Shown here: positions 1 to 64,000 of the stretch, piece by piece
How positions within the stretch are numbered: the stretch's first letter is position 1
How the letters are laid out: each line of letters starts with the position of its first letter
Assembly: GCA_035714785.1 (NCBI GenBank)
Contig: DASTLQ010000011.1
Span: 6,124-70,123, forward strand
Direction: 5' to 3'
Length of the DNA stretch: 64,000 bases
Source: Minisyncoccota bacterium
GTDB taxonomy: Bacteria; Patescibacteriota; Minisyncoccia; Phycocordibacterales; UBA9973
Made by a program: the position numbers and the translations under genes
The notes under the pieces: generated by a model
Told to the model about the DNA's origin: nothing
Seen by the model: the letters and a program-made list of their open reading frames with translations, nothing else
The model's database searches: none

Positions 1-308
1 ATGACTCAATCATAGACGTAGGTGAAGAGAGCTTGGAAAAATTAGCTGAGCTGGCGGTGGATGCAAAAATGGTTTTGTGGAATGGGCCTCTCGGTAAATA
101 TGAAGATGGAGGTGATGTTTCTACAAAAAAATTACTTCAGGTAGTTTCCCGCACTCGCGGTGAAAGTATCATCGGGGGAGGAGATACAGTGGCAGTGCTT
201 TCAGAGATGAAGCTTGAGAAAAAATTTACCTTCGTATCTACGGGCGGTGGAGCTACCCTAGACTTTTTAGCCAAAGGGACCTTGCCAGGAATTAAGGCGT
301 TAGACTAA
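1..308 (+). CDS. pgk: phosphoglycerate kinase, C-terminal fragment (5' end upstream of window)
   Basis: Frame is open from the window edge. The translation has ..LWNGPLGKYE..GGGDTVAV..STGGGATLDFLAKG.., typical of the PGK C-terminal domain. Stop at 306-308. Confidence 0.8.
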   Translation, partial: DSIIDVGEESLEKLAELAVDAKMVLWNGPLGKYEDGGDVSTKKLLQVVSRTRGESIIGGGDTVAVLSEMKLEKKFTFVSTGGGATLDFLAKGTLPGIKALD

Positions 309-715
309 AGCGCTTTCGTGATTTTTTGGGCGACCTCTTCTTTTTCGCCTTCGTGATAGTCTCGTCGGCCTTTCCAGGTGCCGAAACCGTCGTCACTTTT
401 TCGTGGAATTACGTGAACGTGTGAATGGAAAATCACCTGACCCGCTGCAGGGTGATTGTTCATAGTCACATTTATGCCATCTGCTTGCATGGATTCTTTG
501 ATCGCTAAGCTTAGATGCTTGGCTACTCTCATGAGTTCGCACATGATTTCTTCAGGAGTTTCAAAAATATTTGGGTAGTGTTCTTTTGGTATGACTAGGG
601 AGTGACCGATATTTACAGGCTTGGCATCTAGGAGTGCTAGCACTTTGTCGTTTTCGTATAGTTTGTAGCTCGGAATTTCTCCTTTTACAATTTTGCAAAA
701 TATGCAGTCTTCCAT
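305..715 (-). CDS. HIT family (histidine triad) hydrolase
   Basis: MEDCIFCKI.. N-terminus and the HSHVHVIPR histidine triad motif. The ORF track extends to 733; the M at 715 matches HIT N-termini better (alternative start 733). Confidence 0.8.
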   Translation of the reverse strand: MEDCIFCKIVKGEIPSYKLYENDKVLALLDAKPVNIGHSLVIPKEHYPNIFETPEEIMCELMRVAKHLSLAIKESMQADGINVTMNNHPAAGQVIFHSHVHVIPRKSDDGFGTWKGRRDYHEGEKEEVAQKITKAL

Positions 716-740
716 GCTGGCATTATACCACACCCCAAAA

Positions 741-803
741 GTGTAAGGGGACCCCTTACATGTTATCCACAGTGTAAGGGGTCCCCTTGCATGTTATCCA
801 CAG
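741..803. repeat. palindromic repeat family A, two tandem 31-bp units (GTGTAAGGGGWCCCCTTRCATGTTATCCACA)
   Basis: Core palindrome GTAAGGGGACCCCTTAC followed by DnaA-box 9-mer TTATCCACA, twice. Divergent HIT/recJ intergenic region. Confidence 0.9.
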
Positions 804-822
804 GTTGGACGGGTATGGTAGA

Positions 823-2574
823 ATGGCAATTATGCACCAATACGGCGAGCTTTTGAAAAACTTGCTAGAAAATAGAGGCCTCTCTGATGAAAAGCAAGCC
901 GAAATATTCCTAAACCCTAGCTATGAGCGAGATTTTCATGATCCTTTTTTAATGAAAGACATGCAGAAGGCATGTACCCGTATTCTCGAGGCCATTGATA
1001 AAAATGAAAAAACGGTGGTCTATGCTGACTATGACTGTGACGGAATCCCTGGAGCCGTGATCCTAAACGATCTTTTTAAAAAGCTCGGATATGCCAATTT
1101 TGAAATTTATATTCCCGAACGAAATGCTGAGGGGTATGGACTAAACGAAGATGCCTTAAATCAGTTTGCCGAAAGCGGGACTCGGCTCCTCATCACTGTG
1201 GACCTCGGAATTACGGCCAAGGCTGAAGTAGAATACGCAAAGACAAAGGGGATAGATGTGATTATTACCGATCACCATATTCCTCCAGAGTCTTTATCTC
1301 CGGGTGAAAGTGGATTGCCAGATGCGGTGGCGATTTTGAATCCAAAGACAGATGAGTATCCAGAAAAAATGCTCTGCGGGGCAGGAGTGGTTTTTAAGTT
1401 GGCACAGGGTTTGGTAAAAATTTTAGAGATCAAAAGAAGCACGGAAGGAGACGCCGGAGACAAAAAAAGCGGCACGAGCTTGGAAAGCAAAGTTTCCCCT
1501 GGCTGGGAAAAGTGGTTACTCGACATGGCAGGGCTCGCTACTCTTTCGGATATGGTTCCACTTACTGGTGAAAATCGGGCCATCGCGCATTTTGGAATAA
1601 AAGTTTTACGAAAATCCCCTAGGCCGGGTTTGCAAAAACTTTTACAAAAAATGAAAATTGATCAGCGATACCTCACCGCTGACGATTTGGCTTTCATGGT
1701 GACGCCCAAGATTAATGCTGCTTCCCGGATGGATAGTCCTCATCGAGCATACGAGCTTCTTTCGACTGACGATGTGACCGAAGGGGGAGCGCTCGCGGAT
1801 CATCTTTCAAAAATAAACGATGAGAGAAAAACTCTAGTGACCGGCATCATGCGTGAAGTGAATAAAAATTTTGAAAAAAGAAAATTGGAAGAAAAAATAG
1901 GCGACGTGATCGTAATCGGTAATCCGACATGGAAAGTAGGAGTGCTCGGTTTGGTGGCGAGCCGTATCTCGGAAGAATATGAGCGCCCTGTGTTTGTATG
2001 GGGGGCGGACGAAAAAGATTGTATTCGAGGGTCTTGCCGATCTGATGGCTCCGTTTCTTTAGTGGAGCTCATGACGGCTACCCGAGATTGCTTTACCGAG
2101 TTTGGAGGGCACGAGATGGCGGGCGGTTTTTCTTTGGTGCGTGAGAAAGTGCATTTTTTGGAAGAAACTCTTTCGACAGCTTTTGCTAAAGTGAAAAAAG
2201 ATAAAGTCGGTGATCATGTGGCGTATGATATAAAAATGACTCTCCGCGAAGTGAATCGCAGAAACTGGCAGGAGATTGAAAAAATGGAACCCTTTGGTCT
2301 GGGCAATCACAAGCCTGTTTTTCTTTTTGAATCGGTAAAGATAGATGAAGTAAAAAAGTTTGGAAAAAATGGCGGAGAACATTTAGAGATTTCTTTTTCG
2401 GATGCAAGTGGTGGCAGGGTGAAGGCGATTTCATTTTTCTCAGGTGAAGATTCCTTTTCAGCGGCGGGTGCAACTTTGCAAAATGGAGGAGTAGTAAACT
2501 TGATTGCTACTTTCGACCTGTCACGTTTTCGAGGAAGAGAAGAGCTTCGACTCCGGATAGTTGATATAATATAA
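823..2574 (+). CDS. recJ: single-stranded-DNA-specific exonuclease RecJ (DHH/DHHA1)
   Basis: DYDCDGI, ITDHH and GGHEMAGG (DHHA1) motifs. The ORF track start at 787 lies inside the palindromic repeat (MHVIHR derives from ATGTTATCCACAGG), so the start is moved to the ATG at 823. Confidence 0.85.
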   Translation: MAIMHQYGELLKNLLENRGLSDEKQAEIFLNPSYERDFHDPFLMKDMQKACTRILEAIDKNEKTVVYADYDCDGIPGAVILNDLFKKLGYANFEIYIPERNAEGYGLNEDALNQFAESGTRLLITVDLGITAKAEVEYAKTKGIDVIITDHHIPPESLSPGESGLPDAVAILNPKTDEYPEKMLCGAGVVFKLAQGLVKILEIKRSTEGDAGDKKSGTSLESKVSPGWEKWLLDMAGLATLSDMVPLTGENRAIAHFGIKVLRKSPRPGLQKLLQKMKIDQRYLTADDLAFMVTPKINAASRMDSPHRAYELLSTDDVTEGGALADHLSKINDERKTLVTGIMREVNKNFEKRKLEEKIGDVIVIGNPTWKVGVLGLVASRISEEYERPVFVWGADEKDCIRGSCRSDGSVSLVELMTATRDCFTEFGGHEMAGGFSLVREKVHFLEETLSTAFAKVKKDKVGDHVAYDIKMTLREVNRRNWQEIEKMEPFGLGNHKPVFLFESVKIDEVKKFGKNGGEHLEISFSDASGGRVKAISFFSGEDSFSAAGATLQNGGVVNLIATFDLSRFRGREELRLRIVDII

Positions 2575-2615
2575 TCGAGTAAAATATAAAATAAAAAGCC
2601 AGAATAAAAGCAAAA

Positions 2616-3128
2616 ATGAAAAACGAAAAAATCACAATTTATACAGATGGATCAGCACGAGGAAATCCCGGCAAGGCGGGGTGGGGAGTAGTTTTTATTA
2701 GTGGAGATAAGGTGTGGGAGATGGGAGGTAGAAGCGAACATGCTACCAACAATCAAATGGAGCTTACTGCTGCCATTGAGGCCCTTCGACATGTGAAAAA
2801 GAGCAGTGGGGCTAGGGGGGCCACCAGCAAAGAAACTACGGCAAGGAATGGCGCAGAAAACCCCACGGTAGAAATTTTTTCTGATTCTAAATATGTGATT
2901 TTAGGTGTGACCGAATGGATTCATGGATGGATAAAAAATGGATGGAGAAATGCAGCCAAGAAGCCTGTACTAAATCGCGAGCTTTGGGAAGAGTTGCACG
3001 AGCTAAATAAAGAAGTGAAACCAAAATGGTCGTACGTCGCCGGCCACGCCGACAGTGTTTACAACAACCGCGCAGACGAGATTGCTACGAGTTATGCGGA
3101 TAATCTACCAATGAAGCTAAAAACATGA
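2616..3128 (+). CDS. rnhA: ribonuclease HI
   Basis: DGSARGNPG..TNNQMELTAAIEAL..SDSKYV..GHADSVYNNRADEIA catalytic motifs. Carries a ~25 aa Gly/Ala/Thr-rich insertion (SSGARGATSKETTARNGAENPTVE). Confidence 0.85.
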   Translation: MKNEKITIYTDGSARGNPGKAGWGVVFISGDKVWEMGGRSEHATNNQMELTAAIEALRHVKKSSGARGATSKETTARNGAENPTVEIFSDSKYVILGVTEWIHGWIKNGWRNAAKKPVLNRELWEELHELNKEVKPKWSYVAGHADSVYNNRADEIATSYADNLPMKLKT

Positions 3129-3138
3129 TCATGAAAAA

Positions 3139-4659
3139 ATGAGGGACAAAATATTTTATAGTGTATGTTTCGGATTTCTTTTAGGAACGCTTATGCGTTC
3201 TTTTGTTTTTATGGAACCATATATTTTTTTCGTGCTCGCGTGTGGGCTTGCGCTTCTAGGTGTAAGGGGACCCCCTACACCTAGCTTGCATGCAAGGGGT
3301 CCCCTTACCCCCGCCACCTCCTTTGCCCTTCCCCGATTATCTGCCCGAGAGTTCCAGGCCTGTTTATCCGTTATATTTTTATGTTTTGGTTTGGGAGTTC
3401 TCCGGTTCCAATTTGCGGACAAAATGTTCCCGGCCGTTTTTGAAACTATGGCTGAGACAAAGATTGAGATCACTGGCACTATAATAGATGAACCAGACGT
3501 GCGGGAAAATAATCAGAAACTGACTGTCGAGATTTCTAAAGAAAATCAAAAGACTCGCATACTCGTGAATACAGGTTTAGAAAAATATTTTCACTACGGT
3601 GATGAGATTTTTTTGGCGGGCAAATTTGAGAAACCAAAAAATTTTCTTCCAAAAGAAGACGAGCCTGAAGCTCGAGAGTTTGATTATGTTTCGTATCTTC
3701 GAAAAGACGGAATCGGCTATATGATGAATTATCCAAAAATAGAAATTACAGGGAAGGGGAAAGGAAATCCAATCAGAGGATTTCTTTTTAGTACAAAAGA
3801 AAAATTTGTTCACAATATTGCTGTTACCGTGCGGAGCCCTGAGTCACTTCTGCTTGGTGGTCTAATTCTTGGGGAACGATCTTCTTTTGATAAGGAGATG
3901 CGACAAAAATTTATTGACACTGGTACCATCCATATCGTGGCACTTTCTGGATACAATGTCACAATTATTTCTGAGTGGATTATAAAAATATTTTCCTTTC
4001 TTCCACAGGCATTCGCGCTTAGTTTTGGAATCTTGGGAATTATTTTGTTTGTTACGATGACGGGCGGACACGCCACCGCTGTGCGAGCAGGAATCATGGC
4101 AGTACTCGCTCTCATCGCTCGGGCGACGGGGCGCAATTATGATGTAGCTAGAGGAATTGTTTTGGCAGCTGTGGTGATGGTTTTAATAAGCCCGCATGTG
4201 CTCGTCTATGATGTCTCCTTTCAGCTTTCATTCATCGCTACGATAGCTGTTATTTTTGTTTCACCAAAGATGGAAAAATATTTCTTGTGGATTCCTGCTA
4301 AATGGCTTCGCGATATCACGGCCACAACTTTTTCTGCATATATATTTGTACTACCTTTCGTTCTGTATAAAATGGGGAACCTTTCTTTGGTCGCCCTTCC
4401 TGCCAATGTTTTGGTACTGCCTACAATTCCCTTCACTATGGTGCTAGGTTTTATGACAGGGTTTGCAGAAATTTTCTCACCAATCCTCTCTGCTCCTTTT
4501 GCTTACGTTGCATATCTTTTGCTTCATTATCAACTCGGGGTGATAGATTTTTTTGCAAAGATTCCGTTCTCCGCATTTATGGTGCCGAGTTTTTCGTTTG
4601 TTTTTGTATTTCTTACTTACGCAATTTTCGCGTATCTATATTTTAGGAAACGTTCTTGA
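3139..4659 (+). CDS. comEC: ComEC/Rec2 competence channel protein, N-terminal DUF4131 + competence domain (no MBL domain)
   Basis: Multi-pass membrane protein with GTIHIVALSGYNVTII (compare ComEC HLLAISGLH). The N-terminal TM region contains an in-frame copy of the palindromic repeat (3259-3312, ..VRGPPTPSLHARGPLTP..). Confidence 0.7.
   Translation: MRDKIFYSVCFGFLLGTLMRSFVFMEPYIFFVLACGLALLGVRGPPTPSLHARGPLTPATSFALPRLSAREFQACLSVIFLCFGLGVLRFQFADKMFPAVFETMAETKIEITGTIIDEPDVRENNQKLTVEISKENQKTRILVNTGLEKYFHYGDEIFLAGKFEKPKNFLPKEDEPEAREFDYVSYLRKDGIGYMMNYPKIEITGKGKGNPIRGFLFSTKEKFVHNIAVTVRSPESLLLGGLILGERSSFDKEMRQKFIDTGTIHIVALSGYNVTIISEWIIKIFSFLPQAFALSFGILGIILFVTMTGGHATAVRAGIMAVLALIARATGRNYDVARGIVLAAVVMVLISPHVLVYDVSFQLSFIATIAVIFVSPKMEKYFLWIPAKWLRDITATTFSAYIFVLPFVLYKMGNLSLVALPANVLVLPTIPFTMVLGFMTGFAEIFSPILSAPFAYVAYLLLHYQLGVIDFFAKIPFSAFMVPSFSFVFVFLTYAIFAYLYFRKRS
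3259..3312. repeat. palindromic repeat family A copy inside comEC coding sequence (in frame)
   Basis: GGTGTAAGGGGACCCCCTACACCTAGCTTGCATGCAAGGGGTCCCCTTACCCCC; translated VRGPPTPSLHARGPLTP. Confidence 0.85.
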
Positions 4660-4681
4660 AATCACAGAAAAAACGCGAACC

Positions 4682-5275
4682 TTAGGAAACTTTCTTGAAA
4701 TTTTCTTCGATCGATCCCCAGTTTAGATTTTCAAAAAAAGCTTCCACGTATTTTTTCTTTTCGGAAGTAGGATAGTCGTAAACATATGCGTGCTCCCACA
4801 TATCGAGTCCCAAAATCCAATCCACTCCGTTTAGTTGCCCTATGTGTTGCTCGTCTATCCATACATGTACAAATTGTTTCAGTTGTCGATCCCAGCCGAG
4901 TACTGCCCATCCCACACCTCGGGTAGTAGCCAAAATTTTGAAGCTGGCTAGCCATCCATCAAACGAAGAAAATTGTTTTTCAATTTCGCTACGAAAAGCT
5001 GAGTCGGATGATAGAGGTTTCGCTCCTCCTTCGAGCGAGCGGAAATAGTATTCGTGGTTTCTCATACCGTTGTACTCAAATCCAAATCTTCTCTGTAGTT
5101 CTCCGATCACGTAAGTGTTAGCTTCTGGATCTACCATGTAGCCGGTAATTTTTTCCTGAATCAGGTTTGCGTGTTTCACATACCCAGCGTAGAGCTTTAA
5201 ATGCTCTTCAATGTTTTTGGCTGAAATCCCTGAAAGCTCACCAATTTTAAATTTTTGTTCTTCAAATTTTTGCAT
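4682..5275 (-). CDS. sodA: Fe/Mn superoxide dismutase
   Basis: Fe/Mn-SOD signature DMWEHAYY; 197 aa. Confidence 0.9.
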   Translation of the reverse strand: MQKFEEQKFKIGELSGISAKNIEEHLKLYAGYVKHANLIQEKITGYMVDPEANTYVIGELQRRFGFEYNGMRNHEYYFRSLEGGAKPLSSDSAFRSEIEKQFSSFDGWLASFKILATTRGVGWAVLGWDRQLKQFVHVWIDEQHIGQLNGVDWILGLDMWEHAYVYDYPTSEKKKYVEAFFENLNWGSIEENFKKVS

Positions 5276-5355
5276 ATAGTTTTTATCTAATATTTATAAT
5301 TTTATGTTTAAATTGTGACGCTTGGTCGCTTTAATAATTACACAAAAAGTATAAC

Positions 5356-6252
5356 ATGCCGAACCGTCGAAAAAACTCAAAGGTCCTATACGTCGTGTTT
5401 TTCCTGTTGCTCTTAAATGTGTTCTTATTTGTTCATGATAGGCGGGATTCAGATAGGGGGCTTGTGTTTGCTATGTTGGATGTTGGGCAAGGAGATGCAC
5501 TATATATAGAGTCACCGACTGGCACACAGGTGTTAGTAGATGGAGGACCTCTGCGGAAAATTCTTGGAAAGCTTTCCGAGGTGATGCCTTCGTATGATCG
5601 CAAGATAGATGCCCTCATCATGACTCATTCAGACTCGGATCATATTTCGGGTTTCAGTGAAGTCCTGTCGGCGTATGAGGTTGGACAAATGTTTGAACCG
5701 GGCGTGGCCACTGATTCTCTAATTTATGAAAATCTAAAAAAAGAATTAGAAGAAAAAAAGATTCCAAGCGTGATTGCACGAAAGGGAATGCGACTCCATC
5801 TCGGTGGTGGTGCCGTGATTGATATAATTTTTCCAGATAGAGATGTGTATGATTGGGAGACAAATATGGCCTCTCTAGTTTTGAAACTCACCTATGGAGA
5901 TGTTTCCTTCATGCTCACCGGAGATGCTTTGATCGAAACTGAAGAATTGATTTTAAAAGAAACGCCAGCAGAATTTTTAAAAAGCACATATCTAAAAGCT
6001 GGACATCATGGTTCAAAAACTTCCACTTCGCAGAAATTCGCTGAAGCAGTTTCTCCGGAGTACGCGTTAATTTCTGCGGGAAGGGAGAACAACTACGGCC
6101 ACCCGCATCCCGAGGTTTTAGAGATTTTAAAAAGTATAGGTGCACAGATTTTACGCACTGACCATTCTGGCACCCTGTGGATAAAGTGTAAGGGGACCCC
6201 TTACCCCAACATGCAAGGGGACCCCTTGCATGTTATCCACAGGTTCCTATGA
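5356..6252 (+). CDS. ComEC-type metallo-beta-lactamase domain protein (stand-alone MBL half of ComEC)
   Basis: N-terminal TM, then LDVGQGDALYIESPTGTQVLVDGG and HSDSDHISG (MBL HxHxDH). The C-terminal 20 aa (LWIKCKGTPYPNMQGDPLHVIHRFL) are encoded by the palindromic repeat 6185-6243. Confidence 0.75.
   Translation: MPNRRKNSKVLYVVFFLLLLNVFLFVHDRRDSDRGLVFAMLDVGQGDALYIESPTGTQVLVDGGPLRKILGKLSEVMPSYDRKIDALIMTHSDSDHISGFSEVLSAYEVGQMFEPGVATDSLIYENLKKELEEKKIPSVIARKGMRLHLGGGAVIDIIFPDRDVYDWETNMASLVLKLTYGDVSFMLTGDALIETEELILKETPAEFLKSTYLKAGHHGSKTSTSQKFAEAVSPEYALISAGRENNYGHPHPEVLEILKSIGAQILRTDHSGTLWIKCKGTPYPNMQGDPLHVIHRFL
6185..6243. repeat. palindromic repeat family A copy forming the 3' coding tail of the ComEC-MBL ORF
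   Basis: AGTGTAAGGGGACCCCTTACCCCAACATGCAAGGGGACCCCTTGCATGTTATCCACAGG. Confidence 0.85.
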
Positions 6253-6264
6253 TAGAATGAATCC

Positions 6265-7509
6265 ATGAAAGACAAAACACTAGAAAAGTTAATCAAGGGC
6301 GAAGCCAAAAGGCAGGCAGAAGGGCTTGAGCTAATCCCTTCCGAAAACTATGTTTCAGAGGACGTGCTCCTAGCAAACGGCTCTATTTTTACCAACAAAT
6401 ATTCCGAGGGCTACCCAGGTCGCCGATACTATGGAGGGCAAGAATTCACAGACCAAGTAGAAACTCTAGCTATTGAGCGTGTAAAGAAACTTTTCAAGTG
6501 TAAGTTTGCAAACGTTCAGCCCCACTCTGGAGCTCCTGCAAATCTTGCGGTTTACGCTGCACTTCTTTCGCCTGGGGACACCGTTCTTGGAATGGACCTT
6601 TCTCATGGTGGGCATCTTACTCATGGACACCCTATGACCCTGCCCGCAAAGATTTACAACTTCGTCACTTATAAAATGAAAAATCCTGAAACGGGGGAGA
6701 TAGACTACGAGGATCTTCGCAGAGTGGCGCTTGAGACTAGACCCAAAATTATTCTTGCTGGTTTTTCTGCATACCCTCGTACACTCAACTACAAAAAATT
6801 TGTGGAAATTGCCAAGGAGGTGGATGCAATCACAATGGCAGATATGGCTCACATCGCTGGACTGATTGCTGCAAAAGTTTTACGCAATCCATTTGACGAT
6901 GGTTTTGATATTATCACTTCCACTACTCACAAAACACTTCGCGGTCCGCGCGGAGGTATTATTCTAGTTAGAGAAAGTGAAGAGATTGCGAAAAAAATTG
7001 ATAAAGCGATCTTTCCAGGAATTCAAGGTGGTCCGCATATGCATATCATCGCTGCCAAGGCAGTAGCTTTTGGCGAAGCTATGAGTCCAAAGTTTAAACA
7101 GTATGCAAAACAAATTTTGAAAAATGCAAAAGCCATGGAGAAAGTTTTGAAAAAGAATAAAATCCGGATGATCGGGGGAGGGACTGACAACCATCTCATT
7201 CTAGCTGATGTTTTTGGATCACTCGGAGTGACAGGCAAGGAGGCGCAGACCGTGCTCGACGAAGTGGGCATCACTCTCAATATGAATTCGATTGCCGGTG
7301 ATACTCGAAAGCCATTGGATCCTTCGGGTATTCGTTTCGGTACTCCTGCTATTACTACTCGAGGATTTAAAGAAAAAGAATGTGCGAGAGTGGCAGAGCT
7401 TATGATTTCAGTTTTGAAAGACAAAGAAAATGTAAAATTAAAAAAAGCAGTGAAAGCTGAAATTCAAAAAATGGCAAAAAAATTCCCCGTGCCTAAGAGA
7501 TTTGTGTAG
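6265..7509 (+). CDS. glyA: serine hydroxymethyltransferase
   Basis: LELIPSENYVS..YSEGYPGRRYYGG..HLTHG..TTHKTLRGPRGG; 414 aa full-length SHMT. Confidence 0.95.
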   Translation: MKDKTLEKLIKGEAKRQAEGLELIPSENYVSEDVLLANGSIFTNKYSEGYPGRRYYGGQEFTDQVETLAIERVKKLFKCKFANVQPHSGAPANLAVYAALLSPGDTVLGMDLSHGGHLTHGHPMTLPAKIYNFVTYKMKNPETGEIDYEDLRRVALETRPKIILAGFSAYPRTLNYKKFVEIAKEVDAITMADMAHIAGLIAAKVLRNPFDDGFDIITSTTHKTLRGPRGGIILVRESEEIAKKIDKAIFPGIQGGPHMHIIAAKAVAFGEAMSPKFKQYAKQILKNAKAMEKVLKKNKIRMIGGGTDNHLILADVFGSLGVTGKEAQTVLDEVGITLNMNSIAGDTRKPLDPSGIRFGTPAITTRGFKEKECARVAELMISVLKDKENVKLKKAVKAEIQKMAKKFPVPKRFV

Positions 7510-7527
7510 AGAATAATTAAATAAAGA

Positions 7528-8001
7528 ATGTCACACATTCATGAAAAAATAGATTGGACAGTAGAAGTTTTTATTGTTCACAAAAATAGAGTACTTCTTC
7601 GCAAGCATGATAAATACAATATCTGGCTTTCAGTTGGTGGGCACATTGAGCTAGATGAGGATCCAGTCGAAGCAGCCAAGAGGGAAGTGAAAGAAGAAGT
7701 GGGACTAGATGTACAACTCATCGGAAGAGATAAAGGTAAAGGCGATGGAAGCGTAGCAGATCACGGATACTTGGATTTATTGCCACCAAAATACCTCGGA
7801 AGACATCCGATAAATGATAATCACGAACATATTACCTTGGTGTATTTTGCAACAACGGAAACCAGCGAAGCTAGCGACCCAAGTGATATTGAAGATGCGG
7901 AAATATTTTGGGCCACAAAGGAAGACCTTGAAAAGATGGACTTATCTCCAAATGTAAAATGGTATGCCCAGAAAGCTCTAGAAGAATTAAGCACCACATA
8001 G
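7528..8001 (+). CDS. NUDIX hydrolase
   Basis: Nudix box GGHIELDEDPVEAAKREVKEEVGL. Confidence 0.7.
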   Translation: MSHIHEKIDWTVEVFIVHKNRVLLRKHDKYNIWLSVGGHIELDEDPVEAAKREVKEEVGLDVQLIGRDKGKGDGSVADHGYLDLLPPKYLGRHPINDNHEHITLVYFATTETSEASDPSDIEDAEIFWATKEDLEKMDLSPNVKWYAQKALEELSTT

Positions 8002-8033
8002 AAAGTTAACCGTTTTTCTGGTATATTTCTCAT

Positions 8034-8732
8034 ATGGCAAAATTAAATAAACAGGGAAAACTGATCGTAATAGATGGTACGGACGGAAGCGGAAAAGCGA
8101 CTCAGGTAAAGCTATTAGAAAAAAGACTAAAGAAAGAAAAGAGAAAAGTGAAGGTGGTGGATTTCCCTGAATATTATGGAAATTTTTTTGGAGCCTTTAT
8201 TGGGCACTGTCTCTCGGAGCAATACTATAATTGGACAAACATTCATCCCAAGATCGCTTCCATCGCATACGCGGCTGACCGCTGGGAATCTTCGGCACAA
8301 ATTAAAAAATGGCTTGCCGAGGGATACATCGTGCTAGCCAATCGATATGTCAGTGCCAATCAAATCCACCAAGGTGGGAAAATAAAAAATGCATCCAAGC
8401 GTGCGTCTTATTTAAAATGGCTCGAAGAAATGGAGTACGGTGTTTTTAAAATCCCTCGACCCGATCGAGTGGTTTACCTAAATGTTCCAATGAAAGTAAT
8501 TTTAAGATTGATAAAAGAAAGGAATAAAAAAACTGCTCGCGCTTATACGGGAAAGAAAAAGGATATAGTTGAAGGAAATGTGGAATATCTGTCTAACTCC
8601 ACCAAAGCCGCGGAGTGGCTTTCACGAAGAGAAAAGGGTTGGATTAAAATAGATTGCGTAAAAGAGGGGATATTACGCACCCCAGAACTTATCCATGAGG
8701 AGATATATGGGAAGATAAAAATAATTCTATGA
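8034..8732 (+). CDS. tmk: thymidylate kinase
   Basis: P-loop IVIDGTDGSGKATQ typical of dTMP kinase; 232 aa. Confidence 0.8.
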   Translation: MAKLNKQGKLIVIDGTDGSGKATQVKLLEKRLKKEKRKVKVVDFPEYYGNFFGAFIGHCLSEQYYNWTNIHPKIASIAYAADRWESSAQIKKWLAEGYIVLANRYVSANQIHQGGKIKNASKRASYLKWLEEMEYGVFKIPRPDRVVYLNVPMKVILRLIKERNKKTARAYTGKKKDIVEGNVEYLSNSTKAAEWLSRREKGWIKIDCVKEGILRTPELIHEEIYGKIKIIL

Positions 8733-9226
8733 AAATTCCGATAGTAAACAAAAGTGACGAAATAGTGAGATATAAGGAACGCTATGAAACAACGACTGAT
8801 GATATCAGAAGAATTATTATATTACATGTATTTAATGAAAATGATGAAGTACTTCTGGCAAAAAGATGTTCGCAAAAGATAATTGATCCTGACAAATGGG
8901 GACCATCTGTGGCTGGAACAGTAGAAGAGGGTTATGATTATGATTCGACTGTGATAAAAGAAGCAGAAGAAGAAATTGGTTTAAAAAATATAAAACCAAT
9001 TTTTATTACGAAATTATTTTACGAAGTTTCGAATGCAAAGAGATTTGCTGCTGTTTATTATTACCACATAAATTCAAAAGAAAATGAGATTGTCTTGCAA
9101 GAGGAAGAAGTAGCAGAAGTAAAATGGATTGGATTTGAAGAATTAGATAAATGGTTTACAGCAAAACCAGAAGAATTCGTTCCTTCCTTTTCTCGGGCGA
9201 TAGAAACTATAAAAATTGCAATATGA
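8729..9226 (+). CDS. NUDIX hydrolase
   Basis: Nudix-like GTVEEGYDYDSTVIKEAEEEIGL; 4-bp overlap with tmk. Confidence 0.6.
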   Translation: MKIPIVNKSDEIVRYKERYETTTDDIRRIIILHVFNENDEVLLAKRCSQKIIDPDKWGPSVAGTVEEGYDYDSTVIKEAEEEIGLKNIKPIFITKLFYEVSNAKRFAAVYYYHINSKENEIVLQEEEVAEVKWIGFEELDKWFTAKPEEFVPSFSRAIETIKIAI

Positions 9227-9648
9227 TTCTAAAAGTTAAAAAATTAAGAGATGATGCGCGATTGCCGACCCATGGACATATGGGAGACGCGGGTATGGAT
9301 TTCTATGCGATAGAAGAAGTGAGGTTTGCTCCGAGGGAGATGGCGCGCATCCCCACAGGCGTGGCTGTTGAAATTCCCGAAGGACATGTCGGACTGATAT
9401 GGGACAAATCTGGGGTAGCTTTTAATCTTGGATTAAAGATAATGGGCGGAGTGGTGGATTCTGGGTATCGGGGAGAGATCATAATGTGCCTCCTTAATAC
9501 TACCGACAAAGAGGTTATAATAGAGAAAGGACGAAAGGTGGCTCAGATGATAGTGCAAAAATTTGAGCATTGCGAGATTCTAGAGGTGGACGAAGTCTCT
9601 GAAAGTATACGCGGGGAAGGTAGAGAAGGAAGCACGGGACATATGTAA
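9223..9648 (+). CDS. dut: dUTP diphosphatase
   Basis: MILKVKKL..ARLPT.GH.GDAGMDFYA..GVVDSGYRGEI dUTPase motifs. The ORF track start at 9151 is probably an upstream extension; ATG at 9223 chosen. Confidence 0.85.
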   Translation: MILKVKKLRDDARLPTHGHMGDAGMDFYAIEEVRFAPREMARIPTGVAVEIPEGHVGLIWDKSGVAFNLGLKIMGGVVDSGYRGEIIMCLLNTTDKEVIIEKGRKVAQMIVQKFEHCEILEVDEVSESIRGEGREGSTGHM

Positions 9649-9652
9649 AAAA

Positions 9653-11371
9653 ATGAAAGAAGAAATAAAAAAAATAATAAACGAAGCACTGCGAGAGCTT
9701 AAAATAGAAGAGACGGATTTTGCCGTGGAGCATCCAGCTGATTTAAAAAACGGGGACTACTCTGTAAACGTAGCAATGGTTTTAGCAAAACAGCTTGGCT
9801 CCAATCCTCGCGAACTTGCCGAACAGATCGCCCAAAGTGTAAGGGGTCAACATGTAAGGGGACCCCTTACCCCTGAACATGCAAGGGGTCCCCTTACACG
9901 TTATCCACAGGTTGAAAAGGTGGAGGTGGCTGGGGCGGGGTTTTTGAATTTCTATCTTTCGAGAAAATTTTTTGCGGATTCCATAGCGGAGATATTGGAA
10001 AAGAATGATAATTTTGGAAAAAACGAAGAAGGTAAAGGGAAAAAAGTAATAATAGAATATTCTTCCCCAAACATTGCAAAGCCTTTCACTATAGGACATT
10101 TGCGTTCTACTATTATTGGTCACGCCTTGGCTAATATTTTTGAATATAACGGATATGAAGTGCTTCGAGACAATCACCTCGGGGATTGGGGGACACAATT
10201 TGGAAAGCTGATCGTAGCCATCAAGCGATATGGTAATGAAGAAGAAATAGGAAAAGCCGAAAGACCAGTAAAAGCGCTCACAGAACTATATGTAAAATTT
10301 CATGCCGAGGCTGAGAAAGATAAAACATTAGAAGACGAAGCGAGAGCATGGTTTACAAAGCTTGAACAAGGAGATAAAGAAGCTAGAGCCATCTGGCAAA
10401 AGTGTGTAGATTGGTCAATGACAGAATTTTCAAAAATATATGAAAGATTAGGTGCTTCTTTTGATATGACTTTGGGAGAAAGTTTTTTTGAAGACAAAAT
10501 GAAAACAGTGATAGAGGATTTGGAGAAGACTGATTTTTATAAAGAATCAGAAGGAGCAAAACTTGTTTTCTTTCCTGACGAAAAACATCCTCCACTCATG
10601 ATACAAAAAAAAGATGGCAGTACTTTGTATGGGACTCGTGACCTTGCTACCGATAAATATAGGAGGGATACTTGGAACCCAGACTTAGTAGTAAACGAAG
10701 TAGGAATGGAGCAGTCATTATATTTCAAACAGCTTTTTGAAGTAGAAGAAATGCTTGGATATTTTAAAAAAGAACAAAGAGTCCACGTAGCTCATGGTCT
10801 GTATAAATTTAAAGAAGGAAAAATGAGTACCAGAAAAGGAAATGTAATCTGGCTTGAAGACGTGCTTGATGAAGCAAAAAAAAGAGCAGGCAAAATTAAT
10901 GAAGAGACAGCGGAAGTGGTAGGCATAGGGGCGATAAAATTTAATGACCTTCGAAGTGAAAGTCGAAAAGATATTATATTCAACTGGGGGGACATTTTGA
11001 ATTTGGATGGAGACTCTGGTCCTTATGTACAGTATTCGTACGTCCGCACAAAGGCGATAGAAAATAAGGCAAAAGAATTGGGAATAGAAAAAAGCATCGC
11101 TCAGCCAACCGAGGAGATATTTGAGATTGAGAAACTGCTGTATCGTTTTCCGGAAGTGGTATCTCGTGCACGGGAAACTTACGCTCCGCATGTCATCGCT
11201 CAATATCTTTTAGAAGTGGCACACGAATTCAGTTCGTTTTATGGAAATACTCAAGTATTGAAAGAGGAAGATCCTTTCTCTCCGTATAAGCTTGCCGTGG
11301 TCGAAGCGACAGGTATCGTAATCAAAAAAGGCCTTTGGATCCTCGGCATCCAGACCCCCGAAAAAATGTAA
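9653..11371 (+). CDS. argS: arginine--tRNA ligase, with an in-frame palindromic-repeat insertion
   Basis: Arg_tRNA_synt_N (..EKVEVAGAGFLNFYL), class I core (SSPNIAKPFTIGHLRST) and DALR anticodon-binding domain. Bases 9836-9911 are a copy of the GTAAGGGGWCCCCTTAC/TTATCCACA repeat read in frame as RGQHVRGPLTPEHARGPLTRYPQ. Confidence 0.9.
   Translation: MKEEIKKIINEALRELKIEETDFAVEHPADLKNGDYSVNVAMVLAKQLGSNPRELAEQIAQSVRGQHVRGPLTPEHARGPLTRYPQVEKVEVAGAGFLNFYLSRKFFADSIAEILEKNDNFGKNEEGKGKKVIIEYSSPNIAKPFTIGHLRSTIIGHALANIFEYNGYEVLRDNHLGDWGTQFGKLIVAIKRYGNEEEIGKAERPVKALTELYVKFHAEAEKDKTLEDEARAWFTKLEQGDKEARAIWQKCVDWSMTEFSKIYERLGASFDMTLGESFFEDKMKTVIEDLEKTDFYKESEGAKLVFFPDEKHPPLMIQKKDGSTLYGTRDLATDKYRRDTWNPDLVVNEVGMEQSLYFKQLFEVEEMLGYFKKEQRVHVAHGLYKFKEGKMSTRKGNVIWLEDVLDEAKKRAGKINEETAEVVGIGAIKFNDLRSESRKDIIFNWGDILNLDGDSGPYVQYSYVRTKAIENKAKELGIEKSIAQPTEEIFEIEKLLYRFPEVVSRARETYAPHVIAQYLLEVAHEFSSFYGNTQVLKEEDPFSPYKLAVVEATGIVIKKGLWILGIQTPEKM
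9836..9911. repeat. palindromic repeat family A copy inserted in frame in argS
   Basis: AGTGTAAGGGGTCAACATGTAAGGGGACCCCTTACCCCTGAACATGCAAGGGGTCCCCTTACACGTTATCCACAGG. Confidence 0.85.
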
Positions 11372-11374
11372 CGT

Positions 11375-11498
11375 GCAAAGTGCAAGGGGGCTGTGGATAA
11401 CATGTAAGGGGACCCCTTACACTTTATCCACACATACCACCCTTACCTGTGGATAACATGCAAGGGGACCCCTTACCCCTTATCCCGGCGCCCCTTAC
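11375..11498. repeat. cluster of family A repeat units with four DnaA-box 9-mers (argS-ileS intergenic)
   Basis: ..GTGCAAGGGGGCTGTGGATAACATGTAAGGGGACCCCTTACACTTTATCCACACATACCACCCTTACCTGTGGATAACATGCAAGGGGACCCCTTACCCCTTATCCCGGCGCCCCTTAC.. Confidence 0.9.
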
Positions 11499-11524
11499 GT
11501 GCGGATTTATGCTATTATTTTTGA

Positions 11525-14500
11525 ATGGCCGACGAAAACAAAGAAAACAAAGAAAATACGACTTCGAAATCCGAAAGCGCTCTGCGAGAAGAGGGCATTT
11601 TAAAATTTTGGGAAGAAAATCATACTTTTCAAAAAACCCTACAACGACCCTCCCCTAAAGGCGAATTCATTTTTTACGAAGGTCCTCCTACAGCAAACGG
11701 AAAGCCCGGCATCCATCACCTCGAAGCTCGCGCTTTCAAAGATGTTATCCCTCGATACAAAACCATGTCCGGCTACCATGTGCGCCGAAAGGGGGGCTGG
11801 GATACTCACGGCTTGCCAGTGGAATTACAGGTGGAAAAAAAGCTAGGACTTGATTCCAAGAAGGCGATCGAAGAGTATGGTATCGCAAAATTTAACGAAG
11901 AATGTAAAGAAAGTGTTTGGGAGTATGTGGATCTTTGGGAAAAATTTACCAGCAGGACAGGATATTGGCTGGACCAGAAAGATGCGTATGCTACTTATGA
12001 CAACACATATATTGAATCAGTTTGGAATATTTTAAAACATGTAGACGAGCAAAAACTTCTATACAAAGATTACAAAGTGGTGCCATGGTGTCCACGTTGT
12101 GGAACGGTGCTATCTTCGCACGAACTTGCTCAAGGATATGAAGATGTAAAAGATCTTTCCGTGTATGCAAAATTTCGACTCGCCGATGGTAGCCTCGCCG
12201 ATGCTGGCCTCGCCGATAACGACCTAGCGAATAAAGACACATACATTCTTGCATGGACCACTACTCCATGGACATTGCCCGGCAACGTCGCGCTAGCAGT
12301 AGGGGAGGATATTGATTATGTAAAAGCAAAAGTTGGCGAAGAAGTGCTAATCCTAGCCAAAGAAAGAATTTCTATTTTACCCGAAGGGTATGAAATTTTG
12401 GAAGAAATAAAAGGAGCCAAGCTCGTGGGCCTCGAATATGAACCCCTGTATCCATTCCTAGCAGAAACTATTTCCGAAACCGAAAAGCCAAAATTAGAAA
12501 AAGCATACAAGATATACAGCGCAGACTTCGTGACTACTACAGACGGTACTGGAGTGGTTCATACAGCAGTGATGTATGGACAGGACGACTTTGCGCTCGG
12601 CACTAAAATCGGACTTCCAAAACACCACCTCGTAGGCTTGGATGGAAAATTTCTACCAGGCACAGGAAACTTCGAAGGAAGATTTGTGCGTGATGAAGAT
12701 GTGGCCGTAGATGTGATCAAAGATCTTGCTTCCCGCAATCTTTTATTTAAAAAAGAAAAATACGAACACTCATATCCGCATTGCTGGCGCTGTCACACTG
12801 CACTCATCTACTACGCTCGTGATTCATGGTATATAAAAATGTCTGATCCAAGGATCAAAGACAAAATGATCTCGGAAAACAAGAGCATTAACTGGGAGCC
12901 AGCCCATATTCGCGATGGAAGGTTTGGGGAATGGCTAAGAGAAATAAAAGATTGGGCAATTTCTCGAGAGCGATATTGGGGTACTCCTTTGCCAGTATGG
13001 GAATGTAATAAATGTCACAAGCGCGAAGTGATCGGTAGCCTCGAAGAGCTTCGAGGTAAGGCAAAAAAATCTGGCAACAAATATTGTGTGATGCGTCACG
13101 GGGAGACTGACAAGAATATCACTAATACTATATGTACTACTGTAAATAGCGGATCCCAACTTACAGAAAATGGAAAAAAGAGCACCCTCGCTACGGCCGA
13201 AAATCTTAAAAAAGAAAATATAAATATTATTATTACTTCTGAATTCCATCGCACTCGAGCAACGGCGGAAATAGTAGCTCCCTTGCTGGGAATTCCACAA
13301 TCAGACATAGTCGTAGATCCTCGACTGGGAGAAATAAAAGTACCAAGCTATGAGGGAAAAAGCTGGACCGAATATCACAAAGATTATCCTCATACGGTAG
13401 AAAATTTTACTAAAGCTCCAGAGGGAAATGAATCATACGAAGACGTGAGAGCTCGCTTGGCAGATTTCCTTTGTGATATTGAAAGTAAATATCAAAATAA
13501 AAATATTCTTATCATCACTCATGGTGCTCCTTCATGGCTCATGACTGCTGTTTCGCGATTGCTTGATGTAGACGAGACACTTAAACTTGTTCAAAGTTCA
13601 AAAGATTATCATTACTTGGCAAATTCTGAAGCGCAGGTGCTTCCTTTCTCTCCTTTTCCTCATGACGGTAAAGGAAATCTAGATCTGCATCGCCCATACA
13701 TCGACAATATGATCGTAGAGTGTGAATGTGGTGGTACTTCGGAGAGAGTGAAAGAGGTGGTGGACGTTTGGTTTGACTCCGGCGCTATGCCGTTTGCCCA
13801 AGATCATTATCCTTTCAAAAATAAAAAATGGGTAGATGGTCCCGGATATCCTGCGGACTATATTTCTGAAGCTATCGATCAGACTCGTGGTTGGTTTTAT
13901 ACCTTGCATGCTATCGGAGTACTTCTCGGAAAGGGAAAGGCATATAAAAATGTAATTTGTTTGGGGCACCTGCTGGATTCCGCTGGTAAAAAAATGTCCA
14001 AATCTCTCGGCAACATAGTGGATCCGTGGATTATGATAGAAAAATACGGAGTAGACACTTTGCGCCTGTGGATGTATTCAGTAAATCAACCTGGAGAATC
14101 AAAGAATTTCGATGAAAAAACAGTCACCTTGGTGCATCGTCAGTTTTTCGGTCTACTGTACAATGTGCTTTCTTTCTATGAACTCTATCGTGAAAAAGAT
14201 TTGGAAAAAAATGAAGAACCAAAACCGCAAAACGTGCTCGATATTTGGATAATAGTGAGATTGCACGAACTGGTGGAGCTTTGTACAAAAGGTCTAAATG
14301 AATTTAAACTAATTGAACCAGTCCGAGCGATTCGTGATTTTATTGATGACCTATCCACCTGGTACTTGCGACGTTCGCGAGAGAGAATTAAAGAAGGGGA
14401 CAAAGAAGCAAAAGCTACTCTGTATTATGTTTTGCGCACTCTTTCCCAATTGCTCGCTCCCTTTGCTCCATTTTCCGCCGAAGACATCTGGCAAAAATTG

Positions 14501-15076
14501 CGCCGAGAAGGAGATGAAGGAAGCGTACATCTTTCCACTTGGCCAAAAGTAAAAATTTCCATTTTGCGATCATTTACTAAGCGCGATACATATGTAATTG
14601 AACACATGATAAAAACTCGCGAGATAGTGACTCTTGGCTTGGAAGCAAGACAGCGAAGAGGAATAAAAGTACGTCAGCCTCTGGGAATGATTCGGGTCAA
14701 AGATTTTGGCTTGCCAGAAGAATATGCAGAGGTAGTGAGAGACGAGCTAAATGTAAAAGAAATTCGCAGAGACCCTGGCATCAAAGAAGAAGTGCACCTC
14801 GAAACAGAAATCACCCCGGAGCTTCGCCAAGAAGGTGACTATCGCGAAGTGGTCCGTGCGATACAAGATTTGCGAAAGAAAATCGGACTTATGCCAAACG
14901 ACCTCGTCACTCTCACTATCTCCCTATCAGACCCCTTGAAATCCGTCATCGAAAAATACGAGCGTGAACTTTCTAAAGTAGTAGGAGCGACCGAAATAAA
15001 ATACGAAGAAAATGATGGCGAGGAATCTAAGATTGGAGACGAAACTGTCAAAATAAAAATCCAGAAAAGATCCTAA
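11525..15076 (+). CDS. ileS: isoleucine--tRNA ligase with an inserted histidine-phosphatase (PGM-like) domain
   Basis: GPPTANGKPGIHH (HIGH region), CP1 editing region, KMSKSLGN; 1183 aa. Between WECNKCHKREVIGSLEEL and LDLHRPYIDNMIVECECGG sit ~200 aa carrying VMRHGETDKN and ITHGAP, the signature of the histidine phosphatase superfamily branch 1. Confidence 0.9.
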   Translation: MADENKENKENTTSKSESALREEGILKFWEENHTFQKTLQRPSPKGEFIFYEGPPTANGKPGIHHLEARAFKDVIPRYKTMSGYHVRRKGGWDTHGLPVELQVEKKLGLDSKKAIEEYGIAKFNEECKESVWEYVDLWEKFTSRTGYWLDQKDAYATYDNTYIESVWNILKHVDEQKLLYKDYKVVPWCPRCGTVLSSHELAQGYEDVKDLSVYAKFRLADGSLADAGLADNDLANKDTYILAWTTTPWTLPGNVALAVGEDIDYVKAKVGEEVLILAKERISILPEGYEILEEIKGAKLVGLEYEPLYPFLAETISETEKPKLEKAYKIYSADFVTTTDGTGVVHTAVMYGQDDFALGTKIGLPKHHLVGLDGKFLPGTGNFEGRFVRDEDVAVDVIKDLASRNLLFKKEKYEHSYPHCWRCHTALIYYARDSWYIKMSDPRIKDKMISENKSINWEPAHIRDGRFGEWLREIKDWAISRERYWGTPLPVWECNKCHKREVIGSLEELRGKAKKSGNKYCVMRHGETDKNITNTICTTVNSGSQLTENGKKSTLATAENLKKENINIIITSEFHRTRATAEIVAPLLGIPQSDIVVDPRLGEIKVPSYEGKSWTEYHKDYPHTVENFTKAPEGNESYEDVRARLADFLCDIESKYQNKNILIITHGAPSWLMTAVSRLLDVDETLKLVQSSKDYHYLANSEAQVLPFSPFPHDGKGNLDLHRPYIDNMIVECECGGTSERVKEVVDVWFDSGAMPFAQDHYPFKNKKWVDGPGYPADYISEAIDQTRGWFYTLHAIGVLLGKGKAYKNVICLGHLLDSAGKKMSKSLGNIVDPWIMIEKYGVDTLRLWMYSVNQPGESKNFDEKTVTLVHRQFFGLLYNVLSFYELYREKDLEKNEEPKPQNVLDIWIIVRLHELVELCTKGLNEFKLIEPVRAIRDFIDDLSTWYLRRSRERIKEGDKEAKATLYYVLRTLSQLLAPFAPFSAEDIWQKLRREGDEGSVHLSTWPKVKISILRSFTKRDTYVIEHMIKTREIVTLGLEARQRRGIKVRQPLGMIRVKDFGLPEEYAEVVRDELNVKEIRRDPGIKEEVHLETEITPELRQEGDYREVVRAIQDLRKKIGLMPNDLVTLTISLSDPLKSVIEKYERELSKVVGATEIKYEENDGEESKIGDETVKIKIQKRS

Positions 15077-15657
15077 TGCACCACATATATCACACCGAAG
15101 GGTTGATACTCTCAAGTAGAAATTTTGGAGAGGCTGGAAAATACTACCGCATTTTTACTCGCGACCTCGGAATGATAAATGCTTCGGCCCAAGGTGTTCG
15201 CAAGATGTCTTCCAAGCTCCGCTTTATTCTGCAAGATTTTTCTTATGTAAAAGTAGACTTAGTCAAAGGCAAAGACTTTTGGCGTCTTACTAGCGCCTCC
15301 AAAACCAATCAGCTAGAAAAATTAGCCAAAGACCCTCAAAAATTTGCCATTTTCGCCAATATTTCGCGTCTTTTGAAAAGACTTTTGGCAGGAGAGGAGC
15401 CAAATAGTGATCTTTTTGATGATCTTAAAAATGGATTAAAGATCTTGGAGACTTTTTCTGACTCAAAAGATCTTAAAAATATTGAAGCTTTGCTAGTATT
15501 GCGGATTTTGGGCCGACTTGGATATATCGGAGACGCCGACGCACTCCTCGGCTGGGTGCAATCCCCTTTTGGGGAAGACTTAGTCAGGGAGGCTGACAAA
15601 AAGAGAAGTATAATTCTAAGGGAGATAAACAAGGCTTTGAAAGAAACTCAGCTCTAG
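15076..15657 (+). CDS. recO: DNA repair protein RecO
   Basis: N-terminal OB-fold segment TEGLILSSRNFGEAGKYYRIFTRDLGMINASAQGVRK resembles RecO; 193 aa (short form). Confidence 0.65.
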   Translation: MHHIYHTEGLILSSRNFGEAGKYYRIFTRDLGMINASAQGVRKMSSKLRFILQDFSYVKVDLVKGKDFWRLTSASKTNQLEKLAKDPQKFAIFANISRLLKRLLAGEEPNSDLFDDLKNGLKILETFSDSKDLKNIEALLVLRILGRLGYIGDADALLGWVQSPFGEDLVREADKKRSIILREINKALKETQL

Positions 15658-15718
15658 TTTCGTCATCTCTAGGGTTATCGTTGTAGAGGCCCTCCTTTAC
15701 TGCTATAATAAACCAGAT

Positions 15719-17638
15719 ATGCCGCATGACCCTGATAAATTAAACAGAATAGAGGAATTAAAAACAAAACTTTCCAGTAAAGGGTATGAAGTAAAGGCGA
15801 AAGCTCGAAACGTTTTTTCCGCTACTCCTCAAAAAACTGTACCGGATTCTTGGGAAAACGATACCCCAAGCAACGATTTCACTGAAAAATTTCTTATGAA
15901 AACCTCAGTATTCAAAAGATTTTTTATTTTTTCCATAGCATTCTTCCTTTTGGCTGCAGGTTTTGCTGCTTATACTTTTTTTGGTAAAGGAAATACTATC
16001 TCAAATGAAAATATTGAGATTTCAATTTTAGGAAATGCCTTTACTGCAGGAGGAGAAGAGCTTCCTTTACAGATTGAGATAATAAATCGTAATACTTCTC
16101 CACTTGAGCTTGCCGATTTGATCATAGAGTATCCTCGAAATGCTTCTTTTGATTTCACACGCGATACGGAAAGGCTTCGAGTTTCTCTAGGCACTGTTCC
16201 CTCGGGCGGAGTACGAAATGAAAATGTGAAAGTGGTACTTTTTGGAGAGCAGGGAAGCATCAAACCAATCCGAGTATCGCTTGAGTATCGTGTTGAAGGC
16301 TCGAATGCTATTTTCGTAAAGGAAAAGAGTTTTGAAGTTTCTATTAGTTCTACTCCGATCAATCTTTTCGTAGAAGGTCCGACTGCATTGAGTCCAAATC
16401 AGGATATTACCTTGGATATAAAAGCGATTTTAAATGCCACTCGAGCTGCTCAGCGAATGCTTATCAAAGTGGATTACCCTGTAGGTTTTCAGTTTGCCTC
16501 AGCTACTCCCGCTCCGACCATAGGAAACAATATGTGGAGCTTGGGGGATCTTTCTCCTGGAGCAGAAAGAAAGATTTCTATTTCTGGGAAAATGGTTGAA
16601 GTTTCCGATGGTGAAGAAAAAACTTTTCGTATATATAGCGGATCAGAATCTACTAGAGACAAGACCGAGATCGGCACCATTTTTAATTCTCTAGGACATA
16701 CTGTAGCTATTCAAAAGCCATTCATTGAAGCCTCGCTTTCTATAAATGGTGCATACCAGCGTGAATACGCAGTAGATTCTAAGACCAAGATCCACGGAAG
16801 CATCGTATGGTCAAACAATTTAAATACTTCCATCAATGATGTGGTAATAAAAGCAAAAATTTCTGGGAATGCAGTAAATCGAAGCACCATTGAAACTCAA
16901 GGTTTCTATAATTCTTCCGAGGATACTATTACTTGGGATAAAAATTCTATCAGCGAGCTCGGTCAGGTAGGGCCTGGCCGTACTGGTACAGTTGCTTTTA
17001 CTTTTGAATCTATCCCACTTACATCTCCAGGGGGAGGCATGCTTCCTGAGCCAAGCGCAAGAATTGATGTTTCCATTGCTGGTCGTCAGCCAATCACTGA
17101 CAATGCCGAGGATTTGAAAAACACGGAATCAAAAATAATAAGAATTATCTCGGATGTAAATTTTGCCGCCAAGGCTTTGTATTATAGTGGTGCTTTCACT
17201 AACACGGGTCCTATTCCTCCAAAGGCTGAACAAAAGACGACCTACACTGTAGTCTGGTCTGTGACAAATACTGCTAACAATATTTCAAATGCACAGATTC
17301 GTTCTACTCTGCCACAATGGGTGCGATTCGTCGGACCAATTTCTCCTCCAGCCGAAAATCTAAATTTCAATCCTTCTACTAAAGAAATCATCTGGGAAAT
17401 CGGAAATATGCCAAGGGGACTAGGAGTCACTGGCGCCGCGAGGGAAGTGAGCTTCCAAGTAGAGCTCCTAGCTTCGCTATCCCAAGTAGGCACTACGCCA
17501 GTTTTGGTAAACGATATGGTTTTGACCGGAAGAGACGATTTTGCTAAGGTTGATGTACGGGTAAACAAAGGATCTATTAATACCCGATTACAAAATGATC
17601 CTAGCTTCCCTGTTACGGGGGATAGAGTGGTAGAATAG
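15719..17638 (+). CDS. hypothetical membrane-anchored protein with large beta-rich extracytoplasmic domain
   Basis: One TM helix (~aa 70-90), then ~550 aa Ser/Thr/Asn/Val-rich sequence with no recognisable motif. Confidence 0.5.
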   Translation: MPHDPDKLNRIEELKTKLSSKGYEVKAKARNVFSATPQKTVPDSWENDTPSNDFTEKFLMKTSVFKRFFIFSIAFFLLAAGFAAYTFFGKGNTISNENIEISILGNAFTAGGEELPLQIEIINRNTSPLELADLIIEYPRNASFDFTRDTERLRVSLGTVPSGGVRNENVKVVLFGEQGSIKPIRVSLEYRVEGSNAIFVKEKSFEVSISSTPINLFVEGPTALSPNQDITLDIKAILNATRAAQRMLIKVDYPVGFQFASATPAPTIGNNMWSLGDLSPGAERKISISGKMVEVSDGEEKTFRIYSGSESTRDKTEIGTIFNSLGHTVAIQKPFIEASLSINGAYQREYAVDSKTKIHGSIVWSNNLNTSINDVVIKAKISGNAVNRSTIETQGFYNSSEDTITWDKNSISELGQVGPGRTGTVAFTFESIPLTSPGGGMLPEPSARIDVSIAGRQPITDNAEDLKNTESKIIRIISDVNFAAKALYYSGAFTNTGPIPPKAEQKTTYTVVWSVTNTANNISNAQIRSTLPQWVRFVGPISPPAENLNFNPSTKEIIWEIGNMPRGLGVTGAAREVSFQVELLASLSQVGTTPVLVNDMVLTGRDDFAKVDVRVNKGSINTRLQNDPSFPVTGDRVVE

Positions 17639-17643
17639 TCTAC

Positions 17644-18972
17644 ATGAGCAAAGAAGAAAAAAATGATTTAATGGAAAAGATCGTGTCGCTATGTAAGCGT
17701 CGCGGTTTTGTGTTTCAAGGGTCCGAAGTTTACGGAGGGTTGGCGGGTACTTGGGATTACGGACACTTTGGGGTAGCTTTGCGAAATAATATAAAAAATT
17801 ATTGGTGGAAAAGATTTGTGGATGGCCGGAGAGATATGTATGGAGTAGATGCAGCCATCTTGATGCGCGAAGAGGTTTGGCAAAATGCTGGACACGTAGA
17901 AAATTTTACTGATCCACTAGTAGAGTGTGAAAAATGTAAGCGCCGTTTTCGTGCAGACCAGCTCGAAGAGAAAGATTGTTGCTTGGACTGCGAGGGCAAG
18001 CTTGGCGAAGCGCGTCAATTTAACATGATGTTTGAGACAAAAGTGGGTGCATCGGAAGATTCGGCTGCTGTCTCGTACCTTCGTCCAGAAACTGCTCAAG
18101 GAATGTTTGTAAATTTTAAAAATACCGTGGACGCTTTTCATCCAAAGTTGCCATTTGGAATGGCTCAGATAGGAAAGGCTTTTAGAAATGAAATCACTCC
18201 GCGCGATTTTCTTTTTCGTCAGAGAGAATTTGAGCAGATGGAAATAGAATACTTTGTACGTCCCGAAGATTGGGAAAAATATTTTGAATATTGGAAAGAT
18301 GAGATGCTCGAATGGATGGAAGAAGTGGGAATAGATATGAATAAAGTGCATGAGCTTGAAGTGCCCGACGAAGACCGAGCGCACTACTCCAAGCGCACCG
18401 TAGACTTTGAGTTTGAATATCCTTTTGGGAAAAAAGAACTTTTTGGATTGGCATATCGCACCGATTTTGATCTTACTAATCACAAACTCGAATATGTAGA
18501 TGAAGATTCTTCGGCTGGCGTAGGTGGAAAAAGCGCAGGTGGTAAAATGGTGCCCCATGTGATTGAGCCGACTTTCGGATTAGACCGAGCGATGCTTGCC
18601 CTTGTGCTTTCTGCCTATACTGAAGAAGAAAAAGGAGGGGAAACTCGCGCCTTTTTGAAATTTAAACCTCATATCGCGCCTGTCATTTGCGCCGTGTCTC
18701 CGCTTTTGAAAAATAAGCCAGAGCTCGTAGAGTATGCTAATGCAAAAGTTTTCGCACCTTTGAAGGCTAAGTTTGGACGAGTGGCATGGGACGACAACGG
18801 CAACATCGGAAAGCGATATCGCCGACAGGATGAAATCGGTACTCCATGGTGCATCGTGGTTGATTTTGATACTCTCTCGGATGACACCGTCACAGTCCGA
18901 GATCGCGATACAGGTGAGCAGGAAAGAGTAAAAGTAAGCGACCTTTCTTCTTATATAGAAGAAAAAATCTAA
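17644..18972 (+). CDS. glyQS: glycine--tRNA ligase (alpha2 dimeric type)
   Basis: RRGFVFQGSEVYGGLAGTWDYG.. and class II motifs. Contains a Cys4 knuckle (CEKCKRRF..CCLDCEGK). Confidence 0.9.
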   Translation: MSKEEKNDLMEKIVSLCKRRGFVFQGSEVYGGLAGTWDYGHFGVALRNNIKNYWWKRFVDGRRDMYGVDAAILMREEVWQNAGHVENFTDPLVECEKCKRRFRADQLEEKDCCLDCEGKLGEARQFNMMFETKVGASEDSAAVSYLRPETAQGMFVNFKNTVDAFHPKLPFGMAQIGKAFRNEITPRDFLFRQREFEQMEIEYFVRPEDWEKYFEYWKDEMLEWMEEVGIDMNKVHELEVPDEDRAHYSKRTVDFEFEYPFGKKELFGLAYRTDFDLTNHKLEYVDEDSSAGVGGKSAGGKMVPHVIEPTFGLDRAMLALVLSAYTEEEKGGETRAFLKFKPHIAPVICAVSPLLKNKPELVEYANAKVFAPLKAKFGRVAWDDNGNIGKRYRRQDEIGTPWCIVVDFDTLSDDTVTVRDRDTGEQERVKVSDLSSYIEEKI

Positions 18973-18974
18973 TT

Positions 18975-20243
18975 ATGAAAATATCAAAGAAAATCTTACC
19001 AAACGGCTTGCGGGTGGTGACTATTCCGATGAAGGACAATCCTACCGTCACCGCGCTAGTGCTGGTGGAAGCTGGATCAAAATATGAAGACAAGCGAGTA
19101 AATGGAATTTCGCACTTTTTGGAACACATGTGTTTCAAAGGCACCGAGTCTCGCCCAAAAGCGATGACCATATTAAAAGAGCTAGACGCACTCGGGTGTT
19201 CTTACAATGCTTTTACATCGCAAGAATATACTGGCTACTATGCCAAGGCCGACGCTAAGCATTTTAAGAAGATTTTTGACGTAGTATCTGATATATATCT
19301 TCACTCTACTATGCCCGAAGAAGAAATATTGAAAGAGCGGGGAGTAGTGATCGAGGAAATAAATATGTACAAAGACATGCCTCACCGCCACGTGCAGGAT
19401 CTTTTTACATATCTTTTGTACGGCGACCAACCCGCAGGACGAAGTATTTTAGGAACAAAAGAAAATATCCTCAGTATGAATCGAAAGGATTTTCTGGAGT
19501 ATAAAAAAGCTCACTACTTGCCACAGGCGACTGTGATTGCAGTGGCGGGAAAAATCACCGAGAAAGAAGTACTTCGAGAAGCAAACAAGATTTTTGGTGG
19601 AATGAAAAAAGGTAAGAAGTCAGCTAAACCGAAAGTGATAGAAGGTCAAAAGAAACCAGCAATCCTACTAGAGTACAAGAAAACAGATCAGGCGCATTTT
19701 GTGCTGGGGTTCAGAAGTTTTTCGATGTTCGACAAGAGAAGTCCTGCGCTTTCCGTGCTATCGAGCGTTTTTGCGGGAGGAATGAGCTCGCGATTGTATG
19801 AGCGTCTGCGTGAAGAGATGGGAGTGGGGTACTATATGAATGCTTACAATGATACTTCTACCGATCACGGTGTATTTCAGATTTCAGCTGGAGTAGATAA
19901 AACTAGAATCAAAGAAGTGATCGAAGTAGTGCTTCGGGAATGTAAAAAGATAAAAGAAGAGGGGATATCAAGCGAAGAGCTTGCCCGCGCCAAGGAAATG
20001 CTAGTGGGCGGATTAAAGTTTGGGCTCGAATCCACCGATGATATCGCAAATTTTTACGGCGGACAGGAACTTTTGAAAAGAAAAATCTATACTGCCGATG
20101 AAAGAATCACTCGCATCAGGAAAGTCACTCAAAAAGAGGTACAGCAAGCCGCCGCCGATGTGTTCCAAGGCAAGACCTTAAGCATGGCCATGATCGGACC
20201 TTTCAAAAACTCCGACGAATTTTTAAAAATCCTAAAGTTCTGA
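18975..20243 (+). CDS. M16 family zinc peptidase (pitrilysin/insulinase-like)
   Basis: Inverted zinc motif HFLEHMCFKGT (HxxEH); 422 aa. Confidence 0.85.
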   Translation: MKISKKILPNGLRVVTIPMKDNPTVTALVLVEAGSKYEDKRVNGISHFLEHMCFKGTESRPKAMTILKELDALGCSYNAFTSQEYTGYYAKADAKHFKKIFDVVSDIYLHSTMPEEEILKERGVVIEEINMYKDMPHRHVQDLFTYLLYGDQPAGRSILGTKENILSMNRKDFLEYKKAHYLPQATVIAVAGKITEKEVLREANKIFGGMKKGKKSAKPKVIEGQKKPAILLEYKKTDQAHFVLGFRSFSMFDKRSPALSVLSSVFAGGMSSRLYERLREEMGVGYYMNAYNDTSTDHGVFQISAGVDKTRIKEVIEVVLRECKKIKEEGISSEELARAKEMLVGGLKFGLESTDDIANFYGGQELLKRKIYTADERITRIRKVTQKEVQQAAADVFQGKTLSMAMIGPFKNSDEFLKILKF

Positions 20244-20246
20244 TAA

Positions 20247-20340
20247 AGTGTAAGGTGTAAGGGGCCCGGCGCAGGGTAAGGGGTCCCCTTACACTTTATC
20301 CACACCCTGTGGATAACATGCAAGGGGACCCCTTACCCCT
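20247..20340. repeat. family A repeat cluster (M16 peptidase-metG intergenic)
   Basis: GTGTAAGGTGTAAGGGGCCCGGCGCAGGGTAAGGGGTCCCCTTACACTTTATCCACACCCTGTGGATAACATGCAAGGGGACCCCTTACCCC. Confidence 0.9.
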
Positions 20341-20344
20341 AAAT

Positions 20345-21778
20345 ATGAAAAAAACATTCTATCTCACAACGACGCTTCCATACGTAAATGCCCCTCTTCA
20401 TATGGGACACGCCCTTGAGTTTGTACGGGCGGATGCGGTGGTACGTTATAAGCGTTGGACAGGAAATGAGGTCTTTTTTAATACGGGAACTGATGAGCAT
20501 GGTGCAAAAATCTTTGAAAAAGCCAGCGAAGCAGGAATGACGGCGCAGGAATTTGTGGACAAAGGATTTCAGGAGTTCAAAGAATCGCTTTCAATGTTTG
20601 GCATGTCGGAGGACATTCATTTCATCCGCACTACGGATGAAAATCATATAGAAGCGGCTCAAGAATTTTGGCGCCGTTGCGACAAGGCTGGATATATTTA
20701 TAAAAAGAATTACCAAATCAAATATTGTATCGGTTGTGAGTCCGAAAAATCAGATTCTGAGCTCGAAGATGGCAAATGCACTATTCATCCTGATCGCGCA
20801 CTTGAGCTCATCAGCGAAGAAAACTATTTTTTCAAATATTCTGAGTTCGGCGATAAATTGCTCGAATTTTATGAAAAGAATCCAGATTTTGTGGTGCCAG
20901 ATTTTCGTTTTAATGAAGTAAAAAATTTCGTGCGCACGGGTTTGCAGGATTTTTCAATATCTCGCCTGAAAGAAAAGATGCCATGGGGCGTACCAGTACC
21001 GGGGGATGACACTCAGGTGATGTATGTCTGGTTTGATGCGCTTACAAACTATATTTCTACCTTGGGTTGGCCAACAGAAGGAGGTGATTTTGAAAAATTC
21101 TGGGTAAATGGAACTCCTACTCAGTATTGCGGAAAGGACAACACTCGCTTTCAGGCAGCTATGTGGCAAGCGATGCTCATGGGTGCAGGTGTGCCAAATT
21201 CTCGTCAAATAATAGTAAACGGATTCATCATGGGTGGCGGAGGAGTAAAGATGTCAAAGTCTCTTGGAAATGTAGTAGATCCAAAAGATGTGGCTAGCCA
21301 ATATGGCACCGAGGCACTGCGATATTTTCTTTTAGGTGAAGTCGGAAGCTTTGAGGATAGTCCTTTTACCATAGAGCGTTTTAGCGATGCATACAATGCT
21401 AAGCTTTCAAACGGTCTCGGCAATCAGGCGTCCAGAATACTTGCTCTTTCAGAAAAGTATTTAGAAAAAGCTCCGCAGATTTCTGAGGGAGAATATAGCG
21501 AGTATCAAGAAATTTTTGAAAGTTACGATTTAAAGAAGGCGGTAGATTACATATGGGAAAAAATTTCCGCGCTGGATAAGTTTATACAAGAAACGGAACC
21601 ATTCAAAGTGATTAAGAACGATGAGCAGGCCGGCAGGGAACTACTTTCTAAAATGATCGTGGATCTTTATCATATTGCAGAAATGCTGACACCAATCATG
21701 CCCGTGACCTCCGAAAAAATTAAAAGTTTAATCAAGCAGAACAAAAAACCCGAAGCACCCCTCTTTCCCCGCCTCTAG
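20345..21778 (+). CDS. metG: methionine--tRNA ligase (short form without C-terminal tRNA-binding domain)
   Basis: PYVNAPLHMGHAL (HIGH) and KMSKSLGN. The ORF track start 20309 (MDNMQGDPLPLN) lies in the palindromic repeat, so the start is moved to ATG 20345 (MKKTFYLTT). Confidence 0.9.
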   Translation: MKKTFYLTTTLPYVNAPLHMGHALEFVRADAVVRYKRWTGNEVFFNTGTDEHGAKIFEKASEAGMTAQEFVDKGFQEFKESLSMFGMSEDIHFIRTTDENHIEAAQEFWRRCDKAGYIYKKNYQIKYCIGCESEKSDSELEDGKCTIHPDRALELISEENYFFKYSEFGDKLLEFYEKNPDFVVPDFRFNEVKNFVRTGLQDFSISRLKEKMPWGVPVPGDDTQVMYVWFDALTNYISTLGWPTEGGDFEKFWVNGTPTQYCGKDNTRFQAAMWQAMLMGAGVPNSRQIIVNGFIMGGGGVKMSKSLGNVVDPKDVASQYGTEALRYFLLGEVGSFEDSPFTIERFSDAYNAKLSNGLGNQASRILALSEKYLEKAPQISEGEYSEYQEIFESYDLKKAVDYIWEKISALDKFIQETEPFKVIKNDEQAGRELLSKMIVDLYHIAEMLTPIMPVTSEKIKSLIKQNKKPEAPLFPRL

Positions 21779-21848
21779 GGTAAGGGGTCCCCTTACACTT
21801 TATCCACACCCTGTGGATAACATGCAAGGGGACCCCTTACCCTTACAC
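21778..21848. repeat. family A repeat (metG-tatD intergenic)
   Basis: GGGTAAGGGGTCCCCTTACACTTTATCCACACCCTGTGGATAACATGCAAGGGGACCCCTTACCCTTACAC. Nearly identical to the 20280-20340 copy. Confidence 0.9.
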
Positions 21849-21849
21849 T

Positions 21850-22698
21850 ATGAAATACATAGACATACATGGACATGTGAACTTCAAAGCCTACGACGAG
21901 GATCGTGGTGAGGTGGTGAAGCGTGCGCTTGAGGCAAACACTTGGATGATTTCCGTTGGTACCCAGCTCGATACTTCAGAAAAAGCAGTGGAGATGGCGC
22001 ACCAATACTCTGAAGGAGTATACGCTATCGTAGGTCTCCATCCAATTCACACTAGCGCATCATTTCACGACGAAAAAGAGCTTGGAAAGGTAGGCGCGGG
22101 CGAAGAAGCTGGGTTTACTTCTCGCGGAGAAATTTTTGATAAAGAAAAATACAGAAAACTTTTAGCTGACCCAAAGACGGTGGCCATAGGTGAATGCGGG
22201 CTAGACTACTATCGTCTCGAAGCAGACTCAATTGAAAGACAAAAAGAAGCATTCATCGCTCAGATAGAGCTCGCAAACGAAATAGGCAAGCCCATCATGC
22301 TTCATATTAGAAACAATAAAGAAGATCCGACCAGAAACGCATATCGGGACAGTCTCGATCTATTAAAGGAGCACGCCAAAGTAAAAGGAAACGTGCATTT
22401 TTTTGCAGGAACATGGGAAGACGCCAAAGCTTTTCTAGATTTTGGATTCACTATTTCTTTTACGGGAGTAATTACCTTTGCGCGCGACTACGATGAAATA
22501 ATCAGGAATACGCCGCTCGACATGATCATGTCTGAGACCGATTGCCCGTATCTAACACCCACTCCATACAGAGGAAAACGCAACGAACCAGTCTATGTGT
22601 GCGAAGTCACTAAAAAAATAGCCGAAATCAAGGGAATATCTGAAGAGGAGGCGTCGGAAGCTATTTTTGCGAACGCAAAGAGAGTTTTCGGCATATAA
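21850..22698 (+). CDS. tatD: TatD family metal-dependent hydrolase/DNase
   Basis: IDIHGHVNF, GECGLDYYR and FAGTWEDA..ETDCPYLTP motifs of the TatD family. Confidence 0.85.
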   Translation: MKYIDIHGHVNFKAYDEDRGEVVKRALEANTWMISVGTQLDTSEKAVEMAHQYSEGVYAIVGLHPIHTSASFHDEKELGKVGAGEEAGFTSRGEIFDKEKYRKLLADPKTVAIGECGLDYYRLEADSIERQKEAFIAQIELANEIGKPIMLHIRNNKEDPTRNAYRDSLDLLKEHAKVKGNVHFFAGTWEDAKAFLDFGFTISFTGVITFARDYDEIIRNTPLDMIMSETDCPYLTPTPYRGKRNEPVYVCEVTKKIAEIKGISEEEASEAIFANAKRVFGI

Positions 22699-22746
22699 TC
22701 GGCCATAAATTGGACTTTTTGAAATCTATCTGCTAATATGTAGGCC

Positions 22747-23262
22747 ATGCCAGAAGCGGAAAATAATATAAATATAACACCCGAAGAAAACGGGAAGGAC
22801 GACAGCAAAAAAGTATATGAACTTGGCTATCTTTTCGTTCCTACTATCGCTGAGGAAAACGCCCCAGCCTTATTTGGCAACCTAAAAGAGCAGATTGAAA
22901 GCCTGGGCGGAGAGATTATTTCAAGCGAAATGCCTCGCATGATGCACCTAGCATACGTAATGAGCAAGGTCATCACAAACGTCCGTCACCGATTTGACAC
23001 AGCATATTTTGGCTGGATTAAATTTGACATGGAAGCAGATAAGCTCGCTACCCTAAAGAAACAGCTTGATTCAAATCCTGACCTTATCCGATTCCTCATC
23101 ACCAAGACTGTTCGAGAAAATACTTTGGCTCCAAAAAGATATGCGGGAAGCTCCGCCGGCCGACCTAGAATGGCGCCGGAAAGAAGGGAAGAAAAAGATG
23201 CTGCCCCTATCGATAAAGTGGAGATAGACAAAGAAATAGATGCCCTGGTAGAGGAAGCATAA
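22747..23262 (+). CDS. rpsF: 30S ribosomal protein S6 (with N- and C-terminal extensions)
   Basis: YELGYLFVP... core of S6. Sits in the rpsF-ssb-rpsR arrangement. Confidence 0.8.
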   Translation: MPEAENNINITPEENGKDDSKKVYELGYLFVPTIAEENAPALFGNLKEQIESLGGEIISSEMPRMMHLAYVMSKVITNVRHRFDTAYFGWIKFDMEADKLATLKKQLDSNPDLIRFLITKTVRENTLAPKRYAGSSAGRPRMAPERREEKDAAPIDKVEIDKEIDALVEEA

Positions 23263-23304
23263 TTATTAGCTAACCAGCCACCGGGATGGCGTTTATAAAA
23301 TAAA

Positions 23305-23751
23305 ATGTTTTTAAATAAAGTCATTTTAATAGGAAATCTTACTCGCGATCCGGAATTGCGCTCACTCCCTTCAGGAATAAAGGTCTGTTCTTTTTCTTTA
23401 GCTACCAATCGGGTATGGAAAGATAAAAACGGAGCTCGTCAGGAAGCCGCTGATTATCACAACGTAGTGGTTTTCGGTAGACAGGCTGAGACAGTAGCCC
23501 AATACATGAAGAAAGGAAACTCTCTTTTAGTAGAAGGTAGAATGCAGACTAGAAGTTGGGATGATAAATCAAGCGGTGAAAAGAAATATCGTACAGAAGT
23601 CATCGCAGACCGAACTCAATTTGGTCCAAAAGGAGGAGGAGGGGGAAGTACTAGCGGATCTGCTCCAAAAGCCGACTCACCAAAAGCTGATGAATTAGAT
23701 TCCATCGAATACCCAGAAGAAGATATAAATCCAGAAGACATTCCATTTTAA
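23305..23751 (+). CDS. ssb: single-stranded DNA-binding protein
   Basis: OB-fold NKVILIGNLTRDPELR...; Gly-rich tail ending in the acidic tip DIPF. Confidence 0.92.
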   Translation: MFLNKVILIGNLTRDPELRSLPSGIKVCSFSLATNRVWKDKNGARQEAADYHNVVVFGRQAETVAQYMKKGNSLLVEGRMQTRSWDDKSSGEKKYRTEVIADRTQFGPKGGGGGSTSGSAPKADSPKADELDSIEYPEEDINPEDIPF

Positions 23752-23769
23752 ACAAACAATAATAAAATT

Positions 23770-23970
23770 ATGAAACAAGATTACTTTTCAGCAAACAATA
23801 TAAAACATATAGACTATAAGGACGTAGATATTCTAAAGAGATTTTTGAATCCAAACGGAAAGATCGTCAGCCACAAGCGCACAGGTGTGACTTCAAAAAA
23901 TCAGCGCAAACTGGCCACTGCCGTAAAAAATGCTCGATTCCTCGGCCTGCTTCCTTTCATAGCCAAATAA
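23770..23970 (+). CDS. rpsR: 30S ribosomal protein S18
   Basis: IDYKDVDILKRFLNPNGKI..RTGVTSKNQRKLATAVKNARFLGLLPF. Confidence 0.92.
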   Translation: MKQDYFSANNIKHIDYKDVDILKRFLNPNGKIVSHKRTGVTSKNQRKLATAVKNARFLGLLPFIAK

Positions 23971-24027
23971 ATTAGAAACTAATACATAGCGGTCGATGGC
24001 TTACCACCTCGACCGCTTTAAGTTACC

Positions 24028-24603
24028 ATGTTGCAATACAACGAAATCAGAGAAAAGAAAATTATAATCCACAATGACGAACCCTGCGAAGTAGTGGATT
24101 CTCATGTAGCCCGCACCCAACAGCGAAAGCCTCAAAATCAGGTGAAGTTAAAGAGCTTGATTTCCGGCAAGACAATCGCTGCCACTTTCCATGTGTCTGA
24201 CTCTGCCGATGAAGCAGAAATTGAAAAAAGAGAAGTAAAATTTCTATACCAAAACCGCGGAGAATACTGGTTTTGCGATATCAATGATCCAAAAAACAGA
24301 TTCAAGCTCGAAGATTCTCTCATTGGCGAGTCTGGAAAGTTTCTGAAAGCAAACGAAAATGTACAAGTGCTGGTCTGGGATGACGATGGAGAAGAAAAGA
24401 CCATCAAGCTCGCACTTCCGATCAAGATAGAATTTAAAGTAAAAGAAGCCCCACCTGCAGTGAAAGGAAACACTGCTCAGGGTGGAAGCAAGATAGTGAC
24501 TCTCGAAAACGGCACCACTATCTCTACTCCTATGTTTATAAACGAGGGAGATATGATCAGAGTAAATACTGAAACAGGGGAATACGTGGAGAGAGTCAGC
24601 TAA
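24028..24603 (+). CDS. efp: elongation factor P
   Basis: 191 aa with the EF-P KOW-like and OB domains. K/R-rich loop around aa 30-35. Confidence 0.85.
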   Translation: MLQYNEIREKKIIIHNDEPCEVVDSHVARTQQRKPQNQVKLKSLISGKTIAATFHVSDSADEAEIEKREVKFLYQNRGEYWFCDINDPKNRFKLEDSLIGESGKFLKANENVQVLVWDDDGEEKTIKLALPIKIEFKVKEAPPAVKGNTAQGGSKIVTLENGTTISTPMFINEGDMIRVNTETGEYVERVS

Positions 24604-24630
24604 CCGTGCATATCCGCTAAGGGAGAACAT

Positions 24631-24742
24631 ACAAAACAAAAACAGCCTTCTCGAAATGTACGAAAAAATTCTGCTGAATTTTTTCTTTGCTCCGCGCCGT
24701 CGCGCTTCGCAAAACATTTCTCGAAGGCTGTTTTTATTTTGT
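24631..24742. terminator. large bidirectional hairpin between convergent efp and recA
   Basis: 29-bp inverted arms ACAAAACAAAAACAGCCTTCTCGAAATGT / ACATTTCTCGAAGGCTGTTTTTATTTTGT. They enclose an inner hairpin GAAAAAATT-CTGCTG-AATTTTTTC and a GC-rich element CTCCGCGCCGTCGCGCTTCGC. U-tracts on both sides. Confidence 0.6.
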
Positions 24743-24762
24743 ATCTTCTCCTTTTTGCGCCC

Positions 24763-25833
24763 CTACGCCTGCTCCGCAAACTTTTTGCGGATTTCTTTTA
24801 GTATTTGATCGGCAATTTTGTGATTTTCTTTCAAGAAAGTACGAGTAGAATCATATCCACGACCGAGCTTCACTTCTTCGCCTCCAGCCGGAGTGTATGA
24901 ATATGAGCTCCCGCTCTTTGAAAGTATCTGAAACTTTTCGCCGAGGGCGATGATTTCTCCTTCTTTGGAAATACCTTCGTTGTAGATGATATCAAATTCG
25001 GTCTGCTTAAACGGGGCGGCCACTTTGTTTTTGACCACTTTCACGCGGGTGCGAGAACCGACTACCTCTTCTCCTTTTTTGATTTGGGCAATCTTACGGA
25101 TATCCAAGCGTACAGAAGTATAAAACTTTAGGGCCTTTCCTCCCGGTGTTGTCTCCGGGTTCCCGAACATCACCCCAATCTGCATTCTGATCTGGTTGAT
25201 GAAAATCACCACAGTCTTGCTTCGTGCCACGATAGCAGTGAGCTTTCGTAGTGCCTGAGACATGAGGCGAGCCTGTTTTCCTACGTGGTATGCGCCCATA
25301 TCTCCCTCAATTTCGTCTTTTGGAGTGAGGGCAGCCACAGAGTCCACCACTATCACATCAATTTTTCCTGTGCGCACCAAGCTTTCCACTATTTCTAGCG
25401 CCTGTTCTCCTGTATCTGGCTGGGAAATCAAAAGCTCGTTTATGTTCACCCCAAGACGCTTAGAATATTCAGGATCCATAGCATGCTCAGCATCGATGTA
25501 AGCGCAGATGCCACCTTTCTTTTGTGCTTCAGCTACGATGTGGAGGGATAGGGTAGTCTTTCCGCTACTCTCTGGTCCAAATATCTCTATGATTCTTCCT
25601 CGAGGGATTCCTCCTACACCTAGAGCCATATCAAGACCGAGCGAGCCGGTAGGGATGACATTGATGTCCACCTTTGGGCTGTCGCCAAACTTCATGATAG
25701 ACCCTTCACCAAATTTGGTTTGCAGTGCTTTCAGGGTGTCGTCTAATATTGACGCGTCTCTTTTTTCGGCCTTAGCGTCGCTTGCTGGCTCGTTCTTTGC
25801 TTTTTTAGGCATAATGTTATTTTGCTTTCGCAA
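24763..25833 (-). CDS. recA: recombinase RecA
   Basis: [10 protein letters not shown] Walker A, IDAEHA and the typical RecA core; 356 aa. Confidence 0.97.
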
Positions 25834-26173
25834 AAATTAACTGATAATTTTTTTCATCTCTGTTGCCGAATTTGTCCTTCGCCTGGATGTTGACCATATT
25901 ATAACCCGGGAGGAAGGCGATTGCTTCATGAAAATTTCCTTCCTGATCTATCCATATTTCACGGCCGTTAATGCTGATCTCTATCGCATTCTTGGCATTT
26001 CCTCTAATCACAAAGATGCTTTCTTCGATCACAGCTCCTTCGGAAATATTTATATCCTTAATCTTTACCCCAAACAAAAGACCGCTTGCTCTAAATGTAC
26101 CGTATCCCAAGATGAACAAGAGAAGAATAGAGAGGGAAACGATGCGAGCTATCTTTTTTCCATCGGTAGTCAT
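25817..26173 (-). CDS. hypothetical small membrane-anchored protein
   Basis: 118 aa with an N-terminal TM helix then a beta-rich domain. Lies between ftsK and recA on the same strand; 17 nt overlap with the recA start. Confidence 0.4.
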
Positions 26174-26175
26174 AG

Positions 26176-28377
26176 CTAGATGACGTTTTGTCCCGACTCA
26201 TCGCGATTAATTCTTTCTAGTACTTCTCTTGGCTTTGCTCCATCTCCGGGACCGATCACTCCGCGTTCTTCTAGGGTATCCATCAGTCTTGCTGCACGAG
26301 CGTATCCAAGCTTTAGCTTTCTTTGTAGGAATGAAGTAGAAGCTTTTCCTGACTCTACTACGCAGGCGCGAGCTTCTTCATACATTTCATCTTCGTCGCC
26401 ATCGAGGGTGCTTTCAAAAATACTTTTATCAGCAGAAATTGAGCCTTCGGTAAAGGTGATCTCTTGATTTACCTCATCTCTATATGCATCAGCCAGATAT
26501 TTTACAACGTTTTTCACTTCAAGCTCAGAGATAAAGGCGCTTTGCAAACGTTCAGGCTGAGCATCTCCAGAAGAATAGAGCATATCTCCAGCTCCGAGTA
26601 GTTTTTCTGCTCCTCCTGCATCCAAGATAGTGCGAGAGTCTATCTGAGAAGAAACCTTTAGGGCAATACGGGCAGGGATGTTTGCTTTGATGAGTCCAGT
26701 GATGACATTTACTTCAGGACGCTGTGTAGAAAGGATGAGGTGAATGCCGACAGCACGGGACATTTGTGCCAAGCGCACGATTGCGGATTCTAGTTCTCTA
26801 GGATATGAGCTCATGATGTCTGCCAATTCGTCGATGATGATGACAATATATGGCATTCGGTCCATTCCTTCTTCTCCATCATCGGTTTTACCCTTTTTCG
26901 CCTTTTCGCTGAGGATATTTTGGTGGTAAGAGGTGATATCACGCACAGATTCAGACTCAAGGATGTCATAGCGCCTATCCATTTCCTTTGCTGCCCATTT
27001 TAGGGCTAGGATAGCTTTCTTTGCGTCTGTAATGACTGGAGTGAGTAGGTGAGGGATGTTTTTATACAAAGTAAGCTCCACTCTCTTGGGGTCTATCAAG
27101 ATGAATCTGAGGTCTTCTGGTCCGTTTCTATACAAAAGGGAAGTGACTATAGAGTGGATGGATACAGACTTACCGCTACCAGTGGTTCCTGCTACTAGAC
27201 AGTGGGGCATTTTGGCCAAGTTTCCAAAAGCAGCACGTCCAGCGATAGATCGGCCGAGGGCGATGGTGAGGGGTTTGCCAGAATCCCTGAATTTTGCATC
27301 CGCCAGCATAGTAGCCAAGCCAACAGTAGACTTCACTCTGTTTGGGATCTCGATCCCCACGAGGGATTTGCCAGGGATAGGGGCTTCGATACGTATAGGG
27401 TGAGCAGCCAGAGCTAGGGCAAGGTCGTTTTGCAATCCTACGATACGAGATAGCTTCACTCCTTCGGCAGGCTTTAGGGCATAGCGAGTGACGGTAGGTC
27501 CGATGGTGATTTCATCCATTTCAACTTCGATGCCAAAGTTTTGCAGTGTGCGTTTGATGATGATGGAGTTTGCTTTCACATCTCCAGTATTTGGCTTTCC
27601 TTTGTCTTCCTCAAGGAGCGAGAGTGGGGGAGGGGTGTAGCTCGAAGCAAGCCCATGATTTTTTGTTTTTAGTTTTGTGAATCCAAAATCCTCTTCCTCC
27701 TCCTTTTTTCCATCTTTCTTTACCGGTTCGGTTACGATCGGCTCCTTTTCCATTGGCAGTTCAATTTTTTCTCCGAGAAGAATAGTAGGACCATCGTCTT
27801 CTTCATCTCCTAGAGCTTCGAGTTTTTCATCGAGCACATCTTTTTTGTTGGAGATCAGTCTGTAGAGAGATTTCAAAAGTGGGCCTAAGTCAGGACGTGC
27901 ATCAAACATGAGGAATATAGAAATGATGAGGATGGCGCCGAGGAACACGATGCTCGCATAGATATCAAAAAGAGAAACAAAAGGCACCGCCAGTACCTGC
28001 CCAAGCACTCCTCCAGCATGAGATCCTGAAGCGACGTCTATCATGCCGAGACCAGAGAGTAAAAATAGAACGGAAGCAAAAACTTGCATCAGTCCGTACT
28101 GCGTTCTTTCAGGTTTCAAAAAAGCAGTTCCGATCATAGCAAAAAGAATCGGAATGAGCATGTATCCGATTCCTACCAAGTAATCAAAAAATTCATAAGT
28201 GACCCTGCCCGCTTTTCCAGCGAAGTCAAAGTACGACATCAAAAAGAATAAAGCGACCACAAATGAGACTACCGATGCGATGCCGTAGCGTGTGTCATTG
28301 GAGATAGGAACTTTGCGTTCCCGGGGGGATTCTTTTTGCGAAACGAGTTTAGATTTCTTCTTGCTGTTTTTTGCCAT
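26176..28377 (-). CDS. ftsK: DNA translocase FtsK/SpoIIIE
   Basis: N-terminal TM segments, a linker, then motor domain LVAGTTGSGKSV and FtsK-gamma-like C-terminus; 733 aa. Confidence 0.93.
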   Translation of the reverse strand: MAKNSKKKSKLVSQKESPRERKVPISNDTRYGIASVVSFVVALFFLMSYFDFAGKAGRVTYEFFDYLVGIGYMLIPILFAMIGTAFLKPERTQYGLMQVFASVLFLLSGLGMIDVASGSHAGGVLGQVLAVPFVSLFDIYASIVFLGAILIISIFLMFDARPDLGPLLKSLYRLISNKKDVLDEKLEALGDEEDDGPTILLGEKIELPMEKEPIVTEPVKKDGKKEEEEDFGFTKLKTKNHGLASSYTPPPLSLLEEDKGKPNTGDVKANSIIIKRTLQNFGIEVEMDEITIGPTVTRYALKPAEGVKLSRIVGLQNDLALALAAHPIRIEAPIPGKSLVGIEIPNRVKSTVGLATMLADAKFRDSGKPLTIALGRSIAGRAAFGNLAKMPHCLVAGTTGSGKSVSIHSIVTSLLYRNGPEDLRFILIDPKRVELTLYKNIPHLLTPVITDAKKAILALKWAAKEMDRRYDILESESVRDITSYHQNILSEKAKKGKTDDGEEGMDRMPYIVIIIDELADIMSSYPRELESAIVRLAQMSRAVGIHLILSTQRPEVNVITGLIKANIPARIALKVSSQIDSRTILDAGGAEKLLGAGDMLYSSGDAQPERLQSAFISELEVKNVVKYLADAYRDEVNQEITFTEGSISADKSIFESTLDGDEDEMYEEARACVVESGKASTSFLQRKLKLGYARAARLMDTLEERGVIGPGDGAKPREVLERINRDESGQNVI

Positions 28378-28492
28378 ATGGATTATTCTACCACTTTCTT
28401 TATAGATTATTAAATTCCTCTACGGACAAACCCGTTTCTTTTAGAGTACTTTAAAGATTTGCTTTTTTCTCTGTCCTATATATAATGGACAC

Positions 28493-29359
28493 ATGTTTGG
28501 GGAGGAAAAAAAACTAAAAGACACAGCCGGGAATACTATAAAAGACACCGATTCCATGCCTGTCTCTTATGATTCCAGCGCTCCCACTTCTAATGTCAAA
28601 ATAGGTACATATAGAAAGTCCGATAAGCTCGTGACCGCCCTATTTATGGTAACGGACATCCTAGACAAAGATGAGCCCATCCGCGGAAAGCTCCGATCCC
28701 TCGCCACCGACCTCCTATCAGACATCTACGCTATCTCTTCCGCATATCGGACAGGCAATGTCTCTCGGACTGCGATAGTACTCGGCACTGACACAAAAAT
28801 CTCCCAGATCATTTCCTTCCTCGAAATCGCATCATCCATCGCTCTCATTTCCGAGATGAATGCGAGTATCTTAAAGAAAGAATTTTTTGAGCTAAAGAAT
28901 GCTTTAAAAGACTTCACCGAAAGCGAAACCAAAGTATCATGGCTCGAAGAATTTCTGATCGAAAATCCTGCCGAAAATAATCCAGAAATTTTACCAGAAA
29001 AAAATTCATTTAGAGCGCTCGGCAATGCAGTCAAAAATGTTCACCTCCCATATCAAAACCCAAATGGTGTCCGTAAGACAGAAATATCAAAGAAGGTGAT
29101 AGTGTCCGATAAAGCACCTGCGCACTCTAGTGTAAAGGACACATTCGACCACCTAAAAAGACAGCGACGAGATGAGATATTGAGGATAGTAAAGGGTAGT
29201 AATACAGGCAGTACGATAACGGACATTCGCACCAAGGCGACCGGCGTGTTAGCCTCCTGCGGAGAAAAGACACTACAGCGAGAACTAGTCTCAATGGTAG
29301 GGGACGGTGTCCTTAAGAAGGAGGGAGAGAAGCGCTGGAGCAGGTATTCTACCCGCTAA
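28493..29359 (+). CDS. hypothetical protein with putative C-terminal winged-helix DNA-binding domain
   Basis: No catalytic motif. The C-terminal ~70 aa (RQRRDEILRIVKGSNTGSTITDI..LQRELVSMVGDGVLKKEGEKRWSRY) look like a wHTH. Confidence 0.45.
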   Translation: MFGEEKKLKDTAGNTIKDTDSMPVSYDSSAPTSNVKIGTYRKSDKLVTALFMVTDILDKDEPIRGKLRSLATDLLSDIYAISSAYRTGNVSRTAIVLGTDTKISQIISFLEIASSIALISEMNASILKKEFFELKNALKDFTESETKVSWLEEFLIENPAENNPEILPEKNSFRALGNAVKNVHLPYQNPNGVRKTEISKKVIVSDKAPAHSSVKDTFDHLKRQRRDEILRIVKGSNTGSTITDIRTKATGVLASCGEKTLQRELVSMVGDGVLKKEGEKRWSRYSTR

Positions 29360-29369
29360 AATATCCTTA

Positions 29370-29398
29370 ATTGACAACACTTAAAATTATGTTATACT
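29370..29398 (+). promoter_or_regulatory. near-consensus sigma70-type promoter (TTGACA-16-TATACT) ~420 bp upstream of surface-protein gene 1
   Basis: TTGACAACACTTAAAATTATGTTATACT. An 8-bp perfect inverted repeat TGACGATT-CTT-AATCGTCA lies 15 bp downstream (29416-29434). Confidence 0.45.
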
Positions 29399-29816
29399 GT
29401 ATTTCAAGTCATATTTGACGATTCTTAATCGTCATAATATGCGAGATCACGATTATCTATTCTTTTGCTGGCCCAGCCATTTGAGAGAAAAGAGAAAACG
29501 GGATCGGTTTTCCACATAATATATTGCTGTAATACGTTACACGGTATATTATATTGGTACTGCAAATTACAGATCCTTTGTGGGTTTGTGAAATGCGTTT
29601 AGTTCGAATCTGTTCATTGTCTTCCTAAATCGTCTTTTTATAATTATTCGGCGAAGAGGGAATCCAATGATAGAGAAACATGCGTTAATAGTTTTGTTCC
29701 CACATACTAAAAATGTTGGAACATGTCGAGACTATAATAACGGCGCATAAAAACCTAAGTTCATTTCTATTATTTTTAAAATACTAGAGTGAGCAAAGGA
29801 TTATAAAGTTAATATT

Positions 29817-31694
29817 ATGAGTAATTTACTAAAATCAAAAGTCCTTCTTGGATTAATGGTTGTAGCAGTTATGGTCGCTGGAGTTTTTGCTTTCACAGCA
29901 AACACTGCAGACGCTCAGGTTGCATGTACAGTCGTTTCTACATTGAGGCAGGGTTCTGTTGGCACAGAAGTAATGTGTCTTCAGACCAAACTTGGAATCA
30001 CTGCTGATGGCAAATTCGGTCCTATGACCGCAGCTGCTGTTAGAGCTTTCCAAACAGCAAACGGTCTATCCGCTGATGGCATTGTAGGTCCTATGACCCG
30101 CTCTGTCCTAGGGGGTGGAGCTGTTGTGACTCCTGGACTTCCAGCTGGTTGTACTTCAACCGCAGGATATAGCCCAGTAACAGGTCAGCCATGTTCAGGT
30201 GGTTCAGGCGTAAATCTTCCAGCAGGTTGTACTTCAACCGTTGGATACAGCCCAACTACCGGAGTAAAGTGTGATGGAACTTCAACCCCACCCGTAACAA
30301 CTACAGGTGAAGGTGTTGTTACATTATCTTACGCTCCCGTTCCAGCCAACAGCACTTCTGTTGACAAAGGACAAAGCAAGAACGTAATGGCATTAGAGGT
30401 GAAGGCTACTGGTTCTGATATGAATGTTAACCGTATTTGGTTGAACATTGGTACACGAGCTTGGTTGTCTGCTAGTGAAGTAGCTATCATGGATGGATCA
30501 ACAGTTATTGCGACTCTTCCACTTTCAGCTTCCACAGTTAGCGAAGTTACAGCAGGTTCTGTATGGCGTCTTGAGTTTAACGGTTTGAACATAAACGTTC
30601 CTGTTAATACTACAAAGACATTGACCTTCAAGGTTACTCGTCCAGAACTTACAAGTGCTAATGACAATATAGTTATTGCTACATCAAGTACCTTAAGAGC
30701 AACTGATGGAGCAGGATTCTCTGAGACTTACACTCTAGGGGGTCGCACATGGGTTATGTCATCTAACACTGCTGCAGTAGGTACATTGACAAACACTCTA
30801 AGCGCAAGCAATCCAAAAGCTCAGTCAAACTCTGGTCTTAGCACTACAGCTGGTAGTTTGACAGCAGTTGAATTACTTCGTTTCGACCTTAAAGCGAAAG
30901 ACGGAGCTGTTAATGTTACTAGAGTTCAAGGTACAGTTGCTGTAGCTAGTGGAACTTGTGCGTTAGCAGAATGTCTTGCTTCCGTAGAACTTCGCGACGG
31001 TTCAACTGTTCTTTCTTCAAAGTCAGCGGCTTCACCGTTTGACTTTAACGAATTGGACATTGATATTGCTGAGGGCGCTACTAAGACTCTATCTGTTTGG
31101 GGTCAGGCTAATCACGTTGCTGCGAGCTTCGTAGTAAAAGGTGATGCCATCGTTGCTGCTGTAACAGCAGTGACTGGTACATCAGGTCCTTCCTTTACAG
31201 CTGCAAACGCTGCAAACACTGTAACTGGAAATAATCAATACCTCTTTGAGTATGCTCCTACAATCACGTTAGGTGCAGCTTCTGCAACGAACTCAGGAGT
31301 AGATAATAGAGATGGCTCGTTCTCACTTGCCTTCAATATTACTGCCCCAGCTGGAAGTGATATATATGTATCCAATACAGCTGTTTCTACTAACGCTGCT
31401 AGCAGGTTCTTTGCTGAAAAGACAGCAGCCATGGGAGGAACATTGGCTGTGTCCCTTTCCGCTACCAACGCTACTGCTGTAGGTGGAGACTTGGCTTATA
31501 GAATTTCCGCTGGACAAACTGCTACGTTTACCGTAACAGGATTGGTACCAGGTGCAACGGGAACAGCTGGCTTTACTGGTATGAAGTTGACTGAATTTGA
31601 TTGGAATACTACTAATGCTACTGCTGGAGACGTAGACCAAACTTGGGGTCTAACAGACTTCAAGACGCCTGCAGTGTTTGTTACAGGCGCTTAG
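29817..31694 (+). CDS. large Thr/Ala/Gly/Ser-rich cell-surface protein with N-terminal peptidoglycan-binding domain
   Basis: N-terminal signal/TM. PG_binding_1-like repeats (LQTKLGITADGKFGPMTAAAVRAFQTANGLSADGIVGPMT). Then ~500 aa of low-complexity T/A/G/S/V-rich beta sequence. Confidence 0.7.
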   Translation: MSNLLKSKVLLGLMVVAVMVAGVFAFTANTADAQVACTVVSTLRQGSVGTEVMCLQTKLGITADGKFGPMTAAAVRAFQTANGLSADGIVGPMTRSVLGGGAVVTPGLPAGCTSTAGYSPVTGQPCSGGSGVNLPAGCTSTVGYSPTTGVKCDGTSTPPVTTTGEGVVTLSYAPVPANSTSVDKGQSKNVMALEVKATGSDMNVNRIWLNIGTRAWLSASEVAIMDGSTVIATLPLSASTVSEVTAGSVWRLEFNGLNINVPVNTTKTLTFKVTRPELTSANDNIVIATSSTLRATDGAGFSETYTLGGRTWVMSSNTAAVGTLTNTLSASNPKAQSNSGLSTTAGSLTAVELLRFDLKAKDGAVNVTRVQGTVAVASGTCALAECLASVELRDGSTVLSSKSAASPFDFNELDIDIAEGATKTLSVWGQANHVAASFVVKGDAIVAAVTAVTGTSGPSFTAANAANTVTGNNQYLFEYAPTITLGAASATNSGVDNRDGSFSLAFNITAPAGSDIYVSNTAVSTNAASRFFAEKTAAMGGTLAVSLSATNATAVGGDLAYRISAGQTATFTVTGLVPGATGTAGFTGMKLTEFDWNTTNATAGDVDQTWGLTDFKTPAVFVTGA

Positions 31695-31735
31695 TCTCTT
31701 CTATCTCTCTGGTCAATACACCTTAAAACGTATTA

Positions 31736-31766
31736 CAAAAAACCACCCTATGGGTGGTTTTTTGTT
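31736..31766 (+). terminator. rho-independent terminator after surface-protein gene 1
   Basis: AAAAAACCACCCTATGGGTGGTTTTTTG. Confidence 0.8.
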
Positions 31767-31931
31767 TTGCTGAGATCTCACCAAAAGATATCCACAGTCT
31801 CTATTTTATCTTTATATATTTGTAATTGGTATAATATAAACAGCTTTTAGAGCGTATCGCTTCTGGTCCGAAGTCGCGCTCGTTTAGTGTCTGTTTTCTT
31901 ATTAAAAATAATTATTAGAAATAAAAATAAT

Positions 31932-33944
31932 ATGAGTAAAGTATTTAAAAATGTTTTTCTTTCAGTCGGAATGCTTGCCTTCACATTGGCATTGACTGGA
32001 TTAGTTTCTACCAACACTGCAGAAGCGGCAGAATGTACTATGACCACAGGTACATGGACCGGTGTTGCGGGTGGTGTGAATGACGGTGCTACAAATGGTA
32101 CTTCTGTATTCACTGGATGTACGGGTAATTTGACCCCAGCTGTAGGTGATACTCTTCTTATCCCTGCTAACGTTGTTCTTCAAATTACTGGTGCTGGTAC
32201 AGCAACAGTAGCAGGAGTAACAATTGCTGACCCAGTAGCTACTGGAGCAAACGGTATTACTGTTGACACCGGTAAGACGTTTGCTGTTACTACTAATGTA
32301 ATTTTTGCTGCAAATACCGGAGCTCTTAATCAGACCATAACATTGAGTGGTACTGCGGCTCTTGCAGTTACAGGCGACATTACCATGAACGGTACAAGTA
32401 GTGACGGAAACCAGTCCATTACAGGTGCGGGGGCAGGCGTGGTTAATGCTGCCAATATTACTATTGCGGGTGGCTCTGCCTCGGGCGCAACTTCTATAAC
32501 AACAGCAACTGGAGTAATTCAAGTGAACGGTGCAACTGGTATTACGTTTAGCGGTAATGCGGCTAAAGCCCAAGTGGGTGTTAGTGGAGCAGGATCGCTT
32601 AATTTGGCTGGAACTACTTCAACTTTAGGAACAGGCGGTACAGTTACTCTAGCCGCTGCTTCAACTACTACTTTTTCCGGTTCAGGTAATCAAACTATAA
32701 ATACATATACATATGGAAATTTAACGATTAGTGGAGCAGGTACAAAAAGCATTGTAGCAGCAGGTACGGCTACTGTCGCTGGTGCACTTACTTTAACTCA
32801 CAGCCTTAACGTAGGGACTGGTACTATAGCTGTTACTGGTGCTACTACAATTGCTGATGCCAAGACACTTACAGTAGCTTCTGGTGGTACGGCTACTCTC
32901 GCAGCATTTACTGGTACTCTTACGGGATCTATAACAAACGCTGGTACTGTAACTGCTTCTGGTGCCATCACTCTTGGTGTTGGAGGAACAGTAACTAACA
33001 GTGGCACCTTCACTGCTGCTGGGACCTTTGGTACAGGCGCAGGTATTGTAGTTAATACCGGCACATTAAATTTGGCTGGAGCTGCTGGTAATGCTTTAAA
33101 TATCACGACACTAACTGCAAACACAGCAGGTACTATCAACTACACTCTTGCTGGAGCACAGACAGTCTTTGCTGGTGCTTACTACAATCTTAGTTTGGGT
33201 GGTAGTGGAGCAAAGACAATTGCAACTGGTACATCAGTCGTTAATACACTGTCTATGATTACGGGAGTTTCAGGTACCATTACAACAGGTGGAACTTCAA
33301 CTGCCCATATATTTAGATTTAATGGGTCAGCGCAAGCTACTGGTTCTTGGGGCACAGATACTTCAGCTGCCGCGAACAAAAGCGCTGTCTACTTTACAAC
33401 TGGCGCGAATGGTACGATAACAGTTGCACATAGACCTAGCGCAGGATCAGCTCCTGTTTACACCACGCCATCTACTCCTACAACCACCCCTCCGGTTACA
33501 ACCCCAGAAACCCCAGTCACTCCAGAAACTCCTGCAAATGATTTCGCAGGATGTGGAAACAGGACTACTGGATTTAGCACAAGCACAGGAAAATCTTGTG
33601 TGGGAAATACTGCCGGAGCTTCCGCAAACGATTTCGCTGGATGTGGAAATAGAACAACAGGATTTAGCCCAGCTACCGGTAAGTCTTGTGTAGGAAATAC
33701 TGTTTCTGCTCCACAAGGCAATGCTTATGCCCTCGGTACTGCATTAGTTAAATCAGGATCAAAGGGCGAAGCTTGCAAGGCTTGGCAGATGTTCTTGAAT
33801 GCTAAAGCAAATGCTGGACTTGCTACGGACGGAATGTGTGGACCAATGACCATGGCTAAAGCAAAAGCTTGGCAACAATCTGCAGGCTTGGTAGCTGATG
33901 GACTCTTGGGCGCAATGAGCCGAGCAAAGGCATTGATGCAATAA
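31932..33944 (+). CDS. large Thr/Gly/Ala-rich cell-surface/adhesin-like protein with C-terminal peptidoglycan-binding domain
   Basis: Signal peptide MSKVFKNVFLSVGMLAFTLALTGLVSTNTAEA. GT(A/G)-rich repetitive body. Two tandem 35-aa Cys-containing repeats (NDFAGCGNRTTGFS.(S/A)TGKSCVGNT) and a C-terminal PG-binding domain (ATDGMCGPMT..LVADGLLGAM). The ORF track start 31887 is trimmed to the signal-peptide Met. Confidence 0.7.
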   Translation: MSKVFKNVFLSVGMLAFTLALTGLVSTNTAEAAECTMTTGTWTGVAGGVNDGATNGTSVFTGCTGNLTPAVGDTLLIPANVVLQITGAGTATVAGVTIADPVATGANGITVDTGKTFAVTTNVIFAANTGALNQTITLSGTAALAVTGDITMNGTSSDGNQSITGAGAGVVNAANITIAGGSASGATSITTATGVIQVNGATGITFSGNAAKAQVGVSGAGSLNLAGTTSTLGTGGTVTLAAASTTTFSGSGNQTINTYTYGNLTISGAGTKSIVAAGTATVAGALTLTHSLNVGTGTIAVTGATTIADAKTLTVASGGTATLAAFTGTLTGSITNAGTVTASGAITLGVGGTVTNSGTFTAAGTFGTGAGIVVNTGTLNLAGAAGNALNITTLTANTAGTINYTLAGAQTVFAGAYYNLSLGGSGAKTIATGTSVVNTLSMITGVSGTITTGGTSTAHIFRFNGSAQATGSWGTDTSAAANKSAVYFTTGANGTITVAHRPSAGSAPVYTTPSTPTTTPPVTTPETPVTPETPANDFAGCGNRTTGFSTSTGKSCVGNTAGASANDFAGCGNRTTGFSPATGKSCVGNTVSAPQGNAYALGTALVKSGSKGEACKAWQMFLNAKANAGLATDGMCGPMTMAKAKAWQQSAGLVADGLLGAMSRAKALMQ

Positions 33945-33966
33945 AGAGAAGATTTCGATTTGCAAG

Positions 33967-34012
33967 ACCGCTTCCTCTCGCCACTGGCAGGGGAGCGGTT
34001 TTTGCGTTTTGG
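33967..34012 (+). terminator. putative terminator after surface-protein gene 2
   Basis: CCGCTTCCTCTCGCCACTGGCAGGGGAGCGGTTTTTGCGTTTTGG; imperfect GC stem + T-tract. Confidence 0.5.
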
Positions 34013-34105
34013 TATAGAGTTATGCACTTTTATTTTTGAAGAAATATTGCAAAGAGAGTATTATTAATGAAATAGAAATTTTTAAACAAATTAAAGGAGG
34101 CGGTC

Positions 34106-34324
34106 ATGCCTCAGGATCATCGCAGAAACTTTGAAAATGCAACTAGAGAACATCATCAGTGCCAACAGTGTGCAACAAGCATTCCTCGTACAGAGGACTT
34201 AAGTTTTGAAAGTAAAAAAGGGGAATACCAGGATGAAGGATATACTTTGCGTCACTGGATATGCCCGGAATGCAAGAACAGAAATTTGCACGAACGGGTA
34301 CCCGTGCAGGCACATTATAGATAA
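34106..34324 (+). CDS. small Cys4 zinc-ribbon protein (hypothetical)
   Basis: 72 aa with CxxC ... CxxC (CQQC..CPEC). Preceded by a strong SD (AAAGGAGG) 7 nt upstream. Confidence 0.5.
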   Translation: MPQDHRRNFENATREHHQCQQCATSIPRTEDLSFESKKGEYQDEGYTLRHWICPECKNRNLHERVPVQAHYR

Positions 34325-34399
34325 AAATTTATAAAAGCAGACCGAAAATCTGCTTTTTATTTTGCATGAACAATTTTCTAGGAGTACAATATCCATAAT

Positions 34400-35980
34400 A
34401 TGAACGAAAACAAAACTGGAAGAAGGATTGCGGGACCGGTGGTGCTCATGGTGCTCGATGGCTGGGGATATAGGGAAGACACGAAAGACAATGCCATTGC
34501 AGGCGCGCGAAAGCCCGTTTTTGATAGGTTATGGAGAGAATATCCTCATGCATTACTGAAGGCTTCCGGAGAGGCTGTGGGGCTTCCTGAGGGGCAAATG
34601 GGAAATAGCGAGGTGGGTCATATGACTATCGGAGCTGGACGGCCAGTGGATACAGATTTAGTGAGGATAGATAAAGCAATCAGCTCAGGAGATTTTGAAA
34701 AAAATCCTACATTTCTTGCGATTTTTGATCATGTAAAAAAGCACGGCTCTGTGCTTCATGTGCAAGGATTGGTTTCTCCAGGGGGAGTGCATAGTCATCA
34801 AAATCATCTTTATGCATTTTTACATTTAGCCAAGAAAAATGCTGTGCCAAAGGTGGCTATTCATGTGTTTACAGATGGGAGGGATACTGCTCCGCAGAGT
34901 GCTTCGGCGTATATGAAAGAGCTTGAGTCCGTGTTAGAGATTCTAAATGCAGACAGTGATCCAAAAAATCCCGCCTTCTTTATCGCCACTATCTCTGGTA
35001 GATATTTTGCAATGGACCGAGATCAAAACTGGGACCGCTTGGCAAAGACTGAGCAGGCTATGTTTGATTGCGAGGGGAATGTGTGTGAAATAAAGCCATC
35101 GGCGTACCTGGAAGAGCAATACCAAAAAGGAAAAAGTGATGAGCTTTTGGAGCCAGCAGTGTGTGCTACTCCACTTGGTCTTGGCTGTGCTATCGAAAAA
35201 AATGACGCAGTATTCTTTTTCAATTTTAGAGCAGACAGAGCGCGAATGCTTTCTGAAAAAATGCTTACTCGGCCAGATTTGCCAAATATTCTTTTTGCAA
35301 CTATGACGGAGTACAGGGCGGACTTTTCTTCACTGATTGCTTTTCCGCCTTTTGAACCTAGAGCAACCCTTGGTGGAGAGATTGCGCGGGCTGACATGAA
35401 GCAGTGTCATGTTGCCGAGACAGAAAAATTTGCTCACGTTACTTACTTTTTTAATTGTGGGAGAGAGACGCCGTATGAGGGTGAGAAAGATATCCTCCTG
35501 AAGAGTAGGACGGATATAAAGACGCATGACGAGGCGCCTGAAATGCAAGCGAAGGGGATTGCGGATGCTGTGATTGCAGAAATTGAAAAAGGAGAATGTG
35601 ATTTTATTCTATTAAATTTTGCTAACGCTGACATGGTGGGGCATACAGCCAACGTACCAGCCACTATTGAGGCGGTAGAGGTGGTAGACAGGGAGCTGGG
35701 GCGAATTATGGAGGCGTTAGAGAAAAAAGGTGGAGTGGCGCTCGTCACGGCCGATCATGGAAATGCGGAAGTAAATGTGGATCCTGCGACTGGAATCAGG
35801 CACACTGCGCACACTACTGCCTTGGTGCCGTTTGTGGTGACGGTTTCGGGGGAAATTGCGCACGTTGGTGGAGTGAAAGGTGATGCTCGAGCGGGCGGAC
35901 TGGCCGACGTTGCGCCTACCGTACTTTCCTTGCTCGGACTAGAAATCCCTAACGAAATGACCGGCCGACCTCTCATCTAG
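34400..35980 (+). CDS. gpmI: 2,3-bisphosphoglycerate-independent phosphoglycerate mutase
   Basis: LDGWG.R, NSEVGHMTIGAGR and the C-terminal metal-binding ADHGN; 526 aa. Confidence 0.93.
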   Translation: MNENKTGRRIAGPVVLMVLDGWGYREDTKDNAIAGARKPVFDRLWREYPHALLKASGEAVGLPEGQMGNSEVGHMTIGAGRPVDTDLVRIDKAISSGDFEKNPTFLAIFDHVKKHGSVLHVQGLVSPGGVHSHQNHLYAFLHLAKKNAVPKVAIHVFTDGRDTAPQSASAYMKELESVLEILNADSDPKNPAFFIATISGRYFAMDRDQNWDRLAKTEQAMFDCEGNVCEIKPSAYLEEQYQKGKSDELLEPAVCATPLGLGCAIEKNDAVFFFNFRADRARMLSEKMLTRPDLPNILFATMTEYRADFSSLIAFPPFEPRATLGGEIARADMKQCHVAETEKFAHVTYFFNCGRETPYEGEKDILLKSRTDIKTHDEAPEMQAKGIADAVIAEIEKGECDFILLNFANADMVGHTANVPATIEAVEVVDRELGRIMEALEKKGGVALVTADHGNAEVNVDPATGIRHTAHTTALVPFVVTVSGEIAHVGGVKGDARAGGLADVAPTVLSLLGLEIPNEMTGRPLI

Positions 35981-36052
35981 ATGTAAGGGGACCCCTTACA
36001 CCTAAACCTGTGGATAACATGCAAGGGGACCCCTTACATGTTTCCCTTACAT
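35981..36052. repeat. family A repeat (gpmI-ATPase intergenic)
   Basis: ATGTAAGGGGACCCCTTACACCTAAACCTGTGGATAACATGCAAGGGGACCCCTTACATG. Confidence 0.9.
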
Positions 36053-36076
36053 TCGTTTGTTGCTATAATGTAACCA

Positions 36077-38848
36077 ATGGAAGGAACATTTCTCAAAGAA
36101 ATGCCTCAATTTAAAACGCCTGAAGAGGAGTTAGCGTATTTGCGTGCTCACATGGAGAAAAGAGAAAAGGAACTCGCGGACTTGGGGCACATCGAACGGC
36201 CTCGTGAAAAAGCTGCTGAGGAAATTCTTGGAGAGTATAAAAATACTCCATTAAAGGACGCCATGCATCCGGATTCAACCATGAGCGAAAAGGAAGCAAA
36301 AGGAATTGTGCTTGCTCTGAAGTCTGAAGCGCATGATTCAATCATGGAAGAATTGCTCGGCATTGTGATGACTAAGGGCGTGAAGAACGCGCTTTCTGTG
36401 GTGGAAAATATGAACAATCCACACATCTCCGACGATTTTCACAGAATCCTCATTCAGTACCTGCGTGCGCCGGGTGTTCCGTATCCTTTCAAAGAAGGAA
36501 CTGCACTGTATAAATCTTTTCACCTCACTCTTTTTGAAATTACTCTACCGCCTCCGCTCGATGAAGCAGACAAGCAAAAAAGTTTCAAAGAATTCATCGG
36601 TGCCATGGAGCAATTTTATGCCGGCATGCATTCTATTTCCCTAGGCAAAAACAATATCGAGGAAAATTATTTTGCTCTCGAAGTTGCGCTCTCGGCTGGA
36701 AGCGATGAAGTAGTAATCTATGCCGCAATTCCTGATCAGTACATCACACTTTTTGAAAAACAGGTGATGGCTTTTTACAATCAGGCAAAAATGATCGAGG
36801 TAAAAGATGATTTCAATATTTTTAATGAAAAAGGTGCAGCGGTGGGAGCATATGCCATGCTTTCTGAAAAAGCGGTCCTTCCTCTTCGCACTTATGAAAA
36901 TCTCGACCATGATCCAATGAAAAATATTTTAAATGTTTTTTCAAAACTTGATATTCATGGAGAGGGTGCCGCTATCCAGATTGTAATAGCGCCAGCTGGT
37001 GAAAAATTCATTCAAGACTTCAATGCAATTTTAGAAGATGTGAAAGATGGAATGTCTGTCAAACACGCAGCTGACAATTTGTACAAGTTTAATAAGGCTT
37101 TTTTGAACATTTCTAAAGAATTTCTGTTCGGAACAAAAAAGAGCGAAGACAAATCTGACAAAAATATGTCGGGTAGGAGGCCAGTGGACGAAGGGGCCGC
37201 AGAGAAAATTGGTAAAAAACTTTCCAGCAGTATCATGAAAGCAAATATTCGAGTGATCGCATCTGCAGAGACTCATGCTCGTGCGGAAGCTATTCTCGGA
37301 GAAATTGAATCTTCGTTTAATCAGTTTACGGAGCCTGCAAGCAACTCCATAATTTTTGAAAAAGTGACCGGAAGCAAGGTAAAAAACTTTTTCCATGATT
37401 TTTCATATCGTGCTTTTAGTCGAGATTATACTCTGCCACTAAATTTAAAAGAACTTTCTTCTGTTTTCCATTTCCCAATAGGGATTGGAAGTATGCCCCA
37501 GCTCCGAGAAGCAAAGGCGGGAATTGCACCTGCTCCGATTCAGATGGGAGGAGAGGGAATTGTGCTTGGGATAAACAGCTATCGAGGAAAAGATACTCAA
37601 GTCCGGATGACGCGCGAAGATCGCATGCGTCATTTCTATGTGATCGGTCAGACAGGAACAGGAAAGACCAACATCATGCTCAATATGATCACGCAGGATA
37701 TCGTGAACGGCGATGGTTGTTGCTATATAGATCCGCACGGCACCGATATTCAGACTATTCTTTCGCGTATTCCTAAAGAGCGCATTGACGATGTTATATA
37801 TTTTGATCCCGCTTACATTGCTCGTCCGATGGGATTGAATATGCTCGAATACGATGTTCAATATCCTGAACAAAAGACATTCGTAGTGAATGAAATGATG
37901 AATATTTTCAACAAGCTTTTTGATATGAAAGTGGGAGGCGGGGCGATGTTTGAACAATATTTCCGCAATAGCGCCTTTCTAGTGATGGAAGACCCTGAAT
38001 CTGGCTCTACTTTACTTGAAATTACTAGAGTGTTGGCGGATAAAGAATTTCGAGATATGAAACTTGCGAAGTGCAAGAATCCAATCATCAAACAATTTTG
38101 GATTTCGGCTGAGCAGACTACAGGAGAACAATCCTTGGCAAACTTTGTGCCCTACATTTCTTCTAAATTCGACAATTTCATTTCTAACGACATCATGCGA
38201 CCCGTTGTGCTTCAGCAGAAATCCGTTTTTGATTTTAGAAAAATAATGGATGAGAAAAAAATACTGCTGGTGAATCTTTCTAAAGGAAGGCTTGGGGATA
38301 TAAACGCAAACTTGATCGGGCTGGTGCTGGTTGGAAAAATTCAGATGGCAGCACTGTCGCGTGTAGATATGTTTGGAAAGCCTATGAATGATTTCTATCT
38401 GTATATAGACGAGTTCCAAAATGTGACCACAGATTCCATCGCTTCTATTCTTTCTGAAGCTCGAAAATATAGATTGTCTCTAAACATCGCGCACCAATAT
38501 ATTAATCAGCTTGAGGAAAGTATAAAAAATGCAGTGTTTGGAAACGTAGGATCGATGGCAGTATTCCGCGTGGGAACAGAAGACGCAAACTTTTTGGAAC
38601 AGAAATTTAAGCCGGTATTTACGTCGGCGGACATCGCGCGACTCGATAACTACAATGCCTATATGAGTATGCTGGTAAAAGGGGAGCCGGTGAAGCCGTT
38701 TAATATAAAGACTTTGGCGCCTGAAGCGGGGAATCCAAGCATCGTGGATAGCTTGAAAGAACTTTCCTACTTGAAATATGGCCGAGACCGACAAGAAGTG
38801 GAAACCGAAATCATGTCTCGTTACAGCGGCCTCGAAGGCAAGGTGTAA
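36077..38848 (+). CDS. VirD4/TraG/TraD-like (FtsK-HerA superfamily) P-loop ATPase with ~420 aa N-terminal soluble domain
   Basis: HFYVIGQTGTGKTN Walker A; YLYIDEFQN Walker B; ARKYRLSLNIAHQ matches the conserved TraD/VirD4 C-terminal motif. No TM helices. The stop codon TAA is supplied by the flanking palindromic repeat. Confidence 0.65.
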   Translation: MEGTFLKEMPQFKTPEEELAYLRAHMEKREKELADLGHIERPREKAAEEILGEYKNTPLKDAMHPDSTMSEKEAKGIVLALKSEAHDSIMEELLGIVMTKGVKNALSVVENMNNPHISDDFHRILIQYLRAPGVPYPFKEGTALYKSFHLTLFEITLPPPLDEADKQKSFKEFIGAMEQFYAGMHSISLGKNNIEENYFALEVALSAGSDEVVIYAAIPDQYITLFEKQVMAFYNQAKMIEVKDDFNIFNEKGAAVGAYAMLSEKAVLPLRTYENLDHDPMKNILNVFSKLDIHGEGAAIQIVIAPAGEKFIQDFNAILEDVKDGMSVKHAADNLYKFNKAFLNISKEFLFGTKKSEDKSDKNMSGRRPVDEGAAEKIGKKLSSSIMKANIRVIASAETHARAEAILGEIESSFNQFTEPASNSIIFEKVTGSKVKNFFHDFSYRAFSRDYTLPLNLKELSSVFHFPIGIGSMPQLREAKAGIAPAPIQMGGEGIVLGINSYRGKDTQVRMTREDRMRHFYVIGQTGTGKTNIMLNMITQDIVNGDGCCYIDPHGTDIQTILSRIPKERIDDVIYFDPAYIARPMGLNMLEYDVQYPEQKTFVVNEMMNIFNKLFDMKVGGGAMFEQYFRNSAFLVMEDPESGSTLLEITRVLADKEFRDMKLAKCKNPIIKQFWISAEQTTGEQSLANFVPYISSKFDNFISNDIMRPVVLQQKSVFDFRKIMDEKKILLVNLSKGRLGDINANLIGLVLVGKIQMAALSRVDMFGKPMNDFYLYIDEFQNVTTDSIASILSEARKYRLSLNIAHQYINQLEESIKNAVFGNVGSMAVFRVGTEDANFLEQKFKPVFTSADIARLDNYNAYMSMLVKGEPVKPFNIKTLAPEAGNPSIVDSLKELSYLKYGRDRQEVETEIMSRYSGLEGKV

Positions 38849-39006
38849 GGGGACCCCTTCAAGGGTCCACCTTCGCCAGAGGCGAAGGCGGACCCTTACC
38901 TGTGGATAACATGCAAGGGGACCCCTTACACTTTATCCACCTGTGGATAACATGCAAGGGGACCCCTTCAAGGGTCCACCTTCACCAGAGGCGAAGGCGG
39001 ACCCTT
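38843..39006. repeat. composite repeat cluster: family A units + two copies of family B GC-rich hairpin (AAGGGTCCACCTTCRCCAGAGGCGAAGGCGGACCCTT)
   Basis: GTGTAAGGGGACCCCTTC-AAGGGTCCACCTTCGCCAGAGGCGAAGGCGGACCCTT-ACCTGTGGATAACATGCAAGGGGACCCCTTACACTTTATCCACCTGTGGATAACATGCAAGGGGACCCCTTC-AAGGGTCCACCTTCACCAGAGGCGAAGGCGGACCCTT. Confidence 0.9.
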
Positions 39007-39080
39007 TTGCAAATAAAGGGCTTTCTGGTATACTCATAATATTAAAACCTAATTGGCGTAAGCCATTTTTTTGTATATAT

Positions 39081-39665
39081 ATGAAGCACCCAAAAGAAGA
39101 AAGAACATATGTGATGATTAAGCCCGACGGAGTAAGAAAGGGTTTGACAGGAGAGATTATTCGTCGTTTTGAACAGCGTGATCTAAAGATCGTGGCACTC
39201 GAAATGTTTCAGCCAGTTCATGAGCAGATAGATAATCACTACCCAAAAAATGAAGAATGGATCACTCGCCTTGGAGGCAAGACTCTTAGTACTTATGAAA
39301 AATACGGGTACGACGCTATGGCAGATTTTGGTACAACTGAAGCGGAAAAAATCGGTCCAGAGATCCGAAAGTGGCTTATGGACTATATGGTCAGCGCTCC
39401 TTTGGTAAAAATGGTGGTACAGGGTGTGCATGCAGTGGATGTAGTTCGAAAAATTGCAGGAGACACTATGCCTTACAAAGCAGATATGGGAACAATTCGC
39501 GGAGATTTCTCTATCGATTCTCCTGCGCTTGCAAATAAAGAAAAAAGGGCAGTGATGAATATCGTGCATTGTTCTGAAACTCCTGAAGAAGCTGAACACG
39601 AGATCAAACACTGGTTTGGAAATTCTGTGATTCACGAGTACAAGCGTTTTGGAGTGGATGCATAG
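39081..39665 (+). CDS. ndk: nucleoside-diphosphate kinase
   Basis: ERTYVMIKPDGV, NIVHCSE (active-site His). The ORF track start 38943 (GTG; MDNMQGDPF..) lies in the repeat cluster, so the start is trimmed to ATG 39081. Confidence 0.88.
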   Translation: MKHPKEERTYVMIKPDGVRKGLTGEIIRRFEQRDLKIVALEMFQPVHEQIDNHYPKNEEWITRLGGKTLSTYEKYGYDAMADFGTTEAEKIGPEIRKWLMDYMVSAPLVKMVVQGVHAVDVVRKIAGDTMPYKADMGTIRGDFSIDSPALANKEKRAVMNIVHCSETPEEAEHEIKHWFGNSVIHEYKRFGVDA

Positions 39666-39702
39666 TTTTTATAATTTAAAAACAAAAAAATGATTACGTC
39701 CA

Positions 39703-39731
39703 GTTGTCAGAAATTGGGTTTGGTCTATACT
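39703..39731 (+). promoter_or_regulatory. promoter-like element (TTGTCA-16-TATACT) driving the structured RNA candidate
   Basis: TTGTCAGAAATTGGGTTTGGTCTATACT. Confidence 0.45.
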
Positions 39732-39737
39732 AAAAGT

Positions 39738-39910
39738 AGGGTTATTTTCAATTATTACCTAGTACACTACCCATAGGGAGCCTCGATCGTTTCGTGCCGT
39801 GGTATGAGATGTCTGGCACCCACCTGTAAAACAGGCTATGGTAATATATTGGAAATAACCCTAAGAAAACGTCTCCGCCCTGATGTATGGTTGCGGGGAT
39901 TTTTTCTTAA
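39738..39910 (+). ncRNA. candidate structured small RNA / cis-regulatory leader (6S-like closed-stem architecture), unclassified
   Basis: 5' GUAGGGUUAUUUUCAAUUAUUACC pairs with 3' GGUAAUAUAUUGGAAAUAACCCUAAG to form a ~30-bp imperfect closing duplex with a 12-nt 5' bulge. Internal hairpins GUGCC..GGCAC and CCUG-UAAAA-CAGG. Ends in CUCCGCCC..GCGGGGAUUUUUUCUU. Promoter just upstream; no ORF. Confidence 0.3.
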
Positions 39911-39936
39911 GAGTTCTTTAGTGGTAGAATAATCTT

Positions 39937-40314
39937 ATGGAAAGGAAAAAATTAGGAATACCGTTGGTAATACTCGTTTTTTTTATACTGTTCATCAACT
40001 ATGTGGCGATGAAGTTTCATTGGTATTCTGCTCTTCCATGGTTTGATATGCCCATGCATTTTCTGGGAGGATTCTGGGTAGCTCTTTTGGTTGCATTTAT
40101 TCTACCTAGTCGACACTTTTCTATACATTTTGTTTTAAAAATACTTGCTGGCGTTCTTTTGATCGGCATACTGTGGGAAATTTTTGAAGTGACATTAAAT
40201 ACTATTACCGTAAAAGATACTTTCGACATGGTGGACACTTTGTCGGATCTTTTCTTCGATATCGTTGGTGGCTTGGCTGCTACGCTAGTTCTTTATCGTA
40301 GCTCCAAAGTGTAA
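39937..40314 (+). CDS. VanZ-like family small membrane protein
   Basis: 125 aa, 3-4 TM. DMPMHFLGGF and WEIFEVTL..DTFDMVDTLSDLFFDIVGG resemble VanZ-family motifs. The stop TAA is supplied by the adjacent repeat. Confidence 0.5.
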   Translation: MERKKLGIPLVILVFFILFINYVAMKFHWYSALPWFDMPMHFLGGFWVALLVAFILPSRHFSIHFVLKILAGVLLIGILWEIFEVTLNTITVKDTFDMVDTLSDLFFDIVGGLAATLVLYRSSKV

Positions 40315-40390
40315 GGGGACCCCTTGCATGTTAAGGGTCCACCTTCGCCTCTGGCGAAGGCGGACCCTTGGGCGAAGGTGGACCCTTAAC
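40309..40390. repeat. family A unit + family B hairpin(s) (VanZ-like/beta-CASP intergenic)
   Basis: GTGTAAGGGGACCCCTTGCATGTT-AAGGGTCCACCTTCGCCTCTGGCGAAGGCGGACCCTTGGGCGAAGGTGGACCCTTAAC. Confidence 0.9.
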
Positions 40391-40411
40391 AATTTATGAT
40401 ATAATCTTCAT

Positions 40412-41773
40412 ATGACAAATGCCAAAATTACTTTCTGCGGAGGAGCAGGAACGGTGACAGGAGCAAACTTTCTTTTTGAAATAGATAATAAAAAAATATT
40501 AATAGACTGCGGGCTGACTCAATCTGCAAAAATCGCGGACGATGTAAACTGGAGTCCTTTTCCATACGATGCAAAGGAGATTGATATTCTCTTTGTTTCG
40601 CATGCCCATATTGACCATATAGGTAGAATTCCCAAGCTTATTCATGAAGGTTTTCGAGGAGAAATTTATTCTACCAAGCCCACCCACGATTTGGCTCACC
40701 CAATGCTCGAAGACACCGCCGGAATTCTTTCTAAGAACGAAAAACTACATCTCGAGGAAATTTATTCTGATGAAAATCTAAATACCACTGCTTCTCTTTG
40801 GAAAAGTTTCGACTATAGTGAAAAAATCAAGGTTAGCGAGGAAGTGGAAGTGCAATTTCTGAATGCGGGACATATTTTAGGGTCAGCTATGATTTTATTT
40901 ACCTACAAGGGCAAAAAGATTCTCTTTACAGGAGACCTTGGAAACAGTCCGTCACCGCTTTTGCCTGATACCGAGCATATTGAGGACATCGACTACATGG
41001 TCATGGAAAGTGTTTATGGAGATCGCAATCATGAATCTCGTGATGAGCGCCGAAAAAAGCTCGAGGAAGTGATTGAGGATAATTATAAAAGAAAAGGAGT
41101 GCTGATCATTCCTACTTTTTCTCTAGAGCGTTCTCAAGAATTACTTTTTGAGCTGAACAATCTCGTAGAAGGGAAGCGTATTCCTGTAATGCCAGTTTTC
41201 TTAGATTCCCCTCTAGCTATTCGCCTCACTGAAATTTTTAAAAAATATAAGGACTATTTTAATGATGATGCTCAGAGAATAATGACTCACGATCCGCATC
41301 TTTTTGATTTTCCTGGGCTAAAATTTACCCTCGAAGCAGATGAATCCAAACAGATTGAAAAAACACCGAATCCAAAGATAATTATTGCTGGCTCAGGGAT
41401 GTCTTCTGGGGGAAGAGTGGTGCATCACGAAAGACACTTTCTGCCAGACCCAAACAATACCTTGCTTTTGACGGGATATCAGGTGGTGGGCAGTCCGGGT
41501 AGGTTGATTCAAGAAGGTCTAAAAACCGTTAAGATTACGGGAGAATATGTAGATGTGCGATCTCATGTTGCCACCATTTACGGATATTCAGGTCACAAAG
41601 ATTCTGATGGCCTCCTTCGATTTATTCAAGAAAAAAGAGAACATCTAAAAAAAGTTTTTGTAGTGATGGGGGAGCCGAAGTCCTCTATGTTTTTGGTGCA
41701 AAAAATTCGCGACAATCTAGGCATCGAAGCCCATGCCCCTGAGCAGGATGACAGTGTCGTCCTAGAATTCTAG
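40412..41773 (+). CDS. MBL-fold beta-CASP ribonuclease (RNase J/CPSF-like RNA-metabolising metallo-beta-lactamase)
   Basis: SHAHIDHIG motif 2; beta-CASP region; C-terminal RMMBL-like (GYSGHKD). Confidence 0.8.
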   Translation: MTNAKITFCGGAGTVTGANFLFEIDNKKILIDCGLTQSAKIADDVNWSPFPYDAKEIDILFVSHAHIDHIGRIPKLIHEGFRGEIYSTKPTHDLAHPMLEDTAGILSKNEKLHLEEIYSDENLNTTASLWKSFDYSEKIKVSEEVEVQFLNAGHILGSAMILFTYKGKKILFTGDLGNSPSPLLPDTEHIEDIDYMVMESVYGDRNHESRDERRKKLEEVIEDNYKRKGVLIIPTFSLERSQELLFELNNLVEGKRIPVMPVFLDSPLAIRLTEIFKKYKDYFNDDAQRIMTHDPHLFDFPGLKFTLEADESKQIEKTPNPKIIIAGSGMSSGGRVVHHERHFLPDPNNTLLLTGYQVVGSPGRLIQEGLKTVKITGEYVDVRSHVATIYGYSGHKDSDGLLRFIQEKREHLKKVFVVMGEPKSSMFLVQKIRDNLGIEAHAPEQDDSVVLEF

Positions 41774-41782
41774 CTAGGGTTG

Positions 41783-41866
41783 GGGTAAGGGGTCCCCTTG
41801 CATGTTATCCACAGGTAAGGGTGGTGGGTGTGGATAAAGTGTAAGGGGTCCCCTTACACCTTACTT
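41783..41866. repeat. family A repeat pair (beta-CASP/LOG intergenic)
   Basis: GGGGTAAGGGGTCCCCTTGCATGTTATCCACAGGTAAGGGTGGTGGGTGTGGATAAAGTGTAAGGGGTCCCCTTACACC. Confidence 0.9.
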
Positions 41867-41883
41867 TTTGCTATAATATAAAT

Positions 41884-42528
41884 ATGCAAAATACATCACA
41901 CACACCAAATACTCAAAACTCACCACTTTGTGAAAGTCCGTTTACTAAACATGGACACAATCAGATTAAAATTTGTGTTTCCGGCGCAGCTGAAACGGGT
42001 CACTGCGGAGCGAACGCTCTGGAAAAAGCAAAAGAGCTCGGTAGGGAAATAGCTCGTCAAGGAGCGATCATCGTCACTGGCGCCACCACTGGCTTTCCGT
42101 TGTGGTCTGCCATGGGAGCAAAAGAAGAAGGAGGAATTTCTATCGGTCTTTCTCCAGCAGCTACTGAAAAAGAACACGCAGAATCTTACAAGCTACCACT
42201 AGACTACATGGACTTAATCATTTACACCGGCTTCGGATATCCCGGCCGAGATTTGCTCCTGACTCGCTCGGTGGATGCTGTCATTTGTGGATGCGGACGT
42301 ATCGGAACTATTCACGAATTCACTATTGCCTTTGAAGATGGAAAAGTAATCGGAATATACGAAGGTCCATGGGAAATGGGCAATCAGCTAAAAGATATTT
42401 TGGCCAAAGGTCACCGTCCAAGCGACAAAATCGTAGCTAGCGACGACCCAAAAAAGCTAGTCGCCGACATCATAGCGAAAGTAAAAGAAGTGAAGGTAAA
42501 AGAATACAATATGGTAGAGACCGCTTAG
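41884..42528 (+). CDS. TIGR00725/LOG-family Rossmann-fold nucleotide-binding protein
   Basis: ICVSGAA..GREIARQGAIIVTGATTG..SIGLSP pattern of the SLOG/LOG (YvdD-like) family. Confidence 0.6.
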   Translation: MQNTSHTPNTQNSPLCESPFTKHGHNQIKICVSGAAETGHCGANALEKAKELGREIARQGAIIVTGATTGFPLWSAMGAKEEGGISIGLSPAATEKEHAESYKLPLDYMDLIIYTGFGYPGRDLLLTRSVDAVICGCGRIGTIHEFTIAFEDGKVIGIYEGPWEMGNQLKDILAKGHRPSDKIVASDDPKKLVADIIAKVKEVKVKEYNMVETA

Positions 42529-43082
42529 CCCTCCATCGCCTCCTTTAATTTTTGAAAGCCGTTCTTGTCATAGGGAACGGTTTTTAAGTTTGGGAGTTTG
42601 CCGATATCCAAATCACTGAGAAAAATTTCACGATTTTCAACAAAAATAACTTTTTCATCCGGAAATTCTTGGCAGATTTTTTCGATTACCTCTTTCTTGC
42701 TACCAGACACCACTATAATTTCTTCAAAAAACGGTGCGATCCCGCTCATCTCGATTTTTTCAAGTTGAAATTCCTGCTCACCGTTGGTCACGATGTAGCA
42801 ATTTTCCTTTCCAGTCGCAACTACTACGCTCATGAGTTCTTCATTTACTAAATCGGAGCATGTTTCCATTATTCTTTGATAAAGCTCCACTTTTTTCTTT
42901 TCATCGGTGAAAAATTTTCCAATATAATCCATCAAAGAAAATTCCTTGACGCGCATCTCTTTGTATAAAGTTTCAGATTGAATTCTAGGAATCCCTTCGG
43001 CCTCGAGCACAGAAAACATCCTTTCCTTAAAAAGGGGAGTGGTCCTAAACAATGTATCATCAAAATCAAAAATTAATTTCAT
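42525..43082 (-). CDS. HAD superfamily hydrolase
   Basis: N-terminal FDFDDTL (DxD motif I). Confidence 0.6.
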   Translation of the reverse strand: MKLIFDFDDTLFRTTPLFKERMFSVLEAEGIPRIQSETLYKEMRVKEFSLMDYIGKFFTDEKKKVELYQRIMETCSDLVNEELMSVVVATGKENCYIVTNGEQEFQLEKIEMSGIAPFFEEIIVVSGSKKEVIEKICQEFPDEKVIFVENREIFLSDLDIGKLPNLKTVPYDKNGFQKLKEAMEG

Positions 43083-44071
43083 TACTTCTTTGTTTTCTTA
43101 ATTATATCCTCCACGCAAGACGCAATTTTAGTTGAATCGTGACGAATATAACTGCGAGCCTTTGCGCGGGCGTCGGATTTATTATATTTGATCACCGCAT
43201 GAGAGATAAGGGGAGCGCGAATAGCCCTCGGATCGTCAAAATCGTCTTTAATTAGTACCCCGTTTCCTTCTTTGAGCTCATAACGTCGCACCTGTTCTTT
43301 GGAGGGTGGCTCGTTGTTTATCAGCACAAAATCCACTGGCCGTCCTAGATATTCTTCAATGGCCACTACATAATTGCTTACATTCCAACGCTTGGTGTGT
43401 CCTTTTTTGTTAGTGAGATTTATTGGAAAAATTAATTTGGCTTTGGTTTTTTGGATAGCATTTCGGAACCCTTCTACTAAAAGATTTGGCACCACGGATT
43501 CATAAAAATTGCCGGGGCCAAGCACAATATAGTCAGCGGTCAGGATTTCTTTTATCGCTTTGTCATTTATTTTTGCCCTTCCTTCATAAAAAATTTTGCG
43601 CAGCCCTTTTTTTTGAAAATCTGTATCGTCTATTTCTATCTGCCCTTTTACTACCGTTCCATCGCCCAGCATTGCACAGAGGTGAGTCTTGTTTTTTGTT
43701 ACCGGCACCACTGTTCCTTCTACTTTTAAAATTTCAGAAGCTACTTCTACTCCAGTAGCAAAGTCACCAGTCACTTTTTCGAGAGCGGCGAGGAGAATAT
43801 TTCCGAAGCTGTGACCTTTGAGTGTGCCGTCGTCATCAAAACGATAGCTCATGAGTTTTCGCACTACATCGCTATGCTCGCTTAGGGCTACTAGACATTG
43901 GCGAACATCCCCTGGGGGAAGTACTCCGAGTTCGTCACGCAATATTCTAGTAGAACCTCCATTGTCGGCCATCGAAACAATGGCAGTGAGAGAAACATTT
44001 TTTAGGTGTTTGAGTCCGGACAGGACAGTATAACTACCGGTGCCTCCACCTACAGTAACTATTTTTTTCAT
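43082..44071 (-). CDS. yvcK: YvcK/CofD-like gluconeogenesis factor family protein
   Basis: KIVTVGGGTG..LTAIVSMADNGGSTRILRDELGVLPPGDVRQC typical of YvcK (UPF0052). Confidence 0.85.
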   Translation of the reverse strand: MKKIVTVGGGTGSYTVLSGLKHLKNVSLTAIVSMADNGGSTRILRDELGVLPPGDVRQCLVALSEHSDVVRKLMSYRFDDDGTLKGHSFGNILLAALEKVTGDFATGVEVASEILKVEGTVVPVTKNKTHLCAMLGDGTVVKGQIEIDDTDFQKKGLRKIFYEGRAKINDKAIKEILTADYIVLGPGNFYESVVPNLLVEGFRNAIQKTKAKLIFPINLTNKKGHTKRWNVSNYVVAIEEYLGRPVDFVLINNEPPSKEQVRRYELKEGNGVLIKDDFDDPRAIRAPLISHAVIKYNKSDARAKARSYIRHDSTKIASCVEDIIKKTKK

Positions 44072-44099
44072 ATAGCAAGTAGACGATTAAAAAGTAAGA

Positions 44100-44444
44100 T
44101 TACTTCACGTTTGCGAGAACCTTAGCAAAAGAGCTTGGATGATTTTCAGCCAAATCAGCCAATATTTTTCTATTTAAAGAAATATTATTCTTTTTAAGTG
44201 CACCCATAAGCTTAGAATAGCTCAAACCGTTTTCGCGGGAAGTCGCATTGATCTTGATATTCCAAAGTTTTCGGTTGTGGGATTTCTTGTCTCGGCGGTG
44301 CGCAAAAGCATATGCTCCAGCGTGCAGAAGGGCTTCCTTTGCCTGACGTTCTTTAGTGCTTCGTCCATGGCGGAAACCTTTAGTCTGCTTTAAAATACTC
44401 TTTCTTCTTTTTAAGGCATGTACGCCTTTTTTAACTCTTGTCAT
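44100..44444 (-). CDS. rplT: 50S ribosomal protein L20
   Basis: MTRVKKGVHALKRRKSILKQTKGFRHGR.. Confidence 0.93.
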   Translation of the reverse strand: MTRVKKGVHALKRRKSILKQTKGFRHGRSTKERQAKEALLHAGAYAFAHRRDKKSHNRKLWNIKINATSRENGLSYSKLMGALKKNNISLNRKILADLAENHPSSFAKVLANVK

Positions 44445-44458
44445 GTTGGCTTAATGAA

Positions 44459-44644
44459 TTAGGAAAATGGTAATAGGTGACTTTTTGGTTTGTTCTTGAT
44501 GGTGAATTTCCCGCCTTTTCTGCCGGCGAGCTGGGTGGTTCGGGATTGTTTAGCATTGAAATGGTTAAAACCTGGCTTTCGGCTTATAACCTTACCGTTC
44601 TTTGTGACTTTTAGTCTTTTTGAAAATGATTTATTTGTTTTCAT
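44459..44644 (-). CDS. rpmI: 50S ribosomal protein L35
   Basis: MKTNKSFSKRLKVTKNGKV.. 61 aa. Confidence 0.9.
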   Translation of the reverse strand: MKTNKSFSKRLKVTKNGKVISRKPGFNHFNAKQSRTTQLAGRKGGKFTIKNKPKSHLLPFS

Positions 44645-45147
44645 TATTTTGCTTTCTCTATTGTAATGGTTAGACCTTTCGGGCCCCGTTTGTATGTTTC
44701 GGATACTTTAAATTCTCCGGTAATGAGGTGGAGGACTCGGTCCAGTCGCTCTCTCAAGAATTTCTCATCCATGTATTTGCTTCGTCCTACAAGGAAAAGT
44801 TCTGCTTTGATTCTGTGTCCTTCGGCTAGCCATTTTGAAGCGGCCTTAGCTTTTAGTTCCAGATCATGCTCGCCAGTACCTATTTTAATCTGAATAGACT
44901 TGGTTTCGGTTGGCTTTGCACCCTTTGCTTTCTTTTGTTTTTTACTTGCTTCGTACTGATATTTTCCAAAATCGGTAATCTTGGCAACAGGGGGATTGGC
45001 ATTTGGAGATATTTCAATCAGGTCCAAACCCGCTTCCTCTGCCTTGTCCAGAGCTTCTTTAAAGCTTAAAACGCCAAGGTTTTCATTGTTGCTTCCTATT
45101 ACGCGGAGCTCTTTGGCTCTTATTTGGTTGTTTATTCGTTCTCGCAA
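44644..45147 (-). CDS. infC: translation initiation factor IF-3
   Basis: INNQIRAKELRVIGSNNENLGV..LDLIEISPNANPPVAKI. Apparent TTG start, consistent with the non-AUG starts typical of infC. Order infC-rpmI-rplT. Confidence 0.9.
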   Translation of the reverse strand: MRERINNQIRAKELRVIGSNNENLGVLSFKEALDKAEEAGLDLIEISPNANPPVAKITDFGKYQYEASKKQKKAKGAKPTETKSIQIKIGTGEHDLELKAKAASKWLAEGHRIKAELFLVGRSKYMDEKFLRERLDRVLHLITGEFKVSETYKRGPKGLTITIEKAK

Positions 45148-45256
45148 GTGGTATATCGAAATTCCACAGAGGAATTTAACTTCGTAAGTTTAGCCCATTT
45201 GGGGGTTAAAGTCAAACGGGAAAGCGCGTATAGCCATTGAACGCCTAGGATAATAA

Positions 45257-46510
45257 TTGTATAATATATATATGACAAATAAAGAGATGACCAATTTTAT
45301 CAAGGAGCAATTAAAGTCTGGTACTTCACAAGAGAATATTACTACAGCTCTTATGACAAACGGCTGGACAGAAAATGATATCAAGGAAGGTTTCGAGAAG
45401 GCTACTGGAAAAATCAGCATGAAAAATATGATTTTATACACCCTCGTTGGTGTTATTTTTATTTTAGGTATTGGTGGGTATTATTTTAGAGAGGATATAA
45501 AATCATCTTCTTTGGTAAAGGATATGCTTTTGGTGGTAGGAATAGGGGAGGAATATCCCGTGTTAGTGGAAAATGAATTAGCTGGGGATTTTCTTTTGGC
45601 AGAAAAAAATACCGAGAGCGCTGTTTCTTCATCTGAACTTTCTGATTCTGAACTTTCTGAAAAGTCTGCTCCTGCTGAAAAGAAAGAGGGTGAAAAACCT
45701 CAGGTAGAGAAAAAAACTACAGGTCTTCCTGGTACTATGACCTTTACCAGTAAAACTCATAAGTTCTCTTTCGCTCATCTGGATACCTATCTCAATTTCT
45801 CAGAGGGATACCTTTTGGAAATGAAAAAAAATAATAACTTGGGAGAAAAAATGGAAGAAGCTTGTAGAAAAAAGGAGGACCCAGCTCTGTCTTACGAAGA
45901 ATGTATTGCGCAAATGGAAAGAATGAAAGAAGTGTACCTTTATATTGCGAGCGAGTTTGAAGAACAACTAAAAGGTCCGACCGACATGGATGGCGACGAC
46001 GAATTTAGTTATTATAAAGTGGACGATTTTAGTCGGATGGATGAATCCTTCAGATACTTTGTAAGAAGCCTGAACGAAAAAATTTTTATTCCTAGTGGGA
46101 GTCAGGGAGAATGGGTGACAATAAAGCTGAGTGAACACCAAGAGGCAGGTTTCCGACCGAATCTTTATTATGTTTATAAGGACGGAGGAATTTCTCAAGT
46201 TGAAGATGCAACGCTTGATATGCAGTCCATGGGAGAAGAAGGAAGACGACTGAATCCTCATGTGGTCCCCATGAAATATACTCCTCTTAAGCCGGTTGCT
46301 ACTTCAGAAGCAGGGGTGCCTTTCTATAAAATTAACCAAGGGAAGACCCAGAGCCATTTAAATTTATACTGTGCAGTAGGAGGGAAGGTGGTGTGCTTTG
46401 ATACAGAAAATCTGCTCTCCTTTGAAGATAGGATGAAAGGAAAAAATGATGTAGCGCTTGAAAAGAAAGTTATGGATCCAATCATGAAGACATTTAAGTT
46501 TTTGAAGTAA
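45257..46510 (+). CDS. hypothetical membrane-anchored protein
   Basis: 417 aa with a single TM (~aa 57-77) and an acidic Ser-rich linker; no recognisable domain. Confidence 0.45.
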   Translation: MYNIYMTNKEMTNFIKEQLKSGTSQENITTALMTNGWTENDIKEGFEKATGKISMKNMILYTLVGVIFILGIGGYYFREDIKSSSLVKDMLLVVGIGEEYPVLVENELAGDFLLAEKNTESAVSSSELSDSELSEKSAPAEKKEGEKPQVEKKTTGLPGTMTFTSKTHKFSFAHLDTYLNFSEGYLLEMKKNNNLGEKMEEACRKKEDPALSYEECIAQMERMKEVYLYIASEFEEQLKGPTDMDGDDEFSYYKVDDFSRMDESFRYFVRSLNEKIFIPSGSQGEWVTIKLSEHQEAGFRPNLYYVYKDGGISQVEDATLDMQSMGEEGRRLNPHVVPMKYTPLKPVATSEAGVPFYKINQGKTQSHLNLYCAVGGKVVCFDTENLLSFEDRMKGKNDVALEKKVMDPIMKTFKFLK

Positions 46511-46539
46511 GGAATTTTTTCCCTGGGGAAATGAGAAAA

Positions 46540-46575
46540 AAAGAAATCCCGCCAGAGATCTTGCGATATGGCGGG
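46540..46575 (-). terminator. terminator hairpin downstream of CPBP protease gene (possibly bidirectional)
   Basis: AAATCCCGCC-AGAGATCTTGCGATAT-GGCGGGATT; a T-run follows on the minus strand (plus GAAAAAAAGAAAT). Confidence 0.6.
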
Positions 46576-46581
46576 ATTAGC

Positions 46582-47250
46582 TTAGTTTAAGACCGTGATT
46601 GCTTGTAAGGCGATCAGGGTAATAATGATTACGCTGTTATAGAAAGAATGATAAGTAGTGCTTACCAATACCGCTTGTTCTTCGGCGCGTGTATGGTCGT
46701 TGTGCTCCTTTAATTCCTTCAAGTACGTCTTTCTGTACTTATTGGCATAAAAAAAACCAGTACCGATTAAGGCTATTCCCGCTGCGAGGGAAATGCCGAC
46801 TAAACAATGGATAAGTCCAAACACAACAGATTGTTTGATAATGTCTGGCCACTTATGGTTGCCTTTCCTGAATATTTTTTCCTCCAAGTGGGCCAATAAT
46901 GGTATTGCCACAAGGAAAAGGAGAAAGAAAAGAAATGGCAGGACTTGAACCCACCTGATACTGGTGTTTGCTGCTTCTATAATGGGAGCAATGTATATAT
47001 TCCCTCCTTCATTATAAAAAAGGTTCATCCACCCATATTTAAACAATGGACTCCACCAAGCCAATAGGCTGTAAATTAGGAATGTTTGGAGTATAACCGC
47101 AAAGACTTCAAAGAACATTATTACCCTAAACCGTGACCAGATGGTCGTGACGAATTTAATATTATGCCGCTCTGTGTAAACCGTGTGAACGACAAGTGTC
47201 ACTGTTACTAAGGCCAAGAAAACTTTCAATACAACGGAGAATGTATGCAT
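46582..47250 (-). CDS. CPBP family intramembrane metalloprotease (CAAX protease/Abi-like)
   Basis: Multi-TM protein with EEKIFRKG (EExxxR) and VFGLIH (FxxxH) motifs. Confidence 0.65.
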   Translation of the reverse strand: MHTFSVVLKVFLALVTVTLVVHTVYTERHNIKFVTTIWSRFRVIMFFEVFAVILQTFLIYSLLAWWSPLFKYGWMNLFYNEGGNIYIAPIIEAANTSIRWVQVLPFLFFLLFLVAIPLLAHLEEKIFRKGNHKWPDIIKQSVVFGLIHCLVGISLAAGIALIGTGFFYANKYRKTYLKELKEHNDHTRAEEQAVLVSTTYHSFYNSVIIITLIALQAITVLN

Positions 47251-47722
47251 GGCACACTCCTTTTTGTTGGTTATGGAAAATAATTTATTTTATATATGAT
47301 GACATAGAATATATGAAAAGTCAAGATTGATACACGTATTCTAACCAATAGCTTGGACGGAATTAATCAATAATTGATTCGGCGTTTTGAAATTAATTCC
47401 CATATGCAACCGTTCTTGATTGTAGTATTGCAGGTATTTCTTTAGAGCGCAATTGATGGAATAGCTACTTATTCCATAATTGCGCAAGGGGGAAATTACC
47501 TGCTACCTTTTGCTTTCACCATTGGAAGCGGGGTAAAAGCAGTTTTTTCAATCATGTTCCGAACGGAAAAACTTCGCTGGACGAGATTTGAAAGCATGGT
47601 GAAATTGGATACTCGAGCCGGCGAAATCGAGTCACAGGTTTTCGCCTGCTGGCGAAACCCGCGACCCCGCCTCGCGCCGTCGCGCTCCGGCTATTCGATT
47701 TCCCTCTGCAGCCACCAGCAAA

Positions 47723-47757
47723 AAGAAAACAGAGTACCGAATGGTACTCTGTTTTCT
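47723..47757 (-). terminator. rho-independent terminator directly after tmRNA 3' end (palindromic, bidirectional)
   Basis: AAAACAGAGTACC-GAAT-GGTACTCTGTTTTCTTTTT. Confidence 0.8.
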
Positions 47758-47762
47758 TTTTG

Positions 47763-48183
47763 TGGAGATGGGGGAAATCGAATCCCCGTGCAAAAGAGTG
47801 CTACAACAAAGTCTACATGCATAGCGCGCTTATTTTCGCTTTCGCCTAGGGCGATCGCGGTTTAAGCTTTTAAACTAGTGAACGAGCGAAATATTTAAAA
47901 GCCGATCTTCTAAGTTTCGTCTCGAAAGCGAAGCTCAATCGAAACTATCCCGATAATTTTATGCCCCAACTCATGTATCGGAAGTCTATGAGTGAGACAC
48001 CGGTTCGCGTTAAGCGAAAGCCGGAGCGAAAGCAAAGTCCTTCGCACCGAAGTACGGAGAAGCGATTGCTTTAACTTTTGAAGTTAATTCTGCAATTAAC
48101 ACTTGAACGAAATTTTTACGAGATTGCGTTCATACTCGGCATGCATTGAGGCAACAGGTCCTTTGTCTATGCCTTGCATCCCC
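47763..48183 (-). ncRNA. ssrA: transfer-messenger RNA (tmRNA)
   Basis: Minus strand 5' GGGGATGCAAGG..GCATGCCGAG..CTCGTAAAAA.. Compare E. coli GCAUGCCGAGGGGCGGUUGGCCUCGUAAAAA. 3' end GGGGATTCGATTTCCCCCATCTCCA is the tRNA-like T-arm/acceptor pairing with 5' GGGGATG. Internal tag ORF ends ..GAKDFAFAPAFA-TAA. Immediately downstream of smpB. Confidence 0.85.
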
Positions 48184-48207
48184 ATATATATTAAGACGCT
48201 TTGTGCG

Positions 48208-48654
48208 TCAGTAATCTTTCAACGTGCGTCGAAGCTCACGGTCGGATTCGCGCTTTTTGATGGTCTCGCGTTTGTCGCGATTTTTCTTTCCTTTTGCGAG
48301 AGCGATTTCCGCTTTGATCTTCTTACCTTTATTATACACCGCTAAAGGCACTATTGTCAAGCTTCTGTTTTTATCATTTCCGGCCAGCTCCGCAAGCTCT
48401 TTTTTGGTCAAAAGAAGCCTTCTATTTCGCAGGGGGTCGTAATCTAATGGTGCGTTCTTCGGCTGAAAGGGAGTGATGTTTGCGTTGATTAGGTAAGCCT
48501 CTCCTCCGCGGACAATTACAAAAGACCCATCGAGTGACATTTTTCCGTCACGCACAGACTTTGCTTCCATGCCTGTAAGCTCGATGCCTGCCACATATTT
48601 ATCCATGATTTCGTACTCAAATCTGGCTTTTCTATTTTCTGCATAATGGCCCAT
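48208..48654 (-). CDS. smpB: SsrA-binding protein SmpB
   Basis: 148 aa; ENRKARFEY.I.....AGIEL.G.E.KS core. Basic C-terminal tail. Confidence 0.93.
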   Translation of the reverse strand: MGHYAENRKARFEYEIMDKYVAGIELTGMEAKSVRDGKMSLDGSFVIVRGGEAYLINANITPFQPKNAPLDYDPLRNRRLLLTKKELAELAGNDKNRSLTIVPLAVYNKGKKIKAEIALAKGKKNRDKRETIKKRESDRELRRTLKDY

Positions 48655-48697
48655 GCCATTATCTTAGCACAGTTTTTCTTATAAATTTTAACTTTTG

Positions 48698-48706
48698 TGT
48701 TATAAT
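48698..48706 (+). promoter_or_regulatory. extended -10 promoter element (TGTTATAAT) upstream of ftsH
   Basis: TG-n-TATAAT at 48698-48706, 7 nt before the chosen ftsH ATG. Confidence 0.35.
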
Positions 48707-48712
48707 AATTCG

Positions 48713-50635
48713 ATGAATTTTAATCTTTTAGATAATAAAAATATGAAGAGGGGAAAGAAGCCGGAAAAGGGAGGCGGGCTCTCAGGGAGCATCGCTTCGG
48801 TCATTTTGATTTTTATGATTATCACCGCTCTGTATCTCCTCATTTCTGGAGGACCATCGGAGGCAAAAACTCAGATTTCTCTATCCGAGCTCGCGGGAGC
48901 TGTCTCAAGGGGAGAAGTGGAAGGCGTCGTAATTGAAGGAGAAAAACTGACTGCAACATACAAAAACGGAGAGATATATGAATCCAAAAAAGAAAAGGAG
49001 TCATCATTGTCTGAAACTCTTACAAACTACGGCGTGACCGCGGAATCTCTTTCTACTACTAATATAGAAGTTCAGGACCAAGGCGGATTTGGATTCTGGG
49101 CGCTAAATGTTCTACCGTTTCTTTTGCCGATTGTATTTATCGTAATTTTCTTCTGGTATATTTCTCGTCAGGTAAAAGGCGCAGGAGTGCAGGCATTTTC
49201 TTTTGGACAGTCCAAAGCACGCATCACCGATCCGAATGATAAAAAAAGTAAAATTACTTTTAAGGATGTGGCTGGTTGCAAAGAAGCAAAAGAAGAATTG
49301 AAAGAAATTGTAGATTTTTTGAAAAGCCCGAAAAAGTTTTTAGATATTGGAGCTCGAATTCCAAAAGGAGTGATCTTGATGGGAGCGCCGGGAACAGGGA
49401 AGACGCTTCTTGCTCGCGCAGTTGCCGGCGAGGCATCGGTTCCATTCTTCCATCTTTCCGGTTCTGAGTTCGTAGAAATGTTTGTGGGAGTTGGAGCATC
49501 ACGCGTAAGAGATTTGTTTAAGCTTGCTAAAAAAGCTGCTCCAGCCATTGTATTTATTGACGAAATCGATGCTATTGGACGAACTCGAGGAGGAGGATTT
49601 GGTGGAGGAAATGACGAAAGAGAGCAGACCTTAAACCAGATCTTGGTGGAGATGGATGGTTTCGAACCCAATGAAAAGCTGATCGTGATGGCGGCCACAA
49701 ACAGGCCAGATGTTTTGGATCCTGCGCTTGTGCGCCCAGGACGTTTTGATAGAAAGGTTGCGCTTGATTTACCTGATCGCTCAGACCGCGAAGAGATTTT
49801 GAAAATTCATGCTAGAGAAAAACCTCTTGCAGAAGATGTGAACTTGACCGTGATCGCAGAACGAACTCCAGGATTCTCTGGTGCTGATTTATATTCCCTC
49901 ATGAACGAAGGAGCGATTTTGGCTGCACGAGAAAATCGTAAAAAAGTTTTCCAATTTGATTTAATTAGAGCAATCGAAAAAGTGATGCTAGGTCCAGAGA
50001 GGAAAAGCCACTTACTTTCAAAGAAAGAAAAAGAAATCACCGCCTACCACGAAGCAGGTCACGCTATCGTTGCATCAGTACTTCCATATGCTGACCCTGT
50101 GCACAAAGTTTCTATCATTGCCCGAGGACGTGCAGGAGGATACACCTTAAAACTTCCACTCGAAGAACGCCGACTACAATCCAAAAAAGAATTTATCGAT
50201 GACATCGCAATGTCTCTCGGAGGATACGTTGCTGAAAAGATGATGTTTGGAGATATTACCACTGGTCCATCGAGCGACTTGCAGGTCTCTACTAGTCTTG
50301 CGCGAGCAATGGTCACTCGATTTGGAATGTCTGACGAAATCGGTCCGATCGCGCTTGCAGGTGGGGGAGGAAAGCCTCAATGGGGGGAGAGTATGGAAAA
50401 AGAATATTCGGAAGCAGTATTTACAAAAGTAGATAGTGAAGTTTCAAGAATCATAGGTGAGGGAATAAAGACAGCGGAAAGAGTGCTCGAAGAACACAAA
50501 AAAGCCTTTGTAGCTATTGCTAAAAAACTAATGGAAGTGGAAACACTAGAACAGGAAGAATATGAAAAAATCCTGACAGCTCACGGTATCGAACTCAAAA
50601 AGAAAGATAAACCTGCGGTGGCGATTGCGGACTAG
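48713..50635 (+). CDS. ftsH: ATP-dependent zinc metalloprotease FtsH
   Basis: Two TM, AAA module [27 protein letters not shown] zinc site. Start trimmed from 48695 to 48713 because an extended -10 (TGTTATAAT 48698-48706) overlaps the longer ORF; 48751 is an alternative start. Confidence 0.93.
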
Positions 50636-50739
50636 AAATATATGGCCAAAAGAAAATTAAAAAAAGGGCAATAGAGCTGAGACTTTCAGGACATAGCTAC
50701 AGCCAAATAAAGAAAGAATTAAAAGTCAGCAAGAGCACT

Positions 50740-51315
50740 TTGAGCAATTGGCTTTCTTGTTTCCCGTTGTCTTTAGAGAGAATAAGGGAGTTGAGAGACA
50801 ATAGTCCTATTCGGATAAAGAATTATAAGAACACGGTAAAAATAAGAAATAAAAATCACATTGATAAAGTTTATAAAAAAGTTTCGAAAGATATAGGTTT
50901 GTTTTCTAAAAGAGATTTATTTATAGCAGGAATGTTTCTGTACTGGGGAGAAGGTACAAAAACTCAGGAAGCAATGGTTACTCTAACAAATACTAATCCA
51001 GCAATGCTTAAGTTGTATATTAAATGGCTTGGATTATTTAATGTTAGAAGAAAAGATCTAAAAGTTAAATTACATTTGTATTCCGATATGAATATTAATG
51101 AAAGTGTTATTTTTTGGTCTAAAGAGCTTAGGATTCCAATAAATCAATTTTGTAAGCCCTATATTAAAAAATCTAGTTTGAAATCAATATCCTACAAGAA
51201 GGGCTTTGGAAAAGGGACATGTAGTGTTATATTTGGCAGTAAGCCTCTTTGGGAATATATAATGTTTGGGTTAAAATACATAGGAGAGGTATGTAATAAA
51301 GAACCCCGCCCTTAG
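50740..51315 (+). CDS. LAGLIDADG-like homing endonuclease family protein (likely frameshifted at an A7 run; N-terminal HTH encoded from ATG 50643 in another frame)
   Basis: IAGMFLYWGEGTKT resembles the LAGLIDADG motif. The HTH segment IELRLSGHSYSQIKKELKVSKSTLSNWL is in frame with the ORF but upstream of any ATG. ATG 50643 (MAKRKLKK..) reaches this frame only if the A7 tract 50659-50665 is read as A8. Confidence 0.4.
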   Translation: MSNWLSCFPLSLERIRELRDNSPIRIKNYKNTVKIRNKNHIDKVYKKVSKDIGLFSKRDLFIAGMFLYWGEGTKTQEAMVTLTNTNPAMLKLYIKWLGLFNVRRKDLKVKLHLYSDMNINESVIFWSKELRIPINQFCKPYIKKSSLKSISYKKGFGKGTCSVIFGSKPLWEYIMFGLKYIGEVCNKEPRP

Positions 51316-51377
51316 CTCAGTTGGTAGAGCAGACGACTTATACTCGTCTTGTCCTAGGTTCGAGTCCTAGAGGGCGG
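51305..51377 (+). tRNA. tRNA-Ile (anticodon UAU)
   Basis: 73 nt cloverleaf: acceptor CCGCCCT/AGGGCGG, D-arm GCTC-AGTTGGTA-GAGC, anticodon stem GACGA/TCGTC with loop CTTATAC (U33, anticodon TAT, A37), T-arm CTAGG-TTCGAGT-CCTAG, discriminator A. CCA not encoded. Confidence 0.75.
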
Positions 51378-51380
51378 ACA

Positions 51381-51971
51381 ATGAAAAAATTTTCAAAAGA
51401 ATTTGAAAGTCTCATAGATTTTGTTAATTTCACTCATGAGTTTAGAGAAGTGATAAGGATAGCAAGAGCGCCAAACGGCGAGCGGTTTGAAAACGACACC
51501 GAGCATTGCTACCAGCTCGCCATGGTTGCATGGTTTTTGATTGAGCAGGATAAATTAAAATTGAACAAAGAGCTTTGTTTCATGTATGCGCTTGCGCATG
51601 ATCTTGTAGAAGTATACGCAGGTGATACATATGTTTTTGATAAAAAAAATGTAGCGTCGCAAGCTAAGAGAGAAAAAAATGCCTTGAAGAAAATACAGAA
51701 GCGTTTTTCTGGTTTTAAGAGTTTAGTAAAAATAATAGAAAAGTATGAACAAAGGAAAGACAAGGAGAGTAAATTTATTTATGCCCTAGATAAGCTTTTG
51801 CCTCCAATACAGGGATATTTGGAAAATGGAAAAATATGGAAAGAGAAAAAGCTTACTCTAAAAGGCGTTATGAAAGTTAAGAATGATAAGATTGCGGTCT
51901 CTAAGGAGGTGAATAAATATTGGAAGGAGCTTTTAGAAGAAATAAAAAGAAAAGAAAGCGATCTTTTCTAA
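51381..51971 (+). CDS. HD-domain hydrolase (YfbR-like 5'-deoxynucleotidase family)
   Basis: ENDTEHCYQLAMVAWFL (H..HD region) and ALAHDLVEVYAGD. The ORF track start 51321 overlaps the tRNA, so it is trimmed to MKKFSKEF at 51381. Confidence 0.7.
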   Translation: MKKFSKEFESLIDFVNFTHEFREVIRIARAPNGERFENDTEHCYQLAMVAWFLIEQDKLKLNKELCFMYALAHDLVEVYAGDTYVFDKKNVASQAKREKNALKKIQKRFSGFKSLVKIIEKYEQRKDKESKFIYALDKLLPPIQGYLENGKIWKEKKLTLKGVMKVKNDKIAVSKEVNKYWKELLEEIKRKESDLF

Positions 51972-51983
51972 AAGCTACCCGCA

Positions 51984-52070
51984 ACATGCAAGGGGACCTG
52001 TGGATAACATGCAAGGGGACCCCTTACACTTTATCCACACCCACTAACATGCAAGGGGACCCCTTACACC
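51984..52070. repeat. family A repeat cluster (HD hydrolase/recG convergent intergenic)
   Basis: CATGCAAGGGGACCTGTGGATAACATGCAAGGGGACCCCTTACACTTTATCCACACCCACTAACATGCAAGGGGACCCCTTACACC. Confidence 0.9.
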
Positions 52071-54262
52071 TATTCGAAATGAAACTCTTTCAGTTTTTCT
52101 TTGACGCGGGCTTTTAGATTTGGGTATTTTTTAAGCTCGGGGTCTTGACTGATGAGGCGGACGGCTTCGGTGCGAGCAGCTTCTACCATTTTTAAATTTT
52201 TAATAGCTTCCATGGCGAGGTCGGATACGCCCCACTGCTTTCCGCCCGAGAGTTCGCCTGCGCCACGCAACGTGAGATCAAGCTCCGCTAATTCGAAACC
52301 ATTTTTTGCAGTTTTTAGGGCTTTAAGTCGGTCCATTGTTTTTTGTGATTTGGCTTCAGCAAAAACATAGCAGTATGCCTGATCAGAACTTCTGATCACT
52401 CGGCCTCGAAGCTGATGAAGCTGGGCTAGTCCAAATCTTTCAGCCCCTTCTATTATTATGACGGTGGCATTTGGTACGTTTACTCCTACTTCCACCACTG
52501 ATGTCGCGCACAGTATATGAATCTTTCCATCTGAAAAATCTTTCATCACTTCTTCTTTTTTTTGTTTACTCATCTTGCTGTGTAGCACCCCGATTTCATA
52601 ATCAGGGAAAACCTCTTTTTTTAGTCGCTTTGCTTCTGCTACAGCGGATTTCGCAAGAAGTGCCATCTCTTTTTCTGGGTCTGGTTCAAATATTCGAGGA
52701 CATATTACATATAGCTGTCGGCCTTCACCGAGTTCGCGGTGAATTTTTTCATAAGTGGCATCTCTTTTTTCGGGTGTAACTATTTCTGTGATGATTGGTT
52801 TTCTACCAGAAGGCATTTCGTCTAGTAAAGATAGATCGAGGTCGCCGTAAATAGTGAGAGCGAGAGTGCGGGGAATAGGGGTGGCTGTCATGGACAGGAG
52901 ATGTGGAGCAACCTGTACTCCCTCAGAATCTTTTCGCACAAGTTTTCGTCGCTGAGCAGTTCCAAAACGATGCTGTTCGTCTATCACTGCAAAAGCAAGA
53001 TTTTTAAATTTTACAGTTTTTTGAATGAGAGCATGTGTTCCAATTAAAATTGGAATCTCACCGCCTGCCACCCATTTCAAAAGCTGGGTGCGGGAAATAT
53101 CGGTCCAGCCCACTGTGCCTCTGCCAGCGGAAACCTTTGAGGGAAACTTTCGGCAACCCGAACCCGTCAGGAGCCCAATGTTTATAGGCATATGAGCGAA
53201 ATTTTTTATAAAAGATTCAAAATGCTGGGCAGCGAGTATTTCTGTAGGAGCCATATATGCTACTTGCAAACCCCTGCGAAGCCCTTTGGATGTCTTTTGA
53301 TTTACGATGGCATGAGCAGCTGCGGCAGCTACGGCTGTTTTTCCAGATCCTACATCTCCTTCGAGTAGTCTCGACATGGGAATATCTTTTTGAATGTCGG
53401 CGAGAATAGTGTCGATCGATTTTTTTTGCGAAGCAGTGAGCTCAAAAGGAAAGCGCTTTAGAAATTCGTCCACTTCTTCCTTTGCGGAGCTAATTTTGAA
53501 AGATTTATTTTTTCTATATTCCATTCTGTCGTGTTGTCGTTCGAGCTGGATGAAAAAAACTTCTTCGAAAGCAAATCTTTTTCTAGCGGACTCTGCATCT
53601 TTTGGATTTTTTGGAGTATGAACCCAGATGAGTGCAGATTTCAAAGAAGGGAGATGGTATGTTTTTAAGATTTCTTCGGGAATATAGTCCTCAATATCCT
53701 CTAGAGTTTTGTCCTTAAAGATTTTTAGAATAGTGTGATATATCCATCGAGAAGTGATACCTTTCGTCTCAGGATATACAGGAAAAGAAAATCCTCTGTT
53801 TTCGCTTTCACCGTTTTCATTTTTAAAAAGAGTGTCATGTGAATCAATAGGCATGTAAGCAACTTTTTCAAATTCTGGATTGGCTAGATACAGGCCATAC
53901 TTTCCCTCGGTCACATGTCCGGAAAGTTTTACATTTTCACCTTCGTGAATCATTTTGGCGAGGTACGCTTGATTGAACCATATTATTTTTATCTTACCCG
54001 AAAGATCTTCGATCTCCGCTTCTCCCATGGGAATTTTTGTCTTGAACCCCTTTTTTGTTTTAAGCTTGGAAACTCTTCCGTAAACTGTGGCCGTTTCTCC
54101 AGCCACTAGCTCGCTAATATTTTTAATTTCCCTGATATCGCTATACCTAGAAGGGAAATAGAAAAGAAGGTCCTGTACAGTCGCAAGACCTAATTTCTTC
54201 AAGGCTTTCTTTTGTTTTTCATCCAGTCGGAATTTGGCTTCCAATTTATCGTGGAGGTTCAT
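52070..54262 (-). CDS. recG: ATP-dependent DNA helicase RecG
   Basis: N-terminal wedge/OB domain. Helicase motifs GDVGSGKT, DEQHRFG and QLHQLRGRVIRS; 730 aa. Confidence 0.93.
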   Translation of the reverse strand: MNLHDKLEAKFRLDEKQKKALKKLGLATVQDLLFYFPSRYSDIREIKNISELVAGETATVYGRVSKLKTKKGFKTKIPMGEAEIEDLSGKIKIIWFNQAYLAKMIHEGENVKLSGHVTEGKYGLYLANPEFEKVAYMPIDSHDTLFKNENGESENRGFSFPVYPETKGITSRWIYHTILKIFKDKTLEDIEDYIPEEILKTYHLPSLKSALIWVHTPKNPKDAESARKRFAFEEVFFIQLERQHDRMEYRKNKSFKISSAKEEVDEFLKRFPFELTASQKKSIDTILADIQKDIPMSRLLEGDVGSGKTAVAAAAAHAIVNQKTSKGLRRGLQVAYMAPTEILAAQHFESFIKNFAHMPINIGLLTGSGCRKFPSKVSAGRGTVGWTDISRTQLLKWVAGGEIPILIGTHALIQKTVKFKNLAFAVIDEQHRFGTAQRRKLVRKDSEGVQVAPHLLSMTATPIPRTLALTIYGDLDLSLLDEMPSGRKPIITEIVTPEKRDATYEKIHRELGEGRQLYVICPRIFEPDPEKEMALLAKSAVAEAKRLKKEVFPDYEIGVLHSKMSKQKKEEVMKDFSDGKIHILCATSVVEVGVNVPNATVIIIEGAERFGLAQLHQLRGRVIRSSDQAYCYVFAEAKSQKTMDRLKALKTAKNGFELAELDLTLRGAGELSGGKQWGVSDLAMEAIKNLKMVEAARTEAVRLISQDPELKKYPNLKARVKEKLKEFHFE

Positions 54263-54290
54263 GCCATGAGATTATACAGCAAAAAAGGGA

Positions 54291-54719
54291 TCAGGATGTT
54301 TTTTGAAGTTCAATAGATTCATGCACTAGTATCATCAAGCCAGAAATGGCCAAGACGATATTTTTTATCACAAATTCTCCTGAAAGGGAAAGGACAGGGA
54401 AATATGGTGAAAACACTACATCCCATCCGAAGATAAAAGTAGTGAATGTTCCTAGTAGATGGAAAAAGACAATGAAATGAGTAAACAAGAGTGCTCTGTT
54501 TGATAAAAGCATGAGCCCGATTAAAACTTCAAAAATTCCAAGCCCTATTAATCCATACCCGTCTGCTAAAAATGGCATGATGGAATTATGGATGAGATCA
54601 AACACTGGATTGTATCCAAAGATTTTTAAAGCACCAAACCATACAAAGATGAGCGCAAGCGATATGCGAAGAATCGTTACTAATATTTTTTGATAATCAT
54701 TTGAAAATAATTTTTGCAT
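54291..54719 (-). CDS. DoxX-like family small membrane protein
   Basis: 142 aa, 4 predicted TM helices; no catalytic motif. Confidence 0.45.
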   Translation of the reverse strand: MQKLFSNDYQKILVTILRISLALIFVWFGALKIFGYNPVFDLIHNSIMPFLADGYGLIGLGIFEVLIGLMLLSNRALLFTHFIVFFHLLGTFTTFIFGWDVVFSPYFPVLSLSGEFVIKNIVLAISGLMILVHESIELQKTS

Positions 54720-54755
54720 TCTGAAATTATAACTTATTCATGATATTATAGAAAC

Positions 54756-55853
54756 ATGTTTTCATTTTTTACAATAATGCTGGGGATATTGCTGTTGGGT
54801 CACGCTGTCGCATATCTTGTTTTCGTGGCACTCTTTCGGGACTTTGCCAATCAGCATCTTTTTCCTATTCGCAGTATATTTATTCTCCTTGCCGTTTCTT
54901 TTGTCGGAGCAACATTTTTAGTGCGTGAGTATGACTCGATAATTACTCAGATTTTTTACACACTGGCTGCCAGCTGGGTCGGCTTTCTTTTATACATCGT
55001 GATTGCAGGCATTCTTTTCTTTTTGATTTGGCTAGTGTCACATTTTGCATTTCCGGGAGTGTCAATTGTGTGGATTGGGAAAATACTTTTAGCTATTGCG
55101 CTCTTGGTGGGGGTATATGGAGTTTACAATGCCAACACTATAAGGGTGACAGAATATACTATCTCGCTACCAGGATTGCCTGAGAGCTGGAAGGGAAGAA
55201 AGGCAGTCTTTGTATCGGATATGCATCTTGGACCAGTCCGGAGGGAAAAGTTTGCGGACAAAGTTGCGAGGAAAATAAATGAACTTAATCCTGATATCGT
55301 GTTTGATGCCGGAGACTTATACGACGGCGGAACAGGGAACGCTGCTAGAATGATTGAGCCACTTCGAGGAATAAATGCTCCACTTGGATATTATTTTGTC
55401 ACTGGAAATCATGAAGAGTATGGCGACACCAGTGTTTACAAAAATGCTATTTCCAATACAGGTATCGTGATTTTAGATGATCAAGCAGTAGAAGTTGAGG
55501 GAGTGAGAATCATCGGCGCTGAATATTCTACCACTCGGAATGCGCAAAGTTTACAATATGTCTTAGACAGAATTCCCGCCGAAAACGAGATGCCGACGAT
55601 TTTGATAAAACACGTGCCGTTTGATCTTGATGTGGCGGAAAGCAATGGAATAAATTTGCAACTCTCAGGACATACTCATCGAGCGCAGGTGTGGCCTATG
55701 ATGTATATCACTCGGGCAGTATATAAAGGATATGACTATGGATTAAAAAACCTCGGTGCCCTGCAGGTGCTGGTGACAGATGGTGTAGGTACTTGGGGGC
55801 CTCCACTTCGCGTCGGTACAAATTCCGAGCTCGTGCTGATTAGGTTTGAATAA
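54756..55853 (+). CDS. membrane-anchored metallophosphoesterase (calcineurin-like)
   Basis: N-terminal TM helices, then the phosphoesterase motifs VSDMHLG, GDLYDGG, GNHE and GHTH. Confidence 0.8.
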   Translation: MFSFFTIMLGILLLGHAVAYLVFVALFRDFANQHLFPIRSIFILLAVSFVGATFLVREYDSIITQIFYTLAASWVGFLLYIVIAGILFFLIWLVSHFAFPGVSIVWIGKILLAIALLVGVYGVYNANTIRVTEYTISLPGLPESWKGRKAVFVSDMHLGPVRREKFADKVARKINELNPDIVFDAGDLYDGGTGNAARMIEPLRGINAPLGYYFVTGNHEEYGDTSVYKNAISNTGIVILDDQAVEVEGVRIIGAEYSTTRNAQSLQYVLDRIPAENEMPTILIKHVPFDLDVAESNGINLQLSGHTHRAQVWPMMYITRAVYKGYDYGLKNLGALQVLVTDGVGTWGPPLRVGTNSELVLIRFE

Positions 55854-55934
55854 AAAAAATAGATAGAAGAGAGCTTTTTCGAAAAGTGGAAAAAGTCCAG
55901 AAATATGCTAAAGTAGGGAAGTATTTTTATATAC

Positions 55935-56026
55935 GGAGCCGTGTCAGAGTGGTCTAACGTACCTCTTTGCTAAAGAGGCAGGGGCTTTATAACCCCTCGC
56001 GAGTTCGAATCTCGCCGGCTCCGCCA
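55935..56026 (+). tRNA. tRNA-Ser (anticodon GCU), class II with long variable arm, CCA encoded
   Basis: Acceptor GGAGCCG/CGGCTCC, anticodon stem CCTCT/AGAGG with loop TTGCTAA, long variable arm GGGGCTTTATAACCCC, T-arm GCGAG-TTCGAAT-CTCGC, 3' GCCA. The D-arm pairing was not fully resolved by eye. Confidence 0.75.
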
Positions 56027-56197
56027 GATTGCCAACTTCGTGCCAGTTATCGTTATTAGAAAGATTTGATAAAAAGTGAAATACAGACATCTTATTCCCC
56101 AGAAGACCAAAAAATTTACCAAATATACTGCGAAAAATGCTATCAGCAGGAAGTTTATTAATTTGCTTCTTGGATTCTTTTAGCACCAGAGGATATT

Positions 56198-56701
56198 ATG
56201 AACTCATCCTTAGAACAAAAAACATTAGATGCTCTTGACTGGATTATAAAAATCTTAAACAGACTACAGATTGAATATCAAATTACTGGCGGTTTAGCGG
56301 GTAAAATTTTTGGATCAGAAAGAGAGTTGCATGATATTGATATAGACATATCAAAAAAAAATTTTAGTAAAATTATGCCTGAGATTTCCGATTTTATTAT
56401 ATTTGGCCCTGATCGTTATAGAGATGCAAAATGGGATTTGGAATTGATAACACTTGATTATCATGGGCAGGAGATAGATATTGGAGATTGTGACGATGCG
56501 TTAATTAGTAATAAAGAAAGAACAAAATGGATTTCATTTCCAGTTGATTTCTCTAAAGCCATTGATGTTGATTTAAATGGCAGGAAAATAAAAATAATCA
56601 ATCCGAGTGACTTTATAAATTACAAAAAGGAATTAGATGGTGCTCATCAAGTTGAAGATGTAAAAGCGGCAGAAAATTATTTAAAAAATTCCAAACAGTA
56701 A
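56198..56701 (+). CDS. nucleotidyltransferase of the Lnu(A)/ANT(2'') (PF10706-like) family
   Basis: ITGGLAGKIFGSERELHDIDIDI matches the Lnu(A)/LinA-type G[GS]x9-13DIDID polymerase-beta-fold motif (compare LnuA YWLDGGWGVDVLTGKQQREHRDIDIDFD). Size 167 aa, similar to LnuA (161 aa). Confidence 0.6.
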   Translation: MNSSLEQKTLDALDWIIKILNRLQIEYQITGGLAGKIFGSERELHDIDIDISKKNFSKIMPEISDFIIFGPDRYRDAKWDLELITLDYHGQEIDIGDCDDALISNKERTKWISFPVDFSKAIDVDLNGRKIKIINPSDFINYKKELDGAHQVEDVKAAENYLKNSKQ

Positions 56702-56722
56702 GTCTTCGTTTTTAATCCATTT

Positions 56723-57661
56723 CTATTTATCCCACCGAAACCCTCTCCCAAAATGTCCCCAAACAGAAGTTTCTGAAAATCTCATAGTACCAAGCTCCAG
56801 TAGTGCGCGGATGCCTTTTGGCGAAAGGTCGTATCCTTCAATCGGTATTTCTTTTCCATCCACTAGTGCCACTGCCATCACTGGCTCCGCTTTTCCGATG
56901 GCGTAGGCGAGTTTGGTTTCTACAGTTTTTGCGTTGTATTTTTTTAAATAATCCACCGCTATTTTTCGAGCCATGTAGGCACCTGAGCGATCTACTTTTG
57001 TGTAGTCTTTTCCTGAAAATGATCCACCTCCTACTGTTACCTCTGGTCCATAATTGTCGATGATTATTTTTCTACCCGAAAGTCCTGTATCTGCATCAAA
57101 GCCACCTATGCTCCAATCGCCCGAAGGATTGATCAGATATTCGGGAGCTTGGATTATTTTTTGAACTAAATCTAGGAGCGCATCATGGGGTGCGTTTTGA
57201 AAGCTCACCACTACGGTTTTCACTTCTCCGTTTTTGGTAGTGACTTGAGTCTTTCCATCATATGGATACACTTCATAAACTTTTTGACAAAGATTTCGAG
57301 CAAGCTCGTACTCAACAGGCATAAAATTTTCGGTTTCGTTTGTGGCGTATCCTTTCATGATTCCTTGGTCGCCGGCCCCTCCAGTGTCTACTCCGCGAGA
57401 AATTTCTGGACTTTGGAGAGCGATGTTTGAATTTATTTTATATTGGTCACCGACGATATTTTTTACGATGGCGTCGAGGAGGGGAGAGGCCTTGCTGGTG
57501 ACTTCTCCGTTGATGGTGATGAGGCCATGTCCACCCATCACTTCTATGGCTCCACGAGTTTCTTTGTCGTCGGCGAGGTAGGCGTCTAAAATAGCGTCTG
57601 CTATTTGGTCGCAGATTTTGTCAGGATGTCCTGGGCTCACAAATTCAGATGTTTTTATCAT
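56723..57661 (-). CDS. metK: S-adenosylmethionine synthetase (short form)
   Basis: SPGHPDKICDQIADAILDAY, GGGSFSGKDYTKVDRSGAY; 312 aa versus ~385 aa typical. Confidence 0.88.
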   Translation of the reverse strand: MIKTSEFVSPGHPDKICDQIADAILDAYLADDKETRGAIEVMGGHGLITINGEVTSKASPLLDAIVKNIVGDQYKINSNIALQSPEISRGVDTGGAGDQGIMKGYATNETENFMPVEYELARNLCQKVYEVYPYDGKTQVTTKNGEVKTVVVSFQNAPHDALLDLVQKIIQAPEYLINPSGDWSIGGFDADTGLSGRKIIIDNYGPEVTVGGGSFSGKDYTKVDRSGAYMARKIAVDYLKKYNAKTVETKLAYAIGKAEPVMAVALVDGKEIPIEGYDLSPKGIRALLELGTMRFSETSVWGHFGRGFRWDK

Positions 57662-57676
57662 AATTTTTATAGCACT

Positions 57677-57852
57677 AAAATAAAAAATTCCTCTGGTAAT
57701 GAGGAAAGATTTTTACGCTCTTTGCGTTCTTATCTTTCCTTTACGCCTTCGCGTAATGGTTGGATTTAGCACCTTGCTTCGGATTTCTCCATTTACAGGT
57801 TGCTGGGCGAGTCTATGAGCCAATTCTCTCGTCACCACTCTGGATAAATATT
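57677..57852 (-). promoter_or_regulatory. SAM-I (S-box) riboswitch with terminator expression platform, leader of metK
   Basis: Minus-strand RNA UAUUUAUCCAGAGUGGUGACGAGAGAAUUGGCUCAUAGACUCGCCCAGCAACC ... AGGUGCUAAAUCCAACC ... AAAGAUAAGAAC matches SAM-I conserved blocks (UUAUCaAGAG.GG.GGAGGGA, GCAACC, GGUGCyAAaUCC, P1 closing GAUAAG). Followed by hairpin UUCCUC-AUUACCA-GAGGAA + UUUUUUAUUUU ~15 nt before the metK ATG. Confidence 0.6.
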
Positions 57853-57909
57853 TGGTTGTGTTTTCAGTATACACTCAAAAAACCAAGACACAAGCAGGGT
57901 AAGAGTTTA

Positions 57910-57974
57910 GGTGTAAGGGGACCCCTTACCCTGTGGATAACATGCAAGGGGTCCCCTTACATGTTATCCACAGG
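57910..57974. repeat. family A composite 45-bp near-perfect palindrome (two inverted DnaA boxes around the core)
   Basis: GGTGTAAGGGGACCCCTTACC-CTGTGGATAACATGCAAGGGGTCCCCTTACATGTTATCCACAGG. Confidence 0.9.
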
Positions 57975-57976
57975 TT

Positions 57977-58588
57977 TCATTTATTCTTTTTGTATTTGTG
58001 GTTTAAAAAAGTGATGAGAGGGGGAAGAATTGATAGAAAGATAATAACTAAAACTATCGGCAAAAGATAATCGCTCGCATTCGGAATTATTTCTCCTAAA
58101 AAGTATCCAACGAGAGTGACTCCTATGCCCCAAATCATCCCACCGACAATATTGTAAGTGACAAAAATTTTGTAGGGCATATTGCCGGCTCCAGCTACGA
58201 TTGGAGCAAAAGTACGAACGATTGGAATGAAGCGGGCGATGATGATGGTTTCCTTGCCGTGCTTTTTGTAAAATTCTTCCGCATGAAATAGGTGTTTTTT
58301 CTGAAACCAGAATGAATCATCTTTATTGAAGATTCTAGGTCCGACTTTTCTTCCAAACCAATAGCCGACTTGGTCGCCAGCAATTGCCGCGATGAAGATT
58401 AAAAGTACAAGAGGAACAATTTCAAAATATCCACTTGATGCTAAAAGTCCTGCAGTGAAAAGTAGACTGTCGCCGGGTAGAAAAAAACCAAAAAAAAGTC
58501 CGGACTCCGCAAATACGATTAGAAATATTCCAATATAGCCGGCAGTCTTTGCAAAAGCCATCAAGTCGAAGTGAAAAAGTAATTCCAT
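57977..58588 (-). CDS. DedA family membrane protein
   Basis: GYIGIFLIVFAESGLFFGFFLPGDSLLFTAG DedA/SNARE-associated signature; 203 aa. Confidence 0.85.
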   Translation of the reverse strand: MELLFHFDLMAFAKTAGYIGIFLIVFAESGLFFGFFLPGDSLLFTAGLLASSGYFEIVPLVLLIFIAAIAGDQVGYWFGRKVGPRIFNKDDSFWFQKKHLFHAEEFYKKHGKETIIIARFIPIVRTFAPIVAGAGNMPYKIFVTYNIVGGMIWGIGVTLVGYFLGEIIPNASDYLLPIVLVIIFLSILPPLITFLNHKYKKNK

Positions 58589-58611
58589 CCCGCAATTATA
58601 TCATACGGGTT

Positions 58612-58645
58612 AGGTGTAAGGGGACCCCTTGCATGTTATCCACAG
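58612..58645. repeat. family A single unit (dedA/hypothetical divergent intergenic)
   Basis: GGTGTAAGGGGACCCCTTGCATGTTATCCACAG. Confidence 0.9.
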
Positions 58646-58676
58646 TTTTTTTATTTAGATAGAGTATAATTCTTAT

Positions 58677-59033
58677 ATGGTTGATCCCGAACTCATTTCG
58701 TACATAAGAAGCGCTATGTCAGAAGGACAGGCGAAAGAAAAAATCCTTGCAGATTTAGAGTCGCACGGGTGGGCAAAGGAAGAGATTGCTGAAGCATATA
58801 CTCGTATCGAGAATCCACTTGCTTTAGAAGTACCTGAAAGAGTTCCACACTTTAGAAAAGACCGTCCATTTCTATGGCTCAAAGTTTTAATTCCATTTCT
58901 TATTTTACTCGCGCTGATTTTTCTTGCAGTTCAATACTATTTTGAAGACGTAATGGTTTTTCTAGGTATTTCGCCTGAAGCGCTGGGGGAAATCATTGAC
59001 GAAAACCTTCAAATGCTCAAAAATTCTATCTAG
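58677..59033 (+). CDS. hypothetical protein with C-terminal TM helix
   Basis: 118 aa; no motif; stop codon abuts the palindromic repeat. Confidence 0.4.
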   Translation: MVDPELISYIRSAMSEGQAKEKILADLESHGWAKEEIAEAYTRIENPLALEVPERVPHFRKDRPFLWLKVLIPFLILLALIFLAVQYYFEDVMVFLGISPEALGEIIDENLQMLKNSI

Positions 59034-59055
59034 GTGTAAGGGGTCCCCTTACCCC
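59033..59055. repeat. family A core palindrome only (convergent intergenic, comF 3' end)
   Basis: GGTGTAAGGGGTCCCCTTACCCC. Confidence 0.8.
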
Positions 59056-59059
59056 AGAC

Positions 59060-59806
59060 CTAGTGGGCGAGGGTGAAGGCGATGGTGCGGAGGGCGCCGG
59101 CTTCTAATAGAGTCTTCCGAGCTTCTTCAAGTGTAGCTCCCGTAGTGGTGACGTCATCAATCAAAATTACATTTCGGCCAGCGACTGATCGACCAAGGAC
59201 CGAACGATGCGCTCTAAATGTTCCCACAATGTTTCGCAAACGGAAGGATTTGTTTCTCGCCCGAGCTTGGTGTTCGTTGTCTACGACTTTTTGCAGCATA
59301 CCTGTACCGTCCTCCAGATATTTTTCGCCAAACCTAGTCCTATGTTCGCCGCTAAAACTCCCGCTAAAACTCCCGCCAACTTTTTTACCCAACCTCCCAC
59401 GAAACCTCCCTCCACCCCCAACCTCGAGAATCCCTTTCACTAAAATTTCACACTGATTGTATCCCCGTTCGCGCAACCTTTTGCGAGATAGGGGAATGGG
59501 CACCAATACTGGATTAGAGAAATTTTCAAGCAAAATAAGGTCAGAAAGTTCTTCCATCACCATCCCATTTAACCGTCCAGCAAAAATTTCCCCTAAAACC
59601 TTCTCATTTTTATACTTAAAAGACCGAATAGCTCTTTGAAGCCATGGATGCCGGTAGTCGTACAGCGAAAATACCCATTCCTTTGAGGGGTATCCGGGCG
59701 GAGGAATCCTGGATAGGCAAGGGGGACACAGCCGGGGGCCTTCGCGACGGCAAACCTGACATTTACCCCCAAAAATCAAGATTAAGATTGTGTTTAGTGT
59801 TCTCAT
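59060..59806 (-). CDS. comF: ComF family protein (competence phosphoribosyltransferase-like)
   Basis: N-terminal Cys4 (CQVCRREGPRLCPPCL) and C-terminal PRTase motif VILIDDVTTTGATLEE. Carries a Gly/Ser/Arg-rich ~70 aa insertion. Confidence 0.8.
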   Translation of the reverse strand: MRTLNTILILIFGGKCQVCRREGPRLCPPCLSRIPPPGYPSKEWVFSLYDYRHPWLQRAIRSFKYKNEKVLGEIFAGRLNGMVMEELSDLILLENFSNPVLVPIPLSRKRLRERGYNQCEILVKGILEVGGGGRFRGRLGKKVGGSFSGSFSGEHRTRFGEKYLEDGTGMLQKVVDNEHQARARNKSFRLRNIVGTFRAHRSVLGRSVAGRNVILIDDVTTTGATLEEARKTLLEAGALRTIAFTLAH

Positions 59807-59827
59807 ATATGGTACAATATTAGCACA

Positions 59828-60955
59828 ATGGATGATTCCCTTAAAAATTTATTGTCGAAAATAAATATCTTTAACTCTGGCTCGACAGATCGGGCTATTG
59901 GAGTGGATATTGGTTCTTCGGCAATCAAAGTTGTAGAAATAAAAAAGAAGGGAGGGAAAGCTAGCCTTGAGACCTATGGTGCTATTTCTCTTGGACCATA
60001 TGCAGAAGGAGACATGGGACAGGTGACAAATCTTCCTGCTGACAAGATTGCACAGGCTCTGACAGAAGTTCTAAAACAATCTGAGACTTCTACAAATGCC
60101 GCCGCTATTTCTATTCCTGTTCAATCCAGTCTTATTTTTTCTGTTGCGCTTCCGAGCAATATTAAAGACAGTGACCTTGCTAATATCATTCCGACTGAAG
60201 CAAGAAAATATATCCCAGTTCCTATCACCGAAGTATCGCTTGATTATTTTTCTCTCCCCACAAAAGAACCATCTTACGAGGAAGCAAACAATCCCGAGCT
60301 TGCGACTAACCCAGTAGAAAAAAAAGAAGTACTAGTGGTGGCTATTCAAAATGAAGCAGTTTCAAAATATCGCGCGCTTGCTACTTCAGCAGGTTTACAG
60401 GCATCCTTTTTTGAATTAGAAATTTTTTCATCTATCCGTTCAAATTTCGAACACGAACTTTCACTTGTGCTTTTGATGGATTTTGGAGCTTCTCGCACCA
60501 AGCTTTCATTGGTGGAATTCGGAATGGTAAAGGCGCACCACACAATAAACCGTGGGGGAGCAGACATCACGGACTCTATCTCAAAGTCTTTTTCAATTCC
60601 TTTTGCTAAAGCGGAAGAAATGAAGAAAGAATTCGGACTATTTGAAAATCCTGCAGAGAAAGACTTGTCTGATATCATTCGCGTGCACTTGGATTACATT
60701 TTCTCTGAAACTACAAAAGTGCTTTCAAACTACGAAAAGAAATATAATCAAACAATTAGTAAAGTCATCCTCACGGGAGGGGGTACAATGCTAAAAGGTT
60801 TACCAGAAGTGGCTCTCGGAAACTTCCGAGCAGAGGTGGAGATAGGCCGTCCGTTTGCAAAAGTGACTGCGCCCGCATTTTTGGATAAAGTCTTGACCGC
60901 TACTGGTCCAGAATTCGCCGTAGCGCTTGGTTTGGCATTGCGTAAATTACAATAA
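59828..60955 (+). CDS. pilM: type IV pilus assembly protein PilM (actin-like ATPase)
   Basis: AIGVDIGSSAIKVVEIKKKGGK..; 375 aa; followed by pilN/pilO homologues. Confidence 0.85.
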   Translation: MDDSLKNLLSKINIFNSGSTDRAIGVDIGSSAIKVVEIKKKGGKASLETYGAISLGPYAEGDMGQVTNLPADKIAQALTEVLKQSETSTNAAAISIPVQSSLIFSVALPSNIKDSDLANIIPTEARKYIPVPITEVSLDYFSLPTKEPSYEEANNPELATNPVEKKEVLVVAIQNEAVSKYRALATSAGLQASFFELEIFSSIRSNFEHELSLVLLMDFGASRTKLSLVEFGMVKAHHTINRGGADITDSISKSFSIPFAKAEEMKKEFGLFENPAEKDLSDIIRVHLDYIFSETTKVLSNYEKKYNQTISKVILTGGGTMLKGLPEVALGNFRAEVEIGRPFAKVTAPAFLDKVLTATGPEFAVALGLALRKLQ

Positions 60956-60982
60956 ATGAGATAATAGTATTAGTAGTACAAA

Positions 60983-61609
60983 ATGGAAACAAATTTTCAA
61001 ACTTCATTTATTCCAAAGAAGCCGATGGTTCCAGAGCGAACAGTAAAGTCCAAGCCTGTTGGTCTTTTAACCGTACTTTCTCTCTTGATTTTTTTCACCG
61101 CACTCATCTCCACAGTGGCCTTGTACTTGTACAAAGAAACTCTAGAAAAAAATATAGTTCGAATGGAAAATGACCTCAATCTCGCGAAAGCACGCTTTGA
61201 GCCAGAAAAAATTTCCCAATTAGGGCTTTTAAATAAAAGGTTGGAAGCAGGACAAGCAGTACTTAGCAAACACATAGCCATTTCTCCAATCTTCACAGCA
61301 CTTTCCAATGTAACAATGAAAAGTGTTCGATATACTAAATTTTCATACGGAATTGAAGGAGAGAGAGACGTAAAAGTAGTAGTAAAGCTCGAAGGAGTGG
61401 CGAGCGATTATCGCTCGGTTGCTCTTCAATCTGATCTATTTAGCTCAAGTAAATATTTCAAAGAAACTGTTTTTTCAGAATTGTCGCTGGATGAAAAAGG
61501 AAAAGTGAAATTCAATCTGACATTTTCAGTAGACCCTGTGTTTGTGGATTATCAGAAATTGGTCGAAGGAACTAACCTACCAGAGGGAACACCTTCCCTC
61601 ACAAACTAA
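60983..61609 (+). CDS. pilN: type IV pilus assembly protein PilN
   Basis: N-terminal cytoplasmic stretch, one TM, coiled-coil periplasmic domain; position after pilM. Confidence 0.65.
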   Translation: METNFQTSFIPKKPMVPERTVKSKPVGLLTVLSLLIFFTALISTVALYLYKETLEKNIVRMENDLNLAKARFEPEKISQLGLLNKRLEAGQAVLSKHIAISPIFTALSNVTMKSVRYTKFSYGIEGERDVKVVVKLEGVASDYRSVALQSDLFSSSKYFKETVFSELSLDEKGKVKFNLTFSVDPVFVDYQKLVEGTNLPEGTPSLTN

Positions 61610-61610
61610 T

Positions 61611-62210
61611 ATGTTTAAACTTGCCATACCCGTCATACTAGTAGGAATTTCCGTCGCCCTCTTTTTAGGGTTTGCTAATCCGATGTATCAGGAAATAAAA
61701 GAAGCCAAAATTCTTTCTGCTTCATACAATGAAGCATTAGATAATTCTAAAAGTTTAGAAATGGAAAGAGACAAGCTCACAGCGAAATATAATACTATTG
61801 ATCCTGCAAACATCATGAAGCTCGAAAAGCTGATGCCAAACAACGTAGACAATATTCGCACGATTCTTGAGATTGAAAAGTTGGCCCTACCATACGGAAT
61901 GGTTTTGAAAGACGTGAAATATGACACAATAACGAAAGAAGAAACGGCAACAGGAACAGCTGGTAGCGAGACTGCTGAGGCTCGCCCAGGTTCAAGCCGA
62001 GATCCATACGGTACTTGGGACCTAGCTTTCTCTACGGAAGGCACCTATCCAAACTTTGTAAGTTTTCTGCAAGACCTGGAAAAAAATCTCCGTATAGTAG
62101 ATGTTTCTTCGATAGAATTTTCGGCCACAGATGCCGTAGGCATCAACCCAAATCTTCCGCAGGCTTATAAATATAGCTTTAAAATTAAGACATATTGGCT
62201 AAAGAATTAA
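61611..62210 (+). CDS. pilO: type IV pilus assembly protein PilO
   Basis: TM helix MFKLAIPVILVGISVALFLGF followed by coiled coil; position after pilN. The ORF track start 61542 is trimmed to ATG 61611, directly after the pilN stop. Confidence 0.6.
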   Translation: MFKLAIPVILVGISVALFLGFANPMYQEIKEAKILSASYNEALDNSKSLEMERDKLTAKYNTIDPANIMKLEKLMPNNVDNIRTILEIEKLALPYGMVLKDVKYDTITKEETATGTAGSETAEARPGSSRDPYGTWDLAFSTEGTYPNFVSFLQDLEKNLRIVDVSSIEFSATDAVGINPNLPQAYKYSFKIKTYWLKN

Positions 62211-62211
62211 C

Positions 62212-62802
62212 ATGAGTCCTATACTAAAAAACATTCTAATATTTGTAGCAGGCGGAGCAATATTGTTCTTTGTATACACATATTTTTCAAATAAGGCCCC
62301 ACTTGAAGGAGAGCTTGTTTCATCGAATCCTGCTTTTGCGGGAGATTCTACTGGCCAGATCACTCAGGAATTTCTTTCTCTTCTTCTTTCCGTTCGAGGT
62401 ATAAAGTTGGATGACTCGATTTTTTCTGACAAAGCCTTTGGCTCTTTGCGAGATTCTAGCGTGGTCTTGATTCCTGATGGTAATGAAGGACGACCAAATC
62501 CATTTGCACCAATTGGTATAGACATAGCACCTGTCGTCCCTCCTCCAGCTACAACACCAGCAACTACTACACCTCCCGCAACTACGACGTCTCCAGCAAC
62601 CACTCCTACTTTACCTCAAGGAACACCAGGTTCTGCTTCTTCTACCACTACTACTCTAACTACCCCTAAACCTACTACTCCAGCTTCTACTTCTACTCCT
62701 CCTTCACCCCCAGGGTCTTCTACAGTACCGGACGCTACTCCCGAAGAACTATCTGCTCTTGGAGACGAACTTGATGCATTAGCAGGAGGGCTAGATGAAT
62801 AA
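62212..62802 (+). CDS. hypothetical TM-anchored Thr/Pro-rich protein (possible PilP-like pilus assembly component)
   Basis: N-terminal TM, then a long (T/P/A/S)-rich low-complexity region and an acidic C-terminus; sits between pilO and pilB. Confidence 0.4.
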   Translation: MSPILKNILIFVAGGAILFFVYTYFSNKAPLEGELVSSNPAFAGDSTGQITQEFLSLLLSVRGIKLDDSIFSDKAFGSLRDSSVVLIPDGNEGRPNPFAPIGIDIAPVVPPPATTPATTTPPATTTSPATTPTLPQGTPGSASSTTTTLTTPKPTTPASTSTPPSPPGSSTVPDATPEELSALGDELDALAGGLDE

Positions 62803-62808
62803 AATAAT

Positions 62809-64000
62809 ATGAGTTTTTTGGAAGAGCTGGCAAAAAAAGGCTTTATCAATCAAGGCCAAATAGATGACATAAAAATTTTGGCGCGTGACAAACACGCGGG
62901 GAATGTTGAAGAAGCATTAAAAGAGCTCGGCCTACCAGGCGACAAACTACTTGCTGTAAAAGGAGAGTATTTAAAAATTCCTGTTCGAAAAGTGAATACC
63001 GCTGAAATGTCTTTTGACGCGCTTAAATTTATCCCCGAGGATTCCGCTTCATACTATCATTTTGTTCCGATTGAGCTTAAAAATGGAGTGCTTGAGGTTG
63101 GAATTACGGATCCAGAAAATGTACAAGCGATGGATGCTCTTCAGTTTATTTCCGCAAAGTCAGGAGTGCCTTTTAAGGCATATTTGATTTCTCAAGAAGA
63201 CTATAAGACCATAATAGAAAGTTATAGAGGAATTACCAGTCAGGTAGAAGAAGCTCTCGAGGAGCTTGGTCAAGAAGAGAAAGAAACAAAAAGTTCTACG
63301 GAAGCAAAAACTCTCAGCAAGGAAATTAAAAAAGCAGGACAGGAAGAAGCAAAAATAGTTGAAGACGCTCCTGTCATAAAAATCGTGGCGGTGCTTCTAA
63401 AAAATGCTTTGAATGAAGGTGCATCGGACATCCACATAGAACACACCGGCGAGAAAGTGAAGGTGAGATTTCGTGTGGACGGTGTCTTGCGTACTGCCTT
63501 GGTATTGCCTCCAAACGTATACAACGGTATTGTGGCCCGGGTAAAAATTTTAGCAAAGCTACGATTGGACGAAAAACGAAAACCGCAAGACGGATCGTTT
63601 AGTACTGTAGTGGAAGAGAGAAAAATCGACTTCCGTGTTTCTACCATGCCATCTTACTATGGAGAAAAAGTGGTGATGCGTATTCTCGACGCCGAAAAAG
63701 GAGTGAAGGCGCTCGACCAGCTTGGTCTTTCAAAAAGAAATTTAAAAATTATTCGAGATGCTATCAATAAACCTTTCGGTTTGATTTTGATTACAGGTCC
63801 GACTGGATCCGGAAAATCTACCACTCTCTATTCCATGATGAATGAACTCGACAAAGAGGGCAACAATATTGTTTCTCTCGAAGATCCGGTTGAATACCAT
63901 ATGCCAGATATAAACCAGTCTCAGATGATGCCGGAGATCGGTTACACCTTTGCCTCGGGTCTGCGTTCTATTCTTCGACAAGACCCAGACGTGATCATGG
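62809..64000 (+). CDS. pilB: type IV pilus assembly ATPase PilB/GspE family (3' end beyond window)
   Basis: N1/N2 domains, then GLILITGPTGSGKSTTLYS Walker A. The ORF runs off the window end and is not in the ORF track (no stop). SD GGAGG upstream. Confidence 0.85.
   Translation, partial: MSFLEELAKKGFINQGQIDDIKILARDKHAGNVEEALKELGLPGDKLLAVKGEYLKIPVRKVNTAEMSFDALKFIPEDSASYYHFVPIELKNGVLEVGITDPENVQAMDALQFISAKSGVPFKAYLISQEDYKTIIESYRGITSQVEEALEELGQEEKETKSSTEAKTLSKEIKKAGQEEAKIVEDAPVIKIVAVLLKNALNEGASDIHIEHTGEKVKVRFRVDGVLRTALVLPPNVYNGIVARVKILAKLRLDEKRKPQDGSFSTVVEERKIDFRVSTMPSYYGEKVVMRILDAEKGVKALDQLGLSKRNLKIIRDAINKPFGLILITGPTGSGKSTTLYSMMNELDKEGNNIVSLEDPVEYHMPDINQSQMMPEIGYTFASGLRSILRQDPDVIM

What the first reader, a model, noticed from the sequence alone, without database searches (positions are those of the whole stretch)
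741..59055. Genome-wide palindromic repeat family carrying perfect DnaA-box 9-mers (GTAAGGGGWCCCCTTAC + TTATCCACA)
At about 15 loci in 64 kb the same element recurs at gene boundaries: 741, 3259, 6185, 9836, 11375, 20247, 21778, 35981, 38843, 40309, 41783, 51984, 57910, 58612, 59033. Its core is a 17-bp perfect palindrome GTAAGGGG(A/T)CCCCTTAC. The core is usually flanked on one or both sides by ATGTTATCCACAG, that is the consensus DnaA box TTATCCACA in inverted orientation. The full unit is therefore a ~45-bp near-perfect palindrome CTGTGGATAACATG-YAAGGGGWCCCCTTRC-ATGTTATCCACAG (best seen at 57925-57972). I count about 21 perfect TTATCCACA/TGTGGATAA 9-mers in the window against ~0.5 expected by chance, and every one sits inside this repeat. 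The behaviour resembles REP/BIME, Correia, RPE or HIP-type elements, but with a replication-initiator binding site embedded. The elements could be dispersed DnaA titration sites (datA-like), binding sites of another palindrome-recognising dimeric protein, transcription-terminating cruciforms, or a miniature mobile element.
Basis: seen in the sequence. Interest (0 to 1): 0.9.

Follow-up and report, generated by a model that had tools for sequence, protein, structure and literature searches.

The report
Hairpin repeats carrying DnaA boxes
A tiny-genome candidate-phyla bacterium (Paceibacterota) is peppered with a previously undescribed family of nested hairpin repeats. They sit right after stop codons and even in frame inside two genes, and each carries perfect copies of the binding site of the replication initiator DnaA.

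Summary
The window holds 28 copies of the palindromic core AAGGGGWCCCC in the 15 listed loci (0 expected). It holds 22 perfect DnaA-box 9-mers (0.5 expected), all inside those loci. The organism is a Candidatus Paceibacterota (CPR) bacterium. Three syntenic relatives have no copy at all, including one whose SHMT protein is 88% identical. Six loci that are filled here are empty there.

The family is a mosaic. A 17-bp hairpin core is extended by arms, and two arm types carry TTATCCACA. Cores usually occur as inverted doublets that fold into hairpins of about 30 bp. Copies abut or contain the stop codon of the upstream gene. One lies between two divergent -10 boxes. Two are in frame inside ArgRS and ComEC. 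One replaces the C-terminus of a metallo-beta-lactamase protein. No transposase lies in the window and there is no consistent target duplication.

Best reading: a lineage-specific, recently amplified REP/BIME/REPIN-like selfish palindromic element that has an RPE-like habit of sitting in ORFs. Its arms carry a constrained DnaA box. That box probably binds DnaA, but binding is untested. I could not check genome-wide spread, the transposase or DnaA binding.

The parts
736..806 (.). Cluster 1: two cores (745, 776), each followed by CATG-TTATCCACA (tandem units). It lies between the divergent extended -10 boxes of the HIT gene (-) and recJ (+).
   Evidence: The alignment with relative L156 shows 80 extra nt exactly here.
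3255..3312 (+). Cluster 2: two cores (3264, 3294) without a DnaA box. The first is flanked by CTAG on both sides. Read in frame inside ComEC (peptide VRGPPTPSLHARGPLTP).
   Evidence: Ten ComEC homologues (55-61% identical) lack 20 residues here, while the N-terminus MRDKIFY is conserved.
6170..6246 (+). Cluster 3: box-core ... core-box, with the boxes on the outside. It encodes the last 25 residues (LWIKCKGTPYPNMQGDPLHVIHRFL) of the metallo-beta-lactamase (ComEC C-terminal-type) gene.
   Evidence: In relative L156, 55 native nt between the conserved GGCACC and TGATAnA stand where the window has 77 nt of repeat.
9834..9913 (+). Cluster 4: half core + core + core-box, in frame inside ArgRS (peptide SVRGQHVRGPLTPEHARGPLTRYPQ) in a loop of the N-terminal domain.
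   Evidence: E. coli ArgRS has an 18-residue gap here. (11 homologues lack 16-18 residues). (relative L156 has 33 nt, TEINRLNTDENI, where the window has 78 nt).
11375..11500 (.). Cluster 5: orphan half core, box-core-box, orphan CCCTTAC, box-core, then degenerate pieces. It lies between the ArgRS stop and the ileS extended -10 box.
20244..20341 (.). Cluster 6: degenerate left pieces followed by a 69-nt doublet (core-box CCC box-core). It starts directly after the TGA stop of the M16 peptidase gene and ends 4 nt before the metG ATG.
   Evidence: D5 family, 99% identical to cluster 7. (-29 kcal/mol as DNA). (-49.6 kcal/mol as RNA). (native C-terminus kept; relatives have no repeat).
21776..21848 (.). 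Cluster 7: the same 69-nt doublet. The TAG stop of metG is its first triplet. It ends 2 nt before the tatD ATG.
35978..36052 (.). Cluster 8: core, then box-core, then an orphan CCCTTAC. The TAG stop of the phosphoglycerate mutase gene is at its left edge.
38838..39006 (.). Cluster 9: three cores, two (plus one overlapping, imperfect) DnaA boxes and two copies of the second palindrome P2 (AAGGGTCCACCTTCGCC-AGA-GGCGAAGGCGGACCCTT). The TAA inside the first core is the stop of the upstream 923-residue gene.
   Evidence: (D7).
40304..40389 (.). Cluster 10: one core plus a P2 palindrome with a duplicated right arm. The TAA inside the core is the stop of the upstream 125-residue ORF.
41771..41868 (.). 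Cluster 11: core-box, orphan GTAAGGG, box-core, orphan CCTTAC. This is the inverse orientation of the cluster 6/7 doublet. It is the only copy that scores as terminator-like.
51984..52072 (.). Cluster 12: half core, box-core-box, core. It lies between the convergent HD-domain gene and recG. The recG TAG stop lies in the right arm.
57897..57975 (.). Cluster 13: a core followed by the 47-nt near-perfect palindrome ACCCTGTGGATAACATGCAAGGGGTCCCCTTACATGTTATCCACAGGT. It starts 1 nt after the stop of the VTT-domain gene (-), upstream of the SAM riboswitch of metK.
58609..58646 (.). Cluster 14: a single core with one box arm, between divergent gene starts.
   Evidence: The Logan contig L139 starts inside this core.
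59029..59060 (.). Cluster 15: a single core without a box, flanked by CTAG on both sides. Each CTAG supplies the TAG stop of one of two convergent genes.

Best explanation
This is a lineage-specific, recently amplified family of nested palindromic repeats. It is a REP/BIME/REPIN-like selfish hairpin element in a Candidatus Paceibacterota (CPR) genome.

The building block is the hairpin GYAAGGGG-W-CCCCTTRC. It is extended outwards in steps: first to AACATG-core-CATGTT, then to ACCTGTGGATAACATG-core-CATGTTATCCACAGGT. The outer arms carry the consensus DnaA box. Units mostly occur as inverted doublets that can fold, as single-stranded DNA or as RNA, into one long hairpin with the DnaA boxes base-paired in the stem.

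Inferred mechanism. Copies spread by copy-and-paste without a regular target duplication. They probably move as single-stranded hairpins at the replication fork, by a Y1/RAYT-type enzyme or by template switching. They often land in or beside existing copies, which would explain the half cores split at the loop. In this very compact genome only a few positions survive. These are directly after stop codons (the element itself contains TAG and TAA in one frame), between divergent extended -10 promoters, and in two open frames inside tolerant protein loops.

The 9-bp box is held constant while its flanks differ. So it is a functional part of the element, most likely bound by DnaA as a host factor or as a tolerated side effect. 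A by-product is about 0.34 perfect DnaA boxes per kb, which should sequester DnaA.

Shown: the anatomy, the enrichment, the absence from relatives, the filled versus empty sites, the in-frame copies, the folding energies and the invariance of the box. Inferred: the mode of spread, DnaA binding and any titration.
For: - Enrichment: 28 cores against 0 expected and 22 boxes against 0.52 expected.
- Copy-paste identity: two 69-nt doublets at unrelated sites are 99% identical.
- Doublet organisation and long hairpins: -20 to -29 kcal/mol as DNA, z -5.6 to -9.7 for the long hairpins (weaker, -1.4 to -3.4, for clusters 2 and 15).
- Orphan half cores occur only at repeat loci, next to arm ends.
- Lineage specificity: syntenic relatives L134-L138 and L156 have no core, no GGGGWCCCC and no TTATCCACA (one GGGWCCC occurs in L156). 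nhmmer finds full units only in this organism. 185,579 species genomes gave only 12 scattered single cores.
- Filled versus empty sites: HIT/recJ spacer, ArgRS loop, MBL 3' end, ComEC, M16/metG and metG/tatD.
- Stop codons are in or within 3 nt of the element at 11 of 13 adjacent gene ends.
- There is no canonical terminator tail and no Rfam family.
- Box constraint: the arm subfamilies xCC-TGTGGATAA-CATGC (n=15) and GGG-TGTGGATAA-AGTGT (n=6, plus one hybrid arm) differ at 5 of 7 flanking positions and at 0 of 9 box positions. My hypergeometric estimate is about 0.005.
- Known REP families share the dimers in opposite orientation, the location downstream of ORFs and the intragenic copies (PMC3733652).
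Against: - No transposase of any kind is encoded in the 64 kb. The rest of the genome could not be reached.
- The defining REP tag (unpaired GTAG or CGTC) is absent.
- At three filled sites the repeat replaces native sequence rather than simply interrupting it. This fits insertion plus deletion, but also recombination or conversion.
- No strain-level presence/absence polymorphism is available, so current activity is unknown.
- The invariance of the box could reflect selection for a stable distal stem, or simply the youth of the family, rather than DnaA binding.
- The DnaA of this organism and its box preference are unknown.
- YTAG/CTAR at the edge of 8 loci hints at a DDE-type target instead.
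Confidence: 0.6

Rival explanations
1. Host-selected DnaA sites. In this reading the repeats exist because the cell uses them. In duplex form they would be dispersed high-affinity titration sites (datA-like). In single-stranded form they would be DnaA-box hairpins on the lagging-strand template that load the replicative helicase (A-site / ABC-primosome-like). They could also serve DnaA-dependent transcription control next to promoters.
For: - There are 22 perfect consensus boxes and none outside the repeats.
- The box is invariant between two arm subfamilies whose flanks differ.
- In the folded forms the box is double-stranded in the stem, like the M13 A-site hairpin. That hairpin binds DnaA and loads DnaB (PMC6127211, citing Masai 1990 and Carr & Kaguni 2002).
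- Several boxes lie 10-20 nt upstream of extended -10 promoters.
Against: - Nine of 28 cores and 3 of 15 loci have no box, so the core spreads without it.
- Close relatives manage with zero such sites.
- The mosaic, nested and truncated architecture, and the copies inside ORFs, look like selfish spread rather than designed sites.
- There is no binding data, and the organism's DnaA was not seen.
Confidence: 0.15
2. Miniature inverted-repeat transposable element of a DDE transposon, moved by cut-and-paste or copy-paste by a transposase encoded elsewhere in the genome. The arms would be its terminal inverted repeats. The DnaA box would act as a host-factor site, as in the Tn5/IS50 outside end (from memory).
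For: - The units have perfect terminal inverted symmetry.
- YTAG/CTAR lies at the outer edge of 8 loci. CTAG lies on both sides of the units at 3255-3283 and 59029-59060, and at the latter each CTAG serves as the stop of one convergent gene. This is what a 4-bp duplication of a shared CTAG would give.
- IS5 duplicates YTAR (PMC5009759).
Against: - Units ending in box arms have no flanking direct repeat at all.
- YTAG is equally well explained as part of one arm type (YTAGGTGT). Because CTAG is itself a palindrome, it cannot be told apart from palindrome extension.
- Units of 21-47 bp are far shorter than known MITEs.
- No IS or transposase is present in the window.
Confidence: 0.12
3. RNA-level host function. 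The hairpins would be transcribed inside operons. There they could protect upstream mRNA 3' ends, stall ribosomes at the stop codon, or be cut by RNase III to release downstream cistrons with a 5' end close to the AUG. That last effect would suit an organism that starts most genes leaderless.
For: - The elements fill the stop-to-start spacers of co-directional genes. They end 2-5 nt before the ATG of metG and tatD, which have no promoter of their own.
- RNA hairpins reach -49.6 kcal/mol with about 30 bp of stem.
- Known REPs are often transcribed and sit just after stops (PMC3733652).
- Extended -10 boxes lie 6-7 nt before the ATG at 8 genes.
Against: - Relatives with the same operons have no hairpins.
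- Copies also lie between divergent promoters, between convergent genes and inside ORFs.
- This reading does not explain a perfect DnaA box.
- There is no covariation: all copies are near-identical. There is no transcript data.
Confidence: 0.08
4. DNA uptake sequence. This would be a species-specific motif recognised by the competence machinery and accumulated by biased uptake and recombination. Inverted pairs downstream of genes would resemble Neisseria DUS and Haemophilus USS (from memory).
For: - ComEC, ComF and pilM/N/O are in the window.
- The density, about 0.4 per kb, is similar to USS/DUS.
- The motif is species-specific and absent from relatives.
- Inverted pairs lie downstream of genes.
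Against: - Copies share long identical composite units of up to 69 nt, together with nested and truncated pieces. Motif accumulation by point mutation does not produce that.
- Almost no copies lie in coding DNA, although coding DNA makes up more than 90% of the window.
Confidence: 0.04

Closest known systems
REP / BIME / REPIN elements of Proteobacteria (E. coli, Pseudomonas), mobilised by RAYT transposases
   Same: Both are short GC-rich imperfect palindromes in high copy. They occur mostly as pairs in opposite orientation that fold into a longer hairpin. They are placed just downstream of ORFs and between convergent genes, with occasional intragenic copies. There is no target duplication. 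The family is species-specific and built as a mosaic of units and linkers.
   Different: This family has no unpaired GTAG or CGTC tag (GTAA is paired here). No RAYT was seen. The host is a CPR bacterium with a very small genome. The arms carry a DnaA box. Units are nested inside one another.
RIP / RIB elements (BIME-1 with an IHF site between two inverted REPs) - from memory
   Same: Both have a host DNA-binding-protein site built into the linker of a REP doublet and repeated around the chromosome.
   Different: The embedded site here is the DnaA box rather than IHF, and it lies in the hairpin stem rather than in an unpaired linker.
Rickettsia palindromic elements (RPE) - from memory
   Same: Both are selfish palindromic repeats in a reduced genome that survive in frame inside protein-coding genes and add a peptide segment (here in ArgRS and ComEC).
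   Different: RPEs are 100-150 bp and mostly intragenic. Here units are 17-70 bp and mostly fill spacers. There is no sequence similarity.
Correia / NEMIS elements of Neisseria - from memory
   Same: Both are dispersed inverted-repeat elements with an embedded host-factor site (IHF) and effects on neighbouring promoters and mRNA processing.
   Different: Correia elements are 100-155 bp with 26-bp terminal repeats and a TA duplication. No such regular duplication is seen here.
A site / ABC primosome hairpin (DnaA box in the stem of a single-stranded DNA hairpin; Masai 1990, Carr & Kaguni 2002, as cited in PMC6127211)
   Same: Both are single-strand hairpins whose stem contains a consensus DnaA box.
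   Different: The A site is a single plasmid-derived priming signal tested in vitro. Here there are dozens of chromosomal copies and no functional test.
datA, DARS and Bacillus DnaA-box clusters - from memory
   Same: All are non-origin chromosomal loci with consensus DnaA boxes that can bind DnaA.
   Different: Those are one to six unique loci with several boxes each and are conserved between species. Here there are many dispersed 1-3-box copies of a young repeat that relatives lack.

Membership tests
REP/BIME/REPIN | Short (20-40 bp) imperfect palindrome present in many copies, mainly extragenic | tested here: met
   28 cores in 15 loci within 64 kb; 12 loci are extragenic.
REP/BIME/REPIN | Units paired in opposite orientation and able to fold into a larger hairpin | tested here: met
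   12 of 15 loci hold 2-3 cores. The doublets fold at -25 to -29 kcal/mol as DNA.
REP/BIME/REPIN | Unpaired GTAG or CGTC tag at one end of the stem (PMC3733652) | tested here: not met
   The cores begin with GTAA or GCAA, paired with TTAC. There is no GTAG or CGTC at the foot.
REP/BIME/REPIN | A RAYT (Y1 HUH transposase) gene in the genome, flanked by REPs | not testable with these tools
   None was found among about 60 genes of the window. The rest of the genome was unreachable.
MITE | Terminal inverted repeats plus a regular target-site duplication | tested here: inconclusive
   Inverted termini are present. CTAG lies on both sides at only 2 loci, YTAG on one side at 6 more, and nothing at the ends formed by box arms.
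MITE | A parent IS with the same termini | not testable with these tools
   No IS is present in the window, and the genome is not available.
Rickettsia palindromic element-like (in-frame intragenic repeat) | A repeat copy inside an intact ORF, in frame, and absent from orthologues | tested here: met
   ArgRS; ComEC.
Intrinsic terminator | A GC-rich hairpin followed by a T run | tested here: not met
   Only the core at 41839-41859 qualifies in the 35-53 kb scan. The sequences of the other copies show no T run, except at 58646.
DnaA-binding site (DnaA box) | A match to the 9-bp consensus TTATCCACA | tested here: met
   22 exact matches.
DnaA-binding site (DnaA box) | Binding by the cognate DnaA | not testable with these tools
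   No dnaA gene lies in the window. This needs EMSA or ChIP.
Rfam RNA family | A match to a curated covariance model | tested here: not met
   Only tmRNA, two tRNAs and a SAM riboswitch were found.
DNA uptake sequence | A short motif scattered through coding and non-coding DNA without conserved long flanks | tested here: not met
   All motif copies sit in composite units at 15 loci, with no isolated copies.

The most novel reading that the evidence does not exclude
The repeats would be a chromosome-wide system of DnaA-box hairpins in an ultra-small bacterium. As duplex DNA, the roughly 0.34 perfect boxes per kb would buffer free DnaA and so tie initiation to the amount of DNA already replicated. 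As hairpins extruded on the lagging-strand template, they would act like the A site of the ABC primosome. DnaA could then reload the helicase away from oriC, giving a built-in restart system spread by a selfish element and later kept by the host.
Probability: 0.12. Interest if true: 0.85.

Novelty: new variant of a known kind. Interest (0 to 1): 0.6.

Why it matters
CPR/Patescibacteria genomes are regarded as streamlined and poor in mobile DNA. Here a young palindromic family makes up about 2% of the sequence and about a quarter of the intergenic DNA. It rewrites stop codons and C-termini and adds peptides to an aminoacyl-tRNA synthetase and to the DNA-uptake channel. That makes it a clear case of selfish DNA shaping a minimal genome.

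The perfect, constrained DnaA box built into the arms is unusual. I found no dispersed repeat family with a DnaA box in the searchable literature. If DnaA binds, the element changes the cell's budget of initiator sites by hundreds of copies. It also offers a natural test of titration and of DnaA-box-hairpin helicase loading.

There is a practical point too. These repeats break short-read assemblies of such genomes, as the Logan contigs that end inside cores show.

Tried and rejected
- **Distribution scans.** The genome-contig scan with the exact core gave only 12 scattered single hits in unrelated taxa. So the source genome is not in that collection, and no species genome carries the family. 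Its hits were single hairpins at roughly chance level, plus an unrelated LTR-like family. No second scan was allowed. Two viral scans found nothing of the family.
- **Finding more of the genome.** A search with concatenated repeat-encoded peptides returned nothing. Look-ups of the HIT protein (two start codons) and of the annotated MetRS gave no record. So I could not reach the remaining 9 kb of the contig or any other contig.
- **Rfam.** No family matched the repeat.
- **Terminator reading.** Rejected for lack of T runs.
- **Promoter -35 reading.** Rejected. The distance from the element to the -10 box is not constant, and promoters here are of the extended -10 type.
- **Complementary central W in doublets.** Tested as a sign of long-hairpin selection. 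It holds in 6 of 11 doublets against 0.43 expected, so there is no signal.
- **Strand bias of asymmetric units.** GC...AC occurs 10 times and its complement 4 times. This is suggestive only.
- **Matched stem extensions on single cores.** Usually not matched, so there is no covariation evidence.
- **DNA alignment of the ComEC 5' region with L156.** Uninformative. The protein alignment was used instead.

Full report
**1. Observation**

The pattern GTAAGGGGWCCCCTTAC, with up to two mismatches, occurs 27 times (11 exact). No shuffle of the window gave any. The shorter AAGGGGWCCCC gives 28 cores. Eleven loci have two cores, one has three and three have one.

TTATCCACA occurs 22 times, 11 on each strand, against 0.52 expected. 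All 22 lie in 12 of those loci. The relaxed TTATNCACA adds none. An nhmmer profile of the 22 'box arm + core' units finds 58 hits in the window, all inside the 15 loci. The clusters cover 1,248 nt, which is 1.95% of the window and about a quarter of its roughly 5.4 kb of intergenic DNA.

The repeat is not an artefact. Two contigs from an independent assembly of run SRR10492801 are identical to the window over 5.2 and 5.0 kb. They carry internal copies and end inside cores, as expected for a dispersed repeat.

**2. Organism and context**

The genes are housekeeping genes of a small genome: recJ, RNase H, comEC, glyA, several aminoacyl-tRNA synthetases, recO, recA, ftsK, ftsH, smpB/tmRNA, recG, metK and pilMNO. 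The MetRS is 100% identical to a protein of a 'MAG TPA: Candidatus Paceibacterota bacterium' on a 73,168-bp contig. The next best hits, at 75% and 73%, are Paceibacterota/Nomurabacteria.

No transposase, dnaA gene or origin is in the window, and GC skew is uniformly positive. Most genes start 6-7 nt after an extended -10 box (TGnTAnAAT), so they are leaderless.

**3. Anatomy**

The core is a hairpin with a 5-7-bp stem and a 3-nt loop. Next to it come a few arm types:
- A1: ACC-TGTGGATAA-CATG-Y
- A2: GGG-TGTGGATAA-AGTG-T
- A3: YTAGGTGT
- A4: GGGGT
- Truncated arms AACATGY and AAAGTGT, which stop at the same point two bases into the box.

So the family is a nested palindrome. The core is 17 bp. 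AACATG-core-CATGTT is about 29 bp. ACCTGTGGATAACATG-core-CATGTTATCCACAGGT is 47 bp.

The full 47-mer is seen once in near-perfect form (57929-57975; -20.1 kcal/mol as DNA, z = -8.5). It is seen three times as A1-core-A2, which has a symmetric internal loop. More often two cores, each with one box arm, lie in inverted order. The 69-nt doublets at 20273-20341 and 21777-21845 are 99% identical. Each folds into one long hairpin (-29 kcal/mol as DNA, -49.6 as RNA) with the two DnaA boxes paired near the tip.

Orphan half cores occur only at repeat loci. They are joined directly to the outer end of a box arm, as at 11382, 41815, 51988 and 9839. This looks as if a unit had entered the loop of an older hairpin.

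A second palindrome (P2) has the same foot, AAGGG...CCCTT. It accompanies the cores at 38864, 38973 and 40333.

One asymmetry is conserved. GCAAGGGG...CCCCTTAC, which has a C.A mismatch at the foot, occurs 10 times on the + strand and 4 times as its complement.

**4. Position relative to genes**

Twelve loci are intergenic, but they are not placed at random. At 11 of 13 adjacent gene ends the stop codon lies inside the element or within 3 nt of it:
- The TAG of arm A3/A4 ends metG, the phosphoglycerate mutase gene, recG, an unknown ORF and comF.
- The TAA inside GTAAGGGG ends two genes.
- TGA is followed at once by an arm in two more.

MetRS and the M16 peptidase keep the same C-termini as their orthologues. 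So in those two cases the element starts right after the native stop.

Cluster 1 sits exactly between the two divergent extended -10 boxes of the HIT gene and recJ.

Three loci lie in ORFs:
- **ArgRS.** The 78-nt cluster at 9834-9913 is read in frame as SVRGQHVRGPLTPEHARGPLTRYPQ. E. coli ArgRS and 11 database homologues have a gap of 16-18 residues there.
- **ComEC.** The conserved N-terminus MRDKIFY shows that the ORF starts at 3139 and reads through the cluster at 3255-3312. Ten homologues lack 20 residues at that point.
- **Metallo-beta-lactamase gene.** Its last 25 residues are encoded by cluster 3.

Both internal copies use the same frame, GTA AGG GGn CCC CTT. The third frame contains TAA.

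**5. Relatives**

Three sets of syntenic contigs from related Paceibacterota were fetched:
- L134/L135 (MetRS 75% identical; 33% GC)
- L136-L138 (MetRS 73%; 35% GC)
- L156 (SHMT 88%, RecJ 69%, HIT 64% identical; 36% GC)

Gene order matches the window. None has a core, a GGGGWCCCC or a TTATCCACA (L156 has a single GGGWCCC), and L134 has no other repeat family either.

Direct alignments give empty sites:
- The HIT/recJ spacer is 36 nt in L156 and has 80 extra nt in the window.
- In ArgRS, 33 nt encoding TEINRLNTDENI stand where the window has 78 nt.
- At the MBL 3' end, 55 native nt between the conserved GGCACC and TGATAnA stand where the window has 77 nt of repeat.

So in two cases the element replaces native sequence rather than only interrupting it.

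A scan of one genome for each of 185,579 species gave only 12 isolated cores in unrelated taxa. That is fewer than my rough equal-base expectation of about 70. The viral collection has none of the family. The metagenome scan was cut off at 120 rows and showed only isolated hairpins and an unrelated LTR-like family.

The family is therefore specific to this lineage, as far as could be tested.

**6. What it is**

The evidence points to a selfish, recently amplified palindromic repeat of the REP/BIME/REPIN kind. The supporting features are:
- near-identical copies at unrelated sites;
- inverted doublets;
- nested and truncated pieces;
- no regular target duplication;
- absence from relatives;
- survival only in harmless positions, including open frames.

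Published REP families share several of these traits. They form dimers in opposite orientation, lie mainly downstream of ORFs and between convergent genes, and have intragenic copies (PMC3733652).

The in-frame copies recall Rickettsia palindromic elements (from memory).

Membership in the REP superfamilies is not established. The defining unpaired GTAG or CGTC tag is absent, and no RAYT could be looked for outside the window.

A MITE reading has some support. YTAG/CTAR lies at the edge of 8 loci. CTAG lies on both sides of two units, and at one of them each CTAG serves as the stop of a convergent gene. IS5 duplicates YTAR (PMC5009759). Against this, ends formed by box arms show no duplication, and CTAG may simply be part of arm A3.

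Only one core looks like an intrinsic terminator, and no Rfam family matches.

**7. The DnaA box**

The 9-mer equals the consensus box. This rests on established knowledge; the E. coli R1 box is used in the A-site assays described in PMC6127211.

It is perfect in 22 of about 24 box arms. The two arm subfamilies differ at 5 of the 7 positions flanking the box, on both sides, and at none of the 9 box positions. My hypergeometric estimate is about 0.005. So the box itself is constrained.

This fits protein binding. It could also reflect the need for a stable distal stem, or the youth of the family.

In the folded forms the box is double-stranded. A single-strand hairpin with a DnaA box in its stem is a known substrate on which DnaA loads DnaB, namely the A site of the ABC primosome (PMC6127211).

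However, nine cores and three loci lack a box. The arms without a box are truncated at a fixed point inside it. So the core spreads without the box, and the box belongs to an outer layer of the palindrome.

I found no paper with these sequences, no report of REP-like families in CPR bacteria and no dispersed repeat family with DnaA boxes.

**8. Verdict**

The finding is real. The repeat family is new as far as I could search. It is best classed as a new variant of the REP/BIME type: a nested palindrome in a CPR genome, with an RPE-like habit of sitting in ORFs and a constrained DnaA box in its arms.

The mode of spread and DnaA binding are inferred, not shown. The most novel reading the evidence leaves open is that the copies work as dispersed DnaA-box hairpins, either titrating DnaA or loading the helicase away from oriC. 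I give that about 12%.

Noticed in passing
window 11525-15076 (residues ~513-685 of the product); also L134:140-2374 and L136:1-570: The isoleucyl-tRNA synthetase (a MupA-like, eukaryote-type IleRS) carries a histidine-phosphatase (His_Phos_1 / alpha-ribazole phosphatase-like) domain inserted in the middle of the enzyme. The same architecture is listed for the orthologues in two related Paceibacterota contigs, so it is conserved in the clade.
   Followed up: partly
window 51306-51379: A tRNA-Ile with anticodon TAT (UAU), an uncommon way to read AUA. It overlaps the end of an upstream ORF call and the start of the HD-domain ORF call.
   Followed up: no
window 815-834, 6249-6267, 11505-11527, 36061-36079, 40396-40414, 41868-41886, 58660-58679; L156:7735-7757 and 12858-12879: Most genes start 6-7 nt after an extended -10 box (TGnTAnAAT) with no Shine-Dalgarno sequence. 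This indicates leaderless mRNAs. The pattern is shared with relative L156.
   Followed up: partly
window 3139-6252; L156:9897-12857: ComEC is split. The competence/DUF4131 part and the metallo-beta-lactamase part are separate genes, with a superoxide dismutase gene on the opposite strand between them. The same arrangement is found in relative L156.
   Followed up: partly
window 20244-20344 versus L134:8257-9345 and L136:8932-9999: Relatives have an AI-2E family transporter gene between the M16 peptidase gene and metG. The window lacks it. In its place there is only the repeat cluster with a GC-rich remnant (GGGGCCCGGCGCAGG).
   Followed up: partly
window 38864-38900, 38973-39006, 40333-40389: A second palindrome family, AAGGGTCCACCTTCGCC-AGA-GGCGAAGGCGGACCCTT, has the same foot as the main core and is always joined to a core. 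At 40333 its right arm is duplicated.
   Followed up: partly
whole window versus L134-L138, L156: The window has 40-46% GC. The syntenic relatives have 33-36%. The lineage with the repeats has therefore shifted in base composition.
   Followed up: no
L085, L121, L062, L103 and many Ga0153xxx / Ga0157xxx loci: An unrelated family ends in ...GGAGTCATGTGTAAGGGGTCCCCTTACA. Two copies lie 5.4-5.8 kb apart on several metagenome contigs. This looks like the terminal repeats of a larger mobile element, possibly an LTR element with TG...CA ends.
   Followed up: no
window 33519-33698 and 30138-30254: Tandem 90-nt and 78-nt coding repeats (78-90% identical) lie in two large secreted proteins with peptidoglycan-binding domains.
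   Followed up: no
window 36077-38848: A 923-residue protein with weak TraG/TrwB (type IV coupling protein) matches is bracketed by repeat clusters on both sides. Its stop codon is the TAA inside a core.
   Followed up: no
L005:2819, L005:3495, L011:6609 (Patiriisocius MAG): A Flavobacteriia MAG holds three copies of a longer hairpin, CATGTGTAAGGGGWCCCCTTACACATG, which contains the same 17-mer. This may be a small independent hairpin family.
   Followed up: no

Follow-up and report, generated by a model that had tools for sequence, protein, structure and literature searches.

The 64-kb stretch of DNA analysed here, hereafter the window, belongs to a MAG of Candidatus Paceibacterota with 42% GC. 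At positions 9653-11371 of its forward strand it carries argS, which encodes an arginine-tRNA ligase (ArgRS) of 572 aa with the domains PF03485, PF00750, and PF05746. The gene is intact except that it contains, in frame, a copy of a palindromic repeat (9833-9913, forward strand; residues Q61-V87). Two other forward-strand genes also contain copies. One copy (3255-3312, about L39-P58) is in frame in the membrane part of ComEC (3139-4659; DUF4131 and Competence domain). The other, a complete two-hairpin element with both arms (6172-6245), occupies codons about 274-297 of an MBL-fold protein (5356-6252), the ComEC C-terminal module as a separate gene, whose stop codon (6250-6252) follows 5 nt beyond the element.

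Anatomy and copy number of the repeat

Allowing at most one mismatch, the palindromic core AAGGGGWCCCCTT occurs 28 times at 15 loci in the 64-kb window, against 0.06 copies expected from shuffles, and 12 of these loci have two or three cores. The repeat is assembled from a 17-nt hairpin core, GYAAGGGGWCCCCTTRC, whose copies read GTAAGGGG or GCAAGGGG, and from 13-nt inverted arms, AACCTGTGGATAA and TTATCCACAGGTT. The arms are present on many copies, and many others have one arm or none. Modules are 17-29 nt long and composites 47-122 nt. The modular arrangement and the common arms recur across copies, and terminal inverted repeats (AACCTGTGGATAA ... TTATCCACAGGTT), as in MITEs, are present at 6172-6245, 57926-57976, and 11388-11432.

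At the complete copies the flanks (ACC before and GGT after the element) are themselves inverted and lengthen the arms; a direct duplication is not recognisable, and no target-site duplication could be defined around these copies. A Pfam scan of 36 proteins of the window detected neither a transposase nor a RAYT. Because the window offers no such enzyme and no definable target-site duplication, it is from the copy number only that we infer mobility. The repeats match no Rfam family at the gathering threshold, and a protein search with the concatenated repeat-encoded peptide gave no match at E ≤ 10. The 27-nt arm-plus-core pattern had 0 matches in JGI metagenomes; the organism and its close relatives are therefore absent from that set.

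Several other identities for the repeat were considered and rejected. Among viral sequences, a search for paired cores turned up nothing but a 23-nt tandem coding repeat, confined to one group of phage contigs (53% GC), which is unrelated and gives no evidence of a phage vector. A terminator role does not fit, as none of the copies in positions 1-20000 was called terminator-like, T-runs are absent, and copies also lie between divergent genes. Inverted repeats at 38860 and 40332 bracket 1.4 kb in the manner of a small IS, but the interior holds ndk and a small membrane ORF, with no transposase. The arms also contain DnaA-box 9-mers (in the TTATCCACA arm), but with 22 of these boxes scattered over 58 kb, and always within repeat arms, we dropped the reading as an origin of replication.

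Positions of the copies relative to genes

Although about 90% of the window is coding, 12 of the 15 repeat loci are intergenic and three lie in ORFs. The intergenic copies occupy tiny spacers, in tandem, convergent, and divergent gene contexts. Copies between divergent genes are found at 736-807 (HIT and recJ) and 58609-58647, and copies between convergent genes at 51975-52072 and 59029-59063, the latter a single 29-nt-type palindrome that gives a TAG stop on both strands. Another copy (11388-11489) separates argS from ileS. The gene metG has one copy upstream (20258-20341) and one downstream (21771-21846), which is inverted with respect to the first and has the TAG stop of metG in its flank.

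Stop codons are contributed or overlapped at further loci. At 35976-36043 the upstream gene ends in the CTAGATGTAAGGGG flank, which contains its stop codon. A composite of three cores and two copies of a second palindromic family (38840-39006) has the TAA stop of gene 36077-38848 inside GTGTAAGGGG, and a single core with the second family (40304-40389) has the stop codon of gene 39937-40314 inside its core flank. The remaining intergenic copies lie at 41775-41863 and 57906-57976.

Reading frame and the copies in comEC and the MBL gene

The elements have on average about 1.4 open frames out of six. On the gene strand, a single frame is open in each of the intragenic copies, and it is this frame that is used. 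The peptide V/A-R-G-P-L-T-P recurs because only one frame of the repeat unit is without stop codons. The preliminary description of the window had proposed that the same motif arises from either orientation, and the palindrome does encode V/A-RGPLT on both strands.

The copy in the N-terminal membrane region of ComEC is present as first described (VRGPPTPSLHARGPLTP), and consists of a 29-nt palindrome, CTAGGTGTAAGGGGACCCCCTACACCTAG, and a second core. All 119 homologues show a 20-column gap here, and the block of about 20 residues, inside TM2, is unique among the 120 sequences. This is not a clean loop insertion: the repeat breaks TM2, and the sequence that follows it is also nonhomologous, a GC-rich stretch (PATSFALPRLSAR; 3306-3348, forward strand) standing in for the hydrophobic second half of the helix. 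Neither insertion is clean, since ComEC has lost half a transmembrane helix and argS some native codons. The TM2-TM3 region to which the ComEC copy belongs is wholly deleted in the closest relatives.

The MBL protein had been credited with a third copy that supplies its last 20 codons (6185-6243). Its tail is indeed repeat-derived, but over about 24 codons (274-297), and is unlike the tails of the orthologues from two other loci, L001 and L004. The predicted RNA hairpin of this element has an energy of -46 kcal/mol (z -7.8). The description of the host genes as essential suits argS but not comEC, which is not essential in the usual sense.

The argS copy and the ArgRS loop

The repeat in argS had been given as 76 bp, at 9836-9911, read through without stop or frameshift. 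The sequence bears this out (...AQSVRGQHVRGPLTPEHARGPLTRYPQVEKVEV...), but the repeat-derived part is longer, spanning 9833-9913 (81 nt, 27 codons), because other copies begin AAAGTGTAAGGGG and end TTATCCACAGGTT. It comprises half a core, two full hairpin cores (9854-9870 and 9881-9897), and the right arm TTATCCACAGGTT. The net gain is only 16 residues over the closest orthologues and 18 over the solved ArgRS sequences (PDB), and therefore about seven native loop codons have been replaced.

None of 119 ArgRS homologues carries the segment, as had been anticipated, and the PDB ArgRS sequences have an 18-residue gap exactly at the insert. The closest orthologues, 71-73% identical, come from the syntenic loci L001 and L004 (34-35% GC), which are without any repeat copy; the junctions are resolved to the codon. 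Conservation of the segment as native sequence in orthologues, named at the outset as a finding against an insertion, is not seen. The databases searched hold no relative closer than this, and therefore no DNA-level empty-site allele in the true sense. The helix-plus-loop segment that receives the insert has a modal length of 16 residues (76 of 120 sequences); that of the window ArgRS, with 32, is the longest of the 120. The invariant motifs of ArgRS are retained, and the insert abuts one of them, A93/G96/F97/N99.

The AlphaFold model of the protein is confident overall (pLDDT 93.1, pTM 0.92) and matches the ArgRS structures 6ao8 and 1f7u (TM 0.88). The preliminary description had asked whether the insert maps to a surface loop of the N-terminal add-on domain. 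In the model it does form a loop there, of lower confidence, which connects helix 52-64 with strand 87-93; pLDDT falls to 75 at residues 61-70 and to 58 at 71-80, between confident flanks. Judged from the sequence, Q61-V87 would be read through as an extra Pro/Gly-rich loop on an otherwise intact ArgRS.

Belonging to the repeat family, absent from orthologues, read in the one usable frame, placed in a loop, and found in two assemblies, the argS segment very probably stems from a short palindromic repeat, GC-rich and modular, which is of the REP/MITE type and has increased in number within this Paceibacterota genome. Several results count against this explanation: the window yielded no transposase, RAYT, or definable target-site duplication, the databases searched offer no true empty-site allele, the insertions in argS and comEC are not clean, and the argS copy is predicted to form an RNA hairpin of -38.3 kcal/mol (z -3.7), which might be expected to be costly inside an essential mRNA.

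Tolerance, co-option, and the start of argS

The same ArgRS loop of other Paceibacteria contains a second, widespread GC-rich hairpin element, with core CCTCCCCCTTMGCAGGGGG, whose orientation is reversed between two ArgRS orthologues with 87% identity. With two or more unrelated element families inserted in it, the RGPLTP element and the CCTCCCCCTTMGCAGGGGG element, the loop of the add-on domain has the look of a hotspot. This raises the question of whether the enlarged loop, lying beside the strand that binds the tRNA D-loop, is functional (for example, in contacting tRNA or a partner) and kept by positive selection, rather than merely tolerated. The loop is expanded in about a quarter of the 120 Paceibacteria ArgRS homologues, at least eight of the expanded homologues carry the different GC-rich hairpin element, in both orientations, and contact of the insert with the invariant motif would also suit a function. 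However, neither the sequence nor the length of the expansions is conserved from lineage to lineage, model confidence in ArgRS is lowest at the insert, and the same peptide appears in unrelated proteins because it is the sole open frame of the repeat. A permissive site fits this pattern better than a selected one, and we consider co-option unlikely.

A second alternative is that argS is split or truncated, the first 60 residues not being translated with the rest and the active enzyme, lacking the add-on domain, starting downstream of the repeat. GTG codons and a GGAGG-like string do follow directly after the insert (GAAAAGGTGGAGGTG), and some ArgRS-like proteins have no N-terminal domain (3fnr, TMq 0.64). 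The GGAGG string, however, is coding sequence for the conserved VEKVEV and is found in all orthologues, and strand 87-93, modelled as paired with elements upstream, is part of the add-on domain. A start beyond 9911 had been named at the outset as a result that would overturn the reading of an insertion; it is very unlikely, because the 60 residues before the insert are about 57% identical to those of the closest orthologue (P0002), stop-free, and in the same frame as the rest.

It is scarcely credible that a wrong path at a repeat-induced graph branch put the repeat into argS (and comEC): short dispersed repeats do break assemblies, a Logan contig does end inside repeat cores at both ends (window 779 and 6205), and the sequence is carried by one MAG and one sample only, but the element, at 47-81 nt, is shorter than ordinary reads, each intragenic copy has one and the same gene on either side, in frame and colinear with orthologues, as a chimeric join would not, and the assemblies agree, the exact ArgRS protein being on record from both NCBI (TPA MAG) and Logan and the Logan contig (SRR10492801_496312) matching window 779-6205, including the ComEC copy, with 0 mismatches.

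We return to the argS segment as a tolerated copy of the repeat. The family would have spread by transposition, with purifying selection as the probable filter that left most surviving copies in tiny spacers. To survive in a gene, a copy would have to add a length that preserves the reading frame, to fall so that the gene frame coincides with the unit's one frame without TAG or TAA, reading L-G-V/A-R-G-P-L-T-P, and to land where an extra flexible Pro/Gly loop is tolerated. In ArgRS, the copy would have taken over about seven native codons of the loop that joins the last helix of the N-terminal add-on domain to its GxGF(I/L)N strand, lengthening this loop by 16 residues; in the MBL protein, it may have rewritten the C-terminal tail, with a new stop codon close by.

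Comparison with known elements

Ogata et al. reportedly described, in 2000 and 2002, the Rickettsia palindromic elements (RPEs) RPE-1 to RPE-10, and the palindromic elements of Wolbachia are said to be related to them. Like RPEs, the repeat is a dispersed, multi-copy palindrome in a small, AT-rich, reduced genome, with in-frame copies that leave housekeeping genes, including an aminoacyl-tRNA synthetase gene, unbroken and that are absent from orthologues outside the lineage. It differs in being strongly GC-rich (GGGG/CCCC runs), in encoding a Pro/Gly loop, and in its host, one of the Paceibacterota (CPR) rather than Rickettsia or the Rickettsiales. In three RPE families nearly half of the elements lie in ORFs, whereas the present repeat is mostly intergenic, and RPE insertions are conserved across Rickettsia species, whereas the argS insertion is absent from the nearest known relatives. 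Length and the Rfam result also set the two apart: insertions of RPEs run to about 70-150 bp, for 23-50 encoded residues (PMC3767692, Table 1), and the repeat is built of modules of 17-29 nt in composites of 47-122 nt.

The parallel with RPEs drawn in the preliminary description holds as a new instance in a different lineage, but the synthetase host is not new, since in-frame elements are already known from such genes: RPE-7 lies in frame in Rickettsia PheRS-beta and IleRS (PMC3767692). RPE peptides are inserted at sites compatible with the fold (PMC10969869). RPEs already represent this kind of insertion; new are the lineage and the element itself, which is small, GC-rich, and modular.

The repeat resembles REP/BIME sequences (PMC3733652) in its palindromes of 20-40 nt, its high copy number, its clusters of direct and inverted pairs, and its place in intergenic spacers beside gene ends. 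The two REP superfamilies are defined by a GTAG or CGTC 5′ tag (PMC3733652), which is absent here, the cores starting with GTAA or GCAA. Moreover, no RAYT is found among the 36 Pfam-scanned proteins of the window, and REPs are extragenic by definition, to which the three intragenic copies are an exception. The likeness to MITEs such as Correia, ERIC, Nezha, and QMITE (PMC10969869) lies in the short, non-autonomous form, the terminal inverted repeats, the strong secondary structure, and occasional in-frame fusions with host ORFs, which are not unusual for MITEs (PMC10969869). Most MITEs are longer, and the copies here are mosaics of modules instead of a single fixed unit; in the 64-kb window a target-site duplication was not recognisable, and a parent IS was not identified.

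Mobile GC-rich palindromic clusters are also present in the AT-rich mitochondrial genomes of yeast, where they occur in frame in var1. They resemble the repeat in being short hairpins of high GC content, in their spread through an AT-rich genome, and in their in-frame tolerance by a protein gene; they are organellar and of different sequence.

Occurrence beyond the window

We found no report of MITE- or REP-type repeats in the candidate phyla radiation in the literature. The results suggest that the RPE-type route of protein change, in which selfish palindromes survive in frame in essential genes, also operates there. They identify a concrete permissive loop in ArgRS and may explain odd Pro/Gly-rich segments in annotated CPR proteins as having their origin in repeats and not as lineage-specific functional motifs; they leave the basic view of ArgRS and of mobile elements as it was. 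It is conceivable, though we lean slightly against it, that small GC-rich hairpin repeats generally and recurrently colonise housekeeping proteins in frame in CPR and other reduced genomes.

In a scan of genome contigs with the 17-nt core, the matches listed were mostly single chance ones in unrelated genomes, together with paired cores in other MAGs. Among the matches listed, paired AAGGGGWCCCCTT cores are in frame in RecJ of a Patescibacteria MAG, in a P-type ATPase of a Gottesmanbacteria MAG, and, in gammaproteobacterial MAGs, in a glycosyltransferase and a synthetase of the TrpRS/TyrRS type. If these paired cores are homologous, they would represent a mobile palindrome shared across phyla, which keeps adding loops to essential proteins. 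The CCTCCCCCTTMGCAGGGGG element, for its part, is read through in LigA, RecG, and PurH of low-GC contigs.

A palindromic repeat read in frame in argS

The argS gene (9653-11371, 572 aa) is uninterrupted across a repeat copy at 9836-9911, which reads without a break as ...AEQIAQSVRGQHVRGPLTPEHARGPLTRYPQVEKVEVAGAGFLNFY...; the observation of the preliminary description is confirmed. Comparison with other copies places the repeat-derived part at 9833-9913: 81 nt, codons Q61-V87, built from half a core, two complete cores, and a right arm. The protein (HEU0085705.1, from a Candidatus Paceibacterota MAG) is alone in carrying this segment, which is absent from all 119 ArgRS homologues (54%-73% identical), and alignment to the solved ArgRS sequences 6ao8 and 4zaj leaves an 18-residue gap precisely at RGQHVRGPLTPEHARGPLTRYPQ. 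Measured from LAEQI to the VEKVEV strand, the region spans 16 residues in 76 of 120 ArgRS sequences and 32 in the window protein, the longest of the 120.

P0002 and P0003, the nearest orthologues, come from syntenic loci of 34%-35% GC (L001 and L004; HIT - recJ - rnh - comEC - sod - MBL - glyA ... argS - ileS), and these loci contain zero copies of the repeat core and arms. At the codon level, the orthologue loop E-I-N-K-N-K-I-P-E corresponds to S-V-R-G-...-R-Y-P-Q in the window, indicating that approximately seven native argS codons were lost for a net gain of 16.

An argS start downstream from the insert, named in the preliminary description as a refuting case, is unsupported: residues 1-60 are ∼57% identical to P0002, stop-free, and continuous in frame with the remainder. 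A chimeric join in the assembly is likewise countered. The exact ArgRS protein is on record from both the NCBI TPA MAG and an independent Logan assembly, and Logan contig SRR10492801_496312, both ends of which fall inside repeat cores, matches 779-6205 with 0 mismatches and is continuous through the ComEC copy. In each gene, moreover, both flanks keep the reading frame and are colinear with the orthologues, an arrangement not expected from a chimeric join.

Outside the insert, every column invariant across 76 aligned homologues is retained in the window ArgRS, including A93, G96, F97, and N99 immediately C-terminal to it. An AlphaFold2 model built on the 76-homologue alignment (mean pLDDT 93.1, pTM 0.92) superposes on 6ao8 and 1f7u with a TM of 0.88. 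In this model, helix 52-64 precedes the insert and strand 87-93 follows it; the insert has the lowest confidence of any part, with 10-residue block means of 75 (61-70) and 58 (71-80). In ArgRS-tRNA complexes, the strand beyond the insert and the GxGF(I/L)N motif there are part of the add-on domain, which contacts the tRNA D-loop.

Structure and placement of the repeat family

The 13-nt palindrome AAGGGGWCCCCTT occurs 28 times at 15 loci in the window (up to 1 mismatch), against a chance expectation of 0.06 on average and 1 at maximum in dinucleotide-preserving shuffles. The family is modular: a 17-nt hairpin core, GYAAGGGGWCCCCTTRC, is frequently lengthened to a 29-nt palindrome, CTAGGTGTAAGGGGWCCCCTTACACCTAG, and cores are joined with the arms AACCTGTGGATAA and TTATCCACAGGTT. 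Full units (e.g., 6172-6245 and 57926-57976) are near-perfect long palindromes with RNA folding energies of -41 to -46 kcal/mol (z -5.8 to -7.8); for the argS copy the value is -38.3 kcal/mol (z -3.7). No target-site duplication is definable for the window copies, and a transposase is absent among the 36 window proteins scanned.

By our own gene calls ∼90% of the window is coding, and despite this 12 of the 15 loci lie outside genes, often occupying the spacer up to 1-10 nt from the adjoining genes. Intergenic copies are found in tandem, convergent, and divergent contexts, which speaks against a role tied to one strand, such as termination; within 1-20000, no copy was called terminator-like. 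The repeat flank supplies the stop codon (TAG or TAA) of genes ending at 21778, 35980, 38848, 40314, and 59033, and likewise of a minus-strand gene at 59060.

All 22 perfect window matches to the DnaA-box consensus 9-mer (TTATCCACA / TGTGGATAA), ∼0.7 being expected from base composition, fall within repeat arms (e.g., at 763, 794, 6176, 6233, 9901, 11392, 11424, 57932, and 57964), so that the repeat spreads consensus DnaA boxes across at least 58 kb. If it binds them, DnaA might serve the repeat as a host factor or might be titrated by its copies.

Several copies have distinctive neighbors. Two 66-nt composite copies (20258-20341 and 21771-21846), in inverted orientation and 86% complementary, flank metG (20345-21778). 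Just upstream of the recJ start (832), a promoter-like site at 794-824 (TCCACA-16 nt-TAGAAT, with TG) takes its -35-like hexamer, TCCACA, from the right arm of a repeat. The copy at 57906-57976 is just upstream of a SAM riboswitch (57727-57850, minus strand) that precedes metK (56723-57661, minus strand). A second palindromic family, AAGGGTCCACCTTCGCC-NNN-GGCGAAGGCGGACCCTT, is fused to first-family cores (38860-38898, 38969-39006, and 40332-40389) and encloses a 1.4-kb block of ndk (39082-39665), a 270-nt noncoding spacer, and a small membrane ORF (39937-40314). The window also contains a tmRNA gene (47760-48183, minus strand).

Intragenic copies and the RGPLTP peptide

Besides argS, intragenic copies lie in ComEC (3255-3312) and in a separately encoded MBL-fold protein (6172-6245). 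In ComEC (3139-4659), a 20-column block (about L39-P58) is unique to the window protein and absent from 119 homologues. It breaks the second transmembrane helix rather than a loop (homologues read LYFALFLGL|ISVFLFIFFNLIS), and the 12 residues that follow (PATSFALPRLSA; GC-rich DNA at 3306-3348) are nonhomologous and have lost hydrophobicity. The nearest orthologues (L001 3597-4937 and L004 4455-5792) lack TM2 and TM3, a gap of ∼70 residues in the DUF4131 region, whereas window ComEC and more distant homologues retain this stretch; on this comparison, constraint on the TM2-TM3 part appears relaxed in the lineage. In the MBL-fold protein, the repeat supplies codons about 274-297 (LWIKCKGTPYPNMQGDPLHVIHRF), with the stop codon 5 nt beyond; its orthologues in L001 and L004 end in ...IVFSCDTIEKCKIKK.

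RGPLTP recurs because of where stop codons fall in the repeat, and its recurrence is not a sign of a selected motif. In the 29-nt unit, one frame is closed by TAG and TAA and a second by TAG; being a palindrome, the unit presents the same pattern on the opposite strand. The sole open frame reads L-G-V-R-G-P-L-T-P. Elements have on average ∼1.4 of six frames open over the 15 loci, and none at three of them. On the gene strand, a single frame is open in each of the three intragenic copies, and it is the one in use.

Relation to known elements

A small GC-rich modular palindromic repeat thus survives in frame in three genes of a Paceibacterota genome, and the interpretation offered in the preliminary description is supported, with corrections. 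The repeat behaves like Rickettsia palindromic elements (RPEs) but is no RPE, differing in length, composition, and host, and the GTAG/CGTC tag carried by REP superfamilies (PMC3733652) is missing from it. According to a 2024 review of MITEs, their in-frame fusions are not unusual, RPEs being the extreme case (PMC10969869). Of the novelty proposed, the different lineage stands; insertion into an aminoacyl-tRNA synthetase is not new in itself, since RPE-7 is present in Rickettsia PheRS-beta and IleRS (PMC3767692). In full-text literature searches, neither MITE/REP-type repeats from the candidate phyla radiation (CPR) nor the window core sequence turned up in any report.

In-frame hairpin elements in other genomes

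The wider pattern of in-frame hairpin elements is a more interesting lead than the window case. The ArgRS loop is enlarged in about one-quarter of 120 homologues, eight of which have extra residues reading TPSASGTSPLAGGE or SPPAKGEVGGG. At the DNA level, in two other Paceibacteria (L006 10189-10236 and L007 10200-10238; ArgRS proteins 86.7% identical), these residues come from the same GC-rich hairpin element, with core CCTCCCCCTTMGCAGGGGG, lying in this loop in opposite orientations, which could reflect in-situ inversion or two separate insertions. It is the strongest GC island within each 21-kb locus (34% GC). The element is widespread, at no fewer than 120 loci in a metagenome scan (contigs of 33%-78% GC), and is read through in frame in low-GC contigs in LigA (adenylation domain; L141 8870-10951 and L176 2839-4995), RecG (L163 201-2414), and PurH (L201 7950-9728). 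The LigA proteins have another Pro/Gly-rich segment (PPNPPLSKGRAKGG) ∼50 residues upstream of it.

Pairs of GCAAGGGGWCCCCTTGC / AAGGGGWCCCCTT cores, 3-20 nt apart, are also found in frame in two CPR MAGs and two labeled Gammaproteobacteria: in a RecJ linker (L049 2325-2362, Patescibacteria), a heavy-metal P-type ATPase (L076 5817-5855, Gottesmanbacteria), a GT4 glycosyltransferase (L075 4348-4383, gammaproteobacterial), and, again in the linker, a class I W/Y synthetase with a fused tRNA-binding domain (L061 6039-6082, gammaproteobacterial). The TGTGGATAA arm is absent from all four, and the pairs may be either homologous to the window family or convergent.

The adjacent window IleRS (ileS 11525-15076, 1183 aa) contains a complete histidine-phosphatase domain (His_Phos_1, PGAM-like; residues 521-676) inside the class I catalytic domain, an architecture shared with two other Paceibacteria (L006 14146-17709 and L007 14496-17975). 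An in-frame tandem repeat of 15-nt period (CTCGCCGATGGTAGC / CTCGCCGATGCTGGC / CTCGCCGATAA...) at ileS 12179-12219 encodes LADGSLADAGLADNDLA.

Follow-up and report, generated by a model that had tools for sequence, protein, structure and literature searches.

The window, that is, the whole 64,000-nucleotide stretch analyzed here, derives from a metagenome-assembled genome of the Minisyncoccota (contig DASTLQ010000011.1) and carries a sole ileS gene, flanked on the same strand by argS and recO. Its frame runs uninterrupted from 11525 to 15076 and encodes an isoleucyl-tRNA synthetase (IleRS) of 1183 aa, an identical copy of which is present in NCBI, labelled as a 'Candidatus Paceibacterota' MAG protein. 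The genes and the features of the synthetase scaffold were as follows:

9653..11371, + strand: argS, arginyl-tRNA synthetase, upstream neighbour (Pfam tRNA-synt_1d, DALR_1, Arg_tRNA_synt_N)
11525..15076, + strand: ileS, type-2 isoleucyl-tRNA synthetase with an internal phosphatase domain, a single ORF of 1183 aa
11708..11719, + strand: class I signature in the non-canonical form GIHH, aa 62-65, as read from the sequence
12257..12274, + strand: threonine-rich motif TTTPWT of the CP1 editing domain, aa 245-250 (W244-T250 invariant in a 65-sequence alignment)
13004..13015, + strand: first half of the second zinc knuckle, C494-x-x-C497 (WECNKCHK), aligned with Thermus thermophilus (Tth) C461/C464; Cys in 113 of 120 homologues
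13682..13729, + strand: IleRS resumes, DLHRPYID to C733-E-C735 (CECGG), second half of the zinc knuckle, aligned with Tth 489-504 including C502/C504
13991..14005, + strand: KMSKS motif, aa 823-827, as read from the sequence (K823, S825, and K826 invariant in the 65-sequence alignment)
14240..15067, + strand: anticodon-binding domain, aa 906-1053 (PF08264, E = 8e-30), and type-2 C-terminal DUF5915, aa 1090-1181 (PF19302, E = 4e-18, 66 bits)
15076..15657, + strand: recO, downstream neighbour (Pfam RecO_N, RecO_C)
34400-35980: iPGM gene
51306-51379: tRNA-Ile(TAT)

The whole protein matched the NCBIfam ileS model TIGR00392 at 854.3 bits (cut-off 621.4) in two stretches with the insert between them, and the Pfam domains flanking the phosphatase were a split tRNA-synt_1, Anticodon_1, and DUF5915. 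Its best matches in the PDB were Tth IleRS (1ILE, E = 1e-234) and Priestia megaterium IleRS2 (8C8W, E = 1e-233), while a full-length AF2 model (pLDDT 90.4, pTM 0.83) matched IleRS2 structures in Foldseek with a TMt of 0.80 to 0.85. With Tth IleRS and P. megaterium IleRS2 (8C8U-8C9D) it shares the HUP/Rossmann core, CP1, two zinc knuckles, KMSKS, the anticodon-binding domain, and DUF5915. The C-terminal organization was that of type 2 (ARD3/DUF5915, lacking a C-terminal zinc-binding domain), and the structural best matches were IleRS2 and Tth IleRS, not IleRS1. GIHH conforms to GXHH, the swapped and functional form that the HXGH (HIGH) motif takes in mupirocin hyper-resistant IleRS2 (PMC10485003). 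Residues 204-419 aligned with the Tth editing-domain structures 1WK8/1WNY (1WK8, E = 7e-33). Judged by sequence, all aminoacylation and editing motifs are intact.

Two further features had been singled out in the original prediction. The low-complexity stretch in CP1 does exist ('LADGSLADAGLADNDLA', aa 219-235), but it is a loop varying in length and sequence across nearly all homologues; it is hypervariable, not conserved, and has no evident significance. The proposed relevance of the tRNA-Ile(UAU) gene could not be sustained, as no link was found: the tRNA lies 36 kb away, and the insert belongs to the catalytic core and lies outside the anticodon-recognition domains.

Position, fold, and active site of the inserted phosphatase

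Alignment to 1ILE paired residues 22-515 of the window IleRS with Tth 14-482 and residues 719-1013 with Tth 488-793, leaving ~203 residues in place of ~5. The residues that are extra relative to Thermus IleRS (aa 516-718) separate the CxxC half of the second zinc knuckle from its CxC half. They lie in the connective-peptide region, directly ahead of the point where the Rossmann (HUP) core resumes with its second half. Solved IleRS structures have no such addition between Tth 482 and 488 (478-484 in the P. megaterium enzyme). Downstream of the insert, C733 was a Cys in 113 of 120 homologues. The features of the insert were as follows:

13064..13084, + strand: N-side linker KKSGNKY, aa 514-520, leading into phosphatase strand 1 (AF2 pLDDT ~89)
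13076..13645, + strand: histidine-phosphatase branch-1 domain, aa 518-707, equal to a whole free-standing protein of ~190 aa
13094..13099, + strand: catalytic R524-H525 of the RHG motif (VMRHGETDKN), H525 being the predicted phospho-acceptor; conserved in 120/120
13250..13252, + strand: catalytic R576, second phosphate-binding arginine (SEFHRTRATA); conserved in 120/120
13331..13333, + strand: E603, predicted general acid; conserved in 120/120
13520..13522, + strand: catalytic H666, second histidine (ITHGAPSWLM); conserved in 120/120
13646..13678, + strand: C-side linker FSPFPHDGKGN, aa 708-718, leading back to IleRS (AF2 pLDDT 88-90)

The claim from which this analysis started, that an IleRS carries an in-frame, PGM-like histidine phosphatase of branch 1, held up: a TIGR00392 match of 854 bits and a Pfam His_Phos_1 match (PF00300, aa 521-676, E = 2.6e-32, 112.5 bits with the cut-off at 21.7) occupy one continuous frame, and all the quoted motifs (WECNKCHK, VMRHGETDKN, SEFHRTRATA, ITHGAPSWLM, DLHRPYID, and CECGG) were found. 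The interval first given for it, 13060-13675, covers the right region, but its start is one base off the frame and yields 17 stops; the in-frame interval is 13061-13675, or aa 513-717. Searched alone, the insert matched PF00300 with E = 8.7e-34 (117.3 bits). An AF2 model of the insert alone (pLDDT 89.2, pTM 0.88) contained the cap helices and bore out the suggestion of an autonomous fold, and in the full-length model the linkers were predicted with pLDDT 88-94. Among 120 homologues, K515, S516, N518, and Y520 of the N-side linker were 96-100% conserved, as were F708, P712, and H713 of the C-side linker at 95-98%. The models show an autonomous, confidently folded domain on short conserved linkers. 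The insert is wholly made up of the phosphatase fold and linkers of 5-12 aa; an intein or other self-splicing insertion was rejected, the ORF having no intein or HINT Pfam match.

Conservation within the insert was concentrated on the putative active site. N531 was also kept in 120/120 homologues, and R524, H525, N531, R576, E603, and H666 were invariant or nearly so in 65 sequences of 39-68% identity. Each complete domain copy among 145 cluster representatives had the R-H pair, and all except one had E or D at the position of E603. Mean identity was 44% for the insert versus 75% for the IleRS core, and apart from the catalytic set the insert is evolving about twice as fast as the core. That catalytic residues stay invariant in more than 140 diverged copies, while their surroundings drift to ~44% identity, indicates that selection maintains catalysis, or phosphate binding at the least. 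We consider it probable that the predicted phosphatase is catalytically active.

In Foldseek, the insert was closest to GpgP (6S2Q/4QIH), PhoE (1H2E), and PspA (4IJ5), with TM ~0.7 and probability 1.0; sequence comparison with branch-1 phosphatase structures gave E values of 6e-11 to 3e-6 at 20-27% identity. The nearest structures by fold and sequence were all small-molecule phosphatases with a cap subdomain. PhoE/YhfR (1EBB, 1H2E), GpgP Rv2419c (4PZ9, 6S2Q), PspA (4IJ5), HFP (9MMH), and CobC (6NRU) share with the insert the fold, the size (~190-210 aa), the cap, and the catalytic set (RHG...N, R, E, H). Unlike these free-standing enzymes, the insert is embedded in another enzyme, and it scores under the cut-off of every named subfamily. 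The top-scoring of these was CobC (TIGR03162, 76.8 bits against 162.9), so that identity as an alpha-ribazole phosphatase was rejected, followed by the RNase H/acid phosphatase model NF005567 (75.7 bits against 326); the PspA family match was likewise under its curated cut-off. Since all family-level best matches fell short in this way, the insert was given no subfamily assignment. The insert is most closely related to phosphatases of small molecules (GpgP, PhoE, PspA, CobC), not to mutases. The phosphohistidine phosphatase SixA (TIGR00249) was rejected at 28.2 bits against 74.5, its match covering just insert residues 10-83 and the model having cap helices. IleRS with an N-acetyltransferase domain (NF040702) was also rejected (314 bits against 1999, no GNAT Pfam match). 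NF040702 is nevertheless a precedent for an extra enzymatic domain on IleRS, and the mycobacterial Rv2228c type (NF005567) for a CobC-like phosphatase fused to a nucleic-acid enzyme. The window IleRS differs from both in that its extra domain is internal, inside the zinc knuckle, and not terminal; the functions of these fusions give no explanation for it.

Distribution and free-standing relatives

That the insertion might extend across the lineage, as the original prediction had raised, was borne out. PF00133 and PF00300 occurred together in 120/120 of the best full-length homologues (61-68% identity; drawn from NCBI, JGI, ENA, and Logan) and likewise in more distant partial proteins. At least 349 GTDB species representatives of Paceibacteria/Parcubacteria (CPR) carry the insert; the architecture was colinear in 80/80 loci of the species representatives kept, and complete frames exceeded 1100 aa in 65 of 67. 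We are therefore close to certain that the insert-bearing architecture is real and lineage-wide.

The phosphatase had been described as not being a neighbouring gene. This is correct for the window, but sister lineages encode the same phosphatase in a gene of its own immediately upstream of ileS. Of the free-standing proteins (~190 aa; at least 317 clusters for the free-standing form), those most closely related to the insert were encoded directly upstream of an insert-less IleRS2 gene in 7/7 genomes checked, the free-standing gene (hp) lying 2-70 nt from ileS in sister Patescibacteria. These loci share argS-hp-ileS-recO synteny; among the 80 insert-bearing loci, argS was upstream of ileS in 51 and recO downstream in 61. 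Persistence of the hp-ileS adjacency where argS is displaced or absent suggests selection for co-expression. The free-standing 'PhoE-like' proteins P0338 and P0491 (Ca. Staskawiczbacteria) are 35-39% identical to the insert (E = 1e-31 to 7e-35), belong to the same clade, and share its NKYF-x-RHG start, catalytic residues, and argS-ileS-recO locus. The adjacent IleRS proteins differ from that of the window, being 931-983 aa long with an uninterrupted zinc knuckle and just 38-43% identical to it. At the position of the insert's N-side linker, the free-standing relatives start with M-K-L-N-N-K-Y-F, and they end in ...NGELRKLN; the C-side linker FSPFPHDGKGN is absent from them.

Each of the 80 insert-bearing loci contained exactly one such phosphatase domain within +/-4 kb, namely the inserted one, and in no locus examined did the free-standing and inserted states occur together. 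With its free-standing relatives upstream of insert-less ileS in the same argS-ileS-recO locus, the insert looks like an operon neighbour that moved inside the gene. This link between the insert and a gene beside insert-less ileS is new here. A neighbour-joining tree of 149 phosphatase domains was star-like with long terminal branches, and indicates neither the ancestral state nor the number of events.

Other IleRS lineages carry two to four phosphatase copies, at up to three other IleRS loops, and these extra copies are catalytically intact (R-H-R-E/D-H, with one E/D exception among complete copies). Some IleRS variants have unrelated domains in the same loops, either P-loop kinase-like (AAA_18/AAA_33) or GNAT, and one variant pairs the phosphatase with the P-loop kinase-like domain. 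Hence, these loops may simply be permissive. Among the best 150 representatives, the phosphatase clade was hosted by IleRS, the sole other host being one Sua5 fusion (P0341). P0341 adjoins a HAD hydrolase and a PD-(D/E)XK nuclease, an uninformative context that leaves the fusion as weak evidence only. Pfam detected no such phosphatase domain in the ArgRS, MetRS, and one class II aminoacyl-tRNA synthetase (aaRS) of the same window.

The original prediction knew of no aaRS with a phosphatase domain, in agreement with our literature search for a histidine-phosphatase or PGM-like domain in aaRS or CPR IleRS, which returned no description; a 2026 preprint on IleRS architecture does not mention the insert.

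Functional readings of the insert-bearing IleRS

On balance, we favour the reading that the insert-bearing IleRS is a genuine lineage-wide bifunctional enzyme whose phosphatase is functionally tied to the isoleucylation enzyme. A complete PhoE/GpgP/CobC-like phosphatase of ~190 aa would have been inserted at the tip of the second zinc knuckle, presumably when an operon neighbour moved into a permissive loop, or by a move in the reverse direction. Catalysis would follow the standard phospho-histidine mechanism, in which H525 attacks a phosphomonoester, E603 then protonates the leaving group, and water frees the phosphate. The substrate may be a small phosphomonoester, most plausibly nucleotide-like, such as AMP or another nucleoside phosphate; a nucleotide-type substrate is a guess to which we attach little confidence. 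AMP dephosphorylation in particular would be wasteful, with no physiological rationale on offer, which counts against AMP. The activity could be tied to IleRS through 1:1 co-expression or by acting beside the synthetic site, and we judge a selected functional coupling of this kind slightly the better bet. The roles suggested in the original prediction, namely editing, dephosphorylation of an alarmone, or moonlighting, are likewise hypothetical.

Operon adjacency and fusion can also arise by neutral capture, with selection then acting only on a housekeeping phosphatase. Under this explanation, a small-molecule phosphatase with no mechanistic link to isoleucylation entered permissive loops by illegitimate recombination and was kept active once the free-standing copy was lost. 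Mutually exclusive states are what one essential gene changing its address would produce, the same loops host P-loop kinase-like and GNAT domains elsewhere, the insert diverges far faster than the core (44% versus 75% identity), and its nearest characterized relatives are generic metabolic phosphatases. Yet insertions at several loops, with two to four intact copies per polypeptide, are hard to get from a single accident, and the best 150 representatives include no other host protein save the one Sua5 fusion. The conserved, confidently modelled linkers and the 7/7 hp-ileS adjacency, retained even where argS is displaced or absent and suggestive of selection for co-expression, weigh in the same direction. 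We regard neutral capture as a serious possibility, though the less likely course.

Clearly less probable is a phosphatase directed at a macromolecule, either tRNA or IleRS itself, as a built-in repair or immunity function. It could remove a 3'-terminal phosphate or pyrophosphate block from tRNA or heal tRNA after ribotoxin cleavage; on IleRS, it could reverse phosphorylation of the KMSKS region by a toxin kinase. Toxins that pyrophosphorylate tRNA CCA ends exist, HipA-type kinases phosphorylate class I aaRS, and the histidine phosphatase superfamily includes the protein phosphatases SixA, PGAM5, and Sts-1. The phosphatase associates specifically with an enzyme that handles tRNA, a fusion to the adenylate-forming tRNA-modification enzyme Sua5/TsaC occurs in one close relative, and the IleRS variant with both phosphatase and P-loop kinase-like domains recalls kinase-plus-phosphatase end-healing enzymes. 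The structural neighbours, however, are without exception enzymes that act on small molecules and have a cap subdomain, and the SixA score was 28 bits against 74.5. We know of no RNA end phosphatase with a histidine-phosphatase fold. A repair activity should not be confined to one aaRS, yet the nearby ArgRS, MetRS, and class II aaRS lack the domain; the Sua5 fusion was seen once, and its context is uninformative, and a PADLOC scan for a link to defence systems returned no matches.

Many appended aaRS domains are non-catalytic, and the confident linkers in the AF2 model suggest rigid docking, as would suit a catalytically dead structural or tRNA-binding module that uses the fold as a scaffold only. 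Such a module seems improbable in the face of catalytic residues held invariant over more than 140 diverged copies, extra copies included, in surroundings of ~44% identity. The PGM-like fold could likewise suggest the cofactor-dependent phosphoglycerate mutase (dPGM) of the cell, moonlighting in IleRS. The dPGM models were rejected far under their cut-offs (TIGR01258, 22.6 bits against 81.7; NF038349, 71.2 against 225), the closest structures are phosphatases, the C-terminus of the domain leads directly into IleRS and not into a mutase-type tail, and an iPGM gene is encoded at 34400-35980, leaving this reading very unlikely. An artefact, whether an assembly chimera or an unnoticed frameshift fusing two or three genes, can practically be set aside: the source is a metagenome-assembled genome and the phosphatase truly is a separate gene in other lineages, but the frame is continuous with no compositional step (G+C 0.39-0.42 in the insert, 0.42-0.45 in the flanks), the insert splits one zinc knuckle whose halves are contiguous in solved IleRS structures, and the same colinear layout recurs in 80/80 representatives and, across four data sources, in hundreds of independent assemblies, on contigs of up to 716 kb (a chromosome) and 1.06 Mb, which excludes a chimera.

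A more speculative proposal, which we hold to be rather unlikely, is that the phosphatase provides a new kind of quality control or repair coupled to the synthetase and situated on the edge of the IleRS catalytic core. It would remove phosphate or pyrophosphate from tRNA-Ile, IleRS, or an enzyme-bound nucleotide, and would have been recruited repeatedly, as operon partner, single insert, and two to four inserts at different loops. If true, a class I aaRS would thereby possess a third catalytic site, beside those for synthesis and editing.

Aminoacyl-tRNA synthetases are among the best-studied enzymes, and their accessory domains for editing, tRNA binding, and signalling have repeatedly given new biology. 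Because of the phosphatase insert, the sole annotation of the proteins described here is 'class I tRNA ligase family protein'. They provide a clean natural case of an operon neighbour turned internal domain, and flag surface loops of IleRS as tolerant of 200-aa insertions. An entire class of uncultured bacteria seems to depend on an IleRS into which another, apparently active enzyme is built, one of a type unreported in any aaRS; this raises the question of which phosphorylated compound matters specifically for isoleucyl-tRNA synthesis in these minimal symbiotic cells.

Architecture and distribution of the ileS product

The histidine-phosphatase domain and isoleucyl-tRNA synthetase (IleRS) share one unbroken reading frame, consistent with the original prediction of a domain insertion, although the predicted start of the insert (13060, in a segment ending at 13675) was off by one base from that frame.

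11525–15076, + strand: ileS, a single uninterrupted ORF of 1183 aa
13061–13675, + strand: insert segment, in frame (aa 513–717)
11708–11719 (ileS aa 62–65): class I HIGH motif as GIHH, the swapped GXHH variant of HXGH
12179–12229 (ileS aa 219–235): LADGSLADAGLADNDLA stretch in the CP1 loop
51306–51379: tRNA-Ile, anticodon TAT (ARAGORN)

Pfam detected split tRNA-synt_1, Anticodon_1, and DUF5915 in the product, with the predicted His_Phos_1 (PF00300) between the halves of the catalytic domain (aa 521–676, E = 2.6e-32, 112.5 bits; gathering score, 21.7 bits). The protein scored 854 bits against the NCBIfam IleRS model TIGR00392 (cut-off, 621) and fell under the curated cut-off of the GNAT-containing IleRS family. 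In an alignment with Thermus thermophilus IleRS (1ILE), query residues 22–515 paired with Tth 14–482 and residues 719–1013 with Tth 488–793, hence approximately 203 query residues replace about five of Thermus. Cysteines C494/C497 and C733/C735 corresponded to C461/C464 and C502/C504 of the second Thermus zinc site, so the insert protrudes from the knuckle loop of that site. In P. megaterium IleRS2 the insertion falls at aligned residues 478–484, N-terminal to the start of the second HUP-core half at residue 513 (PMC10485003); the site therefore belongs to the connective-peptide region ahead of the second Rossmann half. No step in base composition was seen at the insert boundaries.

Judging by its motifs (GIHH, KMSKS, and the editing motif TTTPWT), the IleRS part looks functional. 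The GXHH form of HXGH has been tied to mupirocin hyper-resistance in IleRS2 (PMC10485003), and the insert-less and multi-insert relatives examined carried canonical HYGH. All sequence and structural tests assigned the synthetase to IleRS type 2, and the full-length model (pLDDT 90.4, pTM 0.83) superposed on IleRS2 structures (TMt 0.80 to 0.85) which, unlike the window protein, have no domain at the insertion site. Linker blocks of this model scored 88–94, which suggests that the phosphatase would be docked on IleRS rather than floppy. Two further elements of the original prediction stood in part. Its low-complexity CP1 insert is present, but in a loop hypervariable in length and sequence (4 residues in some close homologues, 30–40 in others); its tRNA-Ile(UAU) was recovered, but evidence of a connection to the insert was not found.

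Comparison with relatives answered whether the insertion is lineage-wide. An identical protein occurs in NCBI, in a 'Candidatus Paceibacterota' MAG (73-kb contig), and PF00133, PF00300, PF08264, and PF19302 were combined in all 120 of the best full-length homologues (61–68% identity, 1143–1270 aa), drawn from NCBI, JGI, ENA, and Logan assemblies with contigs of up to 672 kb. The architecture extended to more distant partial proteins with 38–48% identity over the junctions. Running the insert profile against one genome per GTDB species confirmed the insert at at least 349 loci, one of them on a complete chromosome (OZ246403.1, 716 kb), with names including Paceibacterota, Nomurabacteria, Adlerbacteria, Kaiserbacteria, Zambryskibacteria, Minisyncoccia, and Parcubacteria. 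The order IleRS-N, insert, IleRS-C, on the same strand, was found at all 80 of these loci that were retained, and the ORF exceeded 1100 aa in 65 of the 67 with a complete frame (median 1173). The IleRS–phosphatase architecture is therefore firmly established as real and lineage-wide, and an assembly artefact is unlikely.

Fold, family, and active site of the insert

The question of whether the insert is an autonomous fold was answered in the affirmative by a confident model of the insert alone (pLDDT 89.2, pTM 0.88). Its nearest solved structures were short cap-bearing small-molecule phosphatases (TM ~0.7, probability 1.0), comprising GpgP Rv2419c, PhoE/YhfR, phosphoserine phosphatase PspA, the riboflavin-pathway HFP, and CobC, and PhoE was the best sequence match among solved structures (E = 6e-11). 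Every sequence and structural test placed the insert in histidine-phosphatase branch 1, and it attained none of the NCBIfam cut-offs for named phosphatase subfamilies. CobC (76.8 bits; cut-off, 162.9), dPGM (TIGR01258; 22.6 bits; cut-off, 81.7), and SixA (28.2 bits; cut-off, 74.5) were rejected on these scores. Identity as dPGM is also unlikely given a second gene in the window, owing to which the insert is not required as the glycolytic mutase.

34400–35980: cofactor-independent phosphoglycerate mutase gene (Metalloenzyme and iPGM_N)

Residues R524, H525, N531, R576, E603, and H666 were kept in 120 of 120 homologues and G526 and R644 in 119, and the catalytic residues stayed invariant or almost so in alignments down to 30–48% identity. 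Mean identity to the query was 44% for the insert versus 75% for the IleRS core. The fold is thus firmly shown to be intact and its catalytic residues conserved. A catalytic set frozen within a drifting scaffold argues for an active phosphatase, probably hydrolyzing phosphomonoesters with H525 as nucleophile, and a catalytically dead scaffold is unlikely.

Linkage of the phosphatase to ileS

When the insert profile was searched against 1.84 billion cluster representatives, 587 matches were recovered at E ≤ 1e-30. Among the best 150, the majority were insert-bearing IleRS and approximately 10 were free-standing proteins of 187–201 aa, with 35–39% identity to the window insert (E = 1e-31 to 7e-35). 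The free-standing proteins start M-K-L-N-N-K-Y-F-x-L-R-H-G and finish ...N-G-E-L-R-K-L-N; the part of the insert that they match runs from the N-linker (KKSGNKYxVMRHG) to shortly before the C-linker. Given this end-to-end match, the insert corresponds to one whole free-standing protein plus linkers of ~5 and ~12 aa. All seven that were located lay 2–70 nt upstream of a gene for an insert-less IleRS2 (931–983 aa), and the typical gene order was argS, phosphatase, ileS, recO, DUF11-like protein, class II aminoacyl-tRNA synthetase (aaRS). The window shares this synteny, except that the phosphatase, a separate gene there, is internal to ileS.

9653–11371: argS, preceding ileS
15076–15657: recO, followed by genes for a DUF11 protein and a class II aaRS
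20309–21778: MetRS gene

Free-standing forms made up at least 317 clusters, named Patescibacteria or Staskawiczbacteria. Within ±4 kb, all 80 insert-bearing loci contained exactly one domain of this phosphatase clade, the inserted one. In the window, a six-frame scan with the insert HMM gave no match outside ileS, and ArgRS, MetRS, and the class II aaRS carried no such domain. Together, the free-standing and the 80 insert-bearing loci describe one gene with two alternative addresses, internal to ileS or immediately before it, and tight linkage to ileS in one form or the other is firmly shown.

In some IleRS representatives (P0294, P0322, P0331, P0277, P0319, P0344, P0367, and P0241), the phosphatase domain is present in two to four copies, and as many as three further surface loops in the catalytic and stem-contact region are occupied. 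In the numbering of the window IleRS, the three other insertion sites fall at about aa 763–770, at about aa 892–896, and directly after C735. R-H-R-E/D-H was retained in every complete copy.

Positions of phosphatase domains in multi-copy IleRS variants
Tandem pair at the knuckle: P0319, P0344, P0367
Just past the second cysteine pair: P0277, P0319
HYPF...PADFI loop ahead of the GxDQTRGWF helix: P0294, P0322, P0277
Loop joining the stem-contact fold to the anticodon-binding helices: P0294, P0322, P0331

The P0294 cluster (locus L090, 6001–10260) lies on a 1.06-Mb contig, where the neighbours (PurA, DAHP synthase, and an SLH-domain protein) are suggestive of a lineage outside typical Paceibacteria. 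Other domains also occurred. The IleRS P0374 (locus L091, 5238–9425) combines the zinc-knuckle phosphatase with a P-loop kinase-like domain in the next loop (aa 737–869; AAA_18/AAA_33/Zeta_toxin matches), and P0327 combines the phosphatase with an IS200-like Y1 transposase domain (aa 340–461) and, in one of the loops listed above, a GNAT acetyltransferase domain (aa 935–1063). In a single example, P0341 (locus L086, 977–2140), a phosphatase of the same clade is fused to Sua5/YciO/YrdC (TsaC-like, t6A pathway), with genes for a HAD hydrolase and a PD-(D/E)XK nuclease on either side.

Several other features were recorded in the window. The ArgRS N-terminal domain has an odd short internal repeat, VRGQHVRGPLTPEHARGPLTRYPQ, at approximately aa 63–86. 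Just upstream of argS, 7528–9648 is a nucleotide-housekeeping run (NUDIX, thymidylate/deoxynucleoside kinase, second NUDIX, dUTPase), whose last two ORFs (8729–9226 and 9151–9648) overlap by ~76 nt as listed. The DnaA-box-like 9-mer TTATCCACA/TGTGGATAA occurs in 22 copies versus 0.5 expected, the majority as intergenic inverted pairs separated by 12–60 nt. Between argS and ileS, the 9-mers make up a direct repeat of 39 nt as well as a nearly perfect hairpin, TGTGGATAACATGTAAGGGG-A-CCCCTTACACTTTATCCACA. The pattern resembles a family of dispersed palindromes, REP- or terminator-like, and not an origin.

Sites of the 9-mer: 763–802, 6176–6241, 11391–11485, 20296–20316, 21800–21820, 38901–38950, 41805–41837, 51999–52039, 57932–57972
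Single copies: 9901, 36009, 58636

Origin and candidate substrates

The two addresses probably reflect relocation of a neighbouring gene relative to ileS, in either direction, both being compatible with the star-like tree of the phosphatase domain. We infer that the association was selected and is not accidental. The main rival, in which ileS captured a neighbouring housekeeping phosphatase neutrally, is doubtful yet deserves weight.

By analogy with its structural neighbours, a small, possibly nucleotide-like phosphomonoester is favoured as substrate of the phosphatase. AMP or another nucleoside phosphate ranked first among the candidates, if only tentatively and at a low probability, but has no convincing physiological rationale. 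A macromolecular substrate, either a tRNA end or phospho-IleRS, appears less probable again, and is the most interesting option remaining.

Extra catalytic domains are familiar in aaRSs, as CP1 editing domains and terminal fusions, and IleRS with GNAT (NCBIfam) is a precedent for such an addition. We found no description in the literature of a histidine phosphatase in any aaRS, and a survey from 2026 on the evolution of IleRS domains does not mention one; the insert-bearing proteins sit in public databases under generic names. An IleRS that bears a phosphatase would surprise a specialist.
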